The notes under the pieces: model-generated | What the model saw: the letters and a program-made list of their open reading frames with translations, nothing else | Databases searched by the model: none | Told to the model about the DNA's origin: nothing | Part shown: one piece after another, positions 1 through 64,000 of the stretch | Layout: each line of letters starts with the position of its first letter | How positions within the stretch are numbered: the first letter of the stretch is position 1 | From: a virus | Length of the DNA: 64,000 nucleotides | Direction: 5' to 3' (one strand) | IMG/VR virus record: IMGVR_UViG_3300033066_001842 | Position numbers and translations under genes: made by a program

Positions 1-109
1 TATTATTAAATTAGCCACAAACGCCTGAGGAAGGAAGGGGAGAAACTTAATCCCTAATGAGAAATAACAGGGCTCCTCTTCCTTTCAAAGGTACAGGTGA
101 ATTTTTTAA

Positions 110-185
110 GCGATTATGGTATTAACGGTAGTATGCGGGTCTTCCAAACCTTGAGGTTTCAGTTCGAATCTGAATAGTCGCTCCA
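110..185 (+). tRNA. tRNA-Gly(UCC)
   Basis: 7-bp acceptor stem GCGATTA/TAGTCGC, T-arm TTCAG-TTCGAAT-CTGAA, anticodon loop CTTCCAA, CCA encoded; one C·U mismatch in the anticodon stem. Confidence 0.65.
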
Positions 186-186
186 T

Positions 187-261
187 GGGGGTATCGTCTA
201 ACGGTTAGGACGGATGTTTTTCAGGCATCCTATACGGGTTCGAATCCTGTTACCCCTACCA
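187..261 (+). tRNA. tRNA-Glu(UUC)
   Basis: acceptor GGGGGTA/TACCCCT, D-arm GTCT-AACGGTTA-GGAC, anticodon loop TTTTCAG, GGTTCGAATCC T-arm, CCA encoded. Confidence 0.65.
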
Positions 262-370
262 TTTTTTTAAAAGCTTGCAGTCATGAAGCAAGGCGGAAAT
301 TACTGGCATAGTAGGGGTAAACCGAAACCAGTTCAGTTTAAATACTCACATCCGCAACCCCAGATTTTTT

Positions 371-446
371 GTGTTGGTAGCTTAATTGGTAAAGTCCAGG
401 ATTGTGTCTCCTGAGTATGTGGGTTCGAAGCCTACCCAACACCCCA
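371..446 (+). tRNA. tRNA-His(GUG)
   Basis: acceptor GTGTTGG/CCAACAC, anticodon stem CAGGA/TCCTG with loop TTGTGTC, T-arm GTGGG-TTCGAAG-CCTAC, CCA encoded; no encoded G-1. Confidence 0.6.
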
Positions 447-452
447 AATTTT

Positions 453-803
453 ATGAAAAGACTATTATTTTCAGTAACAAAAGATGATTTTGTTATGCAA
501 ACATTTACGGTGGGTGGTAACGGTGGTGGTGGAAAAGATACATCTAATAGTGGTGTACGTCTAATCCATAAAGATTCCGGGGCAGTTGGTGAGGGGCGAG
601 AACATCGAACCAATACCCAAAATAAAAAATCAGCTTTCCTCAAGTTAGTTGAATCCCCCAAGTTTAAAGCATGGCACAAACTAGAAACAGCTAAACGTTT
701 AAATAAACCAGTAGTTGAATCTAAAGAAGAAGTGCAAAAAAGAGTAGATAAACAACTAGAAGAAGATTTACAAAAAGGTCTAGTTGTGGTAGAATATTAT
801 TAG
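453..803 (+). CDS. hypothetical protein (ORF 402..803 trimmed to the first ATG after tRNA-His)
   Basis: ORF track; the 5' end of the ORF as called overlaps tRNA-His, so the Met at 453 is the likely start; Gly-rich N-terminus, no motif recognised. Confidence 0.4.
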   Translation: MKRLLFSVTKDDFVMQTFTVGGNGGGGKDTSNSGVRLIHKDSGAVGEGREHRTNTQNKKSAFLKLVESPKFKAWHKLETAKRLNKPVVESKEEVQKRVDKQLEEDLQKGLVVVEYY

Positions 804-824
804 TAAGTGGGTTTGTAGTAGCAA

Positions 825-1250
825 TTGGGAAAACAGGGGTTTTGCAAACCTAAGTTGCCAGTTCAACTCTGGCCTTATCCACCAATATTTTTAGTGTTTA
901 AAGATAAAGAAAAAAGAAAAGCCTACGATACAAATTGGAATAATTTAAATAGGCAACGTAAAAGAGACATAAATAAGAAATGGAAAGCTAAACAGCAAGA
1001 AGCTTTCCAAAGTATTAAAAATTTGTATAAGTGTTATTTTTGTAGTGAAGCTAATTCAGTTTGTTTAGATTTTCATCATGTCAATCCGAAAACTAAAAAA
1101 TTTAATGTAGCTAAAATGTCTGGAAGTTTTAGTATGGAAAATCTACTTAACGAAATTTCAAAATGTGTTGTTCTCTGTGCCAACTGTCATAGAAAATTAC
1201 ATGCCAATCTTCTGCCTGATCCTTTCGATAATCCCACCCAAGGGATATAA
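825..1250 (+). CDS. HNH homing endonuclease
   Basis: CYFCSEANSVCLDFHHVNP...CANCHRKLH: HNH motif with paired Cys zinc knuckle; located inside the tRNA cluster. Confidence 0.7.
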   Translation: MGKQGFCKPKLPVQLWPYPPIFLVFKDKEKRKAYDTNWNNLNRQRKRDINKKWKAKQQEAFQSIKNLYKCYFCSEANSVCLDFHHVNPKTKKFNVAKMSGSFSMENLLNEISKCVVLCANCHRKLHANLLPDPFDNPTQGI

Positions 1251-1287
1251 TATTTTTGCGTTTTCACCCCACATTTTAATTTTTAAG

Positions 1288-1361
1288 CTCCCTTAGTTCA
1301 ATGGTAGAATGCGCCCTTTGTATGGCCGTGACGTGGGTTCGATTCCTACAGGTAGCCCCAT
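1288..1361 (+). tRNA. tRNA-Thr(UGU)
   Basis: acceptor GCTCCCT/AGGTAGC (one C·U mismatch), D-arm GTTC-AATGGTA-GAAT, anticodon loop TTTGTAT, T-arm GTGGG-TTCGATT-CCTAC, CCA encoded. Confidence 0.5.
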
Positions 1362-1375
1362 TTTGAAAGGTTTTT

Positions 1376-1594
1376 ATGAGTAGAACTTTACGAAGACGAT
1401 CCAATTGGTTTTGGGATAATGCCTTTAAAAAAGTCCACAGGGACAGAGGTGGTGTTAATCCTTATGGACCTAGTTTTTACAAACACTGGTTCACCAAGTC
1501 TAATAGATTAGATTGGAGAAAGTTGCTAAAAAATAAAGATTTTGATTTTGATGATTTTGTTGCCCCAATACGCGAATTAGGCTATTGGTGGTAA
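1376..1594 (+). CDS. hypothetical small protein
   Basis: 72-aa ORF between tRNA-Thr and tRNA-Pro; W-rich, no motif. Confidence 0.35.
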   Translation: MSRTLRRRSNWFWDNAFKKVHRDRGGVNPYGPSFYKHWFTKSNRLDWRKLLKNKDFDFDDFVAPIRELGYWW

Positions 1595-1597
1595 TTT

Positions 1598-1671
1598 CGA
1601 GGTAAGGTGTTATGGCCGCACTCCAGTTTTGGGAACTGGAAGTCTAGGTTCGATTCCTAGTACCCCGACCA
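1598..1671 (+). tRNA. tRNA-Pro(UGG)
   Basis: acceptor CGAGGTA/TACCCCG (A3·C70 mismatch), perfect anticodon stem CCAGT/ACTGG with loop TTTGGGA, T-arm CTAGG-TTCGATT-CCTAG, CCA encoded. Confidence 0.65.
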
Positions 1672-1679
1672 TTTTTTTT

Positions 1680-1753
1680 GGTGATGTATCATAATGTAAT
1701 GAGCCACGCTGTCTACGTGTACTATGAGGGTTCAAGTCCCTTCATCATCGCCA
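1680..1753 (+). tRNA. tRNA-Asp(GUC)
   Basis: acceptor GGTGATG/CATCATC (one G·U), D-arm TCAT-AATGTA-ATGA, anticodon loop CTGTCTA, T-arm GAGGG-TTCAAGT-CCCTT, CCA encoded. Confidence 0.55.
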
Positions 1754-1830
1754 CTCCCTTGTAGCTTAACTGGCAAAGCATTCCGCTGTTAACGGAAAGG
1801 ATATAGGTTCGAATCCTATCAACGGAGCCA
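1754..1830 (+). tRNA. tRNA-Asn(GUU)
   Basis: acceptor TCCCTTG/CAACGGA (one mismatch), anticodon stem TTCCG/CGGAA with loop CTGTTAA, T-arm ATAGG-TTCGAAT-CCTAT, CCA encoded; abuts the previous tRNA. Confidence 0.65.
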
Positions 1831-1881
1831 TTTTAAAACCTCTAATATCTGTTAAAATAGGTATTAGAGGTTTTTTTATTT

Positions 1882-2526
1882 ATGCCAATGAAAACGATTT
1901 CCCTTAAAAACATGCTTCCTCATGGAGTAGTTGTTTATCCCAACCAAGCCGAATGGATTAGATTACAAGCAGTTATCCCACCTGTAGACGATACAAAACC
2001 CCGCAAAATCTGGCAAGATTCCACAGCATATTATGTGGATATTTTCAATCCAGGGGCGGGAGATGCTAAAGAGTATTGGATTCTTATGCCAGAACTGTTA
2101 CCCCTTGACCATGTAGACGTGAAAAACTTCTACCTCGAAACAAACAGTTGGAGAGCTTATCAAACAATGATTGAACATTCCTACGCCTTTGTTGGGGGAG
2201 TTCCCTATTGCAAAAAAGTAACTCTGGATAGTATTACCGCAATTAACGCAAACTTCACCCTCAACAATCCCCAAGAAATTACACCACCTGTATATATGGG
2301 AATTGCTAATATGCCCCTTATCCTGTTACCACCCAAATTTACAGGTGAAGTATGCGGAGTAACCTACCAAGAGTTTCTACAAAATCTTCCAAAGGTAGAC
2401 GGGGATGAAGCGGTTCTATCAAAGATTGATACCGTGATGAAAAACACTATGTTCACCCCCAAGCAAAAAGTGGATGCTATCCGTTATTTGGTAACATCCA
2501 CAGTAATTAAGCAGCCCTTAATCTAA
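1882..2526 (+). CDS. hypothetical protein
   Basis: 214-aa ORF preceded by a hairpin plus T-run; no motif recognised. Confidence 0.45.
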   Translation: MPMKTISLKNMLPHGVVVYPNQAEWIRLQAVIPPVDDTKPRKIWQDSTAYYVDIFNPGAGDAKEYWILMPELLPLDHVDVKNFYLETNSWRAYQTMIEHSYAFVGGVPYCKKVTLDSITAINANFTLNNPQEITPPVYMGIANMPLILLPPKFTGEVCGVTYQEFLQNLPKVDGDEAVLSKIDTVMKNTMFTPKQKVDAIRYLVTSTVIKQPLI

Positions 2527-3187
2527 CCAACTCTTCGTATCTATCTAGAAACATTTGTTTAGATTCATCTGGATAAGCAAAGCTTTTAAATCCAGGGTGT
2601 TTCTTTCGAATATGTTCTGGAATTTCTTTGAAACCAAACAATGCCTCAAGTGGTACTTTTTCCCCGCCAGTTAAAGTTATCATTTGGGGCATTAATCTTT
2701 CTGCCTCAATTTGCAAACAGTAACTATCGGCTTCATGTACTGCGGGTGGCAGAGGATATACAGTATTAAAAGCCGCTGCACTCGCTAACATAATACCCTT
2801 TTCCAAAGTTGTGTAACCATACAATTCGTACATCCGTTTAATGGGACGTGCGATATCATTCAAATAAGCTTCAGAAGCATCATGTAACAGACCCTCTAAA
2901 GCGTACTCTTCAGGACACAAATAGCTAACCGCTATAGAGTGTTCGGTCACGCTATAGAAATAGTTACTGTGTCCTGTCCATCTACAAAGCAGCGATAAAG
3001 CATGAGCTATATCAACAATGTTAAAATCTTGTGGTCTTGGGTGTCCAGGATAAAATTGTTTTCCTGAATGTGTAATGATAAAATTGTCCTTAGAACAGTG
3101 GTACTTGTTCTTCGGGATCTTTTGGCTTTCCCTTAAAGGGCTTTTTATAAGCTTCTGTTCTAGGGTATTTAACTCGTAAATCTCCAT
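2507..3187 (-). CDS. HD-domain phosphohydrolase
   Basis: HSIAVSYL...LLHDASEAYLNDI: H...HD...D metal-binding pattern of the HD superfamily, comparable to YfbR-type 5'-nucleotidases. Confidence 0.5.
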   Translation of the reverse strand: MEIYELNTLEQKLIKSPLRESQKIPKNKYHCSKDNFIITHSGKQFYPGHPRPQDFNIVDIAHALSLLCRWTGHSNYFYSVTEHSIAVSYLCPEEYALEGLLHDASEAYLNDIARPIKRMYELYGYTTLEKGIMLASAAAFNTVYPLPPAVHEADSYCLQIEAERLMPQMITLTGGEKVPLEALFGFKEIPEHIRKKHPGFKSFAYPDESKQMFLDRYEELVRLRAA

Positions 3188-4013
3188 CGTTCCAATCCTT
3201 GTATTGTTTCTTGTTTACTTCCAACTCATATTCATTGGGTTCGCCGCCGTGTCTTAAGTAATAGCGAGTTCTAACTTTCCACCATGGCCAAGGTTTCTTA
3301 CTATTGAAAAAACGATGTACCATAATGATCGTATCGGGATCACTAAAGAATCTACTTGAACCTCTGGCATTGTGTACGTCCAAAGGATCATAACCTTCAG
3401 CATACTCTAGGTTTGGGGGTTTTCTAATATGGTGGGAAAAGATAATCGCCATATTAGTATCACTATTAATTTTTTGAAATTCAGCAAATACATTGAAGAT
3501 TTTTCCCATAGCTGTATTATTACTTTCTTCTTGGCTATGAAATTTTCCAATAGGATCAATAATCAAAATATTGGGTTTAACCTCTTCAATTACTTTTGCA
3601 AATAAATCTATACCTTCGTCTGTATCCAATTTGAGCTTTGGATTTTTTGAAACATAGAATAAATTCTTTTCTTTATACTCCTGTTTTACGCCGTCTAAAA
3701 TACGAAGCCCCCTATCTTGGAGGCTTAATTCGCCAACTTCCGCTTCTGCATACAATACCTTTACGGGCTTGGGTATTTTGAAATCCTTAATATTGAATAG
3801 GGTTTCCCCTGTAGCTAGGGCTCTAGCTGCATTGATACAAATAAAGGATTTACCAACTTTTGAATCTCCGTAGATACCAACAATTCCCCCTTGTGGAATA
3901 ATTGCAGGTTCTACATAAGATGCAACATCTTCAAACACCTTATCGGCTAGATGTTGGAAAGATTCAGCTTTTATTGTAGGTTCTTCGGAAGGTTTCTTAT
4001 TAAATACAGACAA
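3090..4013 (-). CDS. RecA-superfamily P-loop ATPase (DnaB C-terminal/RadA-like)
   Basis: Walker A GIYGDSKVGKSF and Walker B ILIIDPIGKF; 307 aa; the called ORF overlaps the 3' end of the neighbouring gene, so the true start may be internal. Confidence 0.45.
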   Translation of the reverse strand: MSVFNKKPSEEPTIKAESFQHLADKVFEDVASYVEPAIIPQGGIVGIYGDSKVGKSFICINAARALATGETLFNIKDFKIPKPVKVLYAEAEVGELSLQDRGLRILDGVKQEYKEKNLFYVSKNPKLKLDTDEGIDLFAKVIEEVKPNILIIDPIGKFHSQEESNNTAMGKIFNVFAEFQKINSDTNMAIIFSHHIRKPPNLEYAEGYDPLDVHNARGSSRFFSDPDTIIMVHRFFNSKKPWPWWKVRTRYYLRHGGEPNEYELEVNKKQYKDWNDGDLRVKYPRTEAYKKPFKGKPKDPEEQVPLF

Positions 4014-4030
4014 GAATCCTCCAAATCAAA

Positions 4031-4477
4031 TTAATTTCCAGTAATAAGGTTTCTCAAAATCCCAATGCGGGAGGGTTTAGGATCTGGAGCTACATAAGTG
4101 TTAGGTTCGAAAGCGGCTGTTTCTTCCTCAATCTTAATAAGTTCTGGCATAGTAACAGCTTCTAACCTCTCCAACTCGCAAGCTGTGGCTACAAACCAAC
4201 CAACTTTTGCTAGATCATCCTCTGGTACACCATCTTTAATTTCCCCAATGTATTCATCAAATTCCAGTTGGTGAATATATATCTTAAGGTGTTTCAAAGC
4301 ATGGTTGGCTCTTTCCAATTGGTACTCTTTATTATTAATACCCTTGCGCCAATTGTTGCGATCATACTTAACCTCACCCTCTCGGAAAATTTTTCCAATA
4401 CGCTTTTCAGCTTCTAGCGGAATCTGTGTTAAATCAAAGTTTTCAATATCAGTTTTAACTGCCATACATTTTACCAT
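4031..4477 (-). CDS. hypothetical protein
   Basis: 148-aa ORF in the minus-strand block. Confidence 0.4.
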   Translation of the reverse strand: MVKCMAVKTDIENFDLTQIPLEAEKRIGKIFREGEVKYDRNNWRKGINNKEYQLERANHALKHLKIYIHQLEFDEYIGEIKDGVPEDDLAKVGWFVATACELERLEAVTMPELIKIEEETAAFEPNTYVAPDPKPSRIGILRNLITGN

Positions 4478-5282
4478 CTACAACAAACTTACCATTATTA
4501 ATAATCACAACATAATCGTTAAAATTTCCATTTGGATAAACATACCCATAATTGAAACCATTAACAATTCTTGTCGGCTTATTTTTCAAAAATGTGGGAT
4601 TCAAATTACTTAAGCAAGGAATCGTAACACCTGTATGATAATCGGATGAGTCAAGACGGTTAATATCCGTATACGCATAATACGTATGAATGTGTCCAGC
4701 CCTAATCGATACCCTAGTTTGGTCAACCAAATATTTGGCAGGATTAACAACAGTATTTCGTCCATTTAATATAACATCCCCATGTACAAAATGAAGTTTC
4801 CCAAGCTTGAAAAACTCCCCTTGTTCATAAATTTTCCAGCCGACATCTCTTAAACTAAAATATGTTTCGGGTTCTAACATCCCTTGAAGTTGTGGGTGTT
4901 TCTCAACAAATTGATCTATCCAAACTTCATGATTACCTTTGAGCCAAACAAGTTCAGTACTAGAACTTTCTTGCAAAGGTACTAAGACATTATGATAAAA
5001 CCCATCCAACTCAGTCTTTAGTCTAAGCTTCTCTCTATATAGTGGTTTATCAGCATTCCAGTGTGAAATGCAACCGCAGTCCAATTGATCGCCACCTAAA
5101 ATAATAGTATCAGGTTCAAAGTCTTCAATAAACTCTAAAGCACTATTTAAAGCTTTTACATTGTGTGTTGTACAGAGTGTATCTTTCCCACCCTTTTTTC
5201 GCCATTCATGCCCATAGTGTATATCATATAAAGCTACAAATTTTTTCACTTCAGTACAATCTCCTGTTGGCAATGGGGACAA
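4455..5282 (-). CDS. calcineurin-like metallophosphoesterase
   Basis: ordered motifs DIHYGH, GGDQLD, GNHEVW, HFVHGD and GHIHT. Confidence 0.65.
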   Translation of the reverse strand: MSPLPTGDCTEVKKFVALYDIHYGHEWRKKGGKDTLCTTHNVKALNSALEFIEDFEPDTIILGGDQLDCGCISHWNADKPLYREKLRLKTELDGFYHNVLVPLQESSSTELVWLKGNHEVWIDQFVEKHPQLQGMLEPETYFSLRDVGWKIYEQGEFFKLGKLHFVHGDVILNGRNTVVNPAKYLVDQTRVSIRAGHIHTYYAYTDINRLDSSDYHTGVTIPCLSNLNPTFLKNKPTRIVNGFNYGYVYPNGNFNDYVVIINNGKFVVDGKMYGS

Positions 5283-5644
5283 TCTAGAATAAGTGGCGGA
5301 AGTTCGGAGCTACCCTGTAACAATTGGTCGGCTTGACCACTTGCAGGATATTTCCCACCCTTCAGTACGTCTTTCACATGTATATAGAAAGCCGCACACA
5401 CCAAAGCAAAAACAGCTTCCTCTGGTTGGATAATACCGTTGTCGATAAAATCCACGTAGGGAGCCATCATATCTTTGCTCATAGTTTGCAAACGTCTTGC
5501 GGCCAAAGCTACAAGCGGTTTGGGGAAAGAAGCTGGATTCCCACTCTTAATAACAGCATTATTTAGGGTGTCCCCAATATCCTTCTTACTATATTTCGGG
5601 ATTTGTAAGGCTTTATCAGCCTTGATCTTGTCTAATTTCTTCAT
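5246..5644 (-). CDS. hypothetical protein
   Basis: 132-aa ORF, same-strand block. Confidence 0.4.
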   Translation of the reverse strand: MKKLDKIKADKALQIPKYSKKDIGDTLNNAVIKSGNPASFPKPLVALAARRLQTMSKDMMAPYVDFIDNGIIQPEEAVFALVCAAFYIHVKDVLKGGKYPASGQADQLLQGSSELPPLILDCPHCQQEIVLK

Positions 5645-5987
5645 CTAGTAAACCTAATACATCCTTACTATACATATGGTCACGCCCATAGTATTGCAAT
5701 CCAATCCTCATACTAGCCAAGTTCAGCATCCCCAACATATTAAGTAGAAATTGTTCCTCAATATCTCTCTCGTGTTCCTCGTCCGTAGTGAGTCTAATCA
5801 TTGACCAATATTCATCATTAAACTCTTTCTCCAAAGTCTCCCAATTATCTTCTACAAATTTCTCAAGTTGGCCAATGTGGCGCGACACTACATAGGCTAG
5901 ATGCGCCGTAAAATCTTGTTTTGTTGGTTTATTCATCTTTTTTTCCAGTATACGTTGATAGAAACTCTTGTAGAATGAAGTCCTCAT
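5616..5987 (-). CDS. hypothetical protein
   Basis: 123-aa ORF. Confidence 0.4.
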   Translation of the reverse strand: MRTSFYKSFYQRILEKKMNKPTKQDFTAHLAYVVSRHIGQLEKFVEDNWETLEKEFNDEYWSMIRLTTDEEHERDIEEQFLLNMLGMLNLASMRIGLQYYGRDHMYSKDVLGLLDEEIRQDQG

Positions 5988-6201
5988 AATGAGAAATTAC
6001 CTTTGAAGCTGCTACTTCCCAAGCTTCTCGTATTTCAATCCTTAAATCTTCCCAACGTGGTAAATTTTCACCAGTAACTAGGGATTTATTGCCAGTATAA
6101 GAACAATATCCCTCATAGGCAAATCTTCCCAAATCGGCGGCTTTAGTTTCAGGCTTAGGGGTTTCGTCATTTTCCATAGATTTTGTTGGTGTAATCATCA
6201 A
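5929..6201 (-). CDS. hypothetical protein
   Basis: 90-aa ORF. Confidence 0.35.
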   Translation of the reverse strand: MMITPTKSMENDETPKPETKAADLGRFAYEGYCSYTGNKSLVTGENLPRWEDLRIEIREAWEVAASKVISHYEDFILQEFLSTYTGKKDE

Positions 6202-6523
6202 TTGCTTTCCTTTCTCTTAGCAACATCCCATATTCGGTAATCAAACAAGTCAACTTTCCGTTCTCCTCTTCAAATGAAATAGACCCATCTACTAGAGGGG
6301 CCGCAACAGGCAAAGGTGTCAACGTATTCAAATCTTTTAAATACATGATCGCCCTATATATCGCCTGTTTAGTAGGGGCTTTAGCTTTCTTCCCATCCCA
6401 TCCAGGACCAAGAAATCCATACGCCATTACCTCCATTAACCTATCATTCAAACTCAATTTCCACATCAGCAATTCAGCCGACTTAGTATTTAAAGTAATT
6501 CCATCAATATCTTCAGTTGTCAT
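6167..6523 (-). CDS. hypothetical protein
   Basis: 118-aa ORF. Confidence 0.4.
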   Translation of the reverse strand: MTTEDIDGITLNTKSAELLMWKLSLNDRLMEVMAYGFLGPGWDGKKAKAPTKQAIYRAIMYLKDLNTLTPLPVAAPLVDGSISFEEENGKLTCLITEYGMLLRERKAIDDYTNKIYGK

Positions 6524-6798
6524 TTACTCTTCCCTAAAACTGGATGCTCCACAATTTCCACAACTATAATTCTCATTTAAATCTCTAGCTGTTTCACAAT
6601 ATATACAATATACAGTTTTCTTTTTTTGGTTTCGTATCCATCTTTAATTTCGCAATAAGATGTTTATCATGAGGGCTCAACCCCGATGGACAGTAAGCGC
6701 TATAGCTAACAACACTACTCGTATAATGAGAACGTCTGTGAGTACTTTTATCGTAGTCATCATCATCCCAATCTCCAGGACCTCCACAGCTTGCCATA

Positions 6799-9630
6799 TT
6801 ATTTAATCCTCTTGATTTGAGCCCAGTTGGCTCCTCTATACATTTTCACAGGACACCAAAATCCTTTAATCCTCTTATCCTCTTGTTCCATAACCGAAAG
6901 AAACTCTATACATTGTTCGTCTGTCCAAACCTTTGGCTTCTCAAATACCAACTCATCGTGGACTTGCAAAAGTGGAACACCATCCATACCATACCTATCA
7001 AAGAAATTAATCATATCCCCTTGAACGTGATCGGCTGAAGTTCCTTGCCCCAAGAATGAAAACGCTTGTTTTGCACATTCCAAAGGCTCATCTTGCAATC
7101 TAATAAATCTACCAGTAGCAGCCTTTAGAATACCAGTTTTTTCAATCTCTTGCAATACCCTCTGTTGCCATTCCCGAATAATCTTAAACTTTCCAAAGTA
7201 TTTCCCTTCCAACAAATCATTAGCTTTGGCACGAGCCTCTAATGACGTATCTTTAAAAATACGTTGGGCCAAATTTACACCAGAAAAAGCAATAATTCCG
7301 CCAGCGTATTCCCAATCATAGTAGGGTACAATCGCCCCCATCTTAATTGCCGCTTTAATCTTGGGTTTAGCTAAGTCCTCTTCTCTCAATAAGATAATAC
7401 CTTCCCCATAATTGCTACCATGGGCCACAGATTTAGCTACCGCTCTCTCCGTTTTGCCCAACATCTTAGCGGCGTCTTTGAATGCCCCATCAGAAACGTT
7501 TACAATCCATTGGAAAGCATCTTTTTCAATCTTGTATGTATCAAATCCGGCATACCACATACAATTATGAGAATAAAAACCATTAGATATATAAGTTTTA
7601 GACGTAGTAGTAATGCAAACTAATGGTTGTGGATTATCATATTCTATAACATTTAATACAGTAGCTCGCCCCTCACCATTTTTACCCCAAGTTCTCTTAC
7701 CATTCCATATTTTTTTAGATTTTTGTAAAAGTCTCTCTGGCCTTTTTTCTCCTAAAAAACGCAAACTATTCCAGATACCTGTTAATTGTATTGTTTTATG
7801 TGTTTTTCTGTATTGAGGTTGTTTCTTTTTTATTGAAATAGAAAAATTAAAACAATCTTTATAAAGAAGTTTTTCTACTTTATCAAAAATAGGTCCATCA
7901 GCTTGCCCAAATTGCACTCCACCAGAAGAAACGCTACCTTCACCATCAAAAATACCAGCAATATACCCATCATTAAATTGTGTTTTTGTAGTCCAAGGTT
8001 CAGCAGTAAATGGTAAAATATCACCAGTTACAATATCTTTCATTTCTACCCAAACCCTAGATAAATAACCTTTTTTTGACTTACGCAAAACAACTACTAA
8101 ATGGTCATCAGCGGCAGTTAGACTACCTCTATTGGTTTCAATAGTAAAAGTTTTTTTTCTTAAGAACTGAAGGTCAGTAATAGAACTTTCTTTAAATCTA
8201 GTACCTCTATTTCCTTGATCTTGGTTTTCATCAAATCCAATCAATTTATCATCTACAAATAAATCTTTAGCATAAATCCAAGTTAAATCTTCTTTCAATA
8301 TTTTTGTGTAGGGATCTACGCACATACGGAATTCCAAATTGGACTTATCAGCTTTAATCAAACATTGGTCATCCCTTTTTGGAATAATAGCAACCCTGGC
8401 TTGAGCAAAGGGGGATTGTTCCTCTTGTGGTGTATCCTCATCATATCCAGGAATATTTTGGAAATTAGGATCTTTAGAACTAAAACGCCCAGTACTTGTA
8501 CCAATAACAATAAATCGCGGATGCATTAAACCGTCATCCCCGAAAAATTTATCGTCAAACCAACTCTTAAAGCCTTTACCCGCACCCTTGTATTGGTACG
8601 CTTTTATCAACAATTGATAGGGTAATGGGTGACTGTCAATTCCCTGTACAAATTCGGTGAGCCCAACATCATTATTATCGGCTAACTCTGTTAGGGCTTT
8701 TTCAATAGCTTCTGCATTAAATTTATCAAGAAAGATCTTGTGCTTTTTGAAATAGTTAACAGCAGCAGCAGGAGCATTAGGATTAAAATGTTCATATTTC
8801 TTAGTTTTTCCGCTCTGTGTATAGGGGAAAAGCTTTTCTTTTTCGTCATCGCTAATCTTATCCAATCTGGCAATTAGATCACGATCTACGCGAACTCCAC
8901 CCTTTTGCATCAAATGAGCAATATAGGAAACCTTCAAAAGATCCCGATAGAATTGATAGGGAACACCCTTCTCTTCCATCTCTTTCAGCATTTCTATAAA
9001 GCCCTCGCGTGCCACATAACTATCCATGGCATTGTAACCAAAGACTTTATGGCTTGGACAGGGGCCAGTACATGTGACGCCACGACACATTTTAAACTGA
9101 GGCAACCCACAATAGAATGTGTTCATTGTCCACAAATTAAGGAATCCTAAGCTTCCTTTTTCTCCACCAACCTTTCCCCCGCTACTCTGTTTCACCAAAT
9201 CCTGATTCAACAAAAAGTGGGTAATCATCCCATCTTCAAAGCAATCTAGGGAAATCTCTCGCCCAAGTACTTTCTCAATAACTTCTTTTTCAGCCCCAAT
9301 AACAGAATAGCCAACCAATCTAGTCATACCTAATTCCGCCACCTGTACAATAAAGTCTACAACTTCTTTACTGTAAGGGGCGGAGGCAGCTAAATTATGG
9401 TTGGCTAAACCTGTAATGGTTGGCTTATTAGTTTTGGGATCGAACTCAAAATCTATTCCCGTAAACTCAGAGGGATTCTCTAAAATTTCACGCAAATATT
9501 TATTCCCTTCGGCATACTTTGGCCAAAAGGATTTTCCATCAAGTGATTTCGAGTTCTCAATACTTGTGAAAAGATTTAACTGTACTTCACGATTCCCGTA
9601 AAGGTCTATCTCTTCGAATCTCTTTGACAT
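6799..9630 (-). CDS. family A DNA polymerase (Pol I-like) interrupted by an intein
   Basis: Pol A motif A DKSNLEFRM (cf. DYSQIELRI), motif B RAVAKSVAHGSNYGEG, motif C LQVHDELVF; the 943-aa length is inflated by a ~253-aa insert. Confidence 0.75.
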   Translation of the reverse strand: MSKRFEEIDLYGNREVQLNLFTSIENSKSLDGKSFWPKYAEGNKYLREILENPSEFTGIDFEFDPKTNKPTITGLANHNLAASAPYSKEVVDFIVQVAELGMTRLVGYSVIGAEKEVIEKVLGREISLDCFEDGMITHFLLNQDLVKQSSGGKVGGEKGSLGFLNLWTMNTFYCGLPQFKMCRGVTCTGPCPSHKVFGYNAMDSYVAREGFIEMLKEMEEKGVPYQFYRDLLKVSYIAHLMQKGGVRVDRDLIARLDKISDDEKEKLFPYTQSGKTKKYEHFNPNAPAAAVNYFKKHKIFLDKFNAEAIEKALTELADNNDVGLTEFVQGIDSHPLPYQLLIKAYQYKGAGKGFKSWFDDKFFGDDGLMHPRFIVIGTSTGRFSSKDPNFQNIPGYDEDTPQEEQSPFAQARVAIIPKRDDQCLIKADKSNLEFRMCVDPYTKILKEDLTWIYAKDLFVDDKLIGFDENQDQGNRGTRFKESSITDLQFLRKKTFTIETNRGSLTAADDHLVVVLRKSKKGYLSRVWVEMKDIVTGDILPFTAEPWTTKTQFNDGYIAGIFDGEGSVSSGGVQFGQADGPIFDKVEKLLYKDCFNFSISIKKKQPQYRKTHKTIQLTGIWNSLRFLGEKRPERLLQKSKKIWNGKRTWGKNGEGRATVLNVIEYDNPQPLVCITTTSKTYISNGFYSHNCMWYAGFDTYKIEKDAFQWIVNVSDGAFKDAAKMLGKTERAVAKSVAHGSNYGEGIILLREEDLAKPKIKAAIKMGAIVPYYDWEYAGGIIAFSGVNLAQRIFKDTSLEARAKANDLLEGKYFGKFKIIREWQQRVLQEIEKTGILKAATGRFIRLQDEPLECAKQAFSFLGQGTSADHVQGDMINFFDRYGMDGVPLLQVHDELVFEKPKVWTDEQCIEFLSVMEQEDKRIKGFWCPVKMYRGANWAQIKRIK
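7564..8322 (-). mobile_element. intein with LAGLIDADG homing endonuclease inside the DNA polymerase
   Basis: the insert starts at Cys (LEFRM|CVDPYTKI) right after Pol motif A and ends SHN|C (codons checked on the DNA: TAT TCT CAT AAT TGT); internal GYIAGIFDGEGSV LAGLIDADG-type motif. Confidence 0.65.
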
Positions 9631-9910
9631 CTAAACTTTCATGACCATCTACAATAAAATTAAAAATCTTGTTTGGATCATGTACCCAAGCAAATTCCCA
9701 ATTGATTCCAAAATAAAAACCACAAAATACACAATTTGGAAAAAGCCTATTTACATAAACATCATCTACACAGTTGGGACAGTGTTGCTTCAAATAAAAT
9801 AAAGGTCTTTGCGGTCCTACTTCAGCGTGCAAATCCCAATTAATATAATCTTCAACAACCCGTAGTTGCCCGCTCTCGACAAGTTTTTGAAATTCTTTCC
9901 ATGAGATCAT
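9587..9910 (-). CDS. hypothetical Cys-rich small protein
   Basis: CPNCVDD...CVFCG zinc-ribbon-like pairs. Confidence 0.35.
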   Translation of the reverse strand: MISWKEFQKLVESGQLRVVEDYINWDLHAEVGPQRPLFYLKQHCPNCVDDVYVNRLFPNCVFCGFYFGINWEFAWVHDPNKIFNFIVDGHESLDVKEIRRDRPLRES

Positions 9911-10148
9911 AGTCTTTTAACCTTAAATTTTCGGGCATCTCTCTATCAAACCGTTCATAACAGAGCCCGTTATTATCCCAATACAAGACTCTTCCATCAG
10001 CGTGGACAGGGATACTCTCCACGAAAATGTCTACATCTGGGTTAAAAACCCAAACAATCCGCTTAACTTCATTGTTACGAAGAACCCAAGTCCCCGTGAA
10101 ATCTATCGTGGGCTTCTCCCTTTGAGGATCTAGCATTTGTATCTCCAT
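9852..10148 (-). CDS. hypothetical protein
   Basis: 98-aa ORF. Confidence 0.35.
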   Translation of the reverse strand: MEIQMLDPQREKPTIDFTGTWVLRNNEVKRIVWVFNPDVDIFVESIPVHADGRVLYWDNNGLCYERFDREMPENLRLKDYDLMERISKTCRERATTGC

Positions 10149-10338
10149 ACATATTTTCTAAAATCTCTACAGCCCTAGCTATATTAACAGCTTGAGCTAT
10201 TTGCACACTAATCATTAAGGGTGTGACATCCAACCCCTTACCTGAAAACTCTGCAATCCGCGATTGTTCTTTCAATTGTTCCAGTGCGGCTTGAATATCA
10301 GCACTCTTAGTTAAATCCAATTCTTTTTCTTGTTTCAT
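10075..10338 (-). CDS. hypothetical protein
   Basis: 87-aa ORF. Confidence 0.3.
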   Translation of the reverse strand: MKQEKELDLTKSADIQAALEQLKEQSRIAEFSGKGLDVTPLMISVQIAQAVNIARAVEILENMYGDTNARSSKGEAHDRFHGDLGSS

Positions 10339-11036
10339 TTACTTGCAAATGGCCATTCGCCAGTCCAATAATGGCCTCTCCACATTCTCAATCCGCCCTT
10401 TCCTGGCATAAAGGGTACAGCATATAACAATTGTACCGCATTTTTACCCATAAGCACAAGGGGGCGGTAGCCTTGCTCATAGAACGTTTTGGCCCTCTTA
10501 ATATCTTCCTGCAACAACCTCAAATACACGAACTGAGTTATAATGTCGCGTGGATGATAGGTACAAATAAATAGATTAGGGTCATAATCCACCAAATGAT
10601 TATCATACATACGGCACATATTTTCACTATTCTTTTTATGTGACGCAGTGGGGTAAACATTGTTTGGTGGTCTACATCTTAAAACGTTCGAAATCAAAAA
10701 ATCATCTCTAGTCAACCCCACATATGGGGCAACTTTAGTCCAAAATATCTCACCACCCTTCCCAGTCAACCCCGCATTATTTACAACATCAGCCGCTCCA
10801 GGGTGGTCACAAAGCAAAGCAATCTTTACATTGGTCCCCTTGCTGTCCGGGCAAAAGCCTTGTCCCGTATAACCGGACACGCAATTTCTGCAAGGTTGTG
10901 GTTTGGCCCCAACTCCTGCGCTAATATGAACGAGAGAATCCCAATCGGAAGGGTCACTTAAAGCAACCTTTCCTTTTGGGATCTCTTTCGTACTTCTATT
11001 TGGTAGACTTTTGTAGTCTACATTATGTAACGGCAT
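10335..11036 (-). CDS. uracil-DNA glycosylase family 4/5-like protein
   Basis: CRNCVSGYTGQGFC Cys cluster, DHPGAADVVNNAGLTGKGGEI (cf. GEAPG...G.PFvG.aG) and NVLRCRPP (cf. NvvkCRPP). Confidence 0.5.
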   Translation of the reverse strand: MPLHNVDYKSLPNRSTKEIPKGKVALSDPSDWDSLVHISAGVGAKPQPCRNCVSGYTGQGFCPDSKGTNVKIALLCDHPGAADVVNNAGLTGKGGEIFWTKVAPYVGLTRDDFLISNVLRCRPPNNVYPTASHKKNSENMCRMYDNHLVDYDPNLFICTYHPRDIITQFVYLRLLQEDIKRAKTFYEQGYRPLVLMGKNAVQLLYAVPFMPGKGGLRMWRGHYWTGEWPFASK

Positions 11037-11521
11037 TACGGTGCGTCAGTTGTCCAATACATTACAGTCAATGAATCACTGGCAGTAAACGGTCTGTACT
11101 CTGGTAGCGTTACCACAACCTGTTTGGGATTAGGGCCAGCTACAGGCTCCAGAAAATCTACCACATCTCCCCCAATCCTAGAACTCTTGAAACTGATTAT
11201 AATCGCCCCTACAGGCGTATAATTAAGATTGTAAGTAATAGGTTGCTGTGGGGCATCAGTAATAAACGTCAAACGTTGAATTACAATGCGTGGCACAGTT
11301 ACGGGGGCAACCGCATTCAGTCTCGGAGGGCTCACTGAAGTATCAATTGTCAATCCCGTTCCCAATGCTACACAAACTGGAACACTTACCAAATTGGCAC
11401 CCACACTAACAGGAATCGAAGCCGCAATTTGTACACTGTTGCCCTTACACTTCTGGTTATTCAACACAGAACTATTCTGTGCAAACAACCCAACTGCAAT
11501 TAACCCAATAAGTAGTTTCAT
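11036..11521 (-). CDS. secreted/exported hypothetical protein
   Basis: N-terminal signal-like MKLLIGLIAVGLFAQ. Confidence 0.4.
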   Translation of the reverse strand: MKLLIGLIAVGLFAQNSSVLNNQKCKGNSVQIAASIPVSVGANLVSVPVCVALGTGLTIDTSVSPPRLNAVAPVTVPRIVIQRLTFITDAPQQPITYNLNYTPVGAIIISFKSSRIGGDVVDFLEPVAGPNPKQVVVTLPEYRPFTASDSLTVMYWTTDAP

Positions 11522-11949
11522 ATTTTCTTACCACCTTCTTTCATTCTATTTTCTTTCTTGTGGTCTGGGCGATTTTTATTGTATTCAAATTTCTCAATAA
11601 TAGCCCCTTCCAAATCCAACTTCAAATATCCAGCTAAATCAAAAATTCGAATACAAGCATCCGCCAATTCAACCTCAATCATTAGACGATTGGGTAAATG
11701 GGTATCATACAAATCTTTCCGATAACCCTCTAAAGCCTCACTCAACTCGGAGTGAATCAAATCCAACTTACTAGCTACAAGAGTTTTATTGAAAAAATCT
11801 AACATTCCACGATTAGCAGAAGAAAGACTTAACAAATATTTAATATCAAGAGCTTCATCCCACCAACCCGAATTAAAAGAAGCAATATAACAAACCTTTT
11901 GCCAATCACTAATTGTGTATTGGTATCCTGGAGGAATTCCTTTATCCAT
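11518..11949 (-). CDS. MazG-like nucleotide pyrophosphohydrolase
   Basis: ELSEALEGYRKD...EVELADACIRIFDLAGY: the EXXE...E/D metal-binding helix pair of the MazG family. Confidence 0.55.
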   Translation of the reverse strand: MDKGIPPGYQYTISDWQKVCYIASFNSGWWDEALDIKYLLSLSSANRGMLDFFNKTLVASKLDLIHSELSEALEGYRKDLYDTHLPNRLMIEVELADACIRIFDLAGYLKLDLEGAIIEKFEYNKNRPDHKKENRMKEGGKKI

Positions 11950-13127
11950 TATTCTGGGTTAACCTTAAGTCCCAAATCTTTTGCAGTTTTAACAGCCAGC
12001 ATATCAGCAAGGGATAGCCCAATATTCCCACCATTGGCACCGCTACCCATAACGACACTGGGAGTAAGTGGATGTTTGCTGTCCTTAATAGCTTGAGCAT
12101 ATCTTTCATGAACATACTTATAAGCCTCCAATTTTTGAGACAAAGCACCGTCAGCACTCATGATAAGCCGACGTTTTTCCGCCTCACCCTGTCCTTCCAG
12201 AATCGCTTTTTGTTTACCAAATTCCGCCGCATCTTTCTGCAATTTCGCAACATCACGTTGTTGTTCTGCTTCAGTAACCGCTTGAGCTTTAATGACTTCC
12301 TGATCCCATTTGGCTTTAGCTGCCTGCGCCTCACCCTCTTTTGCGGCGGTAATTGCGCGTTGTTCGGCTTCTTTTGCTTGAGCAATAGCAGTCTGAACTT
12401 TCATAGCCAAAGCCTGTTGATCTTTGATTTGTGCTTCAACTTGTTTGTCGTAACTCAAATCCTTAATGGCGAAGTTGAACGTTTTCAACCCAAACTCATT
12501 CATTGCTGCTTGTTCCTGGCGTGCAATAAGCCCATTATTTGTTACAATTTGCACAACCGTAACAATCTTCATTTGCTTATCATTGATTGGGTCTGGAACT
12601 TGAATATCCTTTTGCACCGTCTTATAAACACCATTCTTGATTTGGTCTTCAATATAGTGCAAAAGATCATTTCTCTTTTCAGCCGCACTCTCTTTGGAAC
12701 TCATCAGGGGGCCGCTCAAATAAATACACTTGGAAACAGACGTACTCACCAAATTGCTATGTAGTGCCTCGGAGCTTCCATAAGCCTTATGAATCATAGT
12801 CAAATGCTTGCCATCCAAAGGCAATTCAATTTGAACACTTCCCTTTGCGGTTCCATGGCCATTGTCATTAAATCGAATCGGTTGCTCAAACGCATATGTA
12901 GAACGTCTGGGATATACAGTGAGCTTTCCAAAGCCCTGCCACTTCCAGCCCGGTTCGGTATGCCAAGTTAGCTCCCCACTCATGGGAGATTGGACGACCA
13001 TAATATCATGGGCATCCAAGTTTTCAAACATATTTGTAAACATTACGGTTGCAACAATGCAACCTAAAACAGCAAAAATCCCTTTGGCAATAAAACCAAA
13101 CGGACTCGATTCATTATCGTAGCGCAT
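11949..13127 (-). CDS. SPFH/band-7 (stomatin/prohibitin-like) membrane protein
   Basis: N-terminal TM helix, SPFH-like core, long A/E/Q/K-rich coiled-coil tail (AQAKEAEQRAITAAKEGEAQAAKAK...). Confidence 0.5.
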   Translation of the reverse strand: MRYDNESSPFGFIAKGIFAVLGCIVATVMFTNMFENLDAHDIMVVQSPMSGELTWHTEPGWKWQGFGKLTVYPRRSTYAFEQPIRFNDNGHGTAKGSVQIELPLDGKHLTMIHKAYGSSEALHSNLVSTSVSKCIYLSGPLMSSKESAAEKRNDLLHYIEDQIKNGVYKTVQKDIQVPDPINDKQMKIVTVVQIVTNNGLIARQEQAAMNEFGLKTFNFAIKDLSYDKQVEAQIKDQQALAMKVQTAIAQAKEAEQRAITAAKEGEAQAAKAKWDQEVIKAQAVTEAEQQRDVAKLQKDAAEFGKQKAILEGQGEAEKRRLIMSADGALSQKLEAYKYVHERYAQAIKDSKHPLTPSVVMGSGANGGNIGLSLADMLAVKTAKDLGLKVNPE

Positions 13128-13350
13128 CTTTTTCCTTTTCTAATTTTGCGTTTTCTTGGTTAAGTTTGTGTTTCAATTGTAGAAACTCACGATACTCTTC
13201 AATATCGTCAAGCTGTTTATACAATTTTTTCTTTTCTTTATATCTGAACGCTTGAAAAACTTTTTGTCCAGATAGTAGGGGATTAAAAACCTGATCGATG
13301 AAAAATACAACAATCAAAGCTATTCCAATTAATTCAACAAATTGGAGCAT
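13114..13350 (-). CDS. small membrane protein (overlaps the SPFH gene start; NfeD-like partner?)
   Basis: one TM helix IGIALIVVFFI then a charged coiled coil; 4-nt overlap with the downstream SPFH gene suggests translational coupling. Confidence 0.35.
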   Translation of the reverse strand: MLQFVELIGIALIVVFFIDQVFNPLLSGQKVFQAFRYKEKKKLYKQLDDIEEYREFLQLKHKLNQENAKLEKEKDALR

Positions 13351-13505
13351 ATTTTTTCCTTGTTTGAATTTTGAACTATATTTCGCAAATAGTAACAGAG
13401 GGTATTACCCTACCGCTCCCATATTGTAAAGAGCAATCAAACCTTTAGGGTTCTTTTACCCGTGGTGGGAGCAATAAACTATCGGCATCGGTTCAAAAAA
13501 GTTGT

Positions 13506-13638
13506 TGGATGGGGTGAGATTCGAACTCACAACCTCTCGTTTAGCATACGATAAAGTTAATCAAAACGGTTCAAATTTACGTTTGAACTAAAAGGTAGAC
13601 TAACAGTTTTTAGCGCTCTACCATTGAGCTACCCACCC
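13506..13638 (-). ncRNA. tRNA-like RNA with a ~70-nt insert replacing the anticodon arm (element E1)
   Basis: ends pair as a 7-bp acceptor stem GGGTGGG/CCCATCC; D-arm GCTC-AATGGTA-GAGC; T-arm GTGAG-TTCGAAT-CTCAC; discriminator A, no CCA; the insert has a CTAAAA/TTTTAG helix closing a 14-nt loop and a GTTCAAA/TTTGAAC hairpin. Confidence 0.45.
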
Positions 13639-13652
13639 ATAAAAAAATCGGA

Positions 13653-13781
13653 GATTGGTAAAGGGATTCGAACCCTTATTAGCGGCTCTGAATGCAATAA
13701 CCTTTATCTAGTCGGTTCTTATAGAACTAAAAAGGGCGACAAAGATGTTTTTACGCTGTCCTACCATTAGACGATACCAAT
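13653..13781 (-). ncRNA. tRNA-like RNA with a ~70-nt insert replacing the anticodon arm (element E2, paralogue of E1)
   Basis: acceptor ATTGGTA/TACCAAT perfect; D-arm GTCT-AATGGTA-GGAC; T-arm AAGGG-TTCGAAT-CCCTT; no CCA; the insert shares TAAAAAC, a 6-bp helix TAAAAA/TTTTTA closing a 14-nt loop, a GTTC-TATAA-GAAC hairpin and GAACCG with E1. Confidence 0.45.
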
Positions 13782-13856
13782 CATAAAAGAAAATAATTAG
13801 AACTAAAAAGGGCGAAAGAACGTTTTATTCACCACTTCCCCGTATTTGGAGCGCCT

Positions 13857-13930
13857 TTCCAGAATCGAACTGGATACCATTGTTTTGCAGACAATCGACT
13901 AACCATTTGTCTTAAAGTGCATATGGTGGG
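13857..13930 (-). tRNA. tRNA-Cys(GCA)
   Basis: acceptor GCACTTT/AAGGCGC (A3·C70 mismatch), perfect anticodon stem ATTGT/ACAAT with loop CTGCAAA, T-arm TCCAG-TTCGATT-CTGGA, CCA encoded. Confidence 0.65.
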
Positions 13931-13933
13931 GAA

Positions 13934-13961
13934 GGTAAGATTCGAACTTACTATTGATTAA
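13934..13961 (-). other. orphan tRNA 3' half (T-arm plus acceptor 3' strand plus CCA) with no matching 5' half
   Basis: minus-strand read GTAAG-TTCGAAT-CTTAC-CTTCCCC-A-CCA; no complementary GGGGAAG-type 5' strand within 130 nt upstream; the HNH gene starts 90 bp away. Confidence 0.3.
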
Positions 13962-14052
13962 TTATGAGTTAATTGTGTTTACCTATAATTCTTTCAAAGC
14001 GGTTCTAATCACTTTCTTATATCTCTATACTAACATAAATAATGGGAGCCCG

Positions 14053-14472
14053 TCAAGGATTCGATCTTCCATGTTCCCTAATTCTATGACAGTTGGCACA
14101 GAGAACAACACATTTTGAAATTTCGTCATTAAGTTTATCAATAGGACTTAAAGTCATATGACTTACATTATATTTCTTATCCAAAGCATCTAAATGGTGA
14201 AAATCCATTACATAAAAAGGAAATTTTTTATGACAATCGAAACAAGGTTTATTTTTAGCTTCCCTTATAATATTTCTATTTAGTGCTTGTTTTATAACAC
14301 GTTTAATAGCTATTTTTTCTAAACGTTTTTTATTAGTTTTACAATATAAACTATTATGATCTTTTTGACATTGTTTACACCAAGGCTGTTTATAAATTTT
14401 TCCACTTTTATAGCGCCTTATATTAAAACAAGTTAGAGCCTTATTTGTTTGACATCTATTACAAAACTTCAT
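14053..14472 (-). CDS. HNH homing endonuclease
   Basis: CFDCHKKFPFYVMDFHHLD...CANCHRIREH; the C-terminal half resembles the HNH at 825..1250. Confidence 0.7.
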   Translation of the reverse strand: MKFCNRCQTNKALTCFNIRRYKSGKIYKQPWCKQCQKDHNSLYCKTNKKRLEKIAIKRVIKQALNRNIIREAKNKPCFDCHKKFPFYVMDFHHLDALDKKYNVSHMTLSPIDKLNDEISKCVVLCANCHRIREHGRSNP

Positions 14473-14512
14473 TGACTTTGATTCTATTATAACATATCAA
14501 AGTCTTTTTTAT

Positions 14513-14586
14513 GGAAGCGAGAGAAGGAATCGAACCTTCGATCTAACTTTCAAAGAGTTACGTTTTACCAATTAAACTATCTCGCC
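14513..14586 (-). tRNA. tRNA-Gln(UUG)
   Basis: acceptor GGCGAGA/TCTCGCT, D-arm GTTT-AATTGGTA-AAAC, perfect anticodon stem TAACT/AGTTA with loop CTTTGAA, T-arm GAAGG-TTCGATT-CCTTC, CCA encoded. Confidence 0.7.
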
Positions 14587-14640
14587 ATAAATATGAGTCA
14601 AAGTCATTAGTCCTGCCAGTTGAACGAACGGGCCAAAACC

Positions 14641-14898
14641 CTATTCTAACATGGAAGGGTTATCAACAATTGATACATTCTTTCCGGGGCGTGCGAACCA
14701 TATCGTGTTTAGCTTCTTAGCGTTAGGAGCACCCCGCTTCATCCCACTATCCACAACCCAATTTTCTTTCACCAACTGAACTCTTGCGGGTCTTTCTGAG
14801 TCTGGGGCAATATGTAACCCCTTCTGAATTTCTTCATCCGTAGCCCCATGTGGCCCACGTCTGGAAATGAATTCATAAATCTGTTCTTTAATTGTCAC
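14641..14898 (-). CDS. hypothetical small protein (possible winged-helix DNA-binding)
   Basis: 85 aa, basic C-terminal half; weak. Confidence 0.3.
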   Translation of the reverse strand: MTIKEQIYEFISRRGPHGATDEEIQKGLHIAPDSERPARVQLVKENWVVDSGMKRGAPNAKKLNTIWFARPGKNVSIVDNPSMLE

Positions 14899-15077
14899 TT
14901 TTTTGGCCTACATTTTTGACAATCTTTGGCATTTCTGGCGGTAGTTTTAAAGCTTTCTTTGCATTTACGGCAAAAAAACTCTTTTTCTTCCATAATATGC
15001 AATCCGAATTTTCGTGGATTTGTAGACAAACTATGAAAACTATCCAGTTTCCCGTAATCTCTATAAATCTTAGGCAT
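14895..15077 (-). CDS. zinc-ribbon small protein
   Basis: CRKCKESF...CQKCRPKK. Confidence 0.3.
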   Translation of the reverse strand: MPKIYRDYGKLDSFHSLSTNPRKFGLHIMEEKEFFCRKCKESFKTTARNAKDCQKCRPKK

Positions 15078-15226
15078 AAAATCCTTTTATTAGCGGGGAG
15101 CCCGATATACCTTTTATGGACTCCCCTATAAGTTTTTGCTTAATAATTTGTAATCAGAGTAGCCCACCAACACTTGATGTTAATCGTTTTGTTCTACCGC
15201 TGAACTACTCCCGCATAAATATTTTG

Positions 15227-15256
15227 GGGCGGGAGCTTGGATTTGAACCAAGGCAT
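15227..15256 (-). other. second orphan tRNA 3' half, possibly the 3' end of a ~150-nt tRNA-like RNA extending to about 15377
   Basis: minus-strand read CTTGG-TTCAAAT-CCAAG-CTCCCGC-C-CCA; the best upstream partner, GCGGGTT at 15371-15377, gives only 5 of 7 pairs; TTTAAAAACTG motif inside, as in E1/E2. Confidence 0.25.
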
Positions 15257-15408
15257 AAACTTTAGAGTTGTCAGTTGATCTCTTTTGTAATTAAAAGCAG
15301 GTGAACCTTCGGGGTAAAAAGTTAAACTTAAAACATTTCAGTTTTTAAATCTAAACTTTAGCCTGAAGTTAGAAAGGGAAACCCGCTAGGGCTCCCTCCC
15401 CGAAATCG

Positions 15409-16155
15409 TTAAGCGAACAAATAATTCAGAAGGGTTTTCCCAACCTTAATATTCGTGTCCGCTTCAAACTCGTTTGCACGGGCTCTGGCTTTACGGATGG
15501 CGCGAATCAACATATCACACCGATCCAAAACCTCAGCCTTTTGTGCTGGTGTATACTTTGCTGACCATTCCTGTTTGGTAAGGGTTCCAACAGGAACGTC
15601 TTTATCAATCAATTGAACTTGTGCGGGATGCTTATCAGTAGCAGGAGCCAATGTAAGAACCTCTTTATCTTTCTTGGTTCTCACCCCCGTAACAACTCGC
15701 GCCTGATAAATCCCCTTACCCTTTTGTTCATCTGGGCGGAAAGCTTTAGCAGGATCAAGAGTAGGAATCGCACGCGCCAAATTCTGAACTTCTTTCAAAC
15801 TCTTTTCCAGCGCCAAAAGTGCAGTGGCGGGAATATTCTTCAAAAGAATAGTTCCATCCTCCAACACTACATCGGCTTTGGCTTGTGTGTTGGCCACATC
15901 GATTTGAACTGAGGAATCCATAGCTTTGGCTACAATTCCAGAAACCCAATCCAACTCATGCTCCACAGTGGTTTGAATATCCAACTGCTCTTCTGTAACA
16001 GGAGGACGCCCCTCTTCATTACTTTGAAAAGTAAGCAACTTCGATTCAAAAAGCTGCCCCTTATTAGTAAACGTTGTGGTTAAATCTCCAAGGGCTTTAG
16101 TAGCTTGCCCTGCAAGATTGGATTCTACAGCCAAAATTTCATGAAGTTTTGACAT
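15409..16155 (-). CDS. hypothetical protein
   Basis: 248-aa ORF between the tRNA-like region and the Ro60 orthologue; no motif recognised. Confidence 0.45.
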   Translation of the reverse strand: MSKLHEILAVESNLAGQATKALGDLTTTFTNKGQLFESKLLTFQSNEEGRPPVTEEQLDIQTTVEHELDWVSGIVAKAMDSSVQIDVANTQAKADVVLEDGTILLKNIPATALLALEKSLKEVQNLARAIPTLDPAKAFRPDEQKGKGIYQARVVTGVRTKKDKEVLTLAPATDKHPAQVQLIDKDVPVGTLTKQEWSAKYTPAQKAEVLDRCDMLIRAIRKARARANEFEADTNIKVGKTLLNYLFA

Positions 16156-16520
16156 TTTATTTTCCTATATTAGAAATAATTTTAGCTACTTTATCATAGT
16201 GTGTATTACACAAATCACACACACCTATTGCCATAGAAAACAAAATAATAAAGCGTTTAGAAACTTTTTCTTGGGTAGTAAACCCTGGATAATCGCAAAC
16301 TAAAACTTTTTTTCCATAAAAATTGATAGCCCCTTTTAAAAACACCTAAGCCACTTCCCGTCAAGTAGTTTGCTTTTGGTGTTAGCTTTTTGTATTGAGG
16401 TACATAAAAATTAGAGGCTATCAATTTTATCCTCGGACTAAATGGGTTGATCTAGGAGTTTTTTTGTTTACCAATTAAGCAATAACCCTAAATCGAGCGG
16501 CCCAAGGATTTTTTTTAGAA

Positions 16521-18212
16521 TTAATCTTCGTCTTCAGTTAAGGCTTTTTCCGAATTAAACGCATGAATTACACTTGTTACATTCGGATCAAATCCCGTTA
16601 CATCCAACGAATAAGGATCACTATCACTAGCAAAACCAGCAACACCATAACCAGTAGACTGCATACCAAGAGACATCAATCTCGTTTTGGGCTTATTCAT
16701 AAGTTTACGATAATTTTGCGTTAATGTCAAGGGGTGTTCCCCTGTATTGAAATCGTTATCGGTGATATGAATGAAGCAATCCACGTCTTGCTTGTTCTTG
16801 ATAGCATGTTTAATTGGTAAACCTGCATCAGTGTAACCCGTATTATATTTTTTGGCTTTTGTAATAGCCGTTGAAATATTGTCGGTTTTGGTCAATGGCA
16901 AGTCATTCAGAACACTAGAGAAACATTTGACATCACACCATGGTTCTCTTTTTACAATGGTAAGGGCGATTGTGGCGGCGGCTTCACAGAAAGACATTAA
17001 ACCGTTCGCCATCATGCTAGACATTGAGCGCGAAACGTCAACAGAAACCATAAAGTTTTTGCCAGTAGCGGGGGCAACATCGAAAGAGTTGTTGAAAGCT
17101 TCTTCCAAAGCTTCTTGAATTTTGGGAACAGGTTTCCAGGTTAATGAACCTTTCAAACCTTGTCCTTTTCCATAAGTGCGCAGAGCAAACAAAAGTTTAA
17201 GAGGGTGAATTCCAGCTTTTGTCAATTGCTCAATATTGGTAAGGCGACGTACAACCGTTTTGACATCCTCATTAGTTCCTGAAAGTAAACCACTCGCAGT
17301 TAATGAAGAAAGTTGGCGAACGGTTGCCATGTATGGCATTTTCGCAAGTAGGGCTTGTTGAACTTGAGGCACATTTTTAAACCATGTGGGAATCATTTCA
17401 TGGGTCATATCGGTAGCCCCAATCAATTCCACAAGACGTTTAATTTGTGCGTCAGATTTTTCATTTTCTTTCCATGATTGGATTTCAATGAAAGCTTCAA
17501 TCTGGCGTCCCCCCTTTGTCAAAATTTTAGGATCAATATCGGCTAAAGCTTTTAAAACTCCAGCTTCATTTCCATTAACCACATAATTAATGAAAGAGTT
17601 TGTAATTGATCCTTGAAACTCAGGGTGGGAAAGGCGAAGTAAGTCCTGGTGCGACCAACCATCACGTTGACGATACTTCAATAATTGATAAACCAGTGAG
17701 TCAAATGACTTATCGGTGTACCAGTCACCTACATAACGTTTCAACATGCGGCCCCATCCACGCATTCCCGTAACAATTTCCGCAAAGTGAAATAAATCAG
17801 TACCAGTATTGGCAACATGTTTTAGTTCATTGAGGAACATATCACGAACAGTACGACTAGGATGCGATGCGCCTAGAGCCAAAGTATATAACATTGGTTC
17901 TTTTGTAAGAGCACGACGTTGGCTTGAAATTTCTCGAATCTTTTGAACAACTTCTTTGGGGAAATTTTGAATCATCGCTCGGATGTTCGCCGTATTTTGG
18001 GCCAAGAGTTGTTGCGATCCTACAGCAAAGGTATGATTTTCCACACCCAAGATAAGGAATTTTTCGAGAAACTGTTCAGGAGTAAGTTTCAGTGAGTATC
18101 CGCCCCCAAAATTAGGAACAGAGAACTTTGCATTTTTCCCCGTAACAGGTTTTGTTACAGGATTGCTTTTTGCAGTTTTGTTTTTCTTTTGAGAGTAAGT
18201 AGAAATGGGCAT
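16521..18212 (-). CDS. Ro60/Rsr-like protein (TROVE domain plus C-terminal vWA)
   Basis: 563 aa; ~370-aa N-terminal helical-repeat region followed by a vWA fold with MIDAS VSVDVSRSMS (DxSxS); size and domain order match Ro60 orthologues. Confidence 0.55.
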   Translation of the reverse strand: MPISTYSQKKNKTAKSNPVTKPVTGKNAKFSVPNFGGGYSLKLTPEQFLEKFLILGVENHTFAVGSQQLLAQNTANIRAMIQNFPKEVVQKIREISSQRRALTKEPMLYTLALGASHPSRTVRDMFLNELKHVANTGTDLFHFAEIVTGMRGWGRMLKRYVGDWYTDKSFDSLVYQLLKYRQRDGWSHQDLLRLSHPEFQGSITNSFINYVVNGNEAGVLKALADIDPKILTKGGRQIEAFIEIQSWKENEKSDAQIKRLVELIGATDMTHEMIPTWFKNVPQVQQALLAKMPYMATVRQLSSLTASGLLSGTNEDVKTVVRRLTNIEQLTKAGIHPLKLLFALRTYGKGQGLKGSLTWKPVPKIQEALEEAFNNSFDVAPATGKNFMVSVDVSRSMSSMMANGLMSFCEAAATIALTIVKREPWCDVKCFSSVLNDLPLTKTDNISTAITKAKKYNTGYTDAGLPIKHAIKNKQDVDCFIHITDNDFNTGEHPLTLTQNYRKLMNKPKTRLMSLGMQSTGYGVAGFASDSDPYSLDVTGFDPNVTSVIHAFNSEKALTEDED

Positions 18213-18386
18213 ATTTTTCTTTCTTTATATTGAACTAAATGAACGTAAAGGCTAGTGGTATGAATGGTAACTATAAGCCTTATACTGCGGCTCAACACAA
18301 AATGGCTGATTGGACTAAATTAGTTGGCAAGGACGTTGGTATGCAAAGTAACAATAATCGTTGCCATACGGCCCAACCCAATAAAA

Positions 18387-19229
18387 CTAAAATGGTATGT
18401 CATCATCGTCGAAGGTGACTTGGAACATCTTGGGAATTTTGGGCAGAGCTTCTTGTTGATCGGGAGGAAGTTCCTTGTTACGCGCTCGAATTTCAGCCGC
18501 TTTTTCTTTGGCTGATTCGATAGCTTTCTTGGACTTTTCCGCCTTTTCGCGCAATTGCTCTAGCTTTTCCTCGGACGGCCAAAAGAAAGAGGTTTCATAA
18601 AACTTGGTGCGTTTGTAGATTCCCTTTCCTTCTGAATCCTCGCCAACCTTTTCAGATTTTTGCGAAAGGACATAACCAATAACAGGCTTAACAGTTTCAA
18701 AATATTTCTTGAAAGTAACAGTCAACTCTTTCAAGTAAACATTTTTCTTTTGTTCGGCAACCTTTTCTTCATCGGTGTCTTGAATATCAAAAACCACCTT
18801 TGAAAGGGCTTCACAAAGATCCATGAAGCTTTCTTCTGATCCTGCAATACCTTGCAATACTGAAAGTCCAGAAGACGCTACCACATTGGAACCATAAACA
18901 AGGTCTGGGAAACCTTCTTTATTTTCCAAATCTTTTGGATCGAAATCAAAACTCAACCATTGCGGATGAAATGTTAACCAAACTTTAGTGTTTTTTGCGC
19001 TGCCGTTCCCATGAATTTCAAAAGGAACGACTACATAATTTTCACTCTTCGAGAGACGGGCTTTTTCAACGTTTCCGACACGTCCCAAATTGGCCTGAGT
19101 GGGAAGGACGGAAGGTTCGGGAGCCTTAAACCCGCGCTTTGCTGATTCTAATTGTTCTGTAGGCATATATTTTTTATATAAGGTTGGCGGCTTTTGTCGC
19201 ACTAAGTTTGAAAGGAGAACGAAAACCAC
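18387..19229 (-). CDS. SSB-like protein with acidic C-terminal tail
   Basis: ends ...FDDDDIPF, identical in character to the bacterial SSB C-terminal protein-interaction tip (DDDIPF); an OB fold cannot be verified by eye. Confidence 0.4.
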   Translation of the reverse strand: MVFVLLSNLVRQKPPTLYKKYMPTEQLESAKRGFKAPEPSVLPTQANLGRVGNVEKARLSKSENYVVVPFEIHGNGSAKNTKVWLTFHPQWLSFDFDPKDLENKEGFPDLVYGSNVVASSGLSVLQGIAGSEESFMDLCEALSKVVFDIQDTDEEKVAEQKKNVYLKELTVTFKKYFETVKPVIGYVLSQKSEKVGEDSEGKGIYKRTKFYETSFFWPSEEKLEQLREKAEKSKKAIESAKEKAAEIRARNKELPPDQQEALPKIPKMFQVTFDDDDIPF

Positions 19230-19268
19230 TTAGTTAACCGCCAACCTTATATAACTATACTAACAGTA

Positions 19269-20234
19269 TTATTCAGTCTTGTCAAGTAGTTCTGGATCAA
19301 TTAGAGATTGATCGAAACTCTTTTTTCCAATACCGGATTGGTCTACCAACTTTGCCCAAATATCTCCAAAGCTTTTCTCTTGTGGGTCAAGATCGAACCC
19401 ACGATTTTTAGTAAAGGTGAGTTCATCACTTTCAGTTTGGAAATAGTAGACACCTTTTGATTTACCTAAGGGATCACGTTTGTATCCCGCATAAGCAATC
19501 AAATCAAAAGCGCCAAATACAGACATACCCGCTTGCCCAGTCACTTGGGGTTTACGGACCTCAGCCATGATACTAGTTGGAGCCCCATTTTCACCCTTCA
19601 CAGCTTTGGAAGCATAAACCGGATGACAAGTCATTATCTTATGAATAATTTGTCCAGTCTTCTTATTATTGATAGCGAAAAATTTGTTAATGCTCTTAAT
19701 GGTGGCAAGCTTAATTTGGCCATAGTCTGCAATTTCAAACTGCATACCAGCCTCTCTAGCAGCCGACAAATCTTTATCACTAGATGAAGCTTTGTCTTCG
19801 ATATTATCTACTACTTTCCGGTGGATAAAATCAGCTTGAAAGTTAGAATAGCCATCCCAAAATATAATATCAATTCCAATATCGTAAAAACCTTCCACAT
19901 AATTCTCGGGTCTTTCAAGAAACTTAATAACTTGATCGTAAGTTTGGAGATGCTTGCTTTCATATACAATAAGGTTTTCTAATAGGTCTTTCTTATCGGC
20001 TTTACGTAAAGCATTGAATACGGATAGAAGCCCATTTCCACCAATATCGGTAGAGAAATAGAGTACTTTATAACCTTGCTCTAAAAGCTCTGAGATTGTA
20101 CGGGTTTTTCCCACATTTGTAGGCCCATATATCATTACTTTTAGATCATTAATTTCAATTTCAGAAGCTTTCTTGGCTTTAGCTTTCAATTTAACTTCTG
20201 GTGTGTTTATTTCTTTTGTTTTAGTTCCTAACAT
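19269..20234 (-). CDS. P-loop ATPase (RecA/Sak4-like?)
   Basis: Walker A MIYGPTNVGKT, hydrophobic-D Walker B-like DIIFWDG. Confidence 0.45.
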   Translation of the reverse strand: MLGTKTKEINTPEVKLKAKAKKASEIEINDLKVMIYGPTNVGKTRTISELLEQGYKVLYFSTDIGGNGLLSVFNALRKADKKDLLENLIVYESKHLQTYDQVIKFLERPENYVEGFYDIGIDIIFWDGYSNFQADFIHRKVVDNIEDKASSSDKDLSAAREAGMQFEIADYGQIKLATIKSINKFFAINNKKTGQIIHKIMTCHPVYASKAVKGENGAPTSIMAEVRKPQVTGQAGMSVFGAFDLIAYAGYKRDPLGKSKGVYYFQTESDELTFTKNRGFDLDPQEKSFGDIWAKLVDQSGIGKKSFDQSLIDPELLDKTE

Positions 20235-20493
20235 AATCCTCTGGTTTTTTAAATAATTCAGCCATAAGTTCTACCATTTTATTATTGTTATAAATAGAAA
20301 TTTCCAACATTGCATCTAATTTATCAATAGTGCTTTTCATCTCTGGTGCAATGAAACTTGTATATTGTTTCATTAACTCTAAGCATTGAACTGTATGGGT
20401 AATATTATTATTGATTAAATCTAAGTATTTTCGTTGGAGGAAGATGGATTCTTCTCCACGTTCTCTATCTGAAAGACTGCTATGTTGTTCCAT
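20221..20493 (-). CDS. hypothetical protein
   Basis: 90-aa ORF. Confidence 0.3.
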   Translation of the reverse strand: MEQHSSLSDRERGEESIFLQRKYLDLINNNITHTVQCLELMKQYTSFIAPEMKSTIDKLDAMLEISIYNNNKMVELMAELFKKPEDYVRN

Positions 20494-20626
20494 GGAATAT
20501 TAATTTCAATTGAATTGGTATAAATATGAAGACATGTATCTAGTAAAGACCATTTATAGTCATTCTCACTAAAATGTATTTTAGCTTTCCCCGCAATAGG
20601 TTCTTTAGGTATGATTGTTAAAATTT

Positions 20627-21436
20627 TCATAATTTAAATGCTTGGGTATAGACACTAGCTATACCTCGGTGAACTGCGCCACCGAATCTAGTATATCTAG
20701 ACGTTTCTGCATATTTTCCCGCTGTTTCTTCCAAAATTTGTAACAACCTAAATCTTTCAGGACACAATAAAAATGTTTCCGCCGTTGTATAGTGCAATGG
20801 TTTGATTTCAATTAATCGTTCCATTCCTTCTGGGGTTTGATCCTTAGAACACGCTTTGAAAAAGGGACACTCTCTATTGTAGGCGTGGCAAGCGAATGGT
20901 TTGTGACGTGGCCATACAGGTTTATCAATTATTGATCGCTGCATAGCTAAAACATCCTCTATATACTCGATAGCATTGGTTTCATTTTCTTTTGGCACTC
21001 GTAGTAATACAGACTTAGTAGCTCCACTTGCTCTAGACACTCCTCTATATTCAAAACCATGGGATTTCTCAACCATGGAATATAAACGCCATTGCCAACT
21101 ATCTATTTTTTCTTGTTTCCATTTTGTATCAAAAGTTGCGGAGTCTTTTGTCTTCCAATCGACAATCAGAGTTTTACCAATAAAGTCTTCTGGATAATAA
21201 TCCCCTGTATCTATTACAGTAGCCTTAAGGTCCATTGTTCCCTCAAAAACACCTGTAACATTAGTATAATTGATTAATTGTTCTAATGCAAGTACTTTCA
21301 AACACTGTAAATCCCGCCCCAGATATGTTTTTTCCAACACCCCTACCGCTTCAATTATTTCATCAATTTCTTCTGTTGAAATACTCTCTGGTGTATTTTT
21401 AATCTCCTCTAAAGTTTTATTATTTTCGTAAAACAT
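20627..21436 (-). CDS. PD-(D/E)XK nuclease, Cas4/RecB-like exonuclease
   Basis: IDTGDYYPE...LIVDWKTK (D...E/D-x-K) plus C-terminal Cys cluster CHAYNRECPFFKAC typical of Cas4/AddB iron-sulfur nucleases. Confidence 0.5.
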   Translation of the reverse strand: MFYENNKTLEEIKNTPESISTEEIDEIIEAVGVLEKTYLGRDLQCLKVLALEQLINYTNVTGVFEGTMDLKATVIDTGDYYPEDFIGKTLIVDWKTKDSATFDTKWKQEKIDSWQWRLYSMVEKSHGFEYRGVSRASGATKSVLLRVPKENETNAIEYIEDVLAMQRSIIDKPVWPRHKPFACHAYNRECPFFKACSKDQTPEGMERLIEIKPLHYTTAETFLLCPERFRLLQILEETAGKYAETSRYTRFGGAVHRGIASVYTQAFKL

Positions 21437-21439
21437 TAA

Positions 21440-21751
21440 TTAACTACCATATAAAATACTTTTTCCATTAAAAGTATGACAATTACATCCTAAACTATTA
21501 CAACCAGTACATGTATTAGGATATGAAGCCCAAATAGTTGGAATAAATGTTTCAGTTGGTTTTTTATAATACTCTTCTATAACTTTTTTCATTTGTTCTA
21601 TATCTGATAAATCTTTTTTAGGAAATTCAGGAACAAATGTTGTAGAAGTTTCTGTTTTTATTGGACCGCAATAAATACAGTATTCATCCATAGTATAAGC
21701 TTGGTTATGTGTTAAACAGGTTGGCATATTATTCTTGGGGTTTGATATCAA
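21440..21751 (-). CDS. Cys-rich hypothetical protein
   Basis: 103 aa, CLTHNQ...CIYCG...CTGCNSLGCNCH. Confidence 0.35.
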   Translation of the reverse strand: MISNPKNNMPTCLTHNQAYTMDEYCIYCGPIKTETSTTFVPEFPKKDLSDIEQMKKVIEEYYKKPTETFIPTIWASYPNTCTGCNSLGCNCHTFNGKSILYGS

Positions 21752-22244
21752 TTATTTTTTCGGCGGCTTTGGCTAACACACCGTCAAGTTCATTAATGTT
21801 AATTTGGATTCCCGGATTGGGGGGAGTGTTCAGCCCTACATCAGGATCGCTTCCAATCACTTTGGCAGCTTCGATTGCAATCTTTTGTGAGTTGGAATCA
21901 GGTTTTGATACGTTTTCCATAAAGATGCGGTTCAGTCCAGCCCGAATCATTTCCTTACGTATATCATTGGGCATTGACATATTCTCAATTAACTGTTTCA
22001 CTTGTTTCTTGAATGCCTCATTACCCATGATTCCCGACATAGTTGTACCTACGGTTTTGGCGGCTTCGTGTGGTTTGTAACCTTGGCCCACAAGATCCAT
22101 AAAGCGTTTGGCCAAGCTATTTTTTGCGGGTTTGTTTTCGCTGGTTGCATCTATGTCTAGATCGAATCCTTCGGAAATTTCATAAGGTACTGCGTCCTTA
22201 CTATCTTCTTCGTTTAATCTAAGATGTTTATCTTCAGAATCCAT
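21729..22244 (-). CDS. hypothetical protein
   Basis: 171-aa ORF. Confidence 0.4.
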   Translation of the reverse strand: MDSEDKHLRLNEEDSKDAVPYEISEGFDLDIDATSENKPAKNSLAKRFMDLVGQGYKPHEAAKTVGTTMSGIMGNEAFKKQVKQLIENMSMPNDIRKEMIRAGLNRIFMENVSKPDSNSQKIAIEAAKVIGSDPDVGLNTPPNPGIQININELDGVLAKAAEKIIDIKPQE

Positions 22245-22261
22245 ACACTTCCATTATTACA

Positions 22262-22636
22262 TTATTCTGTACTAATATCAATGAAGGATTCCCCTTCTTT
22301 TGGAATATTATAATCCAAAGGAACTTCTATGTTGGAAAGCATTCCAGATTTTAGAAGCGATTCACACACCAAATTGTAGAGGGGGGTGGACATAGCGTGA
22401 AGTTGTTTCTTCATACCAAATGACGGTATGTATGAAACTGGGGGATTCCACTTGAGGGTACCATCCTTGCGATAGAACGCAATGCAATGGTCTATGGAAT
22501 CCCGTATTTCACCAAGAACAGGGTGGGAAAAACTGATCGTTCTTGTAAACTGTAGGAATTTTTGCCGCTTATTTTCCAGAATCTTAAAATTCTGAGTTAT
22601 AATCTTCAACGTACATTTAGATGTTTTTGTGCTCAC
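22262..22636 (-). CDS. hypothetical protein
   Basis: 124-aa ORF. Confidence 0.4.
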   Translation of the reverse strand: MSTKTSKCTLKIITQNFKILENKRQKFLQFTRTISFSHPVLGEIRDSIDHCIAFYRKDGTLKWNPPVSYIPSFGMKKQLHAMSTPLYNLVCESLLKSGMLSNIEVPLDYNIPKEGESFIDISTE

Positions 22637-23219
22637 TCCTCAATTTTACACCCTGCGGGACAAAAACGCCATTATTTCTAATGACATTTGTAAAAATAGA
22701 AATCAAGCGTTGTTTTGGTTTTGGATCTCTCTTAAAATGATACCCCGCTTTTTCTGCAATACGATTAGCTTTTTCTTCCCATTCTTCACTATTGTATTTT
22801 TCGGGTAAGGCACTTTCGTACACAGTGCATACACCATCTTCAAAAGCCCCTTCAATACAGTTTGCATTAAGAGGTCCAATCTTCTTTTGAATATTACCAA
22901 TTTCGCTATCAACACCAATTCTTTCCATTTTTGAAATTGTTAATTTGTTATTTTTAATAACATCGGCAACAATCATGGAACCGATAGCACAAATTTTACA
23001 ATTAACATTTTCAAGTTTTTCTGATTCTTTTGCAAGTTCTTTAAAAAGATTTTGTGCAGAATTTTCAAAATTAGCTGAAAGCCCTTTAACTCGCACATAA
23101 ACGCCTTGGGTGGCTTCAAATTTTTTGCTTGGAATAACTCTAACGAGTACATCCTTTGCAAGAGATATCGCTTTTTTACGCTGCTCTTTTGTGGGCAGCA
23201 ATTCAGGAGGGTAATACAT
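22617..23219 (-). CDS. hypothetical protein
   Basis: 200-aa ORF. Confidence 0.4.
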   Translation of the reverse strand: MYYPPELLPTKEQRKKAISLAKDVLVRVIPSKKFEATQGVYVRVKGLSANFENSAQNLFKELAKESEKLENVNCKICAIGSMIVADVIKNNKLTISKMERIGVDSEIGNIQKKIGPLNANCIEGAFEDGVCTVYESALPEKYNSEEWEEKANRIAEKAGYHFKRDPKPKQRLISIFTNVIRNNGVFVPQGVKLRSEHKNI

Positions 23220-23223
23220 AAAT

Positions 23224-23562
23224 TTAACTTTCTATTTCCTTATTAGTTTTTTCAAAAATGTGGGTGTACAATGTCGGCGGCAGTGTTACAGGCGTGGTAG
23301 CCATCACTACAGGCTTCAATGTAAAATTATACAGGTTTGGCCAATCCATGTCTATCAATTGTTGATACAGCCAAAGGGTGAACTCAGAGTTACCATATAC
23401 TACAGGAATAAAATTCACTCCAGCTTTATAGGCGGGAAAAAGTATAATACCTCTTATAACTCTTACACCCATAATATAAATAACTCCAACTTCGGTTTTC
23501 AAACCAATTGAAAAAGAAATACCATTCTTAATTGGTTCAGGTTGCGAAAATAAAAATTTCAT
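23224..23562 (-). CDS. hypothetical protein
   Basis: 112-aa ORF. Confidence 0.35.
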   Translation of the reverse strand: MKFLFSQPEPIKNGISFSIGLKTEVGVIYIMGVRVIRGIILFPAYKAGVNFIPVVYGNSEFTLWLYQQLIDMDWPNLYNFTLKPVVMATTPVTLPPTLYTHIFEKTNKEIES

Positions 23563-23810
23563 GGTAAATATTTCATCGGAAATTTTCTGGAATTAATAAT
23601 TTTTTGAGTTACTATTATCACTGTTTTTGCATCTTCAAAAGTAGGACAATAATACTCTTTAAATACCCCCACATTAGGTAATAATAAAGTAACAATCCAC
23701 CCATCGAAACTTTTACGAATTATTGCCTTTAGTGTTTTCCACACATTATATTTTCGTGGTACTGCCATTGTTAGGTATTCCTTATTTAATTCTCAAGAGA
23801 CATTATATCT

Positions 23811-24095
23811 TTATCCTCTCGACAAACGCAACCATATGTAGCTAAACAGGTTAGCTAGACCGATGACCGCAAGCCAATTGACGATTACGGAGAAAGGGGA
23901 GGACATAAAGCCATCCCCCACCACCAAGAACATAGCAACCCAATGCGAGAAACAGTAAGGGCATGAAACCAAATTGTACAAAAAATCATTTTTGGTTGCA
24001 ATCCATTCCCGAAATCTCTCAAAAATCAGGGATTTACTTACTGTTATGGATGCCGCATAGGTTGCCAACGCGAGAAATAACAATTTTTCCAACAT
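23811..24095 (-). CDS. small membrane protein
   Basis: 94 aa, 3 predicted TM helices. Confidence 0.35.
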   Translation of the reverse strand: MLEKLLFLALATYAASITVSKSLIFERFREWIATKNDFLYNLVSCPYCFSHWVAMFLVVGDGFMSSPFSVIVNWLAVIGLANLFSYIWLRLSRG

Positions 24096-24098
24096 TTT

Positions 24099-24470
24099 TT
24101 AGTACTCTTTTGAAATCACATAGCGATAGTCTTCACGAGGAAGAGGATCAAGTACAATTTTTCCCCCTTGTGTACTAATTTTTGTTTTACCTTTACTAAT
24201 CCAATCACAACATACAAGTTTTTGTGTTTCCACATTGTAAGTTGTTTCTCGGACTACTTCTTTTGGTTTGTTTTGTGTAACTTCTACAACTTGATCCAAA
24301 AGATTTTCTGGTTGTTTTTCTTTTACTTTTACTTCTACTTTTTCAGTATAAGTAACTGTCGTCTCTTTTTTAGCTCTCGGCATAATTTCTATTTCTTTTT
24401 CTTTTTCCCTTTGAATTTGTTTTTGCCAGTCTTTAACAGGCATCAATCCAGGTATGGTATACATCACCAT
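24099..24470 (-). CDS. hypothetical protein
   Basis: 123-aa ORF, K/E-rich. Confidence 0.4.
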   Translation of the reverse strand: MVMYTIPGLMPVKDWQKQIQREKEKEIEIMPRAKKETTVTYTEKVEVKVKEKQPENLLDQVVEVTQNKPKEVVRETTYNVETQKLVCCDWISKGKTKISTQGGKIVLDPLPREDYRYVISKEY

Positions 24471-24687
24471 CTTACCTCACTAGTCGTTTGTTGTCAAGGG
24501 TTTGCAGGTTTGGCCACTAAATTGCTATATTACATATTATGTTATCTAACTGTAATATTACAATTGAACTATATTGTATTACAGTTATATTGAACATCTA
24601 ACAGAGGGCTTCGAAAAATCTGTTTATTTTTCTCGCCCTATTGGGGGGAGGCCCCCAAACCCCCTCCGTTTTTTCAAAGGACAAATT

Positions 24688-24963
24688 TTAAAAACTATTT
24701 TCTTCGAAATCCAACTCTTCCCAATCTTCCAAGATTGCATCCAAGCTATCACTCTCCTCTTCCACCCCATTCATCTCCCTGTCATGCCTTCCCAGTGGTG
24801 AGTGATAGGCCAACTCTCTATCAATCGTCCTCAGGGCCTCTCTCTCATCCTCAGTGAGCTCTGTAAGCCTCATCCGCGTCACTGGCCCATCGGCCCCCTC
24901 CAACATGACATAGCTATACGCGCCACAATAGCTATTGCTGCTCATTAGAGCCTCCTGGTGCAA
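24688..24963 (-). CDS. hypothetical protein
   Basis: 91-aa acidic ORF. Confidence 0.35.
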   Translation of the reverse strand: MHQEALMSSNSYCGAYSYVMLEGADGPVTRMRLTELTEDEREALRTIDRELAYHSPLGRHDREMNGVEEESDSLDAILEDWEELDFEENSF

Positions 24964-25228
24964 TCGTTTCGGCAGAGGGTATATCTAGCTCCCCCTCAAC
25001 CTTTGCAATGATCTCACAGAGCTTGTCGGCAGGTAACTCCTTCTTAGGTCCTGCAACGTGCGGTATTGTACCACACTTCTTACACGGGTTGCAAGCCAAC
25101 CACTCCAAGGTATCTGTCACCTTTTCCCAACCAATCAATTTCATTCCAATTCCCGTATAAAGCATTTGGGAAATTTCCCACATTTCCATTTGTTCAAAAA
25201 CTGCAATTTCTTTTTTATTAAGCGCCAT
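24932..25228 (-). CDS. hypothetical protein
   Basis: 98-aa ORF with CNPCKKCG. Confidence 0.35.
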   Translation of the reverse strand: MALNKKEIAVFEQMEMWEISQMLYTGIGMKLIGWEKVTDTLEWLACNPCKKCGTIPHVAGPKKELPADKLCEIIAKVEGELDIPSAETIAPGGSNEQQ

Positions 25229-25230
25229 AT

Positions 25231-25473
25231 CTAATAATCTCCTCTTTCATCTTTCACCAATTTAAATGAAGAACATCTTTGTGAATTTAAAATCACCCTA
25301 TTTTTAGGATAAACATCCTGTAAATAAACATCATTTAAATTCTCATAGAAAACTTTTCCCGTCAATTTGTCCCAATTTCGCTGCCTTTCTCTCTCATTCC
25401 TTTCTTTCAAAAACTTTCTATCTAAAGCAGCGCTCTTTTTCTTCCATTCAGCACTCTTATTACCGTTTGGCAT
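25231..25473 (-). CDS. hypothetical protein
   Basis: 80 aa. Confidence 0.3.
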   Translation of the reverse strand: MPNGNKSAEWKKKSAALDRKFLKERNERERQRNWDKLTGKVFYENLNDVYLQDVYPKNRVILNSQRCSSFKLVKDERGDY

Positions 25474-25702
25474 TTAAACAATCCTCGCAATTCAATTTTT
25501 TTACAATGTGTGTCCTAACCCCCATCAATTTCACATGCCCACACTCCAACCTGCACCGATAATACAAAACAGTCTTATTCCCCCATTTATCCCCCTGTCT
25601 CCAAATCTTCTCCACCCCCTCAATTTTCCGTAAAGCCAGTTTTTGCGGCATAAAAACCCCCAAAATCCAATAGGGAGCCCTTTTTGGAAGCCCCCCTATC
25701 AA
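25460..25702 (-). CDS. hypothetical protein
   Basis: 80 aa. Confidence 0.3.
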   Translation of the reverse strand: MIGGLPKRAPYWILGVFMPQKLALRKIEGVEKIWRQGDKWGNKTVLYYRCRLECGHVKLMGVRTHIVKKLNCEDCLNAKR

Positions 25703-25717
25703 ATATTGATACTCTCC

Positions 25718-26206
25718 TTACTTGCTCAGAAAGGCGGGAATCACCTTCTCAATCGCCTCCGACCGCTTCTTATCAATATAATTATTGTAAGCAGTCAGCC
25801 AAGCTTCTTTCCGCCCCTTCATCACATCAAATTCACTCTCGCTATCGGAACAAATGGAGAAACCAAACCCCGCCGTATCATTCAAAGCCCATTCCCCGGC
25901 AAAATACTTTTCCGAAATCTGCATAATCTGCCGTACATTGGAGCCCAACGGAATTTCAGGACACAGCATACAAAGGGTAAAACCCTTTCGTCTCTTATGT
26001 TTCCCCTCCATAACCGTCATAATAGGCTTATCCACAGTAACAAAAATGGCGCTCAACTTGTTACCAATCCCATCATCAAAATTCAACGCAGTAAATTCAT
26101 TTTCCGTAATTTCGTCCAAGGTAATCATGTAATTAGCCGCTGCAAGCAACAAGCTTTTAAACATGCTCATAAAACCTTCATTACCAAAATTCTTATTCAT
26201 TGTCAA
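25718..26206 (-). CDS. hypothetical protein
   Basis: 162-aa ORF; the overlapping plus-strand 252-aa ORF is judged spurious. Confidence 0.4.
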   Translation of the reverse strand: MTMNKNFGNEGFMSMFKSLLLAAANYMITLDEITENEFTALNFDDGIGNKLSAIFVTVDKPIMTVMEGKHKRRKGFTLCMLCPEIPLGSNVRQIMQISEKYFAGEWALNDTAGFGFSICSDSESEFDVMKGRKEAWLTAYNNYIDKKRSEAIEKVIPAFLSK

Positions 26207-26573
26207 TATCCTCTTTCAATTTATTTTCAACTTTTTTCTGTTTCAGGCGTTCTCTCAACTTTTCTAAAGTATCCTCAACGCTCTGTTTACTCGTATTGGT
26301 ATTTTTCTGGGCTTCCAAATTTGTTAAATTCCCGCCCAAAATATTATCAATGTTTTGTTCAACTTGAATCTTCTGTTCATACAGAAGCGCCAAATCCATG
26401 ATTCGCCCACTTTTTTCCATCAATTGTATCCAACACTCAACCAAATGATTGAAATCAGTTGGAATCATAGAAACCGCCCCATTTACGAAAATAAATTCAT
26501 ATCCCGCATCTGTGGATCGAATTTCTCTCATATGATGAGTTTCAAAAATCTGTTTCCCAATCTTAAGAAACAT
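26193..26573 (-). CDS. hypothetical protein
   Basis: 126-aa ORF. Confidence 0.4.
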   Translation of the reverse strand: MFLKIGKQIFETHHMREIRSTDAGYEFIFVNGAVSMIPTDFNHLVECWIQLMEKSGRIMDLALLYEQKIQVEQNIDNILGGNLTNLEAQKNTNTSKQSVEDTLEKLRERLKQKKVENKLKEDIDNE

Positions 26574-27621
26574 TTTCTGTTTCCTCTTTCTTTTTCACAG
26601 GAATAACAATATTATGCAACTCCTTGAAATCATCAATTGCATTCTTAACCAACGTCTCCACAAGATCATTGGCCCTCTGTGGAAAATCCACCCCTTTAAT
26701 TGTACCTCTAAAATAATTGCCAAACAAGGTGCAAACCCTACTTGCATCATCGCTGAGCTTGTTCGAATTCTCCCACTTCGTAATATCATTCCACAAATCA
26801 GTAGGAGATTTCACAAAAGTAGGCGTATGACTGGGCGAACCTGGAACCCGTGGATCGCCGCCAACTCTCGTATCCCCCAATTTCCCCTGTGAATTCCCCA
26901 ATTCTTTGGGATCACCGCTTCCCTCAGAACTCTTATTCTTTTTAACACTGATTTTCCCAGTGTCAGGATCAGTTGCCTTAGTCGCAACATCATCCCTCAA
27001 ATTTTCAGGAACTTTCAAAAGCGCCATTGCATCCGTATAGCTCAACAATCCGGTATGCAACTTATTTTGCAACCCTGCATCCAACTTCATCAAGCTCAAA
27101 TACTGCGAAACAGTACCCTGACTCTTGAAACAAAAGAATTCCGCAATTTCCTGTTGCGTCATCTTAAAATGCTCACTCATAACCTTCATAGACTTTGACA
27201 TATCCATGGGGCTAAAAGTGCGAAAATGATTTTCTCCCAACTGTTTCAGAAAATGGGCCTTCTCATCTTCTTCCCCATTTTCCAAAACATACTTAATCTT
27301 TGTCTTGGGTTTCCCCTCATTTTCCTCAATCTCATTCAAAATCAACAACGCAGTATGGCGACAATACCCAATATCGACAACCAACTGCTTACTCTTATTA
27401 ATCTTACAAACAATTGGCTGCGCTTGTCCATGATCCCGAATATTAAACGCCAGATCATTCAATTGTGCTTGCGTCGGAACCCCAAATCGGCCCTTATTAT
27501 TGCCCCAATCGGCAACAATATTTTCCGCAAACTCTTCCAAAAACCCCGTCTTAGCTTTAGACATTTCTTTTTTCCTTTTCTTTAATAATTTATCTCCAAA
27601 TATGAAGGGGACACCGAACAC
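26563..27621 (-). CDS. ParB-like nuclease-domain protein
   Basis: N-terminal QAQPIVCKINKSKQLVVDIGYCRHTALL resembles the ParB/Srx GxxRxxA core; C-terminal K/E-rich. Confidence 0.45.
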   Translation of the reverse strand: MFGVPFIFGDKLLKKRKKEMSKAKTGFLEEFAENIVADWGNNKGRFGVPTQAQLNDLAFNIRDHGQAQPIVCKINKSKQLVVDIGYCRHTALLILNEIEENEGKPKTKIKYVLENGEEDEKAHFLKQLGENHFRTFSPMDMSKSMKVMSEHFKMTQQEIAEFFCFKSQGTVSQYLSLMKLDAGLQNKLHTGLLSYTDAMALLKVPENLRDDVATKATDPDTGKISVKKNKSSEGSGDPKELGNSQGKLGDTRVGGDPRVPGSPSHTPTFVKSPTDLWNDITKWENSNKLSDDASRVCTLFGNYFRGTIKGVDFPQRANDLVETLVKNAIDDFKELHNIVIPVKKKEETENVS

Positions 27622-27945
27622 TTGGTCCGAAATGTCCCCTTTAAAAAATTTAATAGTTTAGTGGTACTGCTATCACATTGGAGTATTCCCCTTTCTTCAT
27701 AACAATCCCAACACATTTTAAATCAGAAAATCTACAATGATGTCTCCATAGTAAGCGCTTACCGTACACATCAGAGATTTCTGAAACAAAATGTTTACTA
27801 CCTAATATAAATATATATAAAATCGAACAAGCAGCCTAGAAAACAGCCTACAAGGATCTCGGCACCGGAGCACCAAGCATAAGACGCCTTTCTCTAAACC
27901 ACTTTTGGCCACTTTTTAGCTGAACTGTATTTACTAAACTATTGT

Positions 27946-28923
27946 CTAGTAGCCAGCATCAAAGTAGGCAACTCCAAATACTTGATTCAAATATTCGTTA
28001 TCGTTGCCTTTGGCCCATTTTGCCTCAATCTTGTTTTTTCTTAATGTTTCTAGCATTTTTTCCCAATTTGCATTTCCATATTTGCGCAAAAGGATCAACT
28101 GCTTTCCATTTGCTACGGCGAAAACTCTCGCCAAAAAATCGCCCTTACTATCAGGTACAAATATGACTGCTACATCCTTACATTTCAGGTAGAGTCTAGG
28201 GGCATTCTTATTACATCCTTTTGGATTTAAACAACTGTCAAAATGTTTTGTTTTAGAACACCGCAATATATCATTATATTTTGTGGACAATTTAAATTTT
28301 ACCCCACTATTTTTGTCCACAACCTCTTTAATCATCCGCTCATCAATTCCTGGAACAGTCTTCTTCAAATATTTTGGTAAATCCCCTAAACCACTCGCTT
28401 CCACCAACATATCTAAAGAAGTTTTTTCAGAAGTATACCACCCTTCAATACTTCTCAAAAACTTTGTTCTCTCAATCTTCGATTTCTTTGGATACTCCAA
28501 ATAATTCTTTACACTATTTTTACCCGTATACTTATCCCTCTGATATTGTGAATCCACAACAAAAGCCTGCAAATAATATTTAATAGAATTATTAATTGAT
28601 CTCCTAAAGTTGCGATATGCCCCTTTTTTAAATTTTCCCTTCACCAGCCAATCCGATTGTATCGATGAAAATTCCGTTAAAGCAATAGGACACAATTTTC
28701 CACACTCATAGCAAGCGGGAGCCCGATTATACATCATTAGTTCGGGCTCTAAAGAAATAATTCTGTATGTCTGGCAAATACTACAAAAATATGAAAAATC
28801 AAATGAATAAAAAAAAGCGTTTGTCCCTTCCAGCTTATAGTATGGCGCAATCTTCTTATTATATTCAATGAGTTTTGCCGAGTCTACTGATTGATAATTT
28901 ACAATAGTGCCATATACGCTCAT
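27946..28923 (-). CDS. hypothetical Cys-rich protein
   Basis: 325 aa, CSICQTY...CYECGKLC. Confidence 0.4.
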   Translation of the reverse strand: MSVYGTIVNYQSVDSAKLIEYNKKIAPYYKLEGTNAFFYSFDFSYFCSICQTYRIISLEPELMMYNRAPACYECGKLCPIALTEFSSIQSDWLVKGKFKKGAYRNFRRSINNSIKYYLQAFVVDSQYQRDKYTGKNSVKNYLEYPKKSKIERTKFLRSIEGWYTSEKTSLDMLVEASGLGDLPKYLKKTVPGIDERMIKEVVDKNSGVKFKLSTKYNDILRCSKTKHFDSCLNPKGCNKNAPRLYLKCKDVAVIFVPDSKGDFLARVFAVANGKQLILLRKYGNANWEKMLETLRKNKIEAKWAKGNDNEYLNQVFGVAYFDAGY

Positions 28924-29559
28924 TGTATTTTCCTCCTAATTCTCTAAGATATTTAGGCTGCTAAGCACAGTATCAAAAATTTTTCAAGCGTCTCTCCAGC
29001 CGGGCTTTCACCGCTGTCCCTACTCTGTATATTAAATTTCTGAACCTTTAGGGGCCACCATGCTTAGCCCTAAATCTCCTAAAGAAGTGGGGAGACATAA
29101 AAAATGCAAAAACTAGAATTGACTATGAGTCCAATTTCCTCGTCCCACATTTACAACACTCCAACCCTTGCCCGTCCAAAGTTTGTGTCGGTGTGTCTGT
29201 CTCCCACTCTCAAAGGATATCAATTTCTGATAAGGAACGCAACACCTTTTATATAGTACTTTACTCCCAATTCACACTAGTACTACCTTCCTAGTACCTT
29301 TTCAACAATTCCAAATCCAAATTTTCAAAATCCCCTTTGTTCAAAAAAATTGTACGCCGTTATATGTGCGTGGCCGTAAATTAAACCAAATTTTAAAAAA
29401 AAAACGGGATATTAATTATAATATATAAATTCTAAAATATCAATAATTGATATTATCAATAACCGATTATCGATAGCCAACAACCGATACCCAATTAGCG
29501 ATTGAAATATAGGGATTTTTCGCCATGGAAAAAACTTTCAAAAACTTTCATTTTTTCTC

Positions 29560-30768
29560 TTGCAATTTTTCGGAGCCAACTTTAAACTTGTTTATGTAGG
29601 GTGGATGATGATTGACAAACGATCAACGCCCCCTAACATCAAACCTCAAGAAAAAGGACACAAGAAAATGGCTTCGAATATGCTCGATATGGTAATCAAC
29701 AATGCTGTGGCAGGTGCCACTTCTAACATTTGGTGGGCCAATGGCAAAAAAGGCGGTGTTGACGGAACCTCAAAAATCGTCGCACCAACTTCTATTAGAG
29801 GGGATGAATCGGTGGATGAACTGATCCAGCTTCTCAACCTGGATTGGGATCCAATCGCAGAACGGCTAGTGAATCCCTCGACCAAACAAAAGAGCGATGC
29901 ATGGGAGATCTATCGTCCTGATAACGGGGATGTTCTCGCAACAGTTATTTCTTCCAAGAAAGTGGGGATTCCCCCATCTCCGCGTGAGATCCTGGAATTC
30001 ATCTCCTCGATCCGAGAGCAAGTCAATGCCCAATGGGCAACTGGCGGACTCACAACAACAGCCCGTCTGTGGGCAAACATCCGCTTGCCACAAGCAATGG
30101 TGGATATGGGCGGCGGCGACGTGATCCACAACACGTTGATGATGATGTATGACTACAAGGCGCGTAAAGGACGCCTCAAGTTGTGCGCAACCAATGTTGT
30201 GTGTGACAACACTCTCCAGTATGCGCTTGACGAGAAATCCAAGGTTGACGTTGATTGGTCCGACCGCGATGACATCGCCACGGGGAAGCTTCTCAAAGCG
30301 CTCAAGCTTGCCGATGACCGCTTCAACTCCGTCATTAACAAGTTTGGTGTTCTCCAATCGCGTCACGCCGATCTGCGCAACGCGCCCGAGATCATCACCT
30401 ACGCTCATATCCTCGACACACCAGCAGTACTTGCCCGTGTTTTGGATGCACAACAACGTGACGGCGGAGAAGCCTATGATATCGTGCATGACCTTCTCAA
30501 GTCTTATTCCATGCAACGGGCAACGGACTTGACCAGCTTGGGGAAAACCATCATCACCAATATGGTTGCTGGAGTGGGGCAAGAAATGGAAGCACGCAAA
30601 GATAACTGGTATGGGGCCTTGCAGGGCGTTACCTACGCTGTGGATCATGCCATGGGACGTGACGCAGATTCCCGCATTGACTCAGGGTATTTTGGTGCCC
30701 GTTCCGATCTCAAGAGCAATGCCCTCGAAGTTGCGTTGATCGTGTCGGATGTGGCAAAATCAATCTAG
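29560..30768 (+). CDS. hypothetical protein in the GC-rich island (possibly DUF932-type phage/plasmid protein; start likely at Met 29646)
   Basis: 402-aa ORF on the plus strand inside a minus-strand block; local GC about 50% versus about 38% elsewhere; NIWWANGKKGG near the N-terminus; not RtcB-like. Confidence 0.4.
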   Translation: MQFFGANFKLVYVGWMMIDKRSTPPNIKPQEKGHKKMASNMLDMVINNAVAGATSNIWWANGKKGGVDGTSKIVAPTSIRGDESVDELIQLLNLDWDPIAERLVNPSTKQKSDAWEIYRPDNGDVLATVISSKKVGIPPSPREILEFISSIREQVNAQWATGGLTTTARLWANIRLPQAMVDMGGGDVIHNTLMMMYDYKARKGRLKLCATNVVCDNTLQYALDEKSKVDVDWSDRDDIATGKLLKALKLADDRFNSVINKFGVLQSRHADLRNAPEIITYAHILDTPAVLARVLDAQQRDGGEAYDIVHDLLKSYSMQRATDLTSLGKTIITNMVAGVGQEMEARKDNWYGALQGVTYAVDHAMGRDADSRIDSGYFGARSDLKSNALEVALIVSDVAKSI

Positions 30769-30851
30769 CGCCTAAGGGCTAAACCTGCACTCAATTTCGG
30801 GGGAAGCTAAAAAATTCCCCCAAATTTCAATCAAAAAAACGGAGAATTTTC

Positions 30852-31226
30852 ATGGAAACCCCTTACAGTTTGAGAATTGAGCACGGAGCTGGAATGATTA
30901 TCTACACTCTAATTGATCGTGGAGTGTTGCGCGCAACAATGGCCGTTTGTGAAGCTGACGAGAATCTCGGAATGCTCACAACAAATAATCCGGTGAATTA
31001 TTTCTCGGATGCCCCACAATTGCCAGAGCATACGGCGCAAGCGGTTTGTCCTCGCCAATGGGGATATCATCCGAATTATCCACACGTTACGGGCGTTCTC
31101 AAAGCAGCATTGATTACGCACCTGGAAGAGCTTGCAATCAAGGCTACATGTACGATTCAGAGCAGTGTGGTAAAGAGGATCTTACCTACTTCAAACGAGT
31201 CAACACTGAGGCCAATTGGCAACTGA
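30852..31226 (+). CDS. hypothetical protein (island)
   Basis: 124 aa. Confidence 0.35.
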   Translation: METPYSLRIEHGAGMIIYTLIDRGVLRATMAVCEADENLGMLTTNNPVNYFSDAPQLPEHTAQAVCPRQWGYHPNYPHVTGVLKAALITHLEELAIKATCTIQSSVVKRILPTSNESTLRPIGN

Positions 31227-31245
31227 AGGAAGTGGAGTTTTCCTA

Positions 31246-31518
31246 ATGTACTTTAGACGCATAACGAAAACAGCGGCTCGGAAACGGTTCGAGCAAGGGC
31301 TTAATTTCCACATCATTGCACACAAGATGCGGCCCGGATTCCCATTCCAAATGGGAATGGACGTATTCCCCCAATTCATCGCCAACAGAGCTATTGTATC
31401 GGGAGAGTCTAACCAACAAACCTTCGATGCAATGGTGAACCAATTCACGTATTACAATTGCAGCCATGAAACGGGATACTATCCCGCATTCTACATTGTG
31501 GAAAAAGGGGAAAAATGA
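31246..31518 (+). CDS. hypothetical protein (island)
   Basis: ORF 31216..31518 trimmed to Met MYFRRITK. Confidence 0.3.
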   Translation: MYFRRITKTAARKRFEQGLNFHIIAHKMRPGFPFQMGMDVFPQFIANRAIVSGESNQQTFDAMVNQFTYYNCSHETGYYPAFYIVEKGEK

Positions 31519-31647
31519 AATGGTTTGATTGGGCGATCATTCTTTTTATTTGGGTCTTTACAATTCCCGCACAATGCGGGTTTGCGAGGATCTTACACAA
31601 ATGGCTGAAAGGGGAGTTGAAAATATTCCCATGGGAGTGGTAGGAAA

Positions 31648-31851
31648 ATGAAAAACAAACAAAAGATTGAAACGCTTTTTAGGGACAGGTTTCCTGATGT
31701 CCGTATCTTGGGAATGTATCCACTCAAAGCCTATTCTACAGATAGACATCCTGCATGGTGTATCACGGGTGGGGACGGGAATGTTTATCTGTGCGATGAG
31801 GTGAGTATTGAGTGCTATACCAAGGGATTGGTAATCTGGATTTCAACCTAA
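31648..31851 (+). CDS. hypothetical protein (island)
   Basis: 67 aa. Confidence 0.3.
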   Translation: MKNKQKIETLFRDRFPDVRILGMYPLKAYSTDRHPAWCITGGDGNVYLCDEVSIECYTKGLVIWIST

Positions 31852-32044
31852 CCAAAAACATGGTCAAAACATAGGGGCAACATCTAGGAAAGGAAAAATA
31901 TGATTTACATGATAACGGCATTCAGTGCGATTTCGTATCCCGCTACGAGAATGGGATAAAACTCACATAAGGCTAAAAACATAGGGCGCAGCCCCCTCAA
32001 TCAATCGGAAGCAATTCCCTGTAAACCAAGAACATATCTATTAA

Positions 32045-32068
32045 TAGGCCCTTAATTGGGCCTTTTTT
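32045..32068 (+). terminator. rho-independent terminator closing the island operon
   Basis: AGGCCC-TTAATT-GGGCCT followed by TTTTTTATT. Confidence 0.5.
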
Positions 32069-32124
32069 ATTGCCCAAATCCAAAGTGTATATTATCGATA
32101 ATGCTACAGTGGCAATTATATATA

Positions 32125-32400
32125 ATCCCCTAAAGTACTAAAGTACTAAAGTGCTACCTAAGTAACTAATTCTCTTGACTTTATGTAAGTGTATGATAAT
32201 ACAGTACTTACCCCACTGATGCATACTCTGGGCTGTTTGTCAAGTACAAAATGATCTTAGTACTTTAGTACTGATTCAATCGTAGTACATTAGTACTGTG
32301 TCACCTTAGTACTTTAGTACTGTGTCGTACCAGTACTTTAGTACTAGTACTTTTTACTTAGTACGGGGGTACCAGTACCCTTAGTACTTTAGTACTAGAG
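32125..32400. repeat. iteron array built on AGTACT(TTAGTACT) units
   Basis: TTAGTACTTTAGTACT occurs 4 times direct (32267, 32305, 32331, 32378), once inverted as AGTACTAAAGTACTAAAG (32130-32150), plus degenerate copies such as GTAGTACATTAGTACT. Confidence 0.7.
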
Positions 32401-32511
32401 CCCCCCGCCCTCCCCTGTGACCTTGGTCACAGTATGTATATATTTCTACAAAAATTTTAGAATTTAGAACGTTTCGTGTTTCGCTGTACTTCGCTTCGCT
32501 ACGTACAAAAT

Positions 32512-32769
32512 TCACCCCAACCTTGACCCAACATCTTTTGTCCTAAACCTATAAGTCCCACCAATCCCCTTTGGTCCCTCCAATTGCACCGCCGTATAAA
32601 AATACTTATAACTAACAATTCCTTTTGAATTATAATTCAAACTCTTATATACTACAGGGGGGAACCATTTATTCCATCTTTGCAATCCAAAAATTGCAGC
32701 CCCAATTAACGAAAACCAATTTCTTCTACTAAATTTTTTCATTGTACTAATTTCCCGCTGCCTTCCCAT
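32512..32769 (-). CDS. hypothetical protein
   Basis: 85 aa. Confidence 0.3.
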   Translation of the reverse strand: MGRQREISTMKKFSRRNWFSLIGAAIFGLQRWNKWFPPVVYKSLNYNSKGIVSYKYFYTAVQLEGPKGIGGTYRFRTKDVGSRLG

Positions 32770-32978
32770 TCCAACGCTTGTGGTTTAGGAATCCCCGTAT
32801 GTTCCTGTATTGCAACCCCATTAACAAAGTGGGCGCAAAAAAAGTGTGCCTGTTGTCCCAAATATGTCAACTGTCTACCGTCTTCAAAAGCTACAATAAC
32901 CATTTTTACTGGACTATTATCCCCTTTGATTTCCCCATCCTCATTTACAAAATGCGGCGGCATTTTATTTTCTGGCAT
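32739..32978 (-). CDS. hypothetical protein
   Basis: 79 aa. Confidence 0.3.
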   Translation of the reverse strand: MPENKMPPHFVNEDGEIKGDNSPVKMVIVAFEDGRQLTYLGQQAHFFCAHFVNGVAIQEHTGIPKPQALEWEGSGKLVQ

Positions 32979-32979
32979 T

Positions 32980-33417
32980 TTATTTTATTCCAAATTCCTT
33001 TTTTAACCAATTATTAATTTCATTTAACAATTGCATTTCTTCTTTTTTGCCCCCCAAATCTGGGTGATATTTTTTGCTCAACTGTTTAAAACCTGTGGCA
33101 ATTAATTCTCCAACCATTACTTTTTTATTTTCTTCCGTATAAATATAAAGATTTTCAAATTTTGGGGGTTTTTGGTTTTCTTTTGTTCCGTGGGCTCCCG
33201 TTGGTCGCCCTTTTTTAGCATCACCTTTACCAGATCCCCCAAAAAGCATATCTGGAGTAACCACAATAAAGTGTTCTTCCTCCAGAACCTCGATAATCCT
33301 TCCCAACAGTGGGGGGTTGATATCAAGATTTGATAATGCCCAAAGCAAGTAGTCAACCTCGATTTCATCTAACCAGTGTCCCTTCCATTTTCCAAATGGC
33401 ATTTTATGTCTTGACAT
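32980..33417 (-). CDS. DnaJ (J-domain) protein
   Basis: C-terminal KKYHPDLGGKKEEMQLLNEINNWL carries the HPD tripeptide in J-domain context. Confidence 0.5.
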   Translation of the reverse strand: MSRHKMPFGKWKGHWLDEIEVDYLLWALSNLDINPPLLGRIIEVLEEEHFIVVTPDMLFGGSGKGDAKKGRPTGAHGTKENQKPPKFENLYIYTEENKKVMVGELIATGFKQLSKKYHPDLGGKKEEMQLLNEINNWLKKEFGIK

Positions 33418-33472
33418 ACACCTATAATACCAGCTATTCTAAGAGTGGGCAAGGGAAAAGCTTTTAAGCTAT

Positions 33473-33820
33473 TTGAGCCAAGGGTGCCTTATTTGTTTTT
33501 TCCTGCCCCCCCCCAAAAAATATATGTCAAACCTACTAGTTACCAAAGAAACCTTTGAAGCTGTTTGGCTTCAAAACAAAGAAGCTATTGAACGGTCTTC
33601 CCAGTCTTTTACAAAAGATCGTTCTGTTCCAGACACATTCTCTCCTCTCATTTTGGCGGAAAATATGAGCGCTTGTGCCTTAGACTTACAAGTCTTAATG
33701 AACAACAATGACTTTTCCAAAGACTACGAAAAAATTCAAATCGTTTTAACTGAAATTTTTGATAAAGCTTTGGTCTATAAAGCCTACTTCACCCAACTAA
33801 AGAAAAATGGAACCATCTAA
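33473..33820 (+). CDS. hypothetical protein
   Basis: 115 aa. Confidence 0.35.
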   Translation: MSQGCLICFFLPPPKKYMSNLLVTKETFEAVWLQNKEAIERSSQSFTKDRSVPDTFSPLILAENMSACALDLQVLMNNNDFSKDYEKIQIVLTEIFDKALVYKAYFTQLKKNGTI

Positions 33821-34079
33821 AAAATCTCTCCTCTATTGGGAAATTGGCGACCTCTGCGAATATAAAGAAAAAAATGTTTTAATCCCCGTTGAGATTATAG
33901 CCAAACTTAAATCAAAAGAACCTCTTGAGAATAGAGAATATATTCGTTACACTTTCAAACGGTATGACCGCGATCATAAAAACGAATTCTCTCTCTACTT
34001 ATTCTTGGAATTTTTTGAGGACACTATTCCCGAGTGTCCAACACTCCAATCACTAGGAACAGAACTGAAAATAAACTAA
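33807..34079 (+). CDS. hypothetical protein
   Basis: 90 aa. Confidence 0.35.
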   Translation: MEPSKKSLLYWEIGDLCEYKEKNVLIPVEIIAKLKSKEPLENREYIRYTFKRYDRDHKNEFSLYLFLEFFEDTIPECPTLQSLGTELKIN

Positions 34080-34080
34080 T

Positions 34081-34311
34081 ATGTCTACATACAATCCTTA
34101 CCGTGTGAAAAAAGAAAAGCCCCTTATTGAAGAACGCCCAACTATGGAAGTGTTACCTAAAAACCCACACCCCCTAGTTGAAACCAATGAAAAATTTCTC
34201 CGTTGGTTTCATAAACAGGCGCAAACTTTAATGATGCCCTTGGTATATAATCTATTATGTACTGAATTTGAAACGCAAAACCCCGGAGTCAAACTAAAAC
34301 GTTTCTCCTAA
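34081..34311 (+). CDS. hypothetical protein
   Basis: 76 aa. Confidence 0.3.
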   Translation: MSTYNPYRVKKEKPLIEERPTMEVLPKNPHPLVETNEKFLRWFHKQAQTLMMPLVYNLLCTEFETQNPGVKLKRFS

Positions 34312-34317
34312 TTTTAT

Positions 34318-34397
34318 GGCCCTGTACCGCCCTCGCCTTCTAAGCGTGAAAAGCGTAACGGATGAAAATGTGGGTTCGAATCCCTCCAGGGCTTCCA
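34318..34397 (+). tRNA. atypical tRNA-like gene, anticodon arm consistent with Arg(UCU), no canonical D-arm
   Basis: acceptor GGCCCTG/CAGGGCT (G·U at 1-72), T-arm GTGGG-TTCGAAT-CCCTC, CCA encoded; anticodon arm CTCGC-CTTCTAA-GCGTG sits only 5 nt after position 9, then a 21-nt unstructured stretch precedes the T-arm. Confidence 0.3.
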
Positions 34398-34417
34398 TTT
34401 TGTTATTCTAAATATAT

Positions 34418-34492
34418 GGCTAGTTAGCTGAGATGGATTAGCTTTGGTCTGAAAAACCAAGCAGCTTGGATCGTTACCAAGACTAGCCACCA
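34418..34492 (+). tRNA. tRNA-Phe(GAA)
   Basis: perfect acceptor GGCTAGT/ACTAGCC, anticodon stem TTGGT/ACCAA loop CTGAAAA, T-arm CTTGG-ATCGTTA-CCAAG, CCA encoded. Confidence 0.7.
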
Positions 34493-34497
34493 GTTTT

Positions 34498-34574
34498 TGC
34501 ACAGATAGTTTAATTGGTAAAACAATGGATTCCAAACCCATTAGATGAGAGTTCAAATCTTTCTCTGTGTGCCA
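34498..34574 (+). tRNA. tRNA-Trp(CCA)
   Basis: acceptor GCACAGA/TCTGTGT, anticodon loop TTCCAAA closed by AATGG/CCATT with an A·C at 31-39, T-arm GAGAG-TTCAAAT-CTTTC, CCA encoded. Confidence 0.55.
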
Positions 34575-34712
34575 ATCTTACCAGAATTATACCCGTTTAT
34601 TTCTTAGCCGAAACAATAGTCTAGCTACCTATTGCGGGGTTCCGATTATTGCATTTTAGGACGCACAAGGAACATGCATTACTCTAGTGCTATAATTCTG
34701 GTATAGTCTTTT

Positions 34713-34787
34713 GTTCCGAGTTAGCTCAAAGGTAGAGCAAGCGACTGATAATCGTTAGACCATAGTTCGATTCTATGACTCGGAACC
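34713..34787 (+). tRNA. tRNA-Ile(GAU)
   Basis: perfect acceptor GTTCCGA/TCGGAAC, D-arm GCTC-AAAGGTA-GAGC, anticodon loop CTGATAA, T-arm CATAG-TTCGATT-CTATG; CCA not encoded. Confidence 0.65.
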
Positions 34788-34988
34788 ATTTTTATGCCTG
34801 AAACAAAAAAACAAATACAAGATAGACTTAAAACTGTAATGCCAATTGGTGACACAGATTTCACAGACATGTCTGAAACATCTTTTGTCATGTGGTTTAA
34901 TGGTCACTGCTTCCTGTGGAAATTTGATAAAGATTCCCAAAAATGGGATTGTATTGACGAACTCTAGTTTATATGTTATGCTAAATGT

Positions 34989-35064
34989 GGGTCTGTAACT
35001 CAATTGGCAGAGTAATTGGCTTTTAACCAAGAGGTTGGGGGTTCAATTCCCTCCAGACCCACCA
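34989..35064 (+). tRNA. tRNA-Lys(UUU)
   Basis: perfect acceptor GGGTCTG/CAGACCC, D-arm ACTC-AATTGGCA-GAGT, anticodon loop CTTTTAA, CCA encoded. Confidence 0.7.
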
Positions 35065-35073
35065 AATTTTTAT

Positions 35074-35148
35074 GGTCCTTTCGTCTAACGGATAAGGCAT
35101 TGCGCTACGAACGCAAAAATATAGGTTCGATTCCTATAGGGACTTCCA
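35074..35148 (+). tRNA. tRNA-Arg(ACG)
   Basis: acceptor GGTCCTT/AGGGACT (2 G·U), perfect anticodon stem TTGCG/CGCAA loop CTACGAA, T-arm ATAGG-TTCGATT-CCTAT, CCA encoded. Confidence 0.7.
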
Positions 35149-35157
35149 CAATTTTAC

Positions 35158-35248
35158 GGAAAGGTGACAGAGTGGTAATGTGCGATTCTGCTAAAATCAG
35201 GCTAACCTCTAAAGGGTTACGAAGGTTCGATCCCTTCCTTTTCCGCCA
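35158..35248 (+). tRNA. tRNA-Ser(GCU)
   Basis: 91 nt with long variable arm; acceptor GGAAAGG/CTTTTCC, anticodon loop CTGCTAA, T-arm GAAGG-TTCGATC-CCTTC, CCA encoded. Confidence 0.6.
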
Positions 35249-35434
35249 AAACTTTTAAAGGACATTTTTATGGCACGTATTTCTAAAGAACCTTGTGAAT
35301 TTTGCAAGGGTGAAAATTGTGTAGAAGTTTCTCAACCTAATGATTGGGATTCCGATTACAAAATCCATTGCCTAAAATGTGATAAAGTTTATTGGGTAGA
35401 CGGTGAAGACGGTTAATCTGCTATCCTAATTTTA

Positions 35435-35529
35435 TGGGAGTGATGCAAGGTTGGTAGACTTGCGCTGGTCTGTAAAACCAGTCTTTCTTAGAAAGTTAAC
35501 ACATTGGTTCAAATCCATTCACTCCCACC
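35435..35529 (+). tRNA. tRNA-Tyr(GUA)
   Basis: 95 nt with long variable arm; perfect acceptor GGGAGTG/CACTCCC, perfect anticodon stem CTGGT/ACCAG loop CTGTAAA, T-loop TTCAAAT, CCA encoded. Confidence 0.7.
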
Positions 35530-35551
35530 ATTTCTTTTTTAAGGACACCCC

Positions 35552-35929
35552 ATGCTAAGACGTTTTTTCCTAACCCTTCTACCTGCCTCGCTTTTGGCGA
35601 AACCATCCCCCAAAATTTCTACTTTTGAAAAACAATGTAGAATAATTGCATCCGAAAAATTAAAATTTCTTCGGGAAAATGTAACTCAACCGTTAGCTAT
35701 TAACGAACATAGATGGTTTACAAATTCTAAATACATTATATGTTATGAAATGTTTTTAGATGGAACAATCTGTTTACCCAATCCGGCAGGTTTAAAAGGC
35801 ACACAAATAGTTTGTTACGAATGTCCTAGTGATGAATCTAGAAAAAATTTTATCAACCTCTTAATCCTCACCAAGGGTCAATATAATACAGGGCGGTATT
35901 GCATCTTCGAAACTTCCGAATTTCTCTAA
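35552..35929 (+). CDS. secreted hypothetical protein inside the tRNA cluster
   Basis: signal-like MLRRFFLTLLPASLLAKPS; 125 aa, 5 Cys. Confidence 0.4.
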   Translation: MLRRFFLTLLPASLLAKPSPKISTFEKQCRIIASEKLKFLRENVTQPLAINEHRWFTNSKYIICYEMFLDGTICLPNPAGLKGTQIVCYECPSDESRKNFINLLILTKGQYNTGRYCIFETSEFL

Positions 35930-36171
35930 AAATGACACAATTAGAACAAATTATAGAATGGCAAGAACGTCTTGATAAGATACATCTTGCCCTATATCCT
36001 GTTTCTAAAGTGACGCCTATACCTGCCTTTAAAAATATAAACGATATCAAAGCTCTCCCCATATGGAAAATTAAAAAACTATATGGGGAAATTTTCTGTG
36101 CTTACTGTGAATCTGATAAAATCCTCAAACGAGACTCCTGCTCCAACTGTGGGGCTCCATACAACCATTGA
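35899..36171 (+). CDS. zinc-ribbon small protein
   Basis: CAYCESD...CSNCG. Confidence 0.3.
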   Translation: MHLRNFRISLKMTQLEQIIEWQERLDKIHLALYPVSKVTPIPAFKNINDIKALPIWKIKKLYGEIFCAYCESDKILKRDSCSNCGAPYNH

Positions 36172-36209
36172 CTACCTTATCAATAAATGATATAATCTTT
36201 ATATGGAAG

Positions 36210-36301
36210 GTGGGCTGCAATGGTGCGGAAACTGTCTTGAAAACAGTCCTATGTAGCGATCACTGCATAAGGGTTCGATTCCTTCACCTTCCTCCATTTT
36301 A
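36210..36301 (+). tRNA. tRNA-Ser(UGA)
   Basis: 92 nt with long variable arm; perfect acceptor GGAAGGT/ACCTTCC, perfect anticodon stem ACTGT/ACAGT loop CTTGAAA, CCA encoded. Confidence 0.65.
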
Positions 36302-36452
36302 TTTATGAAATATGATAAGGTCCATACTATAAATTGGAAAGTTATTGAAAAACAAATTGGAAAACCAAAAACAATTGACGACTATAGAAGGACTTATAAA
36401 ATAATTAACGGTAAATTAGTAGAGACTACTCCCGATTTACCCCACAAAACTT

Positions 36453-36530
36453 TGGCCTCCTAGCTCCAATCGGTAGAGGCAACGGACTTAAAATCCGTAC
36501 AGTCTGGGTTCGAATCCCAGGGGGGCTACC
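36453..36530 (+). tRNA. tRNA with Leu anticodon UAA but short (5-nt) variable region
   Basis: acceptor GGCCTCC/GGGGGCT (2 G·U), perfect anticodon stem ACGGA/TCCGT loop CTTAAAA, T-arm CTGGG-TTCGAAT-CCCAG, discriminator A73, CCA encoded. Confidence 0.5.
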
Positions 36531-36554
36531 ATTTTTGTTGTAAACTAAATATAT

Positions 36555-36630
36555 GGCGCGTTGATGTAATTGGCAACCATACCAGTCTTAGAAACTGTTT
36601 TTATAGGTTCGAATCCTATACGCGCCACCA
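36555..36630 (+). tRNA. tRNA with Leu anticodon UAG but short (5-nt) variable region
   Basis: perfect acceptor GGCGCGT/ACGCGCC, anticodon loop CTTAGAA (4 bp plus one mismatch in the stem), T-arm ATAGG-TTCGAAT-CCTAT, A73, CCA encoded. Confidence 0.5.
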
Positions 36631-36633
36631 ATT

Positions 36634-36725
36634 CCCCGTTGGGAGGATGGCTCCTCAAGCGGCTTTATAATCCGTCACACCAGATCAGTGTCTAGAACGT
36701 AGTTCGATTCTACGGGCGGGGACCA
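36634..36725 (+). tRNA. aberrant 92-nt type-II-like tRNA with a 9-nt anticodon loop CUUUAUAAU
   Basis: acceptor CCCCGTT/GGCGGGG (2 G·U), D-stem GGAG/CTCC, 4-bp anticodon stem GCGG/CCGT closing a 9-nt loop, variable stem-loop ACAC-CAGATCA-GTGT, perfect T-arm CGTAG-TTCGATT-CTACG, A73, CCA encoded. Confidence 0.35.
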
Positions 36726-36772
36726 ATTTTCTGTCCGAAAAATGTATACAAATTTCCATCAAGGATAAAAAA

Positions 36773-37639
36773 ATGCAATTCCATTATGCCGTCTATTTCT
36801 ATGTCGGCTTTTCTGGACATTCCCCACACAGCAGCTTTAAACATTCTGCTGGTGAAATCCACATTAACTTAGACAAACCCCGTATTGAAAAAGAATTAGA
36901 ACGCAACAATATGGGTATCCTCATAATGGCACGCCTAACCTCCTCTGACGCCATTATGGAAACCATCGGCCTCCTAAACGCCCTAGAACATACATTTCCC
37001 TCTGAAAGAGTGGATCTCTTCATCCCCTATTATCCCTATTCCCGCGCTGACCGCGTAATCGGAAATGGTGGCGGGGATTCTTTTGGCGTAGAAATCATTA
37101 CCAACCTTTTTTCCGATGAAATTTGTCCTAACATTGGAAAAATTATCACCCTGGACACCCATTCTGCCGTTTCTCATTCCGTAGTAGATTCAGATATCCT
37201 CTGTCACTACGAATTATTCCAAGAATCAGGAATTAATATCCCCGTCCACGCCAACATTATTACCGTAGCTCCCGACAAAGGCGCTTCCAATCGTGCTTCC
37301 GTCTTTGCATCCTGTCTCAAAACAGGTTTAATCACTGCTTCCAAAGAACGCGATCTTGGTGGCCACATCTCCTATTACAAAGTTCCAGAAAACCTCCCCT
37401 CCAACGCCTACTACATCGTAATCGATGATATCTGTGATGGGGGCGCAACCTTCAATCTATTAGCAAAAAGTTTGCCCCAAAATGCTAAAAAAATTCTAAT
37501 CGTAACACACGGCATTTTTTCCCAAGGTGTAAATGCTATTCATGGTTATGATTATATTGTTACAACAAATTCAATTCATGATTTTCCAGCAACTTCAAAA
37601 AACTTTATTGTAAAGGATCTTACGAAATGTCTTGTGTAA
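36773..37639 (+). CDS. prs: ribose-phosphate pyrophosphokinase (PRPP synthetase)
   Basis: FIPYYPYSRADR (cf. Prs PYFGYARQDR) and PRPP-binding YIVIDDICDGGATF (cf. VDDIIDTGGT). Confidence 0.65.
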   Translation: MQFHYAVYFYVGFSGHSPHSSFKHSAGEIHINLDKPRIEKELERNNMGILIMARLTSSDAIMETIGLLNALEHTFPSERVDLFIPYYPYSRADRVIGNGGGDSFGVEIITNLFSDEICPNIGKIITLDTHSAVSHSVVDSDILCHYELFQESGINIPVHANIITVAPDKGASNRASVFASCLKTGLITASKERDLGGHISYYKVPENLPSNAYYIVIDDICDGGATFNLLAKSLPQNAKKILIVTHGIFSQGVNAIHGYDYIVTTNSIHDFPATSKNFIVKDLTKCLV

Positions 37640-39078
37640 ACCCTCTCCTCCATACTGATGTTTACAAGATGGGCCACATGGAGCAATATGCCCCTGGAAC
37701 TACCCGTATATATTCCAACATCGTAACCCGTTCCGCAAGAAAATATCCCGCCGTCCTAAATTTCGGAACACAATACTATCTTTCCGAATATCTTTCCAAA
37801 CCAATTACCAAAGCCCATGTGGACGAATTTCTCGACCTAAACAATCGTATCCTTTCCTCCACATCCAACGAAGTTTACACCAAATTACGCGCCCTTGAAA
37901 AATTAGGCTTCGTTCCCCTAATCATCAAAGCTTTACCAGAAGGTAACGTTTACCCAATTGGGACACCCCTTCTCACAGCTACAAACCATCCTGACTATCC
38001 AGAATTCGCGTGGACTGTCGGATTTTACGAAAGCTTACTTCTAAAAATCTGGAACACTTGTACCGTAGCCACTTTTTCGCGCAAACTAAAACAACTGTGC
38101 TACCTTTACGCCGACCTAACCTGTGATTCCAATCTCCATGTGGATTACCAAGTTCACGACTTCGGCTATCGTGGCTGCTCATCTGAAGAAACTGCCGCAA
38201 TCTCCGGTATGTCTCACCTAGTAAATTTTCTAGGCACAGATACCGTTCTCGCCGTAAAATACGCCAAAGACTACTATTACGCAACGGACCCAATCGGTCT
38301 ATCTGTCCCTGCATCCGAACATTCTGTAATGTGTTCTTTTGGCCCAACCAACGAAATCGATGCATTCCGCCACATGCTTAAAACATATCCTACTGGAATT
38401 GTTTCAATCGTGTGTGACACCTACAACATTTGGAAAGTTCTTTCAGAATTCGTACCCCTTCTGAAAGACGAAATTCTTGCGCGTAACGGAAAAGTAGTAT
38501 TTCGCCCCGACTCAGGCGACCAAGAAAAAATCCTTTGTGGAAACCCTGACGCTTCCGACCCTCTAGAAAAGAAAGGTGTCTTCCAACTCCTCTTCGAACA
38601 ATTTGGTGAATTTCCAAACAAAAAAGGATATCGCACCCTCCACCCAAAAGTGGGTGTTGTCTATGGTGACGGATTCTACTACGATAAATTCCACACGGTT
38701 TTCAACCGGATGAAAACTGACAAAATCTCCTCAGCCGAACTAACAGTAGGGGTTGGCGGAATTTTGCTCCAACAACACAACCGCGATGATATGGGTTTTT
38801 CCATGAAAGCCACCTATATCGAACAAAACGGTAACGGCGTAAACATCTTTAAAGACCCAATTACCGATCCTGGCAAAAAATCCCTCAAAGGACTGCTCTC
38901 CGTAACCCAAGAACCCTACCATGGGGGCTATACTTGGAAAACCAACCAAGAAATCACATGGGAACAAGAGAAAAGAGGGGCTTTACAGGTGGTCTTTAAT
39001 CGTGGTAAACTATTAAATCAGACTACTTTTGATGAAATTCGCAAAAGGGCCGATTCCTCAATCGTTAAAAGATATTAA
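37627..39078 (+). CDS. nadV: nicotinamide phosphoribosyltransferase (NadV/NAMPT-like)
   Basis: 483 aa, the size expected for NadV; HDFGYRG motif of the NAPRTase/NAMPT family; sits immediately downstream of prs, whose product PRPP is its co-substrate. Confidence 0.6.
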   Translation: MSCVNPLLHTDVYKMGHMEQYAPGTTRIYSNIVTRSARKYPAVLNFGTQYYLSEYLSKPITKAHVDEFLDLNNRILSSTSNEVYTKLRALEKLGFVPLIIKALPEGNVYPIGTPLLTATNHPDYPEFAWTVGFYESLLLKIWNTCTVATFSRKLKQLCYLYADLTCDSNLHVDYQVHDFGYRGCSSEETAAISGMSHLVNFLGTDTVLAVKYAKDYYYATDPIGLSVPASEHSVMCSFGPTNEIDAFRHMLKTYPTGIVSIVCDTYNIWKVLSEFVPLLKDEILARNGKVVFRPDSGDQEKILCGNPDASDPLEKKGVFQLLFEQFGEFPNKKGYRTLHPKVGVVYGDGFYYDKFHTVFNRMKTDKISSAELTVGVGGILLQQHNRDDMGFSMKATYIEQNGNGVNIFKDPITDPGKKSLKGLLSVTQEPYHGGYTWKTNQEITWEQEKRGALQVVFNRGKLLNQTTFDEIRKRADSSIVKRY

Positions 39079-39083
39079 TTTTT

Positions 39084-39159
39084 GCTTGGGAGGCTGAAGA
39101 GTGGAGGCACCGCCCTTACAAGACGGCTAAAGTGGGTTCAACTCCCACCCCAAGTACCA
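39084..39159 (+). tRNA. tRNA-Val(UAC)
   Basis: acceptor GCTTGGG/CCCAAGT (G·U at 1-72), anticodon loop CTTACAA (stem has one C·A), T-arm GTGGG-TTCAACT-CCCAC, CCA encoded. Confidence 0.55.
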
Positions 39160-39354
39160 AATTTAGGGTGTTTTTAGCCATTTCACCCTAATTTATGGTG
39201 GTTTTGATGGAATTCCACCTATTTAACCTCAGGAGAGGGCCTACTTTCGTAGGTTTTCCTCTTCTGGGGTCTTTTTTTGTGTCTCAACCCATCTTAGCAT
39301 ACTTCATAAATTTGATATAATGAAATTATATTAAAGCAATTTAGTATAGAAAGG

Positions 39355-39585
39355 TTGGGTAACGTAATAGCATCTTATAATATTACAATTACAGACGACG
39401 GAAGTGGGAATTTTACTCCGGTAGCCCGTAGAGGGGGAACTGCCGCATCAGGTGGAACAGCTTTAACGATTCCCGTTTCAGAAAACTCGGATGGTTCTTT
39501 TGGCTCAAACGCAACTAAACTCCTAGGTAAAGCTGTTATGGCTGCTTTAGCTGCTTGCCAAAATGATCGCTCAGTTAATGGTTAA
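39355..39585 (+). CDS. hypothetical small protein (first gene of the virion block)
   Basis: 76 aa, G/S/T-rich. Confidence 0.35.
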   Translation: MGNVIASYNITITDDGSGNFTPVARRGGTAASGGTALTIPVSENSDGSFGSNATKLLGKAVMAALAACQNDRSVNG

Positions 39586-39671
39586 AAGTAAATAGAAAGA
39601 AAGAAGTAGTAACTTAGGCCCCTGGAAGAAATTCTGGGGGCTTTTTTTATTTATTCGTGTAAAATAGAAGT

Positions 39672-40574
39672 ATGGGATGGAAAGATTCAGGCGGTCCAAT
39701 AATTAACGCAACATTTACAGCTTCAAATAAAGTTGATATTGTTGACAATTTAAAAAATCAACTTGTAAATGCTACATGGACAGTAACTAGCGGCTCCTCA
39801 GGTGATTGGATTTTGACAAGTGCGACAACTCCACAATCTCTTGGATGCCGCATTCGAGTTTATGATCCAGGTGGGGTAACAAACTGTGCGCGTGTAAACG
39901 TCCGTAACCAAACAGGATCTCTCGTAGGAACCTCCGATCTATTCGTATACCCTTCTGGAAACGCTTTTCGTATAATTGCGAATCCATACCAGTTTTTCAT
40001 GCAAGAGGACAATGCCCCAACTGCTACTAATCGACGTGATTTCGCGGCTGTAGGGGCTCCATGGGTTCCAACCTTCCCAGGTATCACTGACTGCGTGTGG
40101 TCTTCTTCACGCTGCTGGAATGATACAACAAATGCAGATTTTGCATCTTTCCGCCAACGTTTAAATCAATGTGCTACTGGTATTTCCAACACTGGAAACT
40201 ATGTAACAATTCTTAACGGATCTACGGTAAACGCAAACGCAACCTTCTTAGCTAATGATCCTGGAATTCTTGGTTTCCGTATCGGAACTTCCAGTTACTT
40301 AGAAAGTGATGCTATTGACGCAAACTTTGGGCAAAAATGGTTTGACAATACAATCCTTATGGACACCCCTTACATTTGCTTTGGGCAAACAGGTTCAACC
40401 GACCCTGGAACCATTAACGGTGTGGTATGGGATACAGTACTTGTAGAAGGTGCTTATGCCTATGGCGAAACTTTCACCTTTGATTCAAAGCAATGGTTTG
40501 CTATTACACACAACAATTCAGCATCTTCGGGTGATAAGAATCCTGGCGGAACTTTATTTGCGAGAATTACCTAA
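39672..40574 (+). CDS. putative virion/fiber protein
   Basis: 300 aa, T/S/N-rich, followed by paralogous small domain proteins. Confidence 0.4.
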   Translation: MGWKDSGGPIINATFTASNKVDIVDNLKNQLVNATWTVTSGSSGDWILTSATTPQSLGCRIRVYDPGGVTNCARVNVRNQTGSLVGTSDLFVYPSGNAFRIIANPYQFFMQEDNAPTATNRRDFAAVGAPWVPTFPGITDCVWSSSRCWNDTTNADFASFRQRLNQCATGISNTGNYVTILNGSTVNANATFLANDPGILGFRIGTSSYLESDAIDANFGQKWFDNTILMDTPYICFGQTGSTDPGTINGVVWDTVLVEGAYAYGETFTFDSKQWFAITHNNSASSGDKNPGGTLFARIT

Positions 40575-41198
40575 ATGGGATTTGAAGTACAAAGATATCT
40601 TTTCGATGCACAAACCGTAAACACTGATACCGACATTCCAATTACAACAACTGGAACTGTAGCTGGAGACGATGTTGTTGGGGCGGATTTTGTCATTGGA
40701 TCAATTGTACCTCTCGTAGCTTGGGCATTTGATACTATGTGTGATTGTCCACAATACCCATCTACATCTACAACAACTCCTCCATTTCCACCAGTATATC
40801 CAATCCTATTCTCCTCAGATCTTATCTATGGGCGTGAAAATTTCTCTGCCGAACTAAAAATGATTCGTGGCGACACCTACGGACGTACCCTTATTGTATT
40901 CCAGGACGGCCAATATTTCGATCTTTCAGAATGCTCTGTCCGTATGACATTTAAATGGCACTACGATGATAGTGATGGTGACGCTTTTCTAATCCTAACT
41001 GAAGGTGACGGAATTACCGTAAACGATCCTACGAATGGTCAATTCCAATTTGTAATCCAACCAGAAGATACCGAAAGTTTAGAACCTCGAAAAATTGAAC
41101 TAGTCTATGATGCCCAAGTGGTAGACAATCTTGGAAACGTCTATACAGTTTCTTACGGAAAATTAACTATTATACCGGATGTTACAATTACAACATGA
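40575..41198 (+). CDS. putative virion protein with duplicated domain
   Basis: C-terminal half (MIRGDTYGRTLIV...YGKLTIIPDVTITT) is paralogous to the next gene (MYRGDTLPFRVTV...GFLNVNPDVSITT). Confidence 0.4.
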   Translation: MGFEVQRYLFDAQTVNTDTDIPITTTGTVAGDDVVGADFVIGSIVPLVAWAFDTMCDCPQYPSTSTTTPPFPPVYPILFSSDLIYGRENFSAELKMIRGDTYGRTLIVFQDGQYFDLSECSVRMTFKWHYDDSDGDAFLILTEGDGITVNDPTNGQFQFVIQPEDTESLEPRKIELVYDAQVVDNLGNVYTVSYGKLTIIPDVTITT

Positions 41199-41551
41199 CA
41201 CGTCGCAACCTAGAAATGTACAGAGGAGATACACTCCCGTTCCGAGTAACTGTAACCAATGTGGGCGAACCTGTAAACCTATCAGGTTGCACTTTCACAA
41301 TGACCGCAAAATATGACATCAGTGATACCGATGCAAATGCTGTGTTTTCAATAACTTCACCAGCATACATTGTTATTACCGATGCCATTAACGGTATTAT
41401 TTCCGTCACAATTCCCCCTTCGGCAACAACTTCATTACCACCCCGCAAAGTACAACTATACTATGATATCCAAATGATTGACGGGGCTAACATTTATACT
41501 GTAACTTCTGGATTTTTAAATGTAAATCCTGACGTAAGTATTACAACTTAA
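41195..41551 (+). CDS. putative virion protein (paralogue of the 40575..41198 C-terminal domain)
   Basis: shared RGDT...PDV[ST]ITT termini; 4-nt overlap with the upstream gene. Confidence 0.4.
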   Translation: MTRRNLEMYRGDTLPFRVTVTNVGEPVNLSGCTFTMTAKYDISDTDANAVFSITSPAYIVITDAINGIISVTIPPSATTSLPPRKVQLYYDIQMIDGANIYTVTSGFLNVNPDVSITT

Positions 41552-41590
41552 ATTTGATATAATCATTATGAAAGGTATTTTATAAAATAA

Positions 41591-41881
41591 ATGGCGCAAT
41601 CTATCGGCCCAAATTATGCATACTCAGGACAACAAACTGTCACTTCAGCAACTATTGGTTCTATTACAAACGCAACAGGAACAGACGTAAGTTTAACTGT
41701 CCCCGTTTGGATTGATACTTCCTACGTCCCTTATGTAACTGTGGGTTCTCTGGATGCAGGATTAACAATTGGGCCAGCTTGGGTATCAGCGGCAGGAACA
41801 GTAAAAATTCGAATTTCTAATATTTCAGCATCCCCAATTACACCTGCGGCTTCTCTTGTTTTTAACGTGGTAATTCTATAA
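41591..41881 (+). CDS. hypothetical virion protein
   Basis: 96 aa. Confidence 0.35.
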   Translation: MAQSIGPNYAYSGQQTVTSATIGSITNATGTDVSLTVPVWIDTSYVPYVTVGSLDAGLTIGPAWVSAAGTVKIRISNISASPITPAASLVFNVVIL

Positions 41882-41882
41882 T

Positions 41883-42251
41883 ATGTCAAACGCAAAAAAC
41901 GTTAATTCAAATTATGTTTTTCGCTTACTCAGTTTAGCTTCTACTAACTCAAACTTAGTAAGTGCTTACCCTGTTATAGTTAATGCCATTTCTGTATCAA
42001 ATATCAATGCGGCTGTAGCTTATCTGAAACTTTACAACAAAGCTACGGCCCCCACAGTTGGAACTGACACCCCGGTAGTAACTCTCTTAGTTCCAGGAGC
42101 CACAACAGGAAGTACTCTAAACATTGCAATTCCCAATGGGCTTTATTTTGATGCAGGATTAGGGCTTGGCCTAACTACAGCTTTGGCGGATAACTCAACT
42201 GCTGCTGTAGCTGCGAATGAAGTTGTTGTAAATCTTTTTTACGGAAAGTAA
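41883..42251 (+). CDS. hypothetical virion protein
   Basis: 122 aa. Confidence 0.35.
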   Translation: MSNAKNVNSNYVFRLLSLASTNSNLVSAYPVIVNAISVSNINAAVAYLKLYNKATAPTVGTDTPVVTLLVPGATTGSTLNIAIPNGLYFDAGLGLGLTTALADNSTAAVAANEVVVNLFYGK

Positions 42252-42257
42252 TAAAAT

Positions 42258-42914
42258 ATGGCTGGTTTTACAAATTATTTAGAGGGAAAAGTTTTAGACC
42301 TTATTTTCGGAGCAACTGCATATTCCGTTCCTGGAACATTGTATGCTGCTCTTTTTACTACATGCCCTCTAGATGATGGAACAGGCGGAACTGAAGTTTC
42401 CGGTGGTTCTTATGCACGTGTGGCCATAACCAACAACACAACCAATTTCCCGAGCGCAACCCTTGGCAATCCTTCTACAAAATCAAATGGAACAGTAATT
42501 ACATTCCCCACAGCTACGGCTAACTGGGGAACTGTAATTGGTATGGGTTTCTATGATGCGTCATCATCTGGAAACTTATTAGCTTGGTCGCCTCTCACAG
42601 GAACATCTTATGCTTATACTGCCGCAACTTCAGATACGTTTACCGCCCCTGGTAGCACTTTTTCGAATACGGACACAGTACGCCTATTATTCGACTTAGG
42701 CGGAACTACTCCTACAGGTGTAAATACAACCACAACATATTACATCATTTCAGCCTCAGGAGCTACATTCCAACTATCTCTAACTTCAGGTGGGGCGGCT
42801 GTAGATATTACTGCTGCGGGTTCTGGGCGCATTGCCCTTCTAACTTCAAAAACAATTCAGAATGGAGACACAGCTTCGTTTGCGGTTAGCGCTGTAACGA
42901 TTGCTCTAGACTAA
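42258..42914 (+). CDS. hypothetical virion protein
   Basis: 218 aa, T/S/G-rich. Confidence 0.4.
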   Translation: MAGFTNYLEGKVLDLIFGATAYSVPGTLYAALFTTCPLDDGTGGTEVSGGSYARVAITNNTTNFPSATLGNPSTKSNGTVITFPTATANWGTVIGMGFYDASSSGNLLAWSPLTGTSYAYTAATSDTFTAPGSTFSNTDTVRLLFDLGGTTPTGVNTTTTYYIISASGATFQLSLTSGGAAVDITAAGSGRIALLTSKTIQNGDTASFAVSAVTIALD

Positions 42915-43399
42915 TGGCTGGAAATATTCTTGAAAAGTTTGGCTCAAGTGGTCAAACAATTACATGCTCAATAGCTTCTCTAACTAATAACTCTGCGCGT
43001 CAATCCACAGTTATTGATAACAGTTCTAACCTATATATCGATGCCTTAGTCTTTATCCAAATTGCGTCTCCCTCTGCTTCTACATCCGCTTCAGGATTTG
43101 TGGAAGTATTTGCTTATGGTACCGTAAACGGCGGAACAACTTACACAGAAGGTTGTTCTGGTACCGATGGCTCCCTAACAATGGTTTCTCCCACAAACTT
43201 ACGCCCTCTTGGAATTGTAAACGTTGTGGCAAACTCAACTACATATTACGGTGGCCCTTTTTCTGTAGCCCAAGCTTTTGGTGGAATTCTCCCTGAAAAG
43301 TGGGGAATCGTTCTTCGTAATTCAACAGGTGGAACTCTCAATTCAACTGAGGGTAACCACGCAAAACTATATCAAGGTGTATACGCCCAGTATACATAA
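42914..43399 (+). CDS. hypothetical virion protein
   Basis: 161 aa. Confidence 0.4.
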   Translation: MAGNILEKFGSSGQTITCSIASLTNNSARQSTVIDNSSNLYIDALVFIQIASPSASTSASGFVEVFAYGTVNGGTTYTEGCSGTDGSLTMVSPTNLRPLGIVNVVANSTTYYGGPFSVAQAFGGILPEKWGIVLRNSTGGTLNSTEGNHAKLYQGVYAQYT

Positions 43400-43408
43400 G
43401 GTGTTCTT

Positions 43409-44740
43409 ATGTATATTAGACGCAACTATCCTACAACAAAACCTCTCAATACGGCAACAATTAACCGTACTGCGAAAATTTCACAAAATCTTATTGCTGC
43501 TTACGCTCTAAATCAAGGGGGTGGAAACACACTATATGATCTTGCTGGAAACAATAACATTACTAATTTTTTGCCTGCGGGTGGAGGTTCAGCAACTTGG
43601 AATTCCGGTAAAGTAGCTTTAGACCAATCAACTGGCGGTTGGGCTTTAGCAAGTGATGTTTTTAAAATAAATCCCCCAGTTACAATTGCTTGGTATGGAT
43701 ACATGGTATCTACTCCAGGAAATTTTATTGGATTATTTGGGGCGGATTATGACAATGTGGGTAGCAATCCGTTTACCGCTTATCACATGGTTACTGACAA
43801 TACAGGAAAAATTGCTGGATATTTTAATCGTTCAGGTTCTTTTACTGCTATTATTGGCGGAACTTCAACTTCATCTCTAGTTAACCCAACTAAACCACTT
43901 TTTGTATTATTTACAGGAACAAATAACGATCAACGTCTTTATATTAATAATTATCAAGACGCGGCAAACTCTTTTACCTGGACAGGTATTAACTACAGTG
44001 CTACAACACGTATGGGATTTACAATCCCAACTACCACAACCCAACCAGCCGGATCATGTTTTCAAGGTATTTGGGGCTTAGCGTGGAATCGTCTTTTCTC
44101 CAAAGAAGATGCTCTAGAGCTATACCAAAATCCCTACTCGTGGATGAATCCACAAAGAAGCCCTATCTTCTATTCCATCCCTGGAGTAGCAGGGGCTCAA
44201 ATTGCATTAGCTGGCCTTAGTGAAAGTGCTACGGGAATTGCAGCTTTTGTTTCTGTTTCTAAAACTCTTACCGCCCAACCACAAAGTGCTTCTGGTATTT
44301 CTGCCGCCCTACGTGGTAACCTCCAACTAGCATCAATTATTGATAGCGCTACTGGTATCGACGTACTTCTATACCGTGATACAACCATTGGTTCCGTATC
44401 TCTTCAAAGTGCCTCAACCCTTTCTGTACCTAAACTCTATGCTGCCTATAACTTACCATCTGCAACCCTAAGTAGTGCTTCAACAATTAGCGCCCGTTTA
44501 GGATTACTTCAAGCCCTAACCGTAAATCTGGGTTCACAAAGCGGACTTTTAAGCGGACTTTCTTCACAATTTATTGGGGGTCTAGCTGCGTTTTCTATCC
44601 AGATCCAACCTCTAAGTCCCGTAGCTGCGCTAGATACAGGCAGACGCCCAATCGCCATCATTTCCGCCAATTCGGACAATGAAGCGGCCATCAACCCCAA
44701 TTTACCTAATGAATCTCCTGACGATAATACGTGGTTTTAA
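43409..44740 (+). CDS. putative tail fiber/receptor-binding protein
   Basis: 443 aa; C-terminal region carries repeated SASGISAAL/SATGIDVLL/SASTLSVP-type units. Confidence 0.4.
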   Translation: MYIRRNYPTTKPLNTATINRTAKISQNLIAAYALNQGGGNTLYDLAGNNNITNFLPAGGGSATWNSGKVALDQSTGGWALASDVFKINPPVTIAWYGYMVSTPGNFIGLFGADYDNVGSNPFTAYHMVTDNTGKIAGYFNRSGSFTAIIGGTSTSSLVNPTKPLFVLFTGTNNDQRLYINNYQDAANSFTWTGINYSATTRMGFTIPTTTTQPAGSCFQGIWGLAWNRLFSKEDALELYQNPYSWMNPQRSPIFYSIPGVAGAQIALAGLSESATGIAAFVSVSKTLTAQPQSASGISAALRGNLQLASIIDSATGIDVLLYRDTTIGSVSLQSASTLSVPKLYAAYNLPSATLSSASTISARLGLLQALTVNLGSQSGLLSGLSSQFIGGLAAFSIQIQPLSPVAALDTGRRPIAIISANSDNEAAINPNLPNESPDDNTWF

Positions 44741-44756
44741 CTGTTAAAATATATGT

Positions 44757-45200
44757 ATGAAAGTCATAATTACTAAAGAAATTCAGAAACGTTTGCGCAA
44801 ACATTTCAAAAAGTTTTTCCCAAAAGAACAACTAGCAATTCTTCTCGGAACTGTAGGAAAAGAAGCCTACTACATTGAAGATATTTATATTCCAGAAAAT
44901 CAAAATTGTGGAAATAACTTTGTCTTGATGTCTTACAAAGATTATGATGTGGCTAAAATTCTGGCAAAAGAAAAAAACTTGGAAGTACTAGGAGACATCC
45001 ACTCTCATTGTTTCAAAGTCCCTATTGCTGACGGAGCCCCTTCAGAAGCAGATTGGCGGGGATCGTGGGCTTTAGAAATTGGCTGCACAATTAAAAAGCC
45101 TATATTTGGTATCCTTAAAATAGACAAATTAAATGAACGGTTTAGAACACGTTTTACATTTTGGAATATGGCTTTACCTTTGCCAATAGAAACACAATGA
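44757..45200 (+). CDS. JAMM/MPN-like metalloprotease-domain protein
   Basis: upstream Glu, then GDIHSHCFKVPIADGAPSEAD: H-x-H ... S-x-x-D zinc-ligand pattern with non-canonical spacing. Confidence 0.4.
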   Translation: MKVIITKEIQKRLRKHFKKFFPKEQLAILLGTVGKEAYYIEDIYIPENQNCGNNFVLMSYKDYDVAKILAKEKNLEVLGDIHSHCFKVPIADGAPSEADWRGSWALEIGCTIKKPIFGILKIDKLNERFRTRFTFWNMALPLPIETQ

Positions 45201-47017
45201 AATTTTTTAATTATCACTCATTAGGGGCGGCGCAATATCAAAACCTAAAAAAAGCGCGATGGTTAGCGCGTACCGATCTTCAATTCTTATGCAACGAAGT
45301 ATTAGGTTACACCCATATTCACCGCCCATTCCACAGTGGCCTACTCGAAGTTCTACAAAAATTCCCCTACCCTAATGCTGAACAATTTGAAAAAAATGAC
45401 GATCTTTCATCAGGCTACGTCAAATACGTTCCAATCCAAAACATTGTAACCCTGGAAGGTTCACGCCGTAACCTAATCCTGGACTTTCGCTCATCCATGA
45501 AAACTACAGTGAACGCTATTGCCCACACAATCCAATGGATTCTAAATTACCCCAACATCTCCATCCTTGTAATCCAGTCCAACTCGGAAAAGGCGGAAGA
45601 AATCTTGGGCGAAATCAAGCGCCACTTCCAAACCAACGAAAAATTTCGCCAACTATTTCCTGAACACTGCCCACAAAAGAAAATCTTTGACTGGGGAACC
45701 AAAGCCGAATTCACCACAGAATACCGCAATTTCAACTTCAAAGAAATGCACGCCCAACACAATAACGAGACTCACAAAGAGTCTACTGTTATTACTGCTG
45801 GTATCGATAAAGGAATTGCCGGAAAACACTGTGACGTTCTTAAATTCTCTGACATTGTAGACCCTTCCAACGCCAAAACCGAAAGTGGTTGCCACGAAGT
45901 ACGTAAAAACTACTTCCTTATGGAGCCAATCTTAACTACCCTTTCCTATTGGATCGACGTTGAAGGTACTCGCTACAACTATAACGACCTATACGGTTAC
46001 ATTGCTGAAAAAGAGGCGGAAAAAGCGCCCGAACAACGTGTATGGAAAATTTATGCGCGTTCATGTTACCGCAAAAAAACCAAAGACGGAAAACCTCAGA
46101 AATTCACCATCGATGAACTCGATTTACCCGACCTAACCGACCCATCCAAAGTTACACCGCGTAACCCAAATGGCTATATGTCTTGGTGGGAAGAACGTTT
46201 TGCCGTGGAATTCTTTGAAGATAAACGCCAAACAGAACCTTACACCTTCAGTTCTCAATACCACTTAAAACCTATGGCGGCTGAACCTGGAATGGTTCCC
46301 TTCATCGTAAACGACAAGCTTCCCGTCTTCGTAAAAGCCAAAGCTTTCAAAGACACTATCCCTATTGCTTACTATGACATAGCCGTAGATACCGCTGAAA
46401 CAGACGGAAAACGTTCTAACTTCTCTGCCATTGTAGTTGGTGCATTTACCGCTGGTGGAAACTGTATCATCTGTGACATCATTCACGGTAAATTTCTACC
46501 CGACAAACTAATCGATGAAATCATTTTCGCCTACAACAAATACAACCCTCGTTCCGTAAAAATTGAAAAAACCTCATTTGTGCGTGGACTTATGCCGGGA
46601 CTTCGCAAAGAATGTGAAAAACAAAACATCTTCATCCCAATTGAAGAAGTTGGAGTTTCCAACCGTCTTGCAAAAACCGAAAAAATCATCAAAGTGCTTC
46701 AACCCCTATACGTAAACGGCCACCTGCGTTTTCTCGATAATTTAGCTAAAAAACAAGAACTTCTCCAAGAATTACAAAAATTCCCTGCTTGGGAACGTAA
46801 CGACATCTTAGACGCCATGTCCACACTATTCGACAATAAAGAATATTTTGGGCGTGAAATTCCGCGCAAACACGACGTTTCCCGCGCCCATGCTCTGCAC
46901 CAAGAATACTTAAAACGTTTACCTGCAATGTATAACCAATATTTAGATACAGGAAATTCTGACTTATATTTTGAGGGAATACAAACTGTAAAAGGTTATG
47001 ACCGAACTGGTATATAA
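45161..47017 (+). CDS. putative terminase large subunit
   Basis: 618 aa, positioned directly upstream of the putative portal; deviant P-loop-like DFRSSMKTT; C-terminal acidic-residue nuclease-like region (YDIAVDTAETDGK...FSAIVVG). Confidence 0.45.
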   Translation: MEYGFTFANRNTMKFFNYHSLGAAQYQNLKKARWLARTDLQFLCNEVLGYTHIHRPFHSGLLEVLQKFPYPNAEQFEKNDDLSSGYVKYVPIQNIVTLEGSRRNLILDFRSSMKTTVNAIAHTIQWILNYPNISILVIQSNSEKAEEILGEIKRHFQTNEKFRQLFPEHCPQKKIFDWGTKAEFTTEYRNFNFKEMHAQHNNETHKESTVITAGIDKGIAGKHCDVLKFSDIVDPSNAKTESGCHEVRKNYFLMEPILTTLSYWIDVEGTRYNYNDLYGYIAEKEAEKAPEQRVWKIYARSCYRKKTKDGKPQKFTIDELDLPDLTDPSKVTPRNPNGYMSWWEERFAVEFFEDKRQTEPYTFSSQYHLKPMAAEPGMVPFIVNDKLPVFVKAKAFKDTIPIAYYDIAVDTAETDGKRSNFSAIVVGAFTAGGNCIICDIIHGKFLPDKLIDEIIFAYNKYNPRSVKIEKTSFVRGLMPGLRKECEKQNIFIPIEEVGVSNRLAKTEKIIKVLQPLYVNGHLRFLDNLAKKQELLQELQKFPAWERNDILDAMSTLFDNKEYFGREIPRKHDVSRAHALHQEYLKRLPAMYNQYLDTGNSDLYFEGIQTVKGYDRTGI

Positions 47018-47036
47018 TAGAAACAGGACAATTTAA

Positions 47037-49316
47037 ATGCCAGTTGAAAAGCAACTACCACAAACTCAATACGTCGATTTAGATAGCAAAGATTTTAAAT
47101 TTGGTCAAACTGAAATTGACGATGCTTATGCGTTAAACGTTGTCCAGCAACTTTTCCCAATTGCGGAAAATTATCGTTCCACTTGCTCACACGATCAACG
47201 TTGGAACACTAATGACGCTTTATTTTGTGGTTGGAAAGAAACTCGCACATGGGAAGGGACAACCATCCCTCGTGCCTCTATTGGTATTCCCATCTCTTTC
47301 GATCAAATTGAAGCAGCTTTACCCGTAATCTATTCTGCTATTTTCGCCATCGGTTCCGATTGGTTCTCTGTGGAAGCTGAACCTGGAACAGATCCTAAAG
47401 AAGCTCGCCAACTACAAGACGCAATGAACTACATCATGGAACATTGCCGTGATAACTACAGTTCATCCGTAAAACCCGAAATTAATCTTGCTGTCCTAGA
47501 CCTATTAGTCCATGGAAACGGTGGCTTAACAATGGGTTGGGATTCAGCCCGTAGACGCCCTTTTGTGCGTTGGATCGATCTTCGTAACCTCTATATTGAT
47601 CCGGGTTGCCAAACTCCCGATATTGAAGACTGCCGTTTTGCTTTTGAACGTAACACAATGTCCGTTCAAGAAATCCAAGACTTGCGCCAAAATCCAGCTA
47701 TGAATATTCCAGACGACGGTATATTACAAGCTTTGGCGAAAGCTGGCCCACCTAACGTTATTGCCGACCAAACAAAACGTATGCAAGAAGCGTTTCGTGG
47801 AATCCAATGGAACCCTGGAAACAGTGATTACACTCCTGTTCCAATGGATCGCAAAATTGAAGTTCTCATCTATTACTCAAAAACCCGTATAGTCTGGGTA
47901 TTAAACCGTCAAATAGTAATCTACAACGGCCCAAATCCTTACGGGTTTTATCCTTTCGTATTTGCTCCCTGCTATATCTACGCTTCTCGTTTCTATGCGC
48001 TATCAATGGCTGACGTTCAAGAAGGAAACCAACGTATAATTGAAGGGCTTGTAAATGGTCGCCTAGACGAAATCTCTCTCGCAATTCGCCCACCCCGTAT
48101 TGCAAAACGTGGAATTCTAATGACGCCATCTCAACAAAAATGGCACCCTGGCATGGTTTATCAGGCTGACGATCCAAAACATATGGAGCTATTCCAGCCA
48201 CAAAATAACCTTGCCAACATTTACGCTGAAGTAGAGTATTTCGACAAAGCTGCGGAAAAACGTACTGGTGTTAACTCTATGGCCCAAGGTGTGCCACGTG
48301 GTGGAAACGTTAACCGTACTGCTACAGGTGTCCAAAGTCAAACAAACGCCGCAAACGCCAAACTTCAAAACATTGTCTCAAATATTGAAGACTACATGAT
48401 TTTGCCGCTTCTATACAAGCTGTACAAAATCATGCAATTTAACACAAATCCTGAGGACCAACTACCAACCTCGGGAAGTAACAAAGTACCTGCATATCTC
48501 TTCCAAAAGCCCATCCAGTTCAAAATGAATGCGGCATCGCGTATGATCTCGCGTCAAGAGTTAATGCAGATTTTCCCATTTGTAACCCAATATCTCCTAA
48601 ATGGGCAATTCCTTGGAATGCTCGAACAAGGTGGAAATACTCTCAATTTTGACGAATATTACACATTCTTCCAAGATTGCACAGGTGTATCAAAACGTTA
48701 CAACTTCGTGCGTCCAATCACACCAGAAGAACAGCAACAAAAACAACAACAACAAGAACAAAATCCTGAAACAATCAAACAAAAACAGGATTACGAACTT
48801 GAAAAAGAGAAAAACGACATCGCACGCGAGAAAAATCAAATCGATGCTCAAAAAGGACTTCCAAATCCTCAAGAAATGCAAATCGAAGAACTCAAAGCCA
48901 AAATCGAAATGCAAAAAATGCAAATGGAAGCCCAACTTGAAAAAGATAAAGCTCAACAAGAGATGATTAAAGAGCTTCAAATGGGCAAAATCAAGATTCA
49001 AGCGGAGCAAGAAAAACTTCAAGTCAAACGCGAAGAGTCTCAAATGAAGATGCAAGCCAAATCGCAAGAACTTGCTATGAGCATGAAATCTCAAATGCTG
49101 CAATCGCAAATGGACATCGCTAACCAGCAACGTCAAAGCGAACTGGATGCCATTATGGGACAACAAAACATCCGCCACGCTGAAGAACAGCATCAACAAT
49201 CGCTGAAACACGAAAAAGTATCTGGTGAACAGTCTCTAAAACTAAAAGGTGAAGAAGCCAAACTGAAAGCAAAATCTATGGCGGCAAAACCAAAACCATC
49301 AGGTAAACCACGCTAA
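47037..49316 (+). CDS. putative portal protein with long Q/E/K-rich coiled-coil C-terminal extension
   Basis: 759 aa, sits between terminase and scaffold/capsid genes; the last ~250 aa are low-complexity (QQQKQQQQEQ...MQKMQMEAQLEK...). Confidence 0.4.
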   Translation: MPVEKQLPQTQYVDLDSKDFKFGQTEIDDAYALNVVQQLFPIAENYRSTCSHDQRWNTNDALFCGWKETRTWEGTTIPRASIGIPISFDQIEAALPVIYSAIFAIGSDWFSVEAEPGTDPKEARQLQDAMNYIMEHCRDNYSSSVKPEINLAVLDLLVHGNGGLTMGWDSARRRPFVRWIDLRNLYIDPGCQTPDIEDCRFAFERNTMSVQEIQDLRQNPAMNIPDDGILQALAKAGPPNVIADQTKRMQEAFRGIQWNPGNSDYTPVPMDRKIEVLIYYSKTRIVWVLNRQIVIYNGPNPYGFYPFVFAPCYIYASRFYALSMADVQEGNQRIIEGLVNGRLDEISLAIRPPRIAKRGILMTPSQQKWHPGMVYQADDPKHMELFQPQNNLANIYAEVEYFDKAAEKRTGVNSMAQGVPRGGNVNRTATGVQSQTNAANAKLQNIVSNIEDYMILPLLYKLYKIMQFNTNPEDQLPTSGSNKVPAYLFQKPIQFKMNAASRMISRQELMQIFPFVTQYLLNGQFLGMLEQGGNTLNFDEYYTFFQDCTGVSKRYNFVRPITPEEQQQKQQQQEQNPETIKQKQDYELEKEKNDIAREKNQIDAQKGLPNPQEMQIEELKAKIEMQKMQMEAQLEKDKAQQEMIKELQMGKIKIQAEQEKLQVKREESQMKMQAKSQELAMSMKSQMLQSQMDIANQQRQSELDAIMGQQNIRHAEEQHQQSLKHEKVSGEQSLKLKGEEAKLKAKSMAAKPKPSGKPR

Positions 49317-49319
49317 TTT

Positions 49320-49667
49320 ATGAACTTAGAATACGAACAAATGGAAGATATCATAGCCCTTAAGGACTCTTCCGCTTATAAAAACGTCATCGATCTAATA
49401 AAAGCTGAAATAGACTTTACCTCTCAAGATATGCAAACCCTTGACAACAATTTAGATGTCAAGCTTCTACCATATTGGAAAGCTCTCCATAAAGTCTATT
49501 TCCTTTTGGTTACGGCCCCGGAATCAATACGCGAAGAACTCGAAAACTATCGCAAAAACATCATTGGCGTAAATGCTATGGACTCCTTCATGCATAAACC
49601 TACGCCAGAACTTCTAACTGCTTTAAAAAAGCACTATGAAACATTAAAAAAGCAAGAGAAAGAGTAG
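49320..49667 (+). CDS. hypothetical protein (head morphogenesis region)
   Basis: 115 aa. Confidence 0.35.
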   Translation: MNLEYEQMEDIIALKDSSAYKNVIDLIKAEIDFTSQDMQTLDNNLDVKLLPYWKALHKVYFLLVTAPESIREELENYRKNIIGVNAMDSFMHKPTPELLTALKKHYETLKKQEKE

Positions 49668-49681
49668 TATAATTAAAATAT

Positions 49682-50512
49682 ATGGATATTAATCAAGCAA
49701 TCCATGAAGAATTAACTGGAAACGAAACAACACAAAGTTCTCCACTTTCAGTTGAAATCAATGGTCAAAAAATTACGTTTAACTCTCCTGAAGAATTAAA
49801 TCAAAATCTTCAAGAAGCCCTAAACTCGGTTGGTAACGAATACCGCCAAATGAAGCAACAACTGGCGGAATACCAAGCTGGTTTAAACCAAAACCCCGGT
49901 CAAACCGTTGATACCGACGATTCTGCCGACACTGGTAAATTCAGTCAAGCCCGTTATATCGAACTTCTACGTGATAACGCCCTAGAAGCGGCTGAATACG
50001 TAGATAGCCATCGTTACGGTATCAAAGAAAAACCATCGGAATACATCAAACAAACTCTGCGTCAATCTGAACAATTGCGCGAAGAAAGTGAAGTAAACCG
50101 TTGGATTCGTCTTCACCCTGAATTCCCAGGCGGGGAACATGCTGGAAAACTTGACAAAGTTCGCCAAAGCCTTGGCCTACCTATGACTGCGGAAAACCTG
50201 GAAGTAGCATATCAACGTGCTATCCAAACCAACGTAATCCCAGATTTCAAAACAATCGCTTATCTCAACCAATACAAACAACACCTATTGAACGATATTC
50301 AATCAAAAGGTGGACAACTACCCGACGAATATCAACAAAATATTCCACAGCAACAATTCCAAGCACCACCCCAACGCCCTAGCAACTTTACCCCTCCTCC
50401 ATCTATGCCACGTCCAGGTGGGGGACAAATCGACGTTAATAATGAAGCCTCTCTAGAACAATTGTCACTAACACAACTGGAAGCAATTCTGAAAAGAGCG
50501 GGAGCATTATAA
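49682..50512 (+). CDS. putative scaffolding protein
   Basis: 276 aa, helical and Q/E-rich, immediately upstream of the putative capsid gene. Confidence 0.35.
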   Translation: MDINQAIHEELTGNETTQSSPLSVEINGQKITFNSPEELNQNLQEALNSVGNEYRQMKQQLAEYQAGLNQNPGQTVDTDDSADTGKFSQARYIELLRDNALEAAEYVDSHRYGIKEKPSEYIKQTLRQSEQLREESEVNRWIRLHPEFPGGEHAGKLDKVRQSLGLPMTAENLEVAYQRAIQTNVIPDFKTIAYLNQYKQHLLNDIQSKGGQLPDEYQQNIPQQQFQAPPQRPSNFTPPPSMPRPGGGQIDVNNEASLEQLSLTQLEAILKRAGAL

Positions 50513-50700
50513 AAAATCTTACCTAAGGTGACCCAACGCACCTAAAAATGGGGGCAAATAATTAGTGTGAAAGTTAAAAATGGGTTATGAGCCACTAATT
50601 GCCCCCGGTAAGGTTCTAAAATATACCAAACAAAAAGAGTTCAAAGAAATTCTTGGTATTTTTGATATAATTAAAAGTGAAGGAAGTACATAAATAAAAA

Positions 50701-51690
50701 ATGGCATATACTCCAGCGGCAAATTTAACTAGTTCATCAGGTCTAGCCAACGTCCAAAGTATTTTTTACAAAAAAACCGGACTTGACCGCTTAATGAAGA
50801 AATTCGTTTTCCGCAAACCCTGCATGAAAGATTCCATCCCAAAGGCTAGTGGGCGTACTGTTCAATGGTACCGTTACAACAACCTTTCAACACAAACAAC
50901 ACCTTCAGCCGAAGGACAAGTTGGATCTCCTCAAAGTATCAGCAACAGAATCGTTCAAAGTACTGTATCTCAATATACAGCCTTTATTAACCTTTCTGAT
51001 TTTCTTGTGGATACTGCCATTGATCCTGCTGTACAAAATGCGGCTGAACTACTGGGGTACCAAGCTGGCTACACTGTAGACACTCTTACCCGTACAATTT
51101 TCGATAACGAATCCGCATCTACAGCGCTTTCAACTTTCTCAACATATTTCAAAGTTGCTGACCTACGTAACCTGCGCCACACTCTACAAGCCAACGACGT
51201 TGAGCCTATGGAAGACGGCGAATTCTACGTATATATGCACCCTTATGTATCGTTTGACCTTGTGAACGATCCTGCCGCAAATGGACTTGCCGATATCTTC
51301 AAATACAACACTGACGTAAAAAATACGCCTCTTGTGAAATATGAAGATCGCGGACTAGTTACACACATTGCTGGTTGCCGTGTTGAAGAAACAACAAACG
51401 TTAAAACACTTACTGGGCCAAACCGCTACCGTGTATACGGATTCGGTAAAAATGGTGTAGCTTGTGTTGACCTAGAAGGACGCGGCCCATCTAATGTTAC
51501 AGATCCAGCGAAACAATCGTTTAAAATTAACACCATCAAAGGTACTCCGTCTATGTTTGACCCTGAAGGTGTTATTGGTGCGGCGGTTTCTTACAACTTC
51601 ATCTACTCTGCGGTAGTTGTGGAAGGTCCATCTGGAATTGGTGGAACTTATCGTTTCCGTACATTTGATGCTCAGTCATCAATTGGTTAA
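50701..51690 (+). CDS. putative major capsid protein
   Basis: 329 aa, strong RBS-like AAGGAAG upstream, position after the scaffold; no fold-level evidence. Confidence 0.4.
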   Translation: MAYTPAANLTSSSGLANVQSIFYKKTGLDRLMKKFVFRKPCMKDSIPKASGRTVQWYRYNNLSTQTTPSAEGQVGSPQSISNRIVQSTVSQYTAFINLSDFLVDTAIDPAVQNAAELLGYQAGYTVDTLTRTIFDNESASTALSTFSTYFKVADLRNLRHTLQANDVEPMEDGEFYVYMHPYVSFDLVNDPAANGLADIFKYNTDVKNTPLVKYEDRGLVTHIAGCRVEETTNVKTLTGPNRYRVYGFGKNGVACVDLEGRGPSNVTDPAKQSFKINTIKGTPSMFDPEGVIGAAVSYNFIYSAVVVEGPSGIGGTYRFRTFDAQSSIG

Positions 51691-51714
51691 TTTTTAAGAA
51701 AGGAATAACTAAAA

Positions 51715-52242
51715 ATGGCTGATAGAAAAGTATTATCAAACGATACCTATAGTGCTCCACAAGGGCAAGGACTTGCTTATCAAGAAGAAGTCTTTACAAT
51801 TGCCCTAAACGAAACTTCTGTTCATGGGGCCGCTGCAACTACCCTTCAAGGGATTGCAGGCCCTATGTCCAAACCTGGACGTATCGTAGATTTTGTTATC
51901 GGAGTAGCGGCAATTGCTGTTTCTGCTTCTGGTTTCGTATCTGCAAACGTTTCTGCCGATGTTCGTATCAATTCTGCGCCTGTGTGTTCAACTCAACCTG
52001 CAATCCCTGGTCCTGTAGGATCAGCGGGAGCCGCATTCAGAATTGCTACAAACTCAACATTTACTTCTGCTGCTGGAAAACCAAGTCCAACTTCAGCGGT
52101 AATTAACGCAGCTTCGGCTAACTTCAGCGCTGGCGACATGATCTCAATGGATTATGCCCTTGGTTCTGCGGGTTCTGCTGCCGCTGGAACTTCTGGTAAA
52201 GGTTTCTATGGGCAAGTAACAGTTCGTTACGCTGCACAATAA
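51715..52242 (+). CDS. putative head decoration/accessory protein
   Basis: 175 aa, A/G/S-rich. Confidence 0.3.
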   Translation: MADRKVLSNDTYSAPQGQGLAYQEEVFTIALNETSVHGAAATTLQGIAGPMSKPGRIVDFVIGVAAIAVSASGFVSANVSADVRINSAPVCSTQPAIPGPVGSAGAAFRIATNSTFTSAAGKPSPTSAVINAASANFSAGDMISMDYALGSAGSAAAGTSGKGFYGQVTVRYAAQ

Positions 52243-52366
52243 CTTGACAACAACCCTTAATTAGGCTATTATAAAGATAGCCACACTGTCTGTACAAGAT
52301 AAGCCACCCTAGCGAAAGCGGAGGTGGTTTTCTTGCATTTGTGGGGATTTTTTAAAAGGAAATACA

Positions 52367-52714
52367 ATGAAAGATTTTTGTGAAGAATGGGTAGGCTTTG
52401 ACCTCGATAGAACTCTAGCCCACTATGACAAATTCAGAGGTTTAGACCACATAGGGGAACCAATCCCCGCTATGGTCACCATCCTAAAAAACTATCTAGC
52501 CCGTGGCGTTAAATGTAAAATTTTCACTGCCCGTGTATGCAACCTAGACGGTCAAGCGGATTTTGCCGAAAACGAAATACGTACTTGGTGCCTAAAGCAC
52601 ATTGGTCAAGAACTCGAAGTAACTTGTGTAAAAGATTATGGTATGACTAAACTCTATGACGACCGTGCAGTAGGAGTAGTTCCCAACACTGGGATTCTAG
52701 TACAATATATTTAA
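52367..52714 (+). CDS. hypothetical protein
   Basis: 115 aa. Confidence 0.35.
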   Translation: MKDFCEEWVGFDLDRTLAHYDKFRGLDHIGEPIPAMVTILKNYLARGVKCKIFTARVCNLDGQADFAENEIRTWCLKHIGQELEVTCVKDYGMTKLYDDRAVGVVPNTGILVQYI

Positions 52715-53074
52715 ATGTTCATCTATCATCAAAAAACTGGAAACTTATTCCATAACGCAACAATCATCGAAACGGGCTACTCAGGTACCAAAAAAGGGCG
52801 TAATAACCCCGAAATGGAAGCTGTCCCCAACGTGGGGCCTATACCCAAGGGTGATTACAAAATTGCTAATTTCCCTATAAATTCCAAAAAACTTGGCCCC
52901 TACAGCATTCCCCTTTATCAAAAAGTAATGCCCACTACCCATACTCGTTCAGGGTTTTGGATTCACGGCAACAATTCCAAAAATGATGCTTCAACAGGTT
53001 GCATAATTTTATCTCGTGCGGCGAGAAATCATATCATTGCGAGTGGCGACAAAGATTTATCCGTAGTAGAATAG
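52715..53074 (+). CDS. L,D-transpeptidase (YkuD)-like domain protein
   Basis: FWIHGNNSKNDASTGCIIL: the His-Gly ... Ser/Thr-x-Gly-Cys catalytic signature of L,D-transpeptidases. Confidence 0.45.
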   Translation: MFIYHQKTGNLFHNATIIETGYSGTKKGRNNPEMEAVPNVGPIPKGDYKIANFPINSKKLGPYSIPLYQKVMPTTHTRSGFWIHGNNSKNDASTGCIILSRAARNHIIASGDKDLSVVE

Positions 53075-53079
53075 TATAT

Positions 53080-54177
53080 ATGTCTGCTGTTTGTTTTTAT
53101 TCGCCCATCTGTCTAGAACCTTGGGATTTTAACACACCTAATACAACTGGAATTGGAGGTTCCGAAACTTCCCACATAGAACTAGCCAAACGTTTCGCCC
53201 TTTCCGGTTATGAAACAACTTCTTTTAACTCCATTGAAACCATTACCAAATCGCCAGAAGGTGTCATATATTACCCGCTATCCGACTTTAGACTGGAAAG
53301 TAGTACCCATTACTTCGTGTACCGAGATCCCCAATTTTTTGACAATGAAAGTCTGGCAGGGCTCAACAACAAATACTATTTTATTGCTCAAGATGTAGAT
53401 TACGATTGGAACCCTACCCGTCTATCAAGAATTGATAGATACATCTGCCTTTGTCAAACTCACGCCCGTTACACCCTCAACAAATACCCCGCCCTCAAAG
53501 GGCGCATTATCATCTCTTCCAACGGCATTGATTCTGAAGGAATTGGTTTCGATAATGCTGCCACCTTCTCACTAAATCCCGAATATCGCAACCCCAAACA
53601 TCTAATGTATGCATCCTCTCCAGATCGCGGGTTACTCCTAATCCTGGAAAATTGGTTCCGCATAAAAGAACGTGTCCCTGAAGCCGAGCTATCTATCTAC
53701 TATGGGTTCAATAACATGGACACCATCATTAAAAAAATGGGTGGAAATGCCGACCTCGAATATCTCAGAAAGAATATCGAAACGTTAATGCATCAACCTG
53801 GAATTCATTGGAAGGGGCGCAAACCACAATCTGACATTCATATGTCTTGGCGCAAAGCTGGCGTCTTTTTCTATCCATCCAATTGGCCAGAAACTTCCTG
53901 CATCTCAATCATGGAAGCTCAAGCTTGTGGGGCTATCCCCGTAATTAACCGCCATTGGGCTCAGGGTGAAAATTGTCTGGGCGGTATAAATCTTACCGGA
54001 AACGTTCCTCAAGAAGACGACTTAATGAAAGTCCGTCTCATCCGTTATTGTTGCGACGTTTTAAATGATTCAGCTTACCAAGAAGAACACCGACCCAAAA
54101 TAATGCAAGACGCTTTAGACACCTTTTCGTGGGACAAAGTTTACACCCAAATGGTTAACCTTGTGGAGGGAAAATGA
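53080..54177 (+). CDS. glycosyltransferase, GT-B fold (GT4-like)
   Basis: FFYPSNWPETSCISIMEAQACGAIPVIN is a typical GT4 E-x7-E region; the ORF track starts at 52999 but the Met at 53080 follows the upstream stop. Confidence 0.5.
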   Translation: MSAVCFYSPICLEPWDFNTPNTTGIGGSETSHIELAKRFALSGYETTSFNSIETITKSPEGVIYYPLSDFRLESSTHYFVYRDPQFFDNESLAGLNNKYYFIAQDVDYDWNPTRLSRIDRYICLCQTHARYTLNKYPALKGRIIISSNGIDSEGIGFDNAATFSLNPEYRNPKHLMYASSPDRGLLLILENWFRIKERVPEAELSIYYGFNNMDTIIKKMGGNADLEYLRKNIETLMHQPGIHWKGRKPQSDIHMSWRKAGVFFYPSNWPETSCISIMEAQACGAIPVINRHWAQGENCLGGINLTGNVPQEDDLMKVRLIRYCCDVLNDSAYQEEHRPKIMQDALDTFSWDKVYTQMVNLVEGK

Positions 54178-54878
54178 ACATAGATAACCGCGAATACAAA
54201 TATACAGTTGGGCGTATGTTCTCAACTTCCCCTGGAGAATATTTCCTAGACTCTTGGGAAAAAATGATCCTATACAATAATGAATTTCTTTGTAATGATG
54301 AATACAAAGTTCATTACGTAAAAGGAACTGTATCTTACCACGAAATTGGACGCCAACAAATTGTAGATGGGGCAAAAGGCGATTGGTTATTACTCCTCGA
54401 TACGGACCACCAATTTGCGCCCGATCTATTAGACCGTCTTCTAGTCTATGCGAAACGTCACAAATCCCGCGTCTTATCTGGCTGCTACCAATACAAAGTT
54501 CCGCCCCATAGTCCCGTAGTGTGTCTATGGAAGTCTCCCGACCTAAACAACACAGAACTGTGTCCCATTTACGATTGGAAATGTGACCCTGGAGAAGTTG
54601 TATCTGTTGGTGCTGTAGGTGGAGGCTGTCTCCTGGTTGATACATCCGTATTTACCCAAATCAAACGTGAATTTGGAGTAAACCCCTTTGAAAAAGTTGC
54701 TCGCCTCTCGGAAGATTATTCCTTCTGCTACTACTGTAAAAAATTGGGAATCCCCGTACACTGGACACCCCACGTACAAAGCCACCACATATTAAACGCC
54801 ATATTAAACATAAATGACTACAATTATGCGGGAAAAGGTTTAAAGGTTTCCACCGAAAACGGGAAAATTATACTATAA
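54174..54878 (+). CDS. glycosyltransferase, GT-A fold (GT2-like)
   Basis: LLLLDTDHQF D-x-D-type motif in an ~230-aa protein; 4-nt overlap with the upstream glycosyltransferase. Confidence 0.4.
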   Translation: MNIDNREYKYTVGRMFSTSPGEYFLDSWEKMILYNNEFLCNDEYKVHYVKGTVSYHEIGRQQIVDGAKGDWLLLLDTDHQFAPDLLDRLLVYAKRHKSRVLSGCYQYKVPPHSPVVCLWKSPDLNNTELCPIYDWKCDPGEVVSVGAVGGGCLLVDTSVFTQIKREFGVNPFEKVARLSEDYSFCYYCKKLGIPVHWTPHVQSHHILNAILNINDYNYAGKGLKVSTENGKIIL

Positions 54879-54902
54879 TAATAATAATAGTTAGTTTTAT
54901 CG

Positions 54903-54976
54903 CGGAATAGTGAAACGGTATCATGCTAGTCTCATACGCTTGAGTTAAGGGTTCAACTCCCTTTTCCGCAACCAAT
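54903..54976 (+). tRNA. tRNA-Met(CAU) with unpaired C1·A72 (initiator-like)
   Basis: acceptor CGCGGAA/TTCCGCA with the first pair C·A, D-arm GTGA-AACGGTA-TCAT, anticodon loop CTCATAC, T-arm AAGGG-TTCAACT-CCCTT, CCA encoded; the anticodon stem lacks the three G-C pairs of canonical initiators. Confidence 0.5.
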
Positions 54977-54991
54977 TTTTATAGGAAACAA

Positions 54992-55408
54992 ATGGCAAGT
55001 ACTCCCCGTTATGGAAAATTTTCACAAGACACTACAGTAACCTGGAGTGACGGAACTCTATTTACAGGTATCCTTTACGTAGCTCTCGTTCCCCCATCTT
55101 ATGACACTCTAACCGATGATGACGCCACAGAAGTAGATTACTCTGCCTTTTTCCCCGCTATTAAAATCCCTACCCGTATGGGAATCCCCGTTGTCCAGGG
55201 AAAGTATGCAAACCAACTTGGGCTCTATTACAATGAGGACTTAGTTCCTCCCAATTCCCGTTATGCCTGCAAACTCTATGATTCTACGGGACGTTCTGTA
55301 TCTTCTATGTCTGCTCTTTTTGCTGTGGACTCAAACCCAATAGATACACTTCCGACAATTACACCAACTGCACCCTCAGTAGGAGACAATATCCCCCAAC
55401 CGAATTGA
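54992..55408 (+). CDS. hypothetical protein
   Basis: 138 aa. Confidence 0.4.
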   Translation: MASTPRYGKFSQDTTVTWSDGTLFTGILYVALVPPSYDTLTDDDATEVDYSAFFPAIKIPTRMGIPVVQGKYANQLGLYYNEDLVPPNSRYACKLYDSTGRSVSSMSALFAVDSNPIDTLPTITPTAPSVGDNIPQPN

Positions 55409-55641
55409 GCGCTTATATGACAGAAATTTATTCTTTAGGTTTAGGACTTGTAACATCAATTGTAATTATTGGAATTGCATGGGGAAAACTTTCTTCCCGT
55501 ATTGATAATCTCGAAAAGAAAGTGGACAACTGGGATATTACCAAAGAACTTCTTACCCAATTACGCCTAGATGTTGCTAAAATTGGAGTAGAACTACACG
55601 CATTGCGTCAACTATATGAAGTCAAATCTAATCATCAATGA
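55405..55641 (+). CDS. small membrane protein (holin-like?)
   Basis: 78 aa, one TM helix LGLGLVTSIVIIGIAWG then a charged helix. Confidence 0.3.
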   Translation: MSAYMTEIYSLGLGLVTSIVIIGIAWGKLSSRIDNLEKKVDNWDITKELLTQLRLDVAKIGVELHALRQLYEVKSNHQ

Positions 55642-56275
55642 TACGGAGCACCAACAAAAAGTAGCTATTCGTAAAGCTTACGATACCGACTACGAAAAAA
55701 AGCTACAATGGGCGAAAGAAAACGAAGCCCATAACATCTACCTCGAAGACGAAAACATTTCTCCTGCAAACGCGGCATCACAATTAGGTAGACCGTTATC
55801 ATCCCACCAGCTAGAAAACATACTATCGAAACTAAACCCAAACCTAATATTTGAATACAACTGGTGGAATCCAGGTATGAAAGCAATGTATATTCCCGAA
55901 AAAGGTGAAAAAAAATATTTACTTTCATATCACGTTTTTATGCCTGAACACTCCGTAATGAAACGTAAAGAAGAAACCGTTATCGATTACGAGCAACTAA
56001 AAACACCGTTGAAACGTTCTGATCTCCCCAAACACGAATGGGTTCCTGGAAAAGGTTACGTATTCGATGGGCTACCCCCTGGTTGGAAAAAAGTTCAACG
56101 CCCTTGGGGTGAACAAACTCGCGGTTGGAGAACAGTATTACTAAAACTTATCATTGAAAAAATAATCACCGTCTCCCAAGTGGAAAAATATTTCTCTAAC
56201 CCATCCTCAAAGTTTGGGCAACGTGCTTGGGCCTACCATACCGGAGCCCAACCAAAGGCGGAAATACCCTTCTAA
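55616..56275 (+). CDS. hypothetical protein
   Basis: 219 aa. Confidence 0.4.
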   Translation: MKSNLIINDTEHQQKVAIRKAYDTDYEKKLQWAKENEAHNIYLEDENISPANAASQLGRPLSSHQLENILSKLNPNLIFEYNWWNPGMKAMYIPEKGEKKYLLSYHVFMPEHSVMKRKEETVIDYEQLKTPLKRSDLPKHEWVPGKGYVFDGLPPGWKKVQRPWGEQTRGWRTVLLKLIIEKIITVSQVEKYFSNPSSKFGQRAWAYHTGAQPKAEIPF

Positions 56276-56622
56276 TTATGTCAAAAACTGAAGAAAAACA
56301 ACTCTGTGAAAATTGCCTCTATTGGGCTCTACAACCCAATTCCAACGACATTGGTATTTGCCAAATAGAGCGCATTTTTGCTCCAAACACCCACTCACAA
56401 TTGGGTGGAAAACTATTCACCGATTACAACTTTGGTTGCACTCAATTTACACCTTCTGAGGAATATGCCAAAGTGCTAATCCTACCAACTCGTAATACAG
56501 AAAATGAAAAAGGGAAGCTCTCCAATCAATCTGAAGGAAAAGCTTCCCTAACAAAACCACCAACCAAACGTCTAGCTACTTCCGAACCAACAAATCCGTT
56601 CCCCGCACAAGCTTCCGATTAG
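56227..56622 (+). CDS. hypothetical protein
   Basis: 131 aa. Confidence 0.35.
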   Translation: MGLPYRSPTKGGNTLLIMSKTEEKQLCENCLYWALQPNSNDIGICQIERIFAPNTHSQLGGKLFTDYNFGCTQFTPSEEYAKVLILPTRNTENEKGKLSNQSEGKASLTKPPTKRLATSEPTNPFPAQASD

Positions 56623-57649
56623 GGCTCTTGCTCTGAACGAAAATATCCCAATTTGCATGATTCCCTGGAGAAACCCTCAAAATAGTTCCACTCTGGGGAA
56701 CCATGTTTAACGCTTTCCGCACGTCTCCCCCAAAAATCCGCTTAGTAACCTTATCCCGAACCACAATCTCTTTATCGGGTTGAATCAACTCACGTTTCAT
56801 CAACGTATAAAAAGCTTTCCCCTCTGCTGGCGAATAATTCTTACCAGTCTTATATTGATAAAAGCTGGTAATATCCGTTTCCTTATCAATCTTGTGGCTC
56901 TTATAATCCGTTGTTACATCAACCAACTTATCTTTCTTGGGATCAAGGTTTGAGGCATCGGAATAAAAACTTGCAGTCTTAGTTTGTCCTGCCGCTCTCG
57001 AAGCCATATAAGATTGTGTAGCTGCTAACGTTTGTGTTTGAACTTTCCCGTAGCTTGCTTCCGTTTTTCCATCCCATTCCGTAATATTTTCCAATGGAAT
57101 GACATATCTTGAACCAATTATAGCTTTTGTTCCTTGCGGAACAAGCATACAAAAGGTATAGTGATCCCCCTTTTGCTTCAACTCAATCATTTTGCGAACT
57201 GCATAATCCTTGTATAGTGAAGACTGATTTTCTTCCCCATCAGTCATTACAATAATTAGGTATCCCCAATCATCAGTTACCGCATCATCAATACTTTCAA
57301 AAGGCTGCAAAAGATCAATGGACTTACCGATACCATCATTTAGGGCAGTCCAACCATTACAACTATACCTCAGATCGTCTAATCCTGAGGAATTAATATT
57401 TAGATTCATTTTTTGAAACTTAACTTCGGTTTGAAAAGTTCCAACTGAAACAAAAGTTTCGCCAACTTGGGATTCACGAAGTTTGGCAATTTGTTTGGCA
57501 AAACTTTCTTTTACCTTTGGAGTTAGGGAAATCATTGACCCTGACTCATCCAACATAATAACTACTCGTGTAATAGATCCTCCCTTTTTCACAGGTTTGT
57601 TTACAATTTCGGGCGTTACAAAAAGATTTTTACGACTATTTGAACTCAT
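56576..57649 (-). CDS. von Willebrand factor A domain protein
   Basis: N-terminal VVIMLDESGSMISL (MIDAS DxSGS) followed by a vWA-like alpha/beta region; the only minus-strand gene in the virion block. Confidence 0.5.
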   Translation of the reverse strand: MSSNSRKNLFVTPEIVNKPVKKGGSITRVVIMLDESGSMISLTPKVKESFAKQIAKLRESQVGETFVSVGTFQTEVKFQKMNLNINSSGLDDLRYSCNGWTALNDGIGKSIDLLQPFESIDDAVTDDWGYLIIVMTDGEENQSSLYKDYAVRKMIELKQKGDHYTFCMLVPQGTKAIIGSRYVIPLENITEWDGKTEASYGKVQTQTLAATQSYMASRAAGQTKTASFYSDASNLDPKKDKLVDVTTDYKSHKIDKETDITSFYQYKTGKNYSPAEGKAFYTLMKRELIQPDKEIVVRDKVTKRIFGGDVRKALNMVPQSGTILRVSPGNHANWDIFVQSKSPNRKLVRGTDLLVRK

Positions 57650-57830
57650 ATTTCCTCGTTTTTCAAAAAAATTTAAACCTCACCAAAGAGAGGGAAAGGT
57701 TAGGCGGTTGCAGAACCTCGCCCTCGTGCTTCGGTTTTTGGTGGCTAACCCAATGATACCAAATTAGACAAGCGGTGTCAATACCTCGAATATCAATAGT
57801 TGATACGTGGTAAAATAATATTAGGATTTT

Positions 57831-58244
57831 ATGGCAAAAGAAACAAATCTTATTTCAGGTTTATCAACCGAACAATTGGCAATTATTGCGCAAGCTATTT
57901 CTTCAGCTTCAGGTGGTGGTTCTGACGCCATCAACAAAATGGTTGAAAACATCAACCGTAGAATGCAGAAACAGGAAGCAGAAGAGGAAGAAACCTTACG
58001 TGTTGCGATGGAGCAACGTAAACAAGGGGCTCTAAACTGGGCGAAGAAAGTAAAAGATGAGGAAGCAAAACAAGAAAGTTGCGCTCACATTAAACCTAAT
58101 CGTCAAACAGCTATTTGCGGCCAACGTGACCACGGACACAATACCCACTATTTCTGTATGCTTTGCAACAAGCATTTCTTAGGTCAAGAACTTCCCAATT
58201 GGTTAGCTCCTGATCCTATGATTATTGGAGGGCCAGTACTGTAA
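57831..58244 (+). CDS. hypothetical protein
   Basis: 137 aa, C-terminal CAHIKP...CMLCNKH Cys pairs. Confidence 0.35.
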   Translation: MAKETNLISGLSTEQLAIIAQAISSASGGGSDAINKMVENINRRMQKQEAEEEETLRVAMEQRKQGALNWAKKVKDEEAKQESCAHIKPNRQTAICGQRDHGHNTHYFCMLCNKHFLGQELPNWLAPDPMIIGGPVL

Positions 58245-58933
58245 TGTCCGCAACTATCCGTCCAGTGGACGCGCTAGAATATGCTAAAAAATTCATTAAA
58301 AATATGCCTTTGGAGCAACTTCAAGCGCGTATTCTTGATGATGCGAATAAGTATATCTGGATGGCGGCTCCCTGGAGATGGACAGTTAGTTCGATTTCAA
58401 CAACAATTCCCCTAGTATCTGGAACCGTTGATTATACATTATCGACACCTACTAATTTTTTACGAGCGTTAAATGCTTATATTTCAGACGGTTCCACTCC
58501 TAATCAATATTTAGATATTGCCCCTTCTCTCCCTACAACAATGGTACAACGTGGTGTTCCTACCCGTATTGCATATATGGGCTCGAATACTTGGCGTGTG
58601 TATCCAAAACCTGTAGTACCAACATCTCAAGAAGTGGTAATTGAGTACAAGAAAAAAGCCCCAGTAATTACTAATCAAACTTCATATACACCTGGATTTT
58701 TGGAAATGGATGATGAATGGTTCTGGGTATATGAACAAGCTGTATTATATAAAGCATATTGGTATGCTGACGATTTTCAAAAAGGTGGAAATACACAGTA
58801 TGCCGATGGGCGTTATAGTATGACTGCCGCACGTGGAGAATTGGAAACTTCTATCCAAATGATGAGAGAACGTGAACCAATTCCAATTTATCAATTCCAA
58901 ACTGTTCCTGATTTGAAAGCTGGTACAAGATAA
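58244..58933 (+). CDS. putative tail/baseplate protein
   Basis: 229 aa, translationally coupled to its neighbours. Confidence 0.35.
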   Translation: MSATIRPVDALEYAKKFIKNMPLEQLQARILDDANKYIWMAAPWRWTVSSISTTIPLVSGTVDYTLSTPTNFLRALNAYISDGSTPNQYLDIAPSLPTTMVQRGVPTRIAYMGSNTWRVYPKPVVPTSQEVVIEYKKKAPVITNQTSYTPGFLEMDDEWFWVYEQAVLYKAYWYADDFQKGGNTQYADGRYSMTAARGELETSIQMMREREPIPIYQFQTVPDLKAGTR

Positions 58934-59679
58934 TGGCATACACATATGACCAAATGTTACGCATCCTAACTCGACAAGTGCCTAAAAACATTGTGGAGGA
59001 TCATGGTTCTGAAATCTGCAATCTTGTAACGCAAGAAGTGTGGCGCAAATATGATTGGCGTGAAACTCTAAAAACCTTACCACCTTTCTACCTAATCCCT
59101 AATCAACAGGATTATGGAGCCCCATTTGTATCTGTACCTTCTGATTTCTACGGAATTCGACAAGCTTATTACTCATATCTGGGGCAAACACCAACTTTAC
59201 GCCGTATGTTAAAGGTAGTAAAGGACTTACAGTTAACCACAGCACGTCAATTACCAACATCAATTTGTTATAATCCCGACACTTCATCTTTCCGCATTTT
59301 CCCACGTGTACCGGAAAGTTGTGGAGCCCCTAACTATATGGTTGACGGAACCTATAAAAAGCTTCCTACAGCGATTACAACGGCCAATATGACAAGTAAT
59401 CTTCCAATTGCACCCATGTATTTCCAAATGTGGCTAAGCGGCTTCTTATGGGCTGGAAAAATGCTTATGGGTGATCCTGGCGCGGGACAATCTCAATATG
59501 GAGATGGCCAAGTTTCTTATACTGGTTATCTGGCTAACTTCCAATTGCATATGGATAGAGCGGCTGAAGCTGAAGGATTAGAACTTGGTGACCCAACAAT
59601 TGCGCCCTCCGAACCTTTGATTTGGGGAACTTTCCAACAAGGTATCGGCTATGGTGGAAACTATGGATTCTTTTTTTAA
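58933..59679 (+). CDS. putative tail/baseplate protein
   Basis: 248 aa. Confidence 0.35.
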   Translation: MAYTYDQMLRILTRQVPKNIVEDHGSEICNLVTQEVWRKYDWRETLKTLPPFYLIPNQQDYGAPFVSVPSDFYGIRQAYYSYLGQTPTLRRMLKVVKDLQLTTARQLPTSICYNPDTSSFRIFPRVPESCGAPNYMVDGTYKKLPTAITTANMTSNLPIAPMYFQMWLSGFLWAGKMLMGDPGAGQSQYGDGQVSYTGYLANFQLHMDRAAEAEGLELGDPTIAPSEPLIWGTFQQGIGYGGNYGFFF

Positions 59680-59763
59680 GGAGTAATTATGCATAAAGCA
59701 AAAAATAAAAAAGTAAAACCCCTCTCTAAAGGGGCTATGGATAAGCTAAAGAAAGGCTGCTAA

Positions 59764-60015
59764 ATGAACGACTTAACGGATTTCCTTTTTGGAAAAAAAG
59801 TGCTTAAGAAAGCTGCGGGAGAAACTGAAACTCCCAAACCAACTACACAATCTACAGATTATGTAGCAGAGCAAATTAAAAAATCTAAAAAAAGCACAGA
59901 ACCTCCAATTGAATATGATTTTAATCCAAATCAAGTAAAAGACGCTAAAAAGCCAGCTAAACCTATGGCTCCCACAGCTTTAGATAAATTAAAAAAACCT
60001 CAACCTAAATATTGA
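59764..60015 (+). CDS. hypothetical K-rich small protein
   Basis: 83 aa. Confidence 0.3.
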   Translation: MNDLTDFLFGKKVLKKAAGETETPKPTTQSTDYVAEQIKKSKKSTEPPIEYDFNPNQVKDAKKPAKPMAPTALDKLKKPQPKY

Positions 60016-60037
60016 TATAATATTAGTTGAGGATATT

Positions 60038-60550
60038 ATGATTAATAAGGATAGCCGTTATTTATTTCAAGTTTTTCAAACTAATGATGATTTACGCAGT
60101 GTTGGGCTTGAAGTTACACCATACAACGACAAGAAACCCCGTAAACATTGGATTGACCCAAACCCAAAGCTTAATGAAGATGGCTTAGCCGAATACAAAG
60201 TATTTGCATATGCTGGAAGTGTGGTAAAAACTACACCTTCTGGCCAACCCAAATTTACAACACTTCTGTTAACTCCTGAAGATGCTAAATCATTTAATAT
60301 TCCTGACATTGATTTTTCTGGAAAACGCCCTGAACCTGTGCAAATTGGAACAGTGCCTACACCTTTACGTGAATTAAAAGAAAATGAAACTTGGAAAATT
60401 CAACTATTTGGAGAACCTTTAATCGTTACCAAAGACCCTGTTAAAGTACCTGAAGCGGGAACTTCACTATCTCTTGACAAGGTTTATGATGCAATTCAAG
60501 AGGTTTCAGAAAAACTAAACCGAATCATGAACCTATTAGGGGGTAATTAA
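60038..60550 (+). CDS. hypothetical virion protein
   Basis: 170 aa. Confidence 0.35.
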   Translation: MINKDSRYLFQVFQTNDDLRSVGLEVTPYNDKKPRKHWIDPNPKLNEDGLAEYKVFAYAGSVVKTTPSGQPKFTTLLLTPEDAKSFNIPDIDFSGKRPEPVQIGTVPTPLRELKENETWKIQLFGEPLIVTKDPVKVPEAGTSLSLDKVYDAIQEVSEKLNRIMNLLGGN

Positions 60551-62031
60551 TGGCTCAAATCAATCTAGATGATTACATTCCAGCGGGAGGGTATGGCGGA
60601 TTTCGTAGAGGTACTGAGGAATCCAATCCTACAAATTACAACCCTACAGCGGGAATGATTAACTGGGCTCCGCAAACTCCAGGTGGGGCTTTCGCAATGA
60701 CTCCAGGAAGTCAAGGAAACCCTTTTGCTGGAACTCTTGTAGACAATGCTGGTACAACTGACGATCCAAATTCCAATTCTATTTTAGCTTGGTTACAAGC
60801 AAATGGAATTACTCCACCAACTGATCCAGTTACAGGTGGAGGGGGAACACCATCAACTCCGGGAAATCCACCACCCCCTCCAAGTACTTCGCAAGGGAAT
60901 CCACCAACTTTTGCGCCAACTAGTGCTCAAGTAGCTGCTAATCCTGGTGCATATCGTGGAACTTCGTTTGATCCTACTCGTAGCGCCCAAAGTGAAGGTT
61001 ATGGTCCTTCTGGCGGTGCGAATACTCCTATGTCCGATTATGTAAACGGGGCGGGAGAAACAATTCATGGTTATATTCAACCAAATACTGTAAATCCAAA
61101 GGGAGATGGTTCGGTATTAGACTGGTTACGTAAAGTTGACCAAGTTTCTTTCCAAAACCATCTTTCTCCATTCTTACAACAAAATGGACTAATGCAAGAT
61201 ACGCCTGAAGCTAAAGCAAAGCTTCAACAACTTGGTACCGGATTTTTTGAAAACTTAATCAAACAAGGAATTACTCGCCAAGGTGGGGGAAAATATGCGT
61301 TAGGTTCGCAATCTTTTGACGTAGCAGGGCCAATTAATTCAGCAATGAATAACCCTAATTTCTACGCAAACCAAAATCGCGGAGGAGTTCCAGGACCACA
61401 AAATACAGGAAATGCAACACCGCCTCCAGGTGGGCAAGCGCCTCCTCCAAAAGTTCCAGATACTAAAGCAATCCCTACAGGTGGTTTAGATCCTGGCCCA
61501 GGTGCGAATACTCAAACACCCTGGAACCAATCTTCACAATACAATGCCCTGCAAGAACAAATTAAAAACGGTTCTGCTGTAAATCCCATCTATCAAATGA
61601 TGATGATGGCGGCAAAAGGTGGAGGCCCAGATATTACGGGACAAGTAAAACCTGAATGGAGTTTTGACAATTATACAAAAGCTGGTGGACAAACTCAAGG
61701 CTACGATAATTGGCTAGGACAACAATTAGCTACAAATGGCGGAACTGCTCCGCAAACACAACAACAAGCTAATGCTCTGCAATCGTCAATGACCCAACCA
61801 TATCAAAATCCTCAAAAAGATTTTAATACAAATTGGGGACCAACTGATAGTGCTAGTGGTGGTTTAGCTAGTACTGCTGCTGGACAAACAGGTGGTTCAA
61901 CTCCTCCCGCAACTCCAGGGGCAGCTTCATCATTATCTAGACCCTCTGCCCTTCCAGGTGGAGGTTATAACCGCAATACAGCCGAAAGCGGAAATAACAA
62001 CAATTGGTCATACTTCTCTAAATTCGCCTAA
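60550..62031 (+). CDS. low-complexity G/P/N/Q-rich virion protein
   Basis: 493 aa, PPPPP and GG runs, no catalytic motif. Confidence 0.4.
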   Translation: MAQINLDDYIPAGGYGGFRRGTEESNPTNYNPTAGMINWAPQTPGGAFAMTPGSQGNPFAGTLVDNAGTTDDPNSNSILAWLQANGITPPTDPVTGGGGTPSTPGNPPPPPSTSQGNPPTFAPTSAQVAANPGAYRGTSFDPTRSAQSEGYGPSGGANTPMSDYVNGAGETIHGYIQPNTVNPKGDGSVLDWLRKVDQVSFQNHLSPFLQQNGLMQDTPEAKAKLQQLGTGFFENLIKQGITRQGGGKYALGSQSFDVAGPINSAMNNPNFYANQNRGGVPGPQNTGNATPPPGGQAPPPKVPDTKAIPTGGLDPGPGANTQTPWNQSSQYNALQEQIKNGSAVNPIYQMMMMAAKGGGPDITGQVKPEWSFDNYTKAGGQTQGYDNWLGQQLATNGGTAPQTQQQANALQSSMTQPYQNPQKDFNTNWGPTDSASGGLASTAAGQTGGSTPPATPGAASSLSRPSALPGGGYNRNTAESGNNNNWSYFSKFA

Positions 62032-62038
62032 TAACTAA

Positions 62039-64000
62039 ATGTCTTTAAATATCGATTGGGATACAATTCAATTCTCTAAATGCGAGTTTCCATATAACCG
62101 CATTGAGGCGGAACTGTCTGAAACTCCACGTATATTTAGGGGCCTAAACTCATATGTAACTTATGGGGGAAAGTTAGGTAAACGCTCTGGTACAACCAAG
62201 ATCGACAATACCGATATCACCAAAAGATGTGATAGACTATGGACATATGAGACTCTTGAATCGCCTCCGAAAATCTATATTATTGGTAGTTTCTACAATC
62301 CTACAACGGGTTATTGGGAACTGTACTATAATAGACTTTCTGGAGGCTCCCCCGGATGGACCGCAGTACCAACCTATAGGGATTCGCAGAGATCGACGCG
62401 GCCACACGTACTTGCTGTATCAAGAGGACTTGCCTACATTACATGCTTTCCAAGTAGCGGCAGTTCTGAAAAACTTGGAACTATCGTCTTTGACGGTTCA
62501 GGAATCTCAAGTCCTGTTACACGCCCTTGGGGATTGCTTGGACCAACTACGCCAGCAGCCCTCGTTGGATCTATCACGCGGACCACAGCAGATATCACAG
62601 CATCGGCCACCACAATTAACTGCGACGACTTATCAACATTCCCGGCCACCCCGTTTATCATACAAATCGATTTCGAACAAATCAACGTAACTACAGTTGT
62701 TGGTGATAACATAACAGCTTGCACACGTGGATACAATGGTACAACCGCTGAAGCTCACGTTGCGAATTCAATTTTAATTTACCGTAATTGGTCGGCTTCC
62801 GATCACAGAGTAGATGTTAACTGGTACTGGCGCTACTCTTATTGCTGGAAAACCGTAACTGGACAACTATCAAATAGAGCCCCATTAGAAACAAACGTAG
62901 ATAAACTACCTTCATCTACTGGGCCTTTTATTGATCTTATTCCAAAGTTTACATTAACCGCGCCACTCGATACAACCAATTTTCCGAAACTTGTAGTATT
63001 TCGTTCTACAGACGGTGGAGGAACTTATTTTGATCTTGAGGAAATAGATAATCCTGGAAGCACGCCTTTTAACTACGAAGACGATTCACTAGAAACTGGT
63101 ACGTCTGGAGGAACTTTCCAAGATCCCGTTCCTGACGACCTTCTAGACACAGCTACAAACGCGCCATCTCTCGTTACAAATTCACCGCCACCAACTGTAT
63201 TAGCTCCTCTTGAAACGGGAGTTGATACACCAGCGGCATGTACACCAATTGCCTATTACTCAGGGCGCTTTTGGAAAGGTATTGGTAACGTTGTTTTCTT
63301 CTCTGGACTTGAAGAAATTAGTGAAGGTATTCCAGAAGAATGTTGGCCTAGCGGGTTACGTGGAAACTTTTTCCGTTTCCAATACCCTATTACCAACCTC
63401 ATTGGAACTGCCGATGCTCTATATGTATTCACCATCCAAAGCATCTACCAAATAACCGGAACCAACAGAGAAACGTTTTCGGTTCGCCCAATTTTCGACA
63501 ACATTGGTCACCCTTACGGACACCCATTAGGTGTAACACGTTGGGGCGACACTATTGCGTTTTTAACACACGATTTCCGTATCGCTGTAGCAAGTGACAG
63601 CAACTTAATCATTGTATCTGACCCTCTATTTACAGATATTGTTGACCAATCATCTCTATATAATGCTCAATTTGACCTTAAATATTGGGGCGACATTGAT
63701 AAAGAATACCTAGTTGTAACTGGCCACGTAATTAACGATACTTCTGCCACTCGCCAATGGGTAATGGATATCAAAAAAACTGGAAAGAAATCCAATTTCC
63801 AGGAATATGAATCTTTCTGGTACACCCCTTGGTCAATTCGTTCTACAGCCTCTCTAAGCGCCCGTATTACAGAAGGTACAGGACAAAGAAGACTTGTATT
63901 TTTCGTTTGGAACAATACAGATAACGTGGGATGCCTTGTTATGCAAGATCCAACTGGGCGAACTGGAACAGATTGGTATCCTGCCGACAACGATAACAAC
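62039..64000 (+). CDS. large tail/fiber-like protein, 3' end beyond the window (partial)
   Basis: ATG at 62039 right after the upstream stop; I read 654 codons through to position 64000 without a stop; absent from the ORF track, presumably because it is open-ended. Confidence 0.55.
   Translation, partial: MSLNIDWDTIQFSKCEFPYNRIEAELSETPRIFRGLNSYVTYGGKLGKRSGTTKIDNTDITKRCDRLWTYETLESPPKIYIIGSFYNPTTGYWELYYNRLSGGSPGWTAVPTYRDSQRSTRPHVLAVSRGLAYITCFPSSGSSEKLGTIVFDGSGISSPVTRPWGLLGPTTPAALVGSITRTTADITASATTINCDDLSTFPATPFIIQIDFEQINVTTVVGDNITACTRGYNGTTAEAHVANSILIYRNWSASDHRVDVNWYWRYSYCWKTVTGQLSNRAPLETNVDKLPSSTGPFIDLIPKFTLTAPLDTTNFPKLVVFRSTDGGGTYFDLEEIDNPGSTPFNYEDDSLETGTSGGTFQDPVPDDLLDTATNAPSLVTNSPPPTVLAPLETGVDTPAACTPIAYYSGRFWKGIGNVVFFSGLEEISEGIPEECWPSGLRGNFFRFQYPITNLIGTADALYVFTIQSIYQITGTNRETFSVRPIFDNIGHPYGHPLGVTRWGDTIAFLTHDFRIAVASDSNLIIVSDPLFTDIVDQSSLYNAQFDLKYWGDIDKEYLVVTGHVINDTSATRQWVMDIKKTGKKSNFQEYESFWYTPWSIRSTASLSARITEGTGQRRLVFFVWNNTDNVGCLVMQDPTGRTGTDWYPADNDNN

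Follow-up and report, generated by a model that had tools for sequence, protein, structure and literature searches.

tRNA genes and their neighbours

The window, by which we mean the whole 64,000-nucleotide stretch analysed here, carries three tRNA clusters and two singletons, with HNH endonuclease and release-factor-like genes between them. Genes for a terminase, a portal and a DNA polymerase mark its source as a phage; the window is part of an uncultivated tailed phage whose terminase shares no more than 26% identity with that of any deposited phage and whose genome, at about 72 kb (71,725 bp in the longest contig), does not fit the label "large" given in a preliminary description of the sequence.

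Cluster 1, on the plus strand, comprises tRNA-Gly(UCC) (110..185; Rfam 48.4 bits; C27·U43; CCA encoded), tRNA-Glu(UUC) (187..261), tRNA-His(GUG) (371..446; C73, no encoded G-1, the base at -1 being T), tRNA-Ala(UGC) (809..884), tRNA-Thr(UGU) (1287..1360; C4·U69 and C29·C41), tRNA-Pro(UGG) (1598..1671; A3·C70), tRNA-Asp(GUC) (1680..1753; C27·U43) and tRNA-Asn(GUU) (1755..1830; C4·C69). All except Ala were called by ARAGORN, and Glu, Thr, Pro, Asp and Asn by Rfam as well. The Ala gene, found by Rfam (35.5 bits) and relaxed ARAGORN, has G3:U70, A73 and CCA, and is a weak copy with two U·U pairs in the acceptor stem and a poor D stem. Two plus-strand open reading frames lie inside the cluster: a small RF-1 domain protein (453..803) in which GGQ has become GGG (Pfam RF-1 33.5 bits against a cut-off of 35; NCBIfam release-factor models, E 8e-8), and an HNH-type endonuclease (825..1250) whose real start is probably 3' of tRNA-Ala. 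The latter shares the motif CANCHRKLH with its paralogue in cluster 2 (14053..14472, minus strand; PHROG 2255, E 1.4e-26). Cluster 2 also contains, on the minus strand, tRNA-Cys(GCA) (13847..13920; A3·C70) and tRNA-Gln(UUG) (14512..14586), both found by ARAGORN and Rfam, and Gln tRNAs occupy the same place in relatives.

Cluster 3, again on the plus strand, runs from a tRNA-Arg(UCU) with a rearranged core (34318..34397) through tRNA-Phe(GAA) (34418..34492; ARAGORN, Rfam 44.4 bits), tRNA-Trp(CCA) (34499..34574; A31·C39), tRNA-Ile(GAU) (34715..34788), tRNA-Lys(UUU) (34989..35064; A27·G43), tRNA-Arg(ACG) (35074..35148), the long-armed tRNA-Ser(GCU) (35158..35248; C27·A43), tRNA-Tyr(GUA) (35436..35530) and tRNA-Ser(UGA) (36205..36296; A49·C65), and two Leu tRNAs of class I shape, Leu(UAA) (36454..36531; 5-nt variable loop, A73) and Leu(UAG) (36555..36630; A73), to a tRNA-Ile(UAU) with an extra arm (36634..36725; A73, CCA). 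From Trp to Leu(UAG), all were found by both ARAGORN and Rfam. The singletons, likewise on the plus strand, are tRNA-Val(UAC) (39084..39159; Rfam 43.1 bits; C30·A40) and tRNA-Met(CAU) (54901..54974; ARAGORN, Rfam; C1·A72, an initiator-type end). These two fall outside the interval 110-36725 to which the genes had been assigned. Four relatives on independent contigs (L011, L022, L104 and L105) have cluster 3 as well, together with the class I Leu tRNAs, the armed Ile(UAU) and Val.

With default settings, ARAGORN called 20 tRNA genes in the window; 30 shuffled copies of it, made with dinucleotide frequencies preserved, gave none. Rfam RF00005 at its gathering score added 809-881 (Ala), 39084-39156 (Val) and 13506-13638; Arg(UCU) (34318-34394) scored 28.9 bits against a cut-off of 29, and Ile(UAU), called by relaxed ARAGORN only, has homologues in the four relatives. 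Together with three tRNA-like elements at 13506-14009, these make up the roughly 27 tRNA genes first reported, a total that was reproduced by ARAGORN, Rfam and the relatives, although those three elements are not tRNAs. The true tRNA genes number 24, namely the 20 ARAGORN calls plus Ala(UGC), Val(UAC), Arg(UCU) and Ile(UAU); every amino-acid identity originally assigned was recovered. All 24 end in N-CCA with the CCA encoded, and their 24 anticodons are distinct: each of the standard code's 8 family boxes and 16 half-boxes has one tRNA, a fuller set than the near-complete one first suggested. Anticodons begin with U34 or I34 in family boxes and with G34 or U34 in split boxes, plus CCA, CAU and UAU. 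The completeness of the set leans on borderline genes, Ala (35.5 bits, two U·U) and Ile(UAU) (no Rfam match). These counts cover the window; the contig has about 7.7 kb more, possibly with additional tRNAs, which could undo the absence of duplicates. As the window has only one good CAU tRNA, either the initiator or the elongator Met is absent and the host is needed for at least one function.

A close parallel is the tRNA region of phage T5 (NC_005859, 28-41 kb), which has 25 annotated tRNAs. Like the window, it holds about two dozen tRNAs for all 20 amino acids, mostly with U34 or G34, encodes CCA throughout, has a stem mismatch in about half of its tRNAs, and intersperses them with HNH endonucleases, small open reading frames and "tRNA-like stable RNAs". 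T5, however, has a 122-kb genome and duplicates Gln (two), Ser (three) and CAU (three), whereas the present phage has exactly one gene per box; it lacks Leu(UAA) and Arg(ACG) in its annotation table, both of which are found here; its Leu tRNA is class II rather than class I in shape; and it reads AUA with a CAU rather than a UAU tRNA. Phage genes use all 61 sense codons and have A or U at 66% of third positions, a preference that fits the U34/G34 anticodon set. Such a set would keep A/U-biased phage genes translated if the host's tRNAs were unsuitable, depleted or cleaved by its defences.

Ro60 and its predicted Y RNAs

The three elements at 13506-14009, previously described as aberrant tRNAs, were rejected as tRNAs; they are tRNA-like Y RNAs adjoining a Ro60 gene. 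This gene (16521..18212, minus strand; Pfam TROVE 95.8 and vWA_Ro60 126.7 bits) encodes an orthologue with both the TROVE and the Ro60 vWA domains and is 31-34% identical to the "Ro-like RNA binding protein" of actinophages. Downstream of it lies a DUF7873 protein (15409..16155, minus strand; Pfam 225.5 bits), as also in L004 (12398-13138), the one relative with a Pfam record of this protein. No Ro60 annotation was found in the 20-45 kb region of T5.

All of the RNA elements are on the minus strand. Y RNA B (13506..13638; Rfam tRNA 48.8 bits with a 74-nt insertion) consists, in order, of an acceptor 5' strand, a D arm, a hairpin-closed Ro60-type stem, a V hairpin, a T arm and an acceptor 3' strand, with G3·U70, A73 and then ACA instead of CCA. 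Its paralogue Y RNA A (13653..13782), identified by ARAGORN -i and by alignment with B, has the same tRNA order and no CCA. Y RNA C is split around tRNA-Cys, which is nested in its acceptor loop. The 5' half (13924..14009; partial Rfam tRNA match, 25 bits), one of the supposed aberrant tRNAs, comprises a terminal-stem strand, a CG motif, a helix strand, a CAU stem-loop, a T arm and CTTCCCC-A-CCA, and the 3' half (13796..13841), recognised by its complements of the 5' half, comprises the acceptor 5' strand GGGGAAG, a helix strand and a terminal-stem strand, the D arm being deleted. The halves are perfectly complementary (GGGGAAG/CTTCCCC, TTCTTTC/GAAAGAA and GTTCTAAT/ATTAGAAC). Just upstream of Ro60, a simple Y RNA (18226..18299) was identified by alignment with six relatives, with compensatory changes at 10 of 18 consensus pairs.

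These elements resemble YrlA-type Y RNAs (Chen et al. 2014, PMC4201824; Rfam RF02553) in lying less than 4 kb from a Ro60 gene and in having a T arm, a D arm, an acceptor-like stem and a stem with a CG-containing internal loop. Four relatives (L004, L005, L008 and L010) have RNAs in the standard YrlA order, with 7-bp acceptor stems resembling that of Mycobacterium smegmatis YrlA, which is cut by RNase P and receives CCA (PMC4201824). In the window, by contrast, the two halves of A and B are in reversed order, which places the ends of the RNA within the acceptor stem and leaves the Ro60-type stem closed by a hairpin, element C holds a whole tRNA-Cys gene in its acceptor loop, and Rfam scores are far below threshold (YrlA 26.6 against 69 bits). 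Over their full length, A and B nevertheless align with the YrlA-like RNAs of relatives once these are rotated, and acceptor, H1 and H2 pairs are all standard in six elements, with compensatory changes. As judged from these alignments, A and B are circular permutations of the YrlA-type RNA of relatives, and the three tRNA-like elements and the simple stem-loop RNA are the predicted Y RNAs of the phage's own Ro60. A strict motif scan found the permuted order of A and B in no other viral or bacterial sequence. A tRNA-like RNA in two gene orders is familiar from tmRNA, which occurs in one-piece and two-piece (permuted) forms. Here too the two orders would fold to the same shape, although Y RNAs are a different RNA family and have no tag-coding part.

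Unusual tRNA shapes and the genetic code

Four tRNAs, Leu(UAA), Leu(UAG), Ile(UAU) and Arg(UCU), depart from standard architecture. Both Leu tRNAs are without the long arm, and the Leu(UAA) homologues in L104 and L105 are short too. Ile(UAU), whose copy in the window gave no Rfam match, has a compact D arm and an extra arm made up of a 4-bp stem and the loop CAGAUCA. Its stems covary among the homologues in L011, L022, L104 and L105, and the family extends to at least 120 viral contigs, where chance alone would yield about 0.3. The arm stem covaries in a comparison of 62 distinct sequences, three of its pairs being formed in 62 of 62 and the fourth in 61 of 62, and the loop reads CAGAU(U/C)A (CAGAUYA) in all 87 sequences picked without reference to the arm. 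In Arg(UCU), the D arm is absent from its usual place and the D strand and D loop are displaced behind the anticodon arm: a 3-bp helix (CGC/GCG) surrounds the anticodon arm and is followed by the D-loop-like UAACGGAU. The same architecture was found again in L104 and in 58 genuine cases among 67 pattern matches, which reduce to 47 distinct, covarying viral sequences; of these 47, 38 have a fully paired 3-bp helix, with seven pair combinations. ARAGORN misses most copies with the displaced D segment.

Because relatives and many further uncultivated phages keep their shapes, the four odd-shaped tRNAs are probably functional genes, not remnants of decay. It could instead be supposed that Ala (809), Arg (34318), Ile(UAU) (36634) and the elements at 13506-14009 are pseudogenes decaying in a recombination-prone tRNA region, as might be read from their low scores (Ala 35.5, Arg 28.9, the 13506-14009 elements 25 bits, Ile(UAU) without an Rfam match), the HNH endonucleases adjoining aberrant genes, the loss of the D arm from Y RNA C, and the normal Arg(UCU) that L105 carries in place of the odd one. 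We regard such decay as improbable: unrelated contigs supply 47 distinct sequences with the odd Arg shape and at least 62 with the odd Ile shape, in both cases with compensatory changes, Y RNAs A, B and C differ in sequence yet have only standard helix pairs, and CCA, T loop and a 7-nt anticodon loop with U33 are intact in all four tRNA genes.

The shape of Ile(UAU) raises the question of what AUA means. Nematode nev-tRNAs (Hamashima et al. 2012, PMC3333845) likewise combine a class II shape with UAU, an anticodon of neither Leu nor Ser, and are charged with Leu. On that precedent (nev-tRNA-Ile(UAU), PMC3333845), the long-armed phage tRNA, with its class II shape and A73, would be leucylated and AUA recoded, the more so as LeuRS ignores the anticodon (PMC2377443). 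Codon alignments make this very improbable, and we disfavour it: at 148 aligned AUA positions in 31 genes, relatives have Ile at 41%, Val at 20% and Leu at 17%, a profile shared with AUU and AUC, while at Leu codons the share of Leu is 57-71%; moreover, LeuRS would have no use for the invariant arm loop. AUA, like AUU and AUC, stands opposite Ile and Val in relatives, UUA and CUA opposite Leu, and AGA and AGG opposite Arg, and the stops of 72 genes are TAA (48), TGA (15) and TAG (9). As read from these alignments, the genetic code is the standard one, with AUA still Ile and AGR still Arg.

An ordinary tRNA-Ile(UAU) serves AUA in Mycoplasma mobile, whose IleRS has a special Arg (Taniguchi et al. 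2013, PMC3575796), whereas E. coli IleRS charges UAU poorly (PMC3575796). The phage shares this unmodified type of UAU anticodon, and therefore would not depend on lysidine synthetase, but its tRNA has the extra arm, in whose invariant loop lies GAU, the normal Ile anticodon. Arg(UCU) in turn recalls the D-arm-less mitochondrial tRNA-Ser(AGY/N) (PMC4013460), in that the D arm is missing from its usual place and the codons are AGN; unlike that tRNA, it retains a 3-bp helix and a GG segment like that of a D loop, both shifted 3' of the anticodon arm, and AGR means Arg in the phage.

Mismatched pairs in tRNA stems

The preliminary description listed five A·C pairs, Pro A3·C70, Cys A3·C70, Trp A31·C39, Val C30·A40 and Met C1·A72, and took their recurrence as either coincidence or a possible hint of editing or repair. 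All five were confirmed, no refolding eliminates them, and Ser(GCU) C27·A43 and Ser(UGA) A49·C65 bring the total to seven. The idea of editing or repair was not supported. Seven of 20 non-G·U mismatches is not significantly above the 20% share of an even spread (binomial p=0.087) and resembles T5, where the same pipeline gave 4 of 21 (Fisher p=0.31) and 12 of 23 called tRNAs had a mismatch, against 13 of the 20 default calls in the window. Post-transcriptional correction, for which the seven A·C/C·A pairs and the double hit at position 3-70 (Pro, Cys) might speak, thus appears highly unlikely: the same stems hold 13 other mismatches (C·U, U·U, C·C and G·A), which one deaminase would not fix, the A·C sites occur in different stems and in both orientations (A 5' or C 5'), and no deaminase-like domain was found among 40 window open reading frames scanned against Pfam or PHROGs. 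Val and Ser(UGA) carry single transitions absent from relatives, the Val pair being intact in all four and the Ser(UGA) pair being A-U or G·U.

Among mismatches, A·C alone is reachable from a Watson-Crick pair by a single transition, and the A·C cases look like ordinary, mostly tolerated single transitions that need no special explanation. Of the remaining cases, as far as sequence comparison tells, one (Met C1·A72) matches an initiator identity element, a known feature of initiator tRNAs, and one, at the uppermost anticodon-stem pair, is conserved (Ser(GCU) C27·A43, kept in L104 and L105 and thus in three phages). We hold with good confidence the joint reading of a complete, non-redundant set of 24 tRNAs with working odd shapes, Y RNAs of Ro60 and ordinary A·C mismatches.

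Somewhat more plausible than editing, though still doubtful, is that the mismatches are adaptive, a looser anticodon stem, especially at 27-43, broadening decoding so that one tRNA reads a whole box. The 5-bp anticodon stem does hold 11 of the 20 mismatches (29% expected, p=0.015), six of them at 27-43; the Ser(GCU) pair is conserved in three phages, and an unrelated contig (L012) also has A31·C39 in its Trp tRNA. Fakih et al. (2026, PMC13092985), moreover, report anticodon stems of 4 bp to be frequent in bacteria and UGA to be read by a C27A tRNA-Trp in E. coli. T5, however, has the same pattern, and family-box tRNAs are not clearly richer in mismatches (5 of 8) than split-box tRNAs (7 of 16). 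Non-Watson-Crick 27-43 pairs are common in ordinary tRNAs, and a UGA-reading Trp tRNA would be harmful here, since TGA is a normal stop (15 of 72 genes).

tRNA inventory, genetic code and genome context

With default settings, ARAGORN called 20 tRNA genes in the 64-kb window; 30 dinucleotide-preserving shuffles of it gave no call. The Rfam tRNA model RF00005, applied at its gathering score, added Ala(UGC) at 809-881 (35.5 bits) and Val(UAC) at 39084-39156 (43.1 bits), together with a 133-nt match at 13506-13638. Taking as canonical any gene that scores at least 29 bits with RF00005 or is called by ARAGORN at default settings, 22 genes qualify (the 20 ARAGORN calls, Ala and Val). Arg(UCU) at 34318-34394 falls just short, appearing at permissive Rfam thresholds with 28.9 bits (cut-off 29), and Ile(UAU) at 36634-36725 (92 nt) is a relaxed ARAGORN call without an Rfam match. 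Permissive thresholds also returned 13932-13993 (25 bits), and ARAGORN with introns allowed added 13650-13782. Together, the default, relaxed and intron runs and Rfam reproduce the total of 27 tRNA genes given in the preliminary description, as well as all of its amino-acid assignments; its range of 110-36725 accommodates every gene except Val and Met (54901), which lie further along, and three of the 27, in cluster 2 (13506-14586), are reclassified below as permuted or split Y RNAs.

A position-by-position parse found an encoded N73-CCA end in all 24 tRNA genes, which carry 24 different anticodons (UCC, UUC, GUG, UGC, UGU, UGG, GUC, GUU, GCA, UUG, UCU, GAA, CCA, GAU, UUU, ACG, GCU, GUA, UGA, UAA, UAG, UAU, UAC and CAU). 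These cover eight family boxes and 16 half-boxes, so that the predicted set is complete and non-redundant, with exactly one tRNA per box. Genes in the window use all 61 sense codons, with A/T at 66% of third positions, and terminate with TAA (48), TGA (15) or TAG (9). When 31 of them were aligned codon by codon with their relatives, AUA behaved like AUU and AUC, aligning with Ile/Val, UUA and CUA acted as Leu codons, and AGA and AGG as Arg codons, showing that the genetic code of this phage is standard. The NAMPT and Ro60 genes hold one AUA codon between them, too few to show what AUA means.

The gene content (DNA polymerase, portal, large terminase and HNH endonucleases), a 71,725-bp JGI contig that also encodes the window's proteins, and the P22/SU10-type portal domains of a syntenic relative together point to a medium-sized uncultivated tailed phage. 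Its terminase is at most 26% identical to that of any deposited phage, and megablast returned no nucleotide match between cluster 3 (34318-36725) and deposited phages. The earlier interpretation, that near-complete tRNA sets typify large virulent phages at odds with the host's codon usage or tRNA supply, holds overall but not for genome size, which is here about 72 kb. Among 17 larger loci of distant relatives, reached via the protein encoded at 42258-42914, we found no tRNAs. The nearest known design is that of phage T5, which groups 25 annotated tRNAs with HNH genes and tRNA-like stable RNAs in a single region; the window likewise has clustered tRNAs for all 20 amino acids alongside homing endonucleases and tRNA-like RNAs. 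This likeness is organisational only, as megablast found no sequence relationship, and whereas T5 has duplicates, lacks two boxes (by our own reading of its annotation table) and spans 122 kb, the window has no duplicates and the phage genome is about 72 kb.

Beyond the gene content, standard code, conservation and covariation observed here, the phage would supply its own adaptors for every codon box. Such a set may make late translation independent of a host pool that is mismatched to A/U-rich codons or under attack by tRNA-cleaving host defences (van den Berg et al. 2023, PMC10264068). A full one-per-box set at 72 kb would extend near-autonomous decoding down to medium-sized phages, and offers a natural minimal anticodon set for testing against those defences.

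Several neighbouring features deserve mention. tRNA-His (371-446, +) has C73, and G-1 is not encoded, the nucleotide ahead of position 1 being a T; bacterial HisRS normally requires G-1:C73, and the relatives offered no His orthologue for comparison. Within cluster 1 (110-1830), a small protein (453-803, +) carries a release-factor peptidyl-tRNA hydrolase (RF-1/GGQ) domain in which the GGQ motif is replaced by GGG (…VGGNGGGGKDTSNSGVRLIH…), and might be a ribosome-rescue-like factor or an inactive decoy. A NAD-salvage pair, NAMPT and a PRPP-synthetase-like protein (36773-39078, +), lies between cluster 3 and tRNA-Val, an arrangement conserved in the related contigs L011, L104 and L105. Of the ORF pair 4031-4477 and 2507-3187 (both -), one has a dATP/dGTP diphosphohydrolase N-terminal domain (33.3 bits, MazZ-like) and its neighbour a weak HD-type match (YfbR-like, 16.5 bits). 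Enzymes of these kinds go with phage genomes in which a base is modified (2-aminoadenine); the window showed no PurZ-like gene.

Stem mismatches in the tRNA set

The preliminary description had also pointed to recurrent A·C mismatches, as either coincidence or a possible hint of editing or repair. All five that it listed are present in the position-by-position parse, which yielded two more. In 23 tRNAs, the acceptor, anticodon and T stems together contain 20 mismatches other than G·U, comprising seven A·C, five C·U, four U·U, two C·C and two G·A. The A·C share (7/20) does not differ significantly from an even 20% (p=0.087), nor from the 4/21 that the same script gives for T5 (p=0.31). A·C is the sole mismatch reachable from a Watson-Crick pair by a single transition, the other transition product being G·U, and G·U pairs are abundant (22 in the 20 default-call tRNAs). 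Furthermore, the relatives L011, L022, L104 and L105 have paired bases at Val 30-40 and Ser(UGA) 49-65, so the window's mismatches at these positions are lineage-specific. With the A·C share not significant and similar in T5, and with the Val and Ser(UGA) pairs intact in relatives, the suggestion of editing or repair is left unsupported, and nothing in these data supports tRNA editing in the window phage. C27·A43 of Ser(GCU) is conserved in three phages, and an unrelated contig (L012) encodes a tRNA-Trp with the same A31·C39; among the relatives, no orthologues were recovered for Pro or Trp, and none comparable for Cys.

Mismatches of all kinds are enriched in the anticodon stem (11/20, p=0.015), six of them at 27-43. 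For these positions we retain an alternative, namely that the mismatches widen decoding, as has been proposed for 4-bp anticodon stems (PMC13092985).

The mismatch of tRNA-Met (54901) is a separate case. Bacterial initiator tRNA-fMet is identified by a 1-72 mismatch (C1xA72), G-C pairs at 29-31:39-41 and A11:U24. The C1·A72 of the phage gene matches this hallmark in sequence, and the remaining initiator features are absent: its anticodon stem (CTAGT/GCTTG) reads A29-U41, G30-C40, U31·G39 in place of three G-C pairs, and its D stem has U11:A24.

RNA ligase and PNKP-type enzymes are of the kind used by phage T4 to repair cut tRNAs. An RNA ligase domain and a PNKP-type phosphatase domain are encoded by the related contig L105 (4704-5285) and by L103, a co-occurring phage contig (8499-9080); neither domain was found among 40 window ORFs scanned.

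tRNAs of non-canonical architecture

As a rule, a long variable arm occurs in Leu, Ser and bacterial Tyr tRNAs, and 4-5 nt in all others. Three genes in the window break this rule, as do their counterparts in relatives: Leu(UAA), with a variable loop of 5 nt, Leu(UAG), with 4 nt, and Ile(UAU), with 22 nt. Both Leu tRNAs have A73, and their homologues in L104 and L105 are likewise short. Across 120 viral loci with an Ile(UAU) gene, Leu calls were short in 75 of 128, and Ser and Tyr calls were long. Aquifex LeuRS depends critically on A73 and the tRNA core, and removal of the arm chiefly lowers affinity (PMC2377443). The L104 contig also has a Cys(GCA) gene (8657-8744) with an 18-nt variable region, 88 nt in all, and a short Tyr(GUA) (9041-9116, 76 nt); Tyr(GUA) is long in L105 (9033-9122) and in the window. 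Judging from these genes, arm length is labile within the clade to which the phage belongs.

The extra arm of Ile(UAU) consists of a 4-bp stem and a 7-nt loop and is present in four relatives, where the acceptor, T and arm stems covary. A pattern scan recovered this gene from at least 120 viral contigs, where chance alone would give about 0.3. Among the 62 distinct sequences obtained, three pairs of the arm stem form in 62/62 and the fourth in 61/62, and in a sample picked by D arm and anticodon loop only, the loop reads CAGAU(U/C)A in all 87 distinct sequences. The cultured Synechococcus phage S-SRM01 has an unannotated Ile(UAU) gene adjoining a short Leu(UAA). Recoding of AUA to Leu of the nev-tRNA type can be rejected, since AUA in the window is Ile, aligning with Ile/Val as AUU and AUC do. 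Escherichia coli IleRS charges UAU tRNAs poorly (PMC3575796). Given this, and the GAU within the invariant loop, we propose that the extra arm supplies a synthetase contact. GAU in the CAGAUYA loop might stand in for the anticodon, so that an ordinary host IleRS could charge the UAU tRNA. The UAU tRNA would remove dependence on the host lysidine synthetase, and AUA decoding would be freed from that enzyme if the stand-in anticodon is real.

Arg(UCU) has its 5' D-stem strand and D loop displaced, so that both lie 3' of the anticodon arm. From the 5' end, the acceptor strand is followed by U8-A9, one base, 3 nt, one base and the anticodon arm, and then by a linker of 3-5 nt, a 3-nt complement, UAA..GGAU.. 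and the T arm. The layout recurs in L104, where the helix is compensated (CGC/GCG vs ACC/GGT), and L105 has a normal Arg(UCU) gene at the corresponding place. Of 67 matches in a pattern scan, 58 were genuine, representing 47 distinct sequences, 38 of which have this helix fully paired, in seven pair combinations. ARAGORN detects a UCU tRNA in only 3 of 46 loci with the rearranged Arg gene. In the codon alignment, AGR is Arg in the window phage.

Searches of the full-text literature, confined to one library and so no proof of novelty, returned no description of Leu tRNAs without the arm (phage class I), long-armed Ile(UAU) or rearranged Arg(UCU). What the analysis adds is the exact one-per-box set, the Y RNA reclassification and two widespread tRNA architectures that are missed by tools or left unannotated. 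It is conceivable, though we consider it rather doubtful, that the window phage, at least one cultured cyanophage (S-SRM01) and dozens to hundreds of uncultivated phages use Arg(UCU), Ile(UAU) and tRNA-order Y RNA architectures for which the literature searched gives no description and which standard annotation misses or does not label. Conservation of these non-canonical shapes implies under-counting in phage tRNA inventories; the shapes also suggest that host synthetases and the ribosome tolerate variation in tRNA topology beyond textbook limits.

Ro60 and putative permuted Y RNAs

A 563-aa ORF at 16521-18212 (-) matches both the TROVE domain (PF05731, 95.8 bits, cut-off 23) and Ro60-vWA (PF25045, 126.7 bits, cut-off 27.7) and is a predicted Ro60/TROVE protein. 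Eight related Ro60 proteins, of 47-53% identity, are encoded on syntenic phage contigs; a Ro60-based search of viral contigs gave a single weak match, and exact matching of the insert motif gave none. Phage-encoded Ro60 and Y RNAs are already known (Chen et al. 2014, PMC4201824; Thermus phage phiLo, PMC12135203). Between Ro60 and the Y RNA/tRNA cluster lies a gene for a DUF7873 protein (15409-16155, -), as in L004 (12398-13138), and this protein may be a partner of the Ro60 system.

In the relatives, a promoter-like site and the Ro60 start flank a short RNA, here called the simple Y RNA, which folds into two stems, one of them terminal, on either side of a GAGUCGAA-type internal loop. Its counterpart in the window lies at 18226-18299, and compensatory changes occur in 10 of 18 consensus pairs of the alignment. 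A Y RNA of the YrlA type is expected to bind Ro60 and to have GNCGAA, the Ro60-binding motif, in its 5' strand (Rfam RF02553; Chen et al. 2014, PMC4201824). At this site the relatives read GAGUCGAA or GGGUCGAU and the simple Y RNA of the window GAGCCGCA at the same place, where three elements of cluster 2, designated A (13653-13782), B (13506-13638) and C (13924-14009 and 13796-13841), all on the minus strand, read GAACCG(A/U/C).

Downstream of Ro60, the relatives L004, L005, L008 and L010 have a YrlA-like RNA in the published order, that is, 5' strand, T arm, 7-8-bp acceptor hairpin, D arm and 3' strand. A and B, 2.7-3.0 kb downstream of Ro60 on the same strand, carry the same T arm, acceptor-like stem and D arm, within the 4 kb of Ro60 expected of YrlA, with the pieces in the opposite order: the acceptor 5' strand and the D arm lead into the 3'-strand sequence (GCUAAAAAC...), which a closing hairpin joins to the 5'-strand sequence (...UUAUCGUAUGCUAAACGAGAGGUU), and each element is completed by the T arm and, last, the acceptor 3' strand. 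In silico rotation of the relatives' YrlA-like RNAs brings them into full-length alignment with A and B, with a mean column identity of 76%. Element C, without a D arm, has the published order, and its acceptor strands (CTTCCCC/GGGGAAG) are split by the entire tRNA-Cys gene; its other two helices are perfect complements. In the six elements compared, the pairs of the acceptor stem, the 7-bp helix and the terminal helix are all standard, with many two-sided changes. The encoded CCA present in 24/24 tRNAs is absent from A and B. We therefore regard the three cluster 2 elements, listed as aberrant tRNAs in the preliminary description, as predicted permuted or split Y RNAs.

Two other readings were considered. 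ARAGORN with introns allowed (-i) interprets A and B as intron-containing tRNAs for Lys and Leu; we reject this, as no anticodon loop is conserved and because homology links the inserts to the two halves of the Y RNAs in relatives. The YrlA model RF02553 (gathering score 69 bits) gives 26.6 bits across the A/B junction and 33-34 bits in the relatives, all below its threshold, and a real YrlA spanning the junction is also rejected, since the A 3' acceptor strand does not pair with the B 5' strand and each element pairs with itself.

How far this rearrangement extends was examined by motif scans. Scans with an 18-base motif gave mostly chance matches, which were filtered. In strict scans, four other viral contigs showed the published order and none the tRNA order of A and B; 185,579 bacterial and archaeal species genomes contained neither.

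In Mycobacterium smegmatis, RNase P cleaves a YrlA that has a 7-bp acceptor stem, and the RNA also acquires CCA. A and B would adopt the same fold as a single piece, and with their parts in tRNA gene order such Y RNAs could mature as tRNAs do, through RNase P and 3' processing. By analogy with phiLo, whose Ro60-Y RNA particles bind the host PNPase (PMC12135203), those of the window phage may act on RNA turnover. The permuted Y RNAs present a natural experiment on the connectivity that Ro60 partner RNAs need.

A promoter-like site at 14027-14056 (-), with TTGACG, an 18-nt spacer and TG-n-TAGTAT, lies 18 nt upstream of element C and could, from its sequence, drive a unit of C, Cys, A and B; in a scan for promoters and terminators around cluster 2, sites of either kind were no commoner than in shuffles. 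Y RNA B (13506-13512, -) and the YrlA-like RNAs of L004 (~13783) and L010 (~5315) have G3·U70 and A73 followed by ACA, and in those of L005 and L008 the G·U pair is shifted inward by one position. G3·U70 with A73 is the feature pair that marks alanine acceptors. Lastly, a third type of Y RNA occurs in the relatives L006 (11700-11870), L005 (3738-3880) and L008 (~8070-8190), in which the D arm, anticodon-like arm and T arm follow tRNA order inside a Ro60-type terminal stem; it resembles Deinococcus Yrn1, and all three topologies are therefore found within one phage clade.

Follow-up and report, generated by a model that had tools for sequence, protein, structure and literature searches.

Canonical LAGLIDADG inteins are 360-540 aa long and carry two motifs (blocks C and E) that make up a pseudo-dimeric monomer, often with an extra DNA-recognition region. 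To our knowledge, all characterised intein LAGLIDADG enzymes have both domains within one chain. LAGLIDADG homing endonucleases cut DNA at specific sites and leave 4-nt 3' overhangs. I-CreI and I-MsoI are free-standing, intron-encoded enzymes that have long beta-hairpins and pseudo-palindromic 22-bp sites. LAGLIDADG enzymes with a single motif work as homodimers (PMC2655683). Inteins have been noted in bacterial Pol I (Novikova et al. 2016, PMC4760082). For the intein of the mycobacteriophage protein ScottMcG gp245 (Pham3880-g), Kelley et al. (2016, PMC5050341) demonstrated splicing with an MBP-intein-GFP reporter. Literature searches returned no description of single-LAGLIDADG inteins or of inteins in motif A of family A polymerases, although such an absence is not proof of novelty. 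The segment analysed here shares its Hint fold, the placement of a nuclease between blocks B and F and its class 1 terminal residues with PI-SceI, PI-PfuI and TliVMA/PhoVMA; it differs from them in its length of only 253 aa and in its one LAGLIDADG domain, which spans about 90 residues. We conclude with high confidence that a tailed phage here carries a class 1 intein within the palm of its family A DNA polymerase, and that this intein is a putative selfish homing element. Other family A polymerase inteins share with it the same class of host enzyme and the same preference for catalytic motifs.

The host gene lies on the minus strand of the window, by which we mean the whole 64,000-nt stretch of viral DNA that was analysed. 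It is an intein-interrupted ORF of 943 aa plus stop (6799..9630), identified as a family A DNA polymerase by Pfam (DNA_pol_A, 1.3e-25), by PHROG 17 (DNA polymerase, 9e-29) and by alignment to the Taq and Bst enzymes. The N-extein (residues 1-436; 8323..9630, minus strand) ends in ...ADKSNLEFRM and includes motif A, D428-K-S-N-L-E-F-R435 (8326..8349, minus strand). In a phmmer alignment to Klentaq this motif appears as LIKADKSNLEFRM against LVALDYSQIELRV, which places D428 at the equivalent of Taq D610, and D428, S430, L432, E433 and R435 are invariant across the polymerase clade. The C-extein (residues 690-943 plus stop; 6799..7563, minus strand) begins at Cys690 and holds motif B (K733, H737 and Y741) and motif C (QVHDELVFE); the Klentaq alignment spans motif A, motif B (RAVAKSVAHGSNYG) and motif C. 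The host protein thus has all three family A signatures, A (DxSxxExR), B (RxxxKxxxxxxxY) and C (HDE). The source phage is uncultured, tRNA-rich and about 72 kb in size. Since megablast of the 6 kb around the gene found no match among 50,697 phage records, it has no close cultured relative.

The intein itself (7564..8322, minus strand) is 759 nt long and adds 253 in-frame codons, none of them a stop. A first-pass annotation made from the DNA had placed it at 7564-8322, which proved exact to the base: the Cys1 codon TGC occupies 8322..8320, the Asn253 codon AAT 7566..7564 and the +1 Cys codon TGT 7563..7561. The starting Cys, the terminal His252-Asn253 and the Cys that follows, which the same annotation had claimed, can be read directly in these codons and in the flanks (...ADKSNLEFRM^C...YSHN^CMWYAGFD, where ^ marks a junction), and they are the termini of a class 1 intein. 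Its proposed position after Pol A motif A was borne out by alignment, in which the insertion falls between the equivalents of Taq V618 and L619, directly past DYSQIELR and one residue past the motif A Arg (DKSNLEFR-M^C as against DYSQIELR-V^L in Taq). Because the intein sits one residue past this Arg, splicing would restore a normal junction, as had also been proposed. Comparison with intein-free Pol A sequences, which had been suggested as a check, agreed with this: four 689-aa homologues (P0003-P0006, 61-67% identical) lack exactly these 253 residues, and their junction, ...DKSNLEF/LRM^CMY/LYYAG, matches the ...RM-CMWYAG expected here. A 258-aa version of the intein occupies the same site in P0002. 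The +1 nucleophile, Cys690 (7561..7563, minus strand), is invariant in 9/9 clade members, including those that are intein-free. Lineage-specific insertions do occur in family A polymerases, and we considered a native accessory insertion, such as a processivity loop resembling the thioredoxin-binding loop of T7, that would be retained in the mature polymerase. However, its precise absence from the closest relatives and its location between motif A and the next helix argue against such an element.

Pfam detected no Hint or intein-splicing family in the segment, a result that by itself would suit a native insertion. TIGR01443 scored below threshold, the segment alone had no match in PHROGs, and a phmmer search of PDB sequences with the single intein sequence returned only a spurious match (E=1.6). 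The Hint assignment is therefore based on structure, on family membership and on the terminal residues. An AF2 model of the intein had a pLDDT of 77 overall and of about 90 in the Hint parts. In this model the N-terminal Hint part (residues 1-105, with Cys1 and the block B residue His74; 8008..8322, minus strand) is built of beta-strands throughout, at a pLDDT of about 90. The C-terminal part (residues 218-253, with blocks F and G and ending in SHN; 7564..7671, minus strand) contributes strands across residues 218-252 (pLDDT 81-94). Foldseek matched the model to the TliVMA, PI-PfuI, PhoVMA and PI-SceI inteins (E about 1e-8) and further to the Mxe GyrA mini-intein and the hedgehog Hint domain (E to 1e-5); a probability of 1.00 was given to its top matches, which comprised solved inteins, hedgehog Hint and BIL domains. 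The intein part of an NCBIfam model for intein-containing rSAM proteins also aligned to the segment end to end (E 4.6e-4). C1 and H74 are conserved in 100% of 174 family members, sampled from clusters sharing no more than 50% identity, and T239, T243, G248, H252 and N253 in 98-100% of the family.

Two further lines of evidence bear on whether the segment is native to the polymerase. Its composition (GC 0.307, GC3 0.146) is foreign to that of the exteins (0.399 and 0.368), and the same element interrupts methyltransferases, portal proteins and terminases. Together with the Hint fold bearing the Cys1/His-Asn/Cys+1 signature and the precise absence from relatives, these observations effectively refute a native accessory insertion, which we regard as improbable in the extreme; a native insertion lacking Hint blocks, the outcome named beforehand as contrary to an intein, is not what was found. 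Chance is likewise excluded, by the LAGLIDADG_3 and rSAM model matches, the tblastn and Foldseek results, the precise absence and the foreign composition.

The first-pass annotation had called the segment a classic homing intein. The identification as an intein stood, on the strength of Cys1, the block B His, the His-Asn/Cys boundary, the Hint fold and the precise absence from orthologues; the word classic did not, since there is one LAGLIDADG domain in place of the canonical two-motif enzyme. Block B likewise retains its His, but TxxH is replaced by AxxH in this copy (Ala71, His74), and position B:12 is Val76. The family consensus has (S/T)xxH in 94% and Trp at B:12 in 80% of members, and splicing could be slower here because of these two departures. 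Replacement of the block B Thr/Ser by Ala might even indicate a dead intein, in which case the polymerase would be a pseudogene and replication would depend on another polymerase. We consider this very unlikely: the 943-codon ORF is intact, the polymerase motifs and terminal splicing residues are all conserved, and AxxH has been retained by four polymerases that have diverged from one another (P0001, P0002, P0029 and P0035). In addition, dN/dS in the N-terminal Hint part of the two closest copies is 0.155, and no second polymerase came up when ten large ORFs were scanned against PHROG and Pfam.

A class 3-like mechanism, with the internal block F residue Cys236 as first nucleophile, was also weighed. 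Cys236 occupies the equivalent of block F position 4 both here and in P0002, and the B:12 Trp of the family (80%), with Ser/Thr at G:5, recalls a Trp-Cys-Thr triad. However, this copy and 100% of the family have Cys1, B:12 is Val76 rather than Trp in this copy, and G:5 is Ser251. Position 236 is Ala in the family consensus and in P0029 and P0035, which are interrupted at the same site, so Cys236 is not a conserved catalytic residue. We rejected class 3 splicing on these grounds and give it a very low probability.

Splicing of the class 1 intein, supported indirectly by that of its family member ScottMcG gp245, would proceed, by analogy with its relatives, as follows. The 943-aa precursor would be unable to assemble its active site because the 253 residues part motif A from the remaining palm and the fingers. 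Cys1 would undergo an N-S acyl shift at the Met436-Cys1 bond, and Cys690 (+1) would attack the resulting thioester. Cyclisation of Asn253, assisted by His252, would release the intein, and an S-N shift would yield a 690-aa polymerase reading ...DKSNLEFRM-CMWYAGFD..., with the junction of intein-free relatives. For annotation purposes, this predicted spliced product would be the true polymerase of the phage. Such inteins need to be removed prior to alignment in marker-gene surveys of family A polymerases.

Between the two Hint halves lie about 112 residues, which hold one LAGLIDADG-type domain of about 90 residues (7720..7986, minus strand) supported by DSSP of the model, by Pfam and by a domain profile. 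The LAGLIDADG-like motif reported in the first-pass annotation is GYIAGIFDGEGSV (residues 119-131; 7930..7968, minus strand), with E128 as its acidic residue on direct reading, and LAGLIDADG_3 scored above its cut-off (24.5 bits against 22.5, E 3.3e-5). DSSP of the model gave helices at residues 113-127, 144-155 and 183-192 and strands at 129-132, 135-141, 160-165 and 175-180. A second LAGLIDADG motif, as expected of a single-chain enzyme with two domains, is absent from the intein. A profile of the nuclease domain matched the C-terminal domain of I-AniI (1e-6), I-MsoI (3.8e-7) and PI-PfuI (5.7e-5), and aligned E128 with I-AniI E148 and Q140 with I-AniI Q171. As in I-CreI and I-MsoI, the acidic residue that ends the LAGLIDADG helix and the Gln that ends beta2 are conserved. 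Unlike those enzymes, the nuclease lies within a Hint domain and its target has no detectable palindromy; the hairpins are short, the beta1-beta2 hairpin being much shorter in the AF2 model than that of I-CreI. Two opposite-strand ORFs within or overlapping the intein (7420..7623 and 7613..7816, plus strand, 67 aa each) had no Pfam match, so nothing points to a nuclease encoded on the antisense strand.

At the DNA level, the intein would act as a selfish homing element with a single LAGLIDADG domain whose catalytic Glu and Gln are intact. Enzymes with one LAGLIDADG motif function as homodimers, and most probably, therefore, two intein molecules would pair through their LAGLIDADG helices. The dimer would then cleave, close to the codons for motif A, a polymerase gene that lacks the intein in a co-infecting phage, and repair by recombination would copy the intein into the cut allele. 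Nuclease activity, dimerisation, the cleavage site and homing are all predicted here by analogy. Palindromy tests gave a symmetric homodimer no support, since the targets were no more palindromic than background: the reconstructed homing site showed no significant palindromy in six polymerase alleles, five independent family insertion sites (this one included) did not exceed random positions in the same genes (P 0.39-0.99), and the best score near the junction was 6-7/11 pairs (P 0.2-0.99).

The intein may instead splice with a nuclease that is already inactive, a decaying or structural remnant that is inherited vertically late in the homing cycle. This is a real but clearly less probable reading. 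The target without palindromic signal would fit it, as would the single LAGLIDADG domain with very short beta-hairpins in the model, and the cleavage assays of Kelley et al. concerned two-motif TerL inteins only (PMC5050341). The nuclease is also the fastest-evolving part of the intein: between the two closest copies it has 44-48% amino acid identity (44% at the lowest) and a dN/dS of about 0.63 against the N-terminal Hint value, ratios of limited value because dS comes close to saturation; synonymous sites in the exteins are saturated (pS 0.79-0.88), while intein pS is depressed by its extreme AT3 bias. Against inactivity, D126, G127, E128 and G129 (DGEG) and Q140 are conserved in 96-100% of the family and, with the RPxRLL motif that is also intact here, in 91-100% across the 174 copies. 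Such conservation in a selfish nuclease is expected only if its activity is under selection. Signs of mobility point the same way. Between the distant polymerase lineages P0001 and P0029, intein identity (48%) exceeds extein identity (39%), whereas the reverse holds in a close pair (61% and 72%). Moreover, an allele with the intein (L002) and one without it (L003) both came from a single sample, ERZ27249284.

Judged by sequence comparison, the intein is a new member of a large family already known from cultured phages. In tblastn searches, 163 phage records covered 100% of the segment, with E values down to 6e-26, and an intein profile retrieved 4,064 cluster representatives at E<=1e-3. The 1,359 of these found at E<=1e-30 point to a family with just one LAGLIDADG domain as its homing nuclease. 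Cys1 and His-Asn are present in 100% of 171 full-length copies (median length 252), in which the +1 residue is Cys in 81, Ser in 64 and Thr in 26. The window contains no further copy in six-frame translation. Family members in cultured phages include the mycobacteriophage cluster C1 terminase-like intein (ScottMcG), a Gordonia portal intein (Minos gp8) and a Ralstonia TerL intein (Gamede), which are about 262-275 aa long and match the family profile end to end (E 5e-45, 9e-47), with residues 289-557 of ScottMcG gp245 matching at 5e-45. These three have in common with the present intein Cys1, the block B His, the single DGEG LAGLIDADG motif, the conserved Gln, RPxRLL and the C-terminal TxxxT...G..SHN. 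Identity to it is only 23-30%, however, and they keep (S/T)xxH where this copy has AxxH. They also differ in host protein and site (terminase-like, portal and TerL as against family A polymerase) and in source, since they come from cultured actinobacteriophages and Ralstonia phages and not from an uncultured phage like the present one.

We tentatively suggest, as a possibility short of an even chance, that these inteins form a very large architectural class, undescribed in the literature searched, of compact elements of about 250 aa with half a LAGLIDADG enzyme that would have to pair, whether as excised inteins or as precursors, or else act as a nickase, and that motif A is their main hot-spot, within which they hop among three points a few codons apart. 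Should the nucleases prove active as dimers, no natural intein-nuclease fusion would be smaller; they would then offer protein engineers a compact scaffold and allow a test of how an asymmetric coding sequence can be targeted by a symmetric enzyme. The present intein adds one more example of inteins aimed at the catalytic core of replication enzymes. Among the best 150 matches, motif A of a family A polymerase is the interrupted site in dozens of hosts, and polymerase hosts of the family have three different insertion points in or adjoining this motif. The commonest sites are DY^(S/C)QIELR or right before the catalytic Asp (x^CDYSQIELR), whereas the point used in this phage, after ELR-x and 7 residues further downstream, was seen in four proteins only, P0001, P0002, P0029 and P0035. 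In a further relative, P0008, the PNxQN^IP motif is interrupted by a 305-aa intein unrelated to this one.

Translation of 7564..8322 (-) yielded 253 codons inside the 943-aa precursor of a family A DNA polymerase (ORF 6799..9630, -). The segment begins with Cys1 (TGC, 8322..8320, -), ends with an Asn that follows His (AAT, 7566..7564, -) and is succeeded directly by the +1 Cys (TGT, 7563..7561, -), the junction context being ...ADKSNLEFRM, intein, then CMWYAGFDTYK.... A LAGLIDADG motif, GYIAGIFDGEGSV, was read from the sequence at residues 119-131 (7930..7968, -). The first-pass annotation had given these coordinates, boundary residues and motif, all of which the DNA reading and translation reproduced exactly, and its interpretation of the segment as a homing intein was upheld by a class 1 signature, a Hint fold and an exact gap in intein-free relatives. 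The finding is real, and the element belongs to class 1 and to an intein family already known from phages. No second copy of this family was found in the window, and the short plus-strand ORFs inside the intein had no family match in Pfam.

Pfam detected no Hint domain in the intein segment, which was the weak spot of the sequence-only evidence. The intein part of an NCBIfam intein-containing radical SAM model (profile 76-334) aligned with residues 1-253, and an AlphaFold2 model computed with four family members as input (pLDDT 77, pTM 0.70) predicted two beta-strand Hint halves, residues 1-105 and 218-253, at a pLDDT of about 90. The best PDB matches of this model in Foldseek (E 1e-8 to 1e-5) were the TliVMA, PI-PfuI, PhoVMA and PI-SceI inteins together with the Mxe GyrA mini-intein, BIL domains and the autoprocessing domain of hedgehog. 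When a family HMM built from four inteins was searched against 1.84 billion representative proteins, 4,064 matches passed E<=1e-3, of which 1,359 also passed E<=1e-30, and nearly all of the best 150 of the 4,064 spanned the whole profile in 240-280 residues. Cys was first and His-Asn last in 171/171 full-length copies among the top matches, followed at +1 by Cys (81), Ser (64) or Thr (26); termini so repeated across unrelated host proteins are the signature of a class 1 intein. The NCBIfam model, the AlphaFold2 fold, the Foldseek matches and the family HMM all converge on a Hint domain.

Alignment to Pol A homologues, a check that the first-pass annotation had proposed, revealed the exact absence of the 253 residues from 689-aa relatives. 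Searching with the whole precursor recovered four such homologues (P0003-P0006, 61-67% identical), in which the junction reads ...DKSNLEF/LRM then CMY/LYYAGFDTY, and one 947-aa homologue (P0002, 68% identical) that carries a 258-aa version of the intein at the identical insertion point. Every one of the nine members of this polymerase clade has the +1 Cys. Sample ERZ27249284 yielded both an intein-containing allele (contig L002) and an intein-free one (L003). The gene neighbourhood is kept across related contigs, with a UDG-like gene adjoining the polymerase on one side and, in contigs reaching that far, a metallophosphoesterase and an AAA_25 helicase on the other. The window's adjoining gene (10335..11036, -) encodes a 233-aa UDG-superfamily-like protein that just missed the Pfam UDG cut-off (23.4 bits, cut-off 24.3); this adjacency is kept in L001, L003, L004 and L005, and a UDG-domain protein elsewhere, P0010, itself bears an intein of the same family.

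The host's identity was given by Pfam DNA_pol_A (1.3e-25), which matched in two pieces on either side of the intein, and NCBIfam Pol I models and PHROG 17 concurred. The C-terminal half, spliced in silico, was aligned to Klentaq with phmmer; LIKADKSNLEFRMCMWYAGFD fell opposite LVALDYSQIELRVLAHLSGDE, which makes D428 the motif A catalytic Asp, equivalent to Taq D610. In Taq coordinates the insertion falls between the residues that correspond to V618 and L619, which we take to be E. coli I713/M714 in the numbering of DYSQIELRIMAH. Motif B (RAVAKSVAHGSNYG) falls in the C-extein, as does motif C (QVHDELVFE). Within motif B, His737 of the precursor (codon 7420..7422, -) occupies the position of Taq F667, presumably E. 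coli F762, and this His is invariant in 9/9 clade members; this position, usually occupied by Phe, Tyr or Leu, controls discrimination against dideoxynucleotides.

Family A polymerases account for dozens of the hosts among the best 150 of the 4,064 matches, and in these hosts (P0018-P0166) three insertion points lie within or beside motif A. Within the best 150, approximately 17 copies lie ahead of the catalytic Asp (x, then C-DYSQIELR) and approximately 45 between DY and (S/C)QIELR, including P0044 and P0089 from the window's polymerase clade; the window's point, after ELR-x (D.S..E.R. then C), is held by four copies, in P0001 (the window's precursor), P0002, P0029 and P0035. These four form a recognisable subgroup with block B AxxH and without the B:12 Trp that is present in 80% of the family. 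At residue 71 (8110..8112, -) Ala replaces the block B Ser/Thr in the window copy and in the three relatives that share its site, and residue 76 (8095..8097, -) is the B:12 position at which all four lack Trp; residue 236 (7615..7617, -), equivalent to block F position 4, is Cys in the window copy and P0002 and Ala in the family. In P0008, which is related to the window's polymerase, another conserved site, the PNxQN-IP (NLQNIP) motif, is interrupted by a different intein of 305 aa (residues 394-698), reading PNYQN, C...SGN, C; this intein appears to contain two LAGLIDADG-like motifs and gave only a weak Intein_splicing match in Pfam. With this site, the polymerase clade has at least three intein insertion points. 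Further hosts include MT-A70 methyltransferases, with insertion between WGF and TYKT, and the flanks suggest Pol III alpha-like enzymes and ribonucleotide reductases as well. Several host proteins hold multiple copies, P0070 having the most with five matched stretches.

The nuclease is a single LAGLIDADG domain: the two Hint halves are separated by only about 112 residues, and a second LAGLIDADG motif is absent from the window intein and family-wide (median length 252). Across 174 family copies D126, G127, E128 and G129 are conserved at 96-100%, Q140 at 100%, and R194, P195 and R197 at 91-99%. A nuclease-domain-only profile (A3) matched I-MsoI (3.8e-7), the I-AniI C-terminal domain over nearly its full length (1e-6), I-HjeMI and PI-PfuI, aligning E128 with I-AniI E148 and Q140 with I-AniI Q171. 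LAGLIDADG enzymes with a single motif act as homodimers on pseudo-palindromic sites (PMC2655683), so that dimerisation of two inteins would be the most economical mechanism. We infer that two inteins may pair to make the active nuclease, a model to which our palindromy test lends no support: palindromy of reconstituted targets was not above background for six polymerase alleles, nor for five independent family insertion sites (P 0.39-0.99), the test being low in power because natural homodimer sites, such as that of I-CreI, are only partly symmetric. A literature search short on subscription-journal papers found no account of a half-size nuclease common to the family or of three nested motif A insertion points, and both may be under-described.

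Base composition sets the intein (GC 0.307, GC3 0.146) apart from its exteins (0.399, 0.368), with the same contrast in L002. For the closest intein-bearing gene pair, identity was 61% in the intein vs 72% in the polymerase, as expected of a selfish element. Across distant polymerase lineages with the window's insertion point the intein is the more similar part (46-49% vs 38-41%), which suggests transfer between lineages. The Hint part is strongly constrained (dN/dS 0.155) and the nuclease domain much more weakly (about 0.63, 44% identity), both ratios being rough with dS near saturation and AT3-biased; the nuclease divergence fits rapid evolution of specificity or else incipient decay.

Using tblastn against phage genomes, we recovered the intein family at 100% query coverage in four phage groups: 130 records of Mycobacterium phages, in a terminase-like protein (cluster C 'terminase'); 17 of Gordonia phages, in the portal protein; 15 of Ralstonia phages, in the terminase large subunit; and 1 of a Xanthomonas phage. 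Residues 289-557 of ScottMcG gp245 matched the family HMM end to end (5e-45). Kelley et al. 2016 named this intein Pham3880-g and showed that it splices in an MBP-intein-GFP reporter, where part of the precursor remained (PMC5050341), and the window element's family therefore has at least one experimentally spliced member. Inteins had also been reported before in family A polymerases as a host class (PMC4760082).

The source of the window is a tailed phage, with a terminase large subunit (45161..47017), an SU10-like portal (47037..49316), an AAA_25 helicase and a metallophosphoesterase; megablast found no close cultured relative. An auxiliary NAD-salvage gene encodes NAMPT, nicotinamide phosphoribosyltransferase (37627..39078, +; PHROG 448 9e-151; Pfam NAPRTase, NAMPT_N). 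A Ro60/TROVE protein (16521..18212, -; Pfam TROVE 4e-27, vWA_Ro60 1e-36), with a counterpart on related contig L001 (4029..5723), is encoded about 3 kb from an odd 133-nt split tRNA-like Rfam match (13506..13638, -). Overlapping the latter is a sub-threshold match to YrlA, a Y RNA-like family (13593..13704, -; 26.6 bits vs a gathering score of 69, E 0.0097), and the gene together with these matches might form a phage module of Ro60 and Y RNA. Rfam alone, without an ARAGORN call, gave tRNA-like matches at 809..881, 13506..13638 and 39084..39156. ARAGORN called twenty tRNA genes in several clusters (110..1830, 13847..14586, 34418..36630 and 54901..54974), and at least 20 tRNA genes is a large number for a phage genome of about 72 kb.

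Follow-up and report, generated by a model that had tools for sequence, protein, structure and literature searches.

Tandem phage RNA genes near a Ro60 gene as probable Y-RNA-like tRNA mimics in unpermuted tRNA order

Two tandem RNA genes of ~130 nt each, designated E1 and E2, lie on the minus strand of this phage DNA at positions 13506..13781 of the window (the whole 64,000-nucleotide stretch that was analysed). We consider it probable (roughly 0.75) that they specify phage Y-RNA-like tRNA mimics of the YrlA type, with genes in normal tRNA order and unpermuted. This reading, one of two proposed in an earlier note on the same DNA, is supported by homology to permuted relatives, by covariation of a helix termed P_Y1, and by recurrence of the arrangement beside Ro60 genes. 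In each element, a putative Y module, composed of an unpaired GCUAAAAAC, P_Y1, an internal loop and a stem, takes the place of the anticodon arm, and the predicted topology is that of an open acceptor with a Ro stem capped by a hairpin. Since E1 and E2 are wired in normal tRNA order, free tRNA-like ends are expected. The parts of the two elements are:

13638..13506, minus strand: E1, whole unit, 133 nt, putative tRNA-order Y-RNA-like element
13632..13638, minus strand: E1 acceptor 5' strand GGGUGGG, pairing with CCCAUCC at 13507..13513
13615..13629, minus strand: E1 D-arm, GCUC-AAUGGUA-GAGC
13605..13614, minus strand: E1 conserved junction GCUAAAAACU, containing the near-invariant GCUAAAAAC
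13556..13604, minus strand: E1 predicted Ro-stem arm (helix P_Y1, internal loop, distal hairpin)
13537..13551, minus strand: E1 'V' or anticodon-arm-like hairpin, UCGU-AUGCUAA-ACGA
13514..13530, minus strand: E1 T-arm, GUGAG-UUCGAAU-CUCAC
13506, minus strand: E1 discriminator, A
13781..13653, minus strand: E2, whole unit, 129 nt, putative tRNA-order Y-RNA-like element
13775..13781 and 13654..13660, minus strand: E2 acceptor strands AUUGGUA and UACCAAU
13758..13772, minus strand: E2 D-arm, GUCU-AAUGGUA-GGAC
13700..13757, minus strand: E2 junction AGCGUAAAAAC and predicted Ro-stem arm
13661..13677, minus strand: E2 T-arm, AAGGG-UUCGAAU-CCCUU

The ends of each element pair with each other at all seven acceptor positions, as had been claimed, with a G3:U70 pair in E1 and Watson-Crick pairs throughout in E2, and the two helices are unrelated in sequence. 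Across the elements, the E2 acceptor 3' strand pairs with the E1 acceptor 5' strand at only 3 of 7 positions, and random 7-mers drawn from the window pair at 7/7 with P ~0.001. Both elements have the described D-arm with loop AAUGGUA and T-arm with UUCGAAU, the tertiary pairs U8:A14 and A15:U48 are intact in both, and ~60 additional nucleotides per element separate the two arms. The TAAAAAC, GTTC..GAAC and GAACCG motifs listed in the earlier note were all recovered in E1 and in E2, and the reported lack of an encoded CCA was borne out, since E1 is followed by ACA and E2 by UCC, whereas each of the 22 ordinary window tRNAs carries an encoded CCA. Three further assemblies contain the array at 100% identity, and two of these derive from independent sequencing runs; the array is therefore no assembly artefact. 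The tRNA parts of E2 best match a window tRNA-Glu (41/52) and tRNA-Gln of the relative L131 (39/52), which is not decisive.

Within the additional sequence, P_Y1 of E1 is formed by GUUAGUC and GAUUAAC directly 3' of the GCUAAAAAC junction, and is followed by an internal loop (UACCUUUUA opposite CGUUUU, with GAACCG) and a distal hairpin (GUUCAAA-CGUAAA-UUUGAAC). The homology-derived fold of E1 has a free energy of -34.6 kcal/mol, compared with -37.1 for the MFE structure. The E2 counterparts are a 9-bp P_Y1 (AUCUUUGUC/GAUAAAGGU), an internal loop of GCCCUUUUUA opposite CGACUA, and the distal hairpin GUUC-UAUAA-GAAC. The V hairpin is absent from E2, which carries UUAUUGC where the tRNA-order model described below has UUAUCG. 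The earlier note, in which no plausible anticodon stem-loop was found, overlooked the small V hairpin of E1. The 6-bp helix CTAAAA/TTTTAG, proposed in the same note as closing a 14-nt loop, is unsupported by the family and was rejected: its U-run partner is missing in four other contigs (L138, L175, L179 and L355), GCUAAAAAC is a conserved unpaired junction, and the covarying helix starts directly after it.

The presumed protein partner is encoded upstream on the same strand, as the earlier note had recognized.

16521..18212, minus strand: Ro60 orthologue, 563 aa, presumed protein partner

The protein has both domains expected of this family (Pfam vWA_Ro60, 1e-36; TROVE, 4e-27), and its stop codon lies 2.7 kb upstream of the E2 start (13781), inside the ~4 kb distance used as a criterion for YrlA. 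Relatives were reached by searching with the Ro60 protein, which returned 409 homologues at E<=1e-20, and then examining the contigs that encode them; a search of viral contigs for Ro60-related loci gave one weak match, and blastn of the INPHARED phage collection gave nothing useful. Seven contigs proved syntenic with the window, with Ro60 identities of 47-53% and Y-like arrays at the equivalent place. Their units run in the order T-arm, acceptor 3' strand, NCCA/AACA, short loop, acceptor 5' strand, D-arm, GCUAAAAAC. The 5' half of E1 is 77-87% identical to the 3' pieces of these permuted units. For its 3' half, identity to their 5' pieces is 73-85%, compared with only 62-68% to tRNA-order units elsewhere; against the two pieces of a permuted YrlA-like unit in the closest relatives that encode Ro60, the two halves reach 78-87%. 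L125:13700-13850 contains, as its open terminal stem, the homologue of the E1 Ro-stem arm. The distal stem, which forms the open 5'/3' end in the permuted relatives, is predicted to be capped by a hairpin in E1 and E2.

The tRNA-order form is absent from all seven of the closest relatives, where permuted units alone are found. At least six further contigs contain the form, frequently as tandem copies:

L138: tRNA-order unit
L165: three clear tRNA-order units and a fourth candidate, with Ro60 adjoining on the same strand
L175: two tRNA-order units
L179/L354: four tRNA-order units in tandem, with Ro60 adjoining on the same strand
L192: tRNA-order unit
L355: two tRNA-order units, with Ro60 adjoining on the same strand

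Together with the window, the unrelated contigs L165, L179/L354 and L355 make four independent loci at which a same-strand Ro60 gene adjoins tRNA-order units; Ro60 was not found in the examined flanks of L138, L175 and L192. A supposed topological intermediate in L186/L202, whose acceptor 5' strand can pair both upstream and downstream, was set aside, being really a permuted unit followed by an ordinary tRNA with the same acceptor sequence.

Evolutionary conservation of the fold was evaluated in 11 tRNA-order units, in which 93% of the cells were paired and 20 of the 27 pairs showed double changes, giving the covariation that the earlier note had named as a check. This result was equalled in 0 of 500 shuffles, and slid controls reached 42-55%. 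The acceptor helix was 100% paired with compensatory changes at all 7 pairs, and the V hairpin was 93% paired with double changes in 3 of its 4 pairs. The Levitt pair 15:48 also covaries (A:U in 5 units, G:C in 5 and A.G in 1), and U8:A14 is invariant in these units. P_Y1 scored 78% in this count, which is an undercount because the MAFFT alignments were out of register, and a per-sequence duplex test was used instead. In all 26 units of both topologies, P_Y1 begins right after AAAAAC, with unrelated sequences, and the duplex formed with its own partner averages -9.6 kcal/mol, compared with -4.7 for non-self partners.

The motifs of the module also link the two topologies. GCUAAAAAC is near-invariant in ~45 units of both kinds and resembles the 3'-strand 'aAaAcU' of the Rfam YrlA consensus, and CUUUGUCGCC of E2 fits the 3'-strand consensus 'cUuGucGcc'. 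The internal loop in which GAACCG lies opposite CCUUUUUA appears homologous to the Ro60-binding GNCGAA loop. The published Ro motif, GNCGAAN0-1G, is not matched exactly (ACCGUU in E1, ACCGAC in E2): the homologous position is occupied by GAACCGUUUUG in E1 and by GAACCGACUAG in E2, neither of which fits the published pattern. Other tRNA-order units have GGGCCGAUGG, GGCCGAAGAAUG or GGGCCGAAUG at this position, and some units elsewhere carry the canonical GGGCCGAAUG or GGCCGAAG inside the capped stem. The GAACCG variant is conserved within this phage alone, in four copies. Loose motif scans of viral contigs (TAAAAAC..TTTTAGTTC and TTTTAGTTC..GAACCG) yielded AT-rich chance matches with no tRNA arms nearby, and were discarded.

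An alternative is that E1 and E2 are tRNA mimics that act independently of Ro60, for example as decoys for host tRNA-targeting nucleases or tRNA-binding enzymes or as chargeable tRNA-like RNAs, with the Ro60 linkage being incidental to the tRNA cluster. The two elements are located within such a cluster, E1 has the AlaRS identity set (G3:U70 and A73), V loops resemble anticodon loops, and the relatives' module matches the 5' end of E. coli tRNA-Ala at 27/28 positions. We nevertheless regard this alternative as unlikely, since the non-tRNA module is common to units that match Rfam YrlA below threshold, and same-strand Ro60 adjoins at each of the four independent loci. Mimicry of this sort is, moreover, compatible with Ro60 binding, and both could coexist.

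The elements belong to a larger array that contains further Y-like units, of which U_a and U_d were read from the sequence:

13800..14005, minus strand: U_a, permuted Y-like unit of the same array
13373..13494, minus strand: U_d, final array unit
15090..15320, minus strand: U_e, permuted YrlA-like unit with the canonical CGAA motif CCCCGAAGG at 15306..15314

U_a runs from GAACCG through a T-arm (13935..13951), the acceptor 3' strand CUUCCCC with ACCA, a tRNA-Cys (13847..13920) nested in its acceptor loop, and the acceptor 5' strand GGGGAAG (13835..13841) to UUCUUUCGCCCUUUUUAGUUC; its acceptor is paired at 7/7, and GAAAGAA/UUCUUUC adds 7 bp. By eye it looks homologous to L124:4100-4260, whose loop holds no tRNA. 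U_d runs from GAACCG to UUUAUUGC, followed by a GCUCCCA/UGGGAGC helix, a degenerate T-like hairpin (UAGGG-UAAUA-CCCUC) and UAUAGUUC, and has the GAACCG and UUAUUGC motifs in common with E2. U_e contains a T-arm (15236..15252), CUCCCGC with CCCA, a loop, GCGGGAG (15208..15214) and a D-arm, and appears similar by eye to L125:13300-13400. A truncated tRNA-Gln-like fragment also lies in the array, and an HNH endonuclease gene is present in the same cluster, outside E1 and E2. Promoter and terminator scans of the region gave nothing above chance; one promoter-like site is located at 14056..14027, upstream of U_a. A nested 'outer element' around E2 and E1 (GTGGTG/CACCAC) was considered and rejected, as the flanking half-motifs belong to the separate units U_a and U_d.

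An array of this composition could also be read as the debris of a rearrangement, with E1 and E2 being non-functional duplication or recombination chimeras that are decaying. The confinement of the closest relatives to permuted units, the off-consensus Ro motif, and odd pieces such as U_a with its nested tRNA-Cys, the degenerate U_d and the truncated tRNA-Gln-like fragment are in keeping with this explanation, which we consider quite unlikely. Decay is difficult to reconcile with two unrelated acceptor helices that are both perfectly paired, with all arms, tertiary pairs and P_Y1 intact in both elements, with retention of GAACCG in four copies, and with the recurrence of this architecture, frequently as tandem copies beside Ro60, in six or more other contigs.

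The earlier note had suggested running ARAGORN and the Rfam tRNA, tmRNA and Y RNA models. ARAGORN called neither E1 nor E2 and reported no tmRNA over the window, and the sole tmRNA match in the Rfam scan was one of 11 bits on a T-arm. The Rfam tRNA model (RF00005) matched E1 at 48.8 bits, with a 74-nt insertion replacing the anticodon arm, and did not reach E2; neither element has the 5-bp/7-nt anticodon arm (positions 27-43) of a complete tRNA cloverleaf. The best match of the YrlA model (RF02553), at 13704..13593, crosses the E2/E1 junction and is not confined to one element, and its score (26.6 bits, E=0.0018) is below the gathering score of 69, as is that of a bona fide permuted relative (33.3 bits, E=2.5e-5). 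A covariance model, R1, was built from L138, L165, L175, L179 and L192 with no window sequence included, in the order acceptor, D-arm, GCUAAAAAC, long arm, GUUAUCG, V hairpin, AGGUY, T-arm, acceptor. R1 aligned to the full length of E1 (99.0 bits, E=3.7e-25), and its alignment to E2 was weak but ran end to end through the insert (48.1 bits, E=2.7e-11). Some ordinary tRNAs score at least as high with R1 as E2 does, although they match only by deleting 67-68 model positions. U_e gave a weak match at 15092..15214 (20.3 bits).

The second proposal of the earlier note was a new class of interrupted tRNA, in which the ~60-nt insert would be removed by host or phage enzymes to leave an ordinary decoding tRNA. 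Deleting positions 27-86 of E1 does leave a 72-nt cloverleaf, the hairpin AUCGU-AUGCUAA-ACGAG offers U33, an 'anticodon' GCU and A37, and the HNH endonuclease gene is in the same cluster. However, the same module and hairpin occur in the permuted relatives, where splicing cannot yield a tRNA, and the proposal was abandoned as very improbable. The loop 'anticodon' varies among orthologues (GCU, GUC, GCC, GUU and one 8-nt loop) while the Ala-type acceptor is constant, E2 lacks the anticodon-arm-like hairpin, the insert has conserved Y-RNA motifs and a covarying helix, and the HNH gene is outside both elements. Nor does the insert resemble a self-splicing intron: cmscan found no match to intron families, including group I and group II, at E<=10 over 13350..13950, and self-splicing introns are far larger than ~60 nt, as the note had argued for group I. 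No known bacterial enzyme splices at position 26/27. The least probable alternative is that the functional RNA is a permuted YrlA spanning the junction (E2 T-arm, spacer, E1 D-arm), with the tRNA-order elements as a by-product, for although the Rfam YrlA match lies there and the junction corresponds to the position of the relatives' acceptor hairpin, UACCAAU and GGGUGGG pair at 3/7 against 7/7 for each element's own ends, the cross P_Y1 duplex is out of register at -6.0 kcal/mol (own partners, -7.1 and -8.5), the full-length tRNA-order model scores E1 at 99 bits, and exactly such false YrlA hits over tandem tRNA-like genes have been warned of (Chen et al. 2014, PMC4201824).

If E1 and E2 are tRNA-order Y-RNA-like mimics, they would be transcribed together with the minus-strand tRNA/Y-RNA cluster downstream of Ro60 and released in the manner of tRNAs, with RNase P generating the 5' end, the 3' end being trimmed, and CCA possibly being added afterwards, as for M. 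smegmatis YrlA. The long arm would be bound by the phage Ro60, and the tRNA-like module may recruit, or protect against, host factors such as PNPase or tRNA enzymes. The topology probably changed within this lineage of phages, the simplest route being duplication and fusion among two-piece units arrayed in tandem. It is possible, although we hold this only tentatively, that RNAs of the E1 type are genuine chimeras of tRNA and Y RNA whose tRNA ends are functional. They would then be chargeable, exonuclease-protected Y RNAs joining Ro60 to the tRNA or translation machinery, and the E2-E1 pair would represent a surviving case of the 'dimeric tRNA' state proposed as the YrlA ancestor or, alternatively, the Y family would flip repeatedly between permuted and unpermuted order.

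What is new is a recurrent single-chain, tRNA-order form beside Ro60, the known YrlA type being permuted and without a free CCA end. With its natural tRNA termini, direct tests can be made of RNase P processing, of CCA addition and even of aminoacylation, and the form is relevant to the proposal that YrlA originated from tandem tRNAs. Part of the family escapes covariance models and filters designed around the permuted form, and Rfam YrlA misses the tRNA-order units. Because earlier surveys dropped hits that overlapped tandem tRNAs, the tRNA-order form could, again tentatively, be the missing Y RNA of clades in which YrlA has proved difficult to detect, among them cyanobacteria and deltaproteobacteria. 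The array also adds evidence that some phages carry a whole set of presumed Ro60 partner RNAs within a tRNA cluster.

The closest known system is YrlA (RF02553), described in S. Typhimurium, M. smegmatis and mycobacteriophages (Chen et al. 2014, PMC4201824; Wang et al. 2018, bioRxiv 10.1101/312249). Like YrlA, E1 and E2 lie <4 kb from Ro60 on the same strand, have a tRNA-like D-arm, T-arm and acceptor stem with tRNA tertiary pairs, and have a long stem with a presumed Ro60 site and an AAAAAC-type 3'-strand motif in place of the anticodon stem; E1 also has the 'V' stem-loop that YrlA may carry 5' of its T-arm (Chen et al. 2014, PMC4201824). YrlA from M. smegmatis has a 7-bp acceptor stem, is cleaved by RNase P and receives CCA in vivo (PMC4201824), and, being opened by RNase P, has once processed the same open acceptor end as E1 and E2. 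In contrast, YrlA is circularly permuted: the Ro stem is made by its 5' and 3' termini, and the acceptor is closed into a hairpin or, after cleavage, consists of two pieces. E1 and E2 instead each form one chain running in tRNA order, with the acceptor open and the Ro stem capped by a hairpin; they fall below the Rfam gathering score, and have GAACCG in place of GNCGAAN0-1G. Tandem tRNA-like genes yield false YrlA hits, and the 2014 survey discarded such hits (PMC4201824); the Wolin laboratory has proposed that permuted YrlA arose from a 'dimeric tRNA' state.

D. radiodurans Yrn1, a Ro60-bound Y RNA, resembles E1 and E2 in having a T-arm-like element and in the tRNA direction of its T and D elements relative to the 5' end, but its Ro-binding stem is at the acceptor position and its anticodon-like arm is a closed hairpin, whereas E1 and E2 have a normal open tRNA acceptor with the Ro stem on the anticodon/position-26 side. 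The existence of one family in both gene orders is familiar from tmRNA, where one-piece and two-piece (circularly permuted) genes occur, and where processing of the permuted form, at an acceptor resembling that of tRNA-Ala (G3:U70, ..CCA, spacer, GGGG..), yields two pieces that pair with each other. The Y family likewise exists in standard and permuted order, and the relatives' acceptor hairpin weakly matches tmRNA_permuted (24 bits); unlike tmRNA, E1 and E2 have no tag reading frame or pseudoknots, and their presumed partner is Ro60, not SmpB.

Phage-encoded Ro60 with neighbouring Y-RNA-like genes is also found in Thermus phage phiLo, where Yrl1 and Yrl2 adjoin the phage Ro60 and bind both it and host PNPase (PMC12135203). 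Unlike E1 and E2, the phiLo Yrls are described as stem-bulge-stem RNAs with a CGAA motif, with a tRNA-like module unmentioned (PMC12135203). Permuted tRNA genes of Cyanidioschyzon merolae show that either gene order is possible, and that the acceptor can be opened by RNase P or RNase Z (bioRxiv 10.1101/312249). Those genes specify true tRNAs that mature via splicing endonuclease and ligase, whereas decoding is not expected of E1 and E2, which would represent the reverse change relative to the described Y RNA family.

The two tandem tRNA-shaped elements, E1 and E2, are separated by 14 nt and lie within an RNA cluster on the same strand as the Ro60 orthologue that the earlier note, made from the sequence alone, had pointed out. 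The features of the window referred to here are:

6799..9630, minus strand, family A DNA polymerase ORF, 943 aa, with a weak LAGLIDADG_3 match at residues 554-609
13373..13494, minus strand, U_d, last unit of the array, with GAACCG, UUUAUUGC and a 7-bp helix GCUCCCA/UGGGAGC
13638..13506, minus strand, E1, 133 nt
13781..13653, minus strand, E2, 129 nt
13800..14005, minus strand, U_a, permuted Y-like unit with a complete tRNA-Cys gene in its acceptor 'loop'
14053..14472, minus strand, HNH endonuclease gene (phrog_2255, E=1e-26), separating tRNA-Gln from the Y-RNA array
about 14590..14640, minus strand, tRNA-Gln 5'-half-like piece (..CGUUCAACUGGCAGGACUAAUGACUUUGACUCAU..), immediately upstream of an intact tRNA-Gln(UUG)
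15090..15320, minus strand, U_e, permuted YrlA-like unit between the DUF7873 gene and tRNA-Gln
16521..18212, minus strand, Ro60 orthologue, 563 aa, TROVE + vWA_Ro60

The tRNA-like parts described in the note were all recovered. The two ends of each element pair with each other as a 7-bp acceptor helix (GGGUGGG/CCCAUCC with G3:U70 in E1, AUUGGUA/UACCAAU in E2), and in both elements the D-arm and T-arm carry the loops AAUGGUA and UUCGAAU, respectively. Since the own ends pair at 7/7 positions in each element, versus 3/7 for the E2 3' strand with the E1 5' strand, the acceptor pairing is specific; for random 7-mers of the window, the chance of 7/7 pairing is P ~0.001. The interval between D stem and T stem, 23 nt in a tRNA, is 84 nt in E1 and 80 nt in E2. 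The reported lack of CCA also held, with ACA following E1 and UCC following E2, compared with an encoded CCA in 22/22 ordinary tRNAs of the window. ARAGORN called neither element, the Rfam tRNA model did not detect E2, and E1 scored 48.8 bits with that model only via a 74-nt insertion skipping the anticodon arm. An assembly artefact is excluded, since three further assemblies, two of which derive from independent sequencing runs, carry the 711-bp array region with 100% identity.

Ro60 homologues at 47-53% identity gave seven syntenic contigs (L124, L125, L126, L127, L128, L131 and L132), which share with the window the gene order AAA_24, Ro60, (DUF7873), gene-free RNA region, UDG and PolA. Downstream of Ro60, the gene-free region of these relatives contains a tRNA-Gln and several Y-RNA-like units, the clearest of which (L125:13700-13850) has copies in L124, L127, L128 and L131. 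From its 5' start, the L125 unit runs through a terminal stem (UAUUCUGA), GUCCG.., helix strand AUUUAAGC and GUUAUCG, followed by a small hairpin (AUCGU-AUGUCAA-ACGAG), AGGUU, the T-arm, the acceptor 3' strand CCGCUCC and A-ACA, then a short loop, the acceptor 5' strand GGGGCGG, UA, the D-arm and GCUAAAAAAC, and finally helix strand GCUUGAAU, ..UUUUAA and the terminal stem (UCAGAAUA). This is the published layout of the circularly permuted YrlA tRNA mimic, and the core of the unit matched Rfam YrlA at 33.3 bits (E=2.5e-5), short of the gathering score of 69. The 5' half of E1 (acceptor 5' strand, D-arm, GCUAAAAAC, GUUAGUC, ..UUUUAGUUC) matches the 3' pieces of the relatives' units at 77-87% identity, and for its 3' half (GAACCG.., GAUUAAC, UUUAUCG, hairpin, AGGUU, T-arm, acceptor 3' strand, A-ACA) the corresponding value against their 5' pieces is 73-85%. 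Because both halves are homologous in swapped order, E1 is the relatives' Y RNA circularly permuted so that tRNA order is restored. Accordingly, the Ro terminal stem has free ends in the relatives but is a 7-bp stem closed by loop CGUAAA in E1, whereas the acceptor is closed into a hairpin in the relatives and forms the open end of E1.

The acceptor hairpin of the permuted units (L125:13756-13799; also L127 and L131) reads ..CUCC-A-ACA, spacer, UAU-GGGGCGG-UA. This hairpin weakly matched the Rfam two-piece tmRNA model (tmRNA_permuted, 24 bits), consistent with a tRNA-Ala-like acceptor processed into two pieces.

A scan for the conserved D-arm/junction string, in which units were classed by the position of the acceptor partner, returned 27 matches of the permuted form (acceptor partner upstream, T-loop beside it), some in duplicate contigs, and clean E1-like tRNA-order units in contigs L138, L165 (=L194), L175, L179 and L192. 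The covariance model R1, built from six foreign tRNA-order units only, aligned end to end with both E1 (99.0 bits, E=3.7e-25) and E2 (48.1 bits, E=2.7e-11); ordinary tRNAs reached at most 51 bits, and only with 67-68 model positions deleted. Searches with R1 revealed four units in tandem immediately upstream of the Ro60 gene in L179, three clear units and a fourth candidate immediately upstream of Ro60 in L165, and two tandem units in L175. Two more contigs came from a genome scan: L354, which is binned to a Leptolyngbyaceae MAG and shares its unit sequence with L179, and L355, binned to a Polyangiaceae MAG and with two units immediately downstream of Ro60; since the L355 contig has ~35 tRNA hits, it may itself be viral. 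Tandem tRNA-order arrays beside Ro60 include:

L179:2513-3045 (= L354), four units, two alternating subtypes, CCA encoded by two units
L355:5040-5728, inside the block of ~35 tRNA hits

These cyanobacterial and myxobacterial MAGs belong to clades where the 2014 survey found few YrlAs.

When 11 tRNA-order units were aligned, 93% of cells were paired, and changes on both sides were found in 20/27 pairs, the covariation that the note had proposed looking for among homologues. None of 500 shuffles reached these values, and slid partners gave 42-55% pairing. The acceptor helix was 100% paired with double changes at 7/7 pairs, and covariation extends to the tertiary 15:48 pair, which is A:U in five units and G:C in five. 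The 3' half of E1 shares 73-85% identity with permuted units from its own lineage, compared with 62-68% for foreign tRNA-order units, which indicates that the topology has changed more than once in evolution.

In 26 units of both topologies, P_Y1, the helix of the Ro-stem arm, is a 6-10-bp helix directly after the invariant GCUAAAAAC, with 22-25 nt between its end and the T stem. From unit to unit the helix sequence is unrelated, and mean duplex energy was -9.6 kcal/mol with the own partner versus -4.7 with non-self partners. P_Y1 is GUUAGUC/GAUUAAC in E1 and AUCUUUGUC/GAUAAAGGU in E2; beyond it lie an internal loop (UACCUUUUA / CGUUUU in E1, GCCCUUUUUA / CGACUA in E2) and the capped distal stem. 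The 3' side of the loop (GAACCG..) aligns where other units carry GGGCCGA, GGCCGAAG or GGGCCGAAUG, and this alignment would place it at the position of GNCGAAN0-1G, the motif that Chen et al. (2014; PMC4201824) put forward as the site of Ro60 contact. The window motif, GAACCG, is off consensus and is present in four copies in the array. E1 has an additional, covarying hairpin of 4 bp whose 7-nt loop (AUGCUAA) is anticodon-like, the counterpart of the 'V' stem-loop described by Chen et al. (PMC4201824); E2 has no V-type hairpin, and AGCG/CGCU can close the junction instead. The homology-derived folds are within 2.5 (E1) and 6.3 (E2) kcal/mol of the MFE. A CTAAAA/TTTTAG helix proposed earlier was rejected, as it is not conserved among units.

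The window phage encodes an SU10-type portal and adaptor, a family A DNA polymerase, NAD salvage genes and >22 tRNAs, and no close relative was found in the INPHARED phage collection. On the minus strand, the cluster order is U_e, tRNA-Gln, HNH gene, U_a with nested tRNA-Cys, E2, E1 and U_d. The tRNA-Cys gene (13847..13920) sits between CUUCCCC-ACCA and GGGGAAG of U_a, which would necessarily fall into two pieces on tRNA-Cys excision. By eye, the U_a counterparts in L124 (4100-4260) and L128 have only an 11-nt loop there. U_e, the fifth unit, is permuted and carries canonical CCCCGAAGG, T-arm CUUGG-UUCAAAU-CCAAG and acceptor CUCCCGC+CCCA / GCGGGAG; an Rfam search at E<=1 did not detect it. U_d has a degenerate T-like hairpin (UAGGG-UAAUA-CCCUC) and ends in UAUAGUUC. 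The HNH gene looks like a mobile homing-type gene inside the RNA cluster; ORFs of similar appearance and size follow tRNA-Gln in L124 (3317-3724) and L127 (6393-6794) and are absent in L125, L128 and L131. With neither a T-arm nor an acceptor 3' strand, the tRNA-Gln-like piece is probably the relic of a truncated tRNA. The length of the PolA ORF (943 aa, versus 584 and 689 aa for complete ORFs in relatives) and its LAGLIDADG_3 match suggest an intein or inserted homing endonuclease.

Elsewhere in the window, a tRNA-like element upstream of tRNA-Phe (34318..34394, plus strand), found by R1 only (21.4 bits), has acceptor GGCCCUG/CAGGGCC, a T-arm, an aberrant D/anticodon region and no CCA. A probable tRNA-Ala(UGC) (809..884, plus strand; Rfam 35.5 bits) with G3:U70 and two acceptor-stem U-U mismatches was missed by ARAGORN.

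Comparison of sequences established the architecture of E1 and E2, showed that they are homologous to permuted Y-like units, and revealed covariation as well as linkage to Ro60. Together, these results indicate that the first of two readings in the earlier note, a non-permuted Y-RNA-like tRNA mimic, was essentially right. We judge E1 and E2 to belong to a known RNA family, in which they represent a new topology, and to be neither a new RNA class nor interrupted tRNAs, the note's second reading. The units would be co-transcribed with the cluster, RNase P would cut at G+1 of E1 and A+1 of E2, and the 3' ends would be trimmed, with CCA addition possible. A U-rich stretch, ..UUAU(G), stands before both putative cut sites, as it does in the relatives. 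Ro60 would then bind the long arm and, as the Ro60-Y RNA-PNPase complex suggests by analogy, the tRNA-like module may recruit host factors or shield against them. G3:U70 and A73 are kept in E1 and its orthologues, and the 3' piece of the L131 unit matches the 5' end of E. coli tRNA-Ala at 27/28 positions; by established AlaRS rules, CCA-tailed E1 is predicted to be chargeable with alanine.

No description of an unpermuted single-chain Y RNA was found in the literature searched, whose coverage was incomplete. YrlA was defined as a Ro60-linked tRNA mimic by Chen et al. (2014; PMC4201824), who threw out hits overlapping tandem tRNA genes. Wang et al. (2018; bioRxiv 10.1101/312249) described YrlA RNAs as circularly permuted tRNA mimics without a free CCA end, proposed their origin from a dimeric tRNA, and considered that some might be processed toward closer tRNA likeness. 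In phages, Ro60 with adjacent Y-like RNAs is known from mycobacteriophages and Thermus phage phiLo; the phiLo RNAs have both the phage Ro60 and the host PNPase as binding partners (PMC12135203). [quoted passage not shown] A single chain whose Ro stem is capped and whose 3' end is of the tRNA type would be equivalent to this two-piece, RNase P-cleaved form, minus one exposed end.
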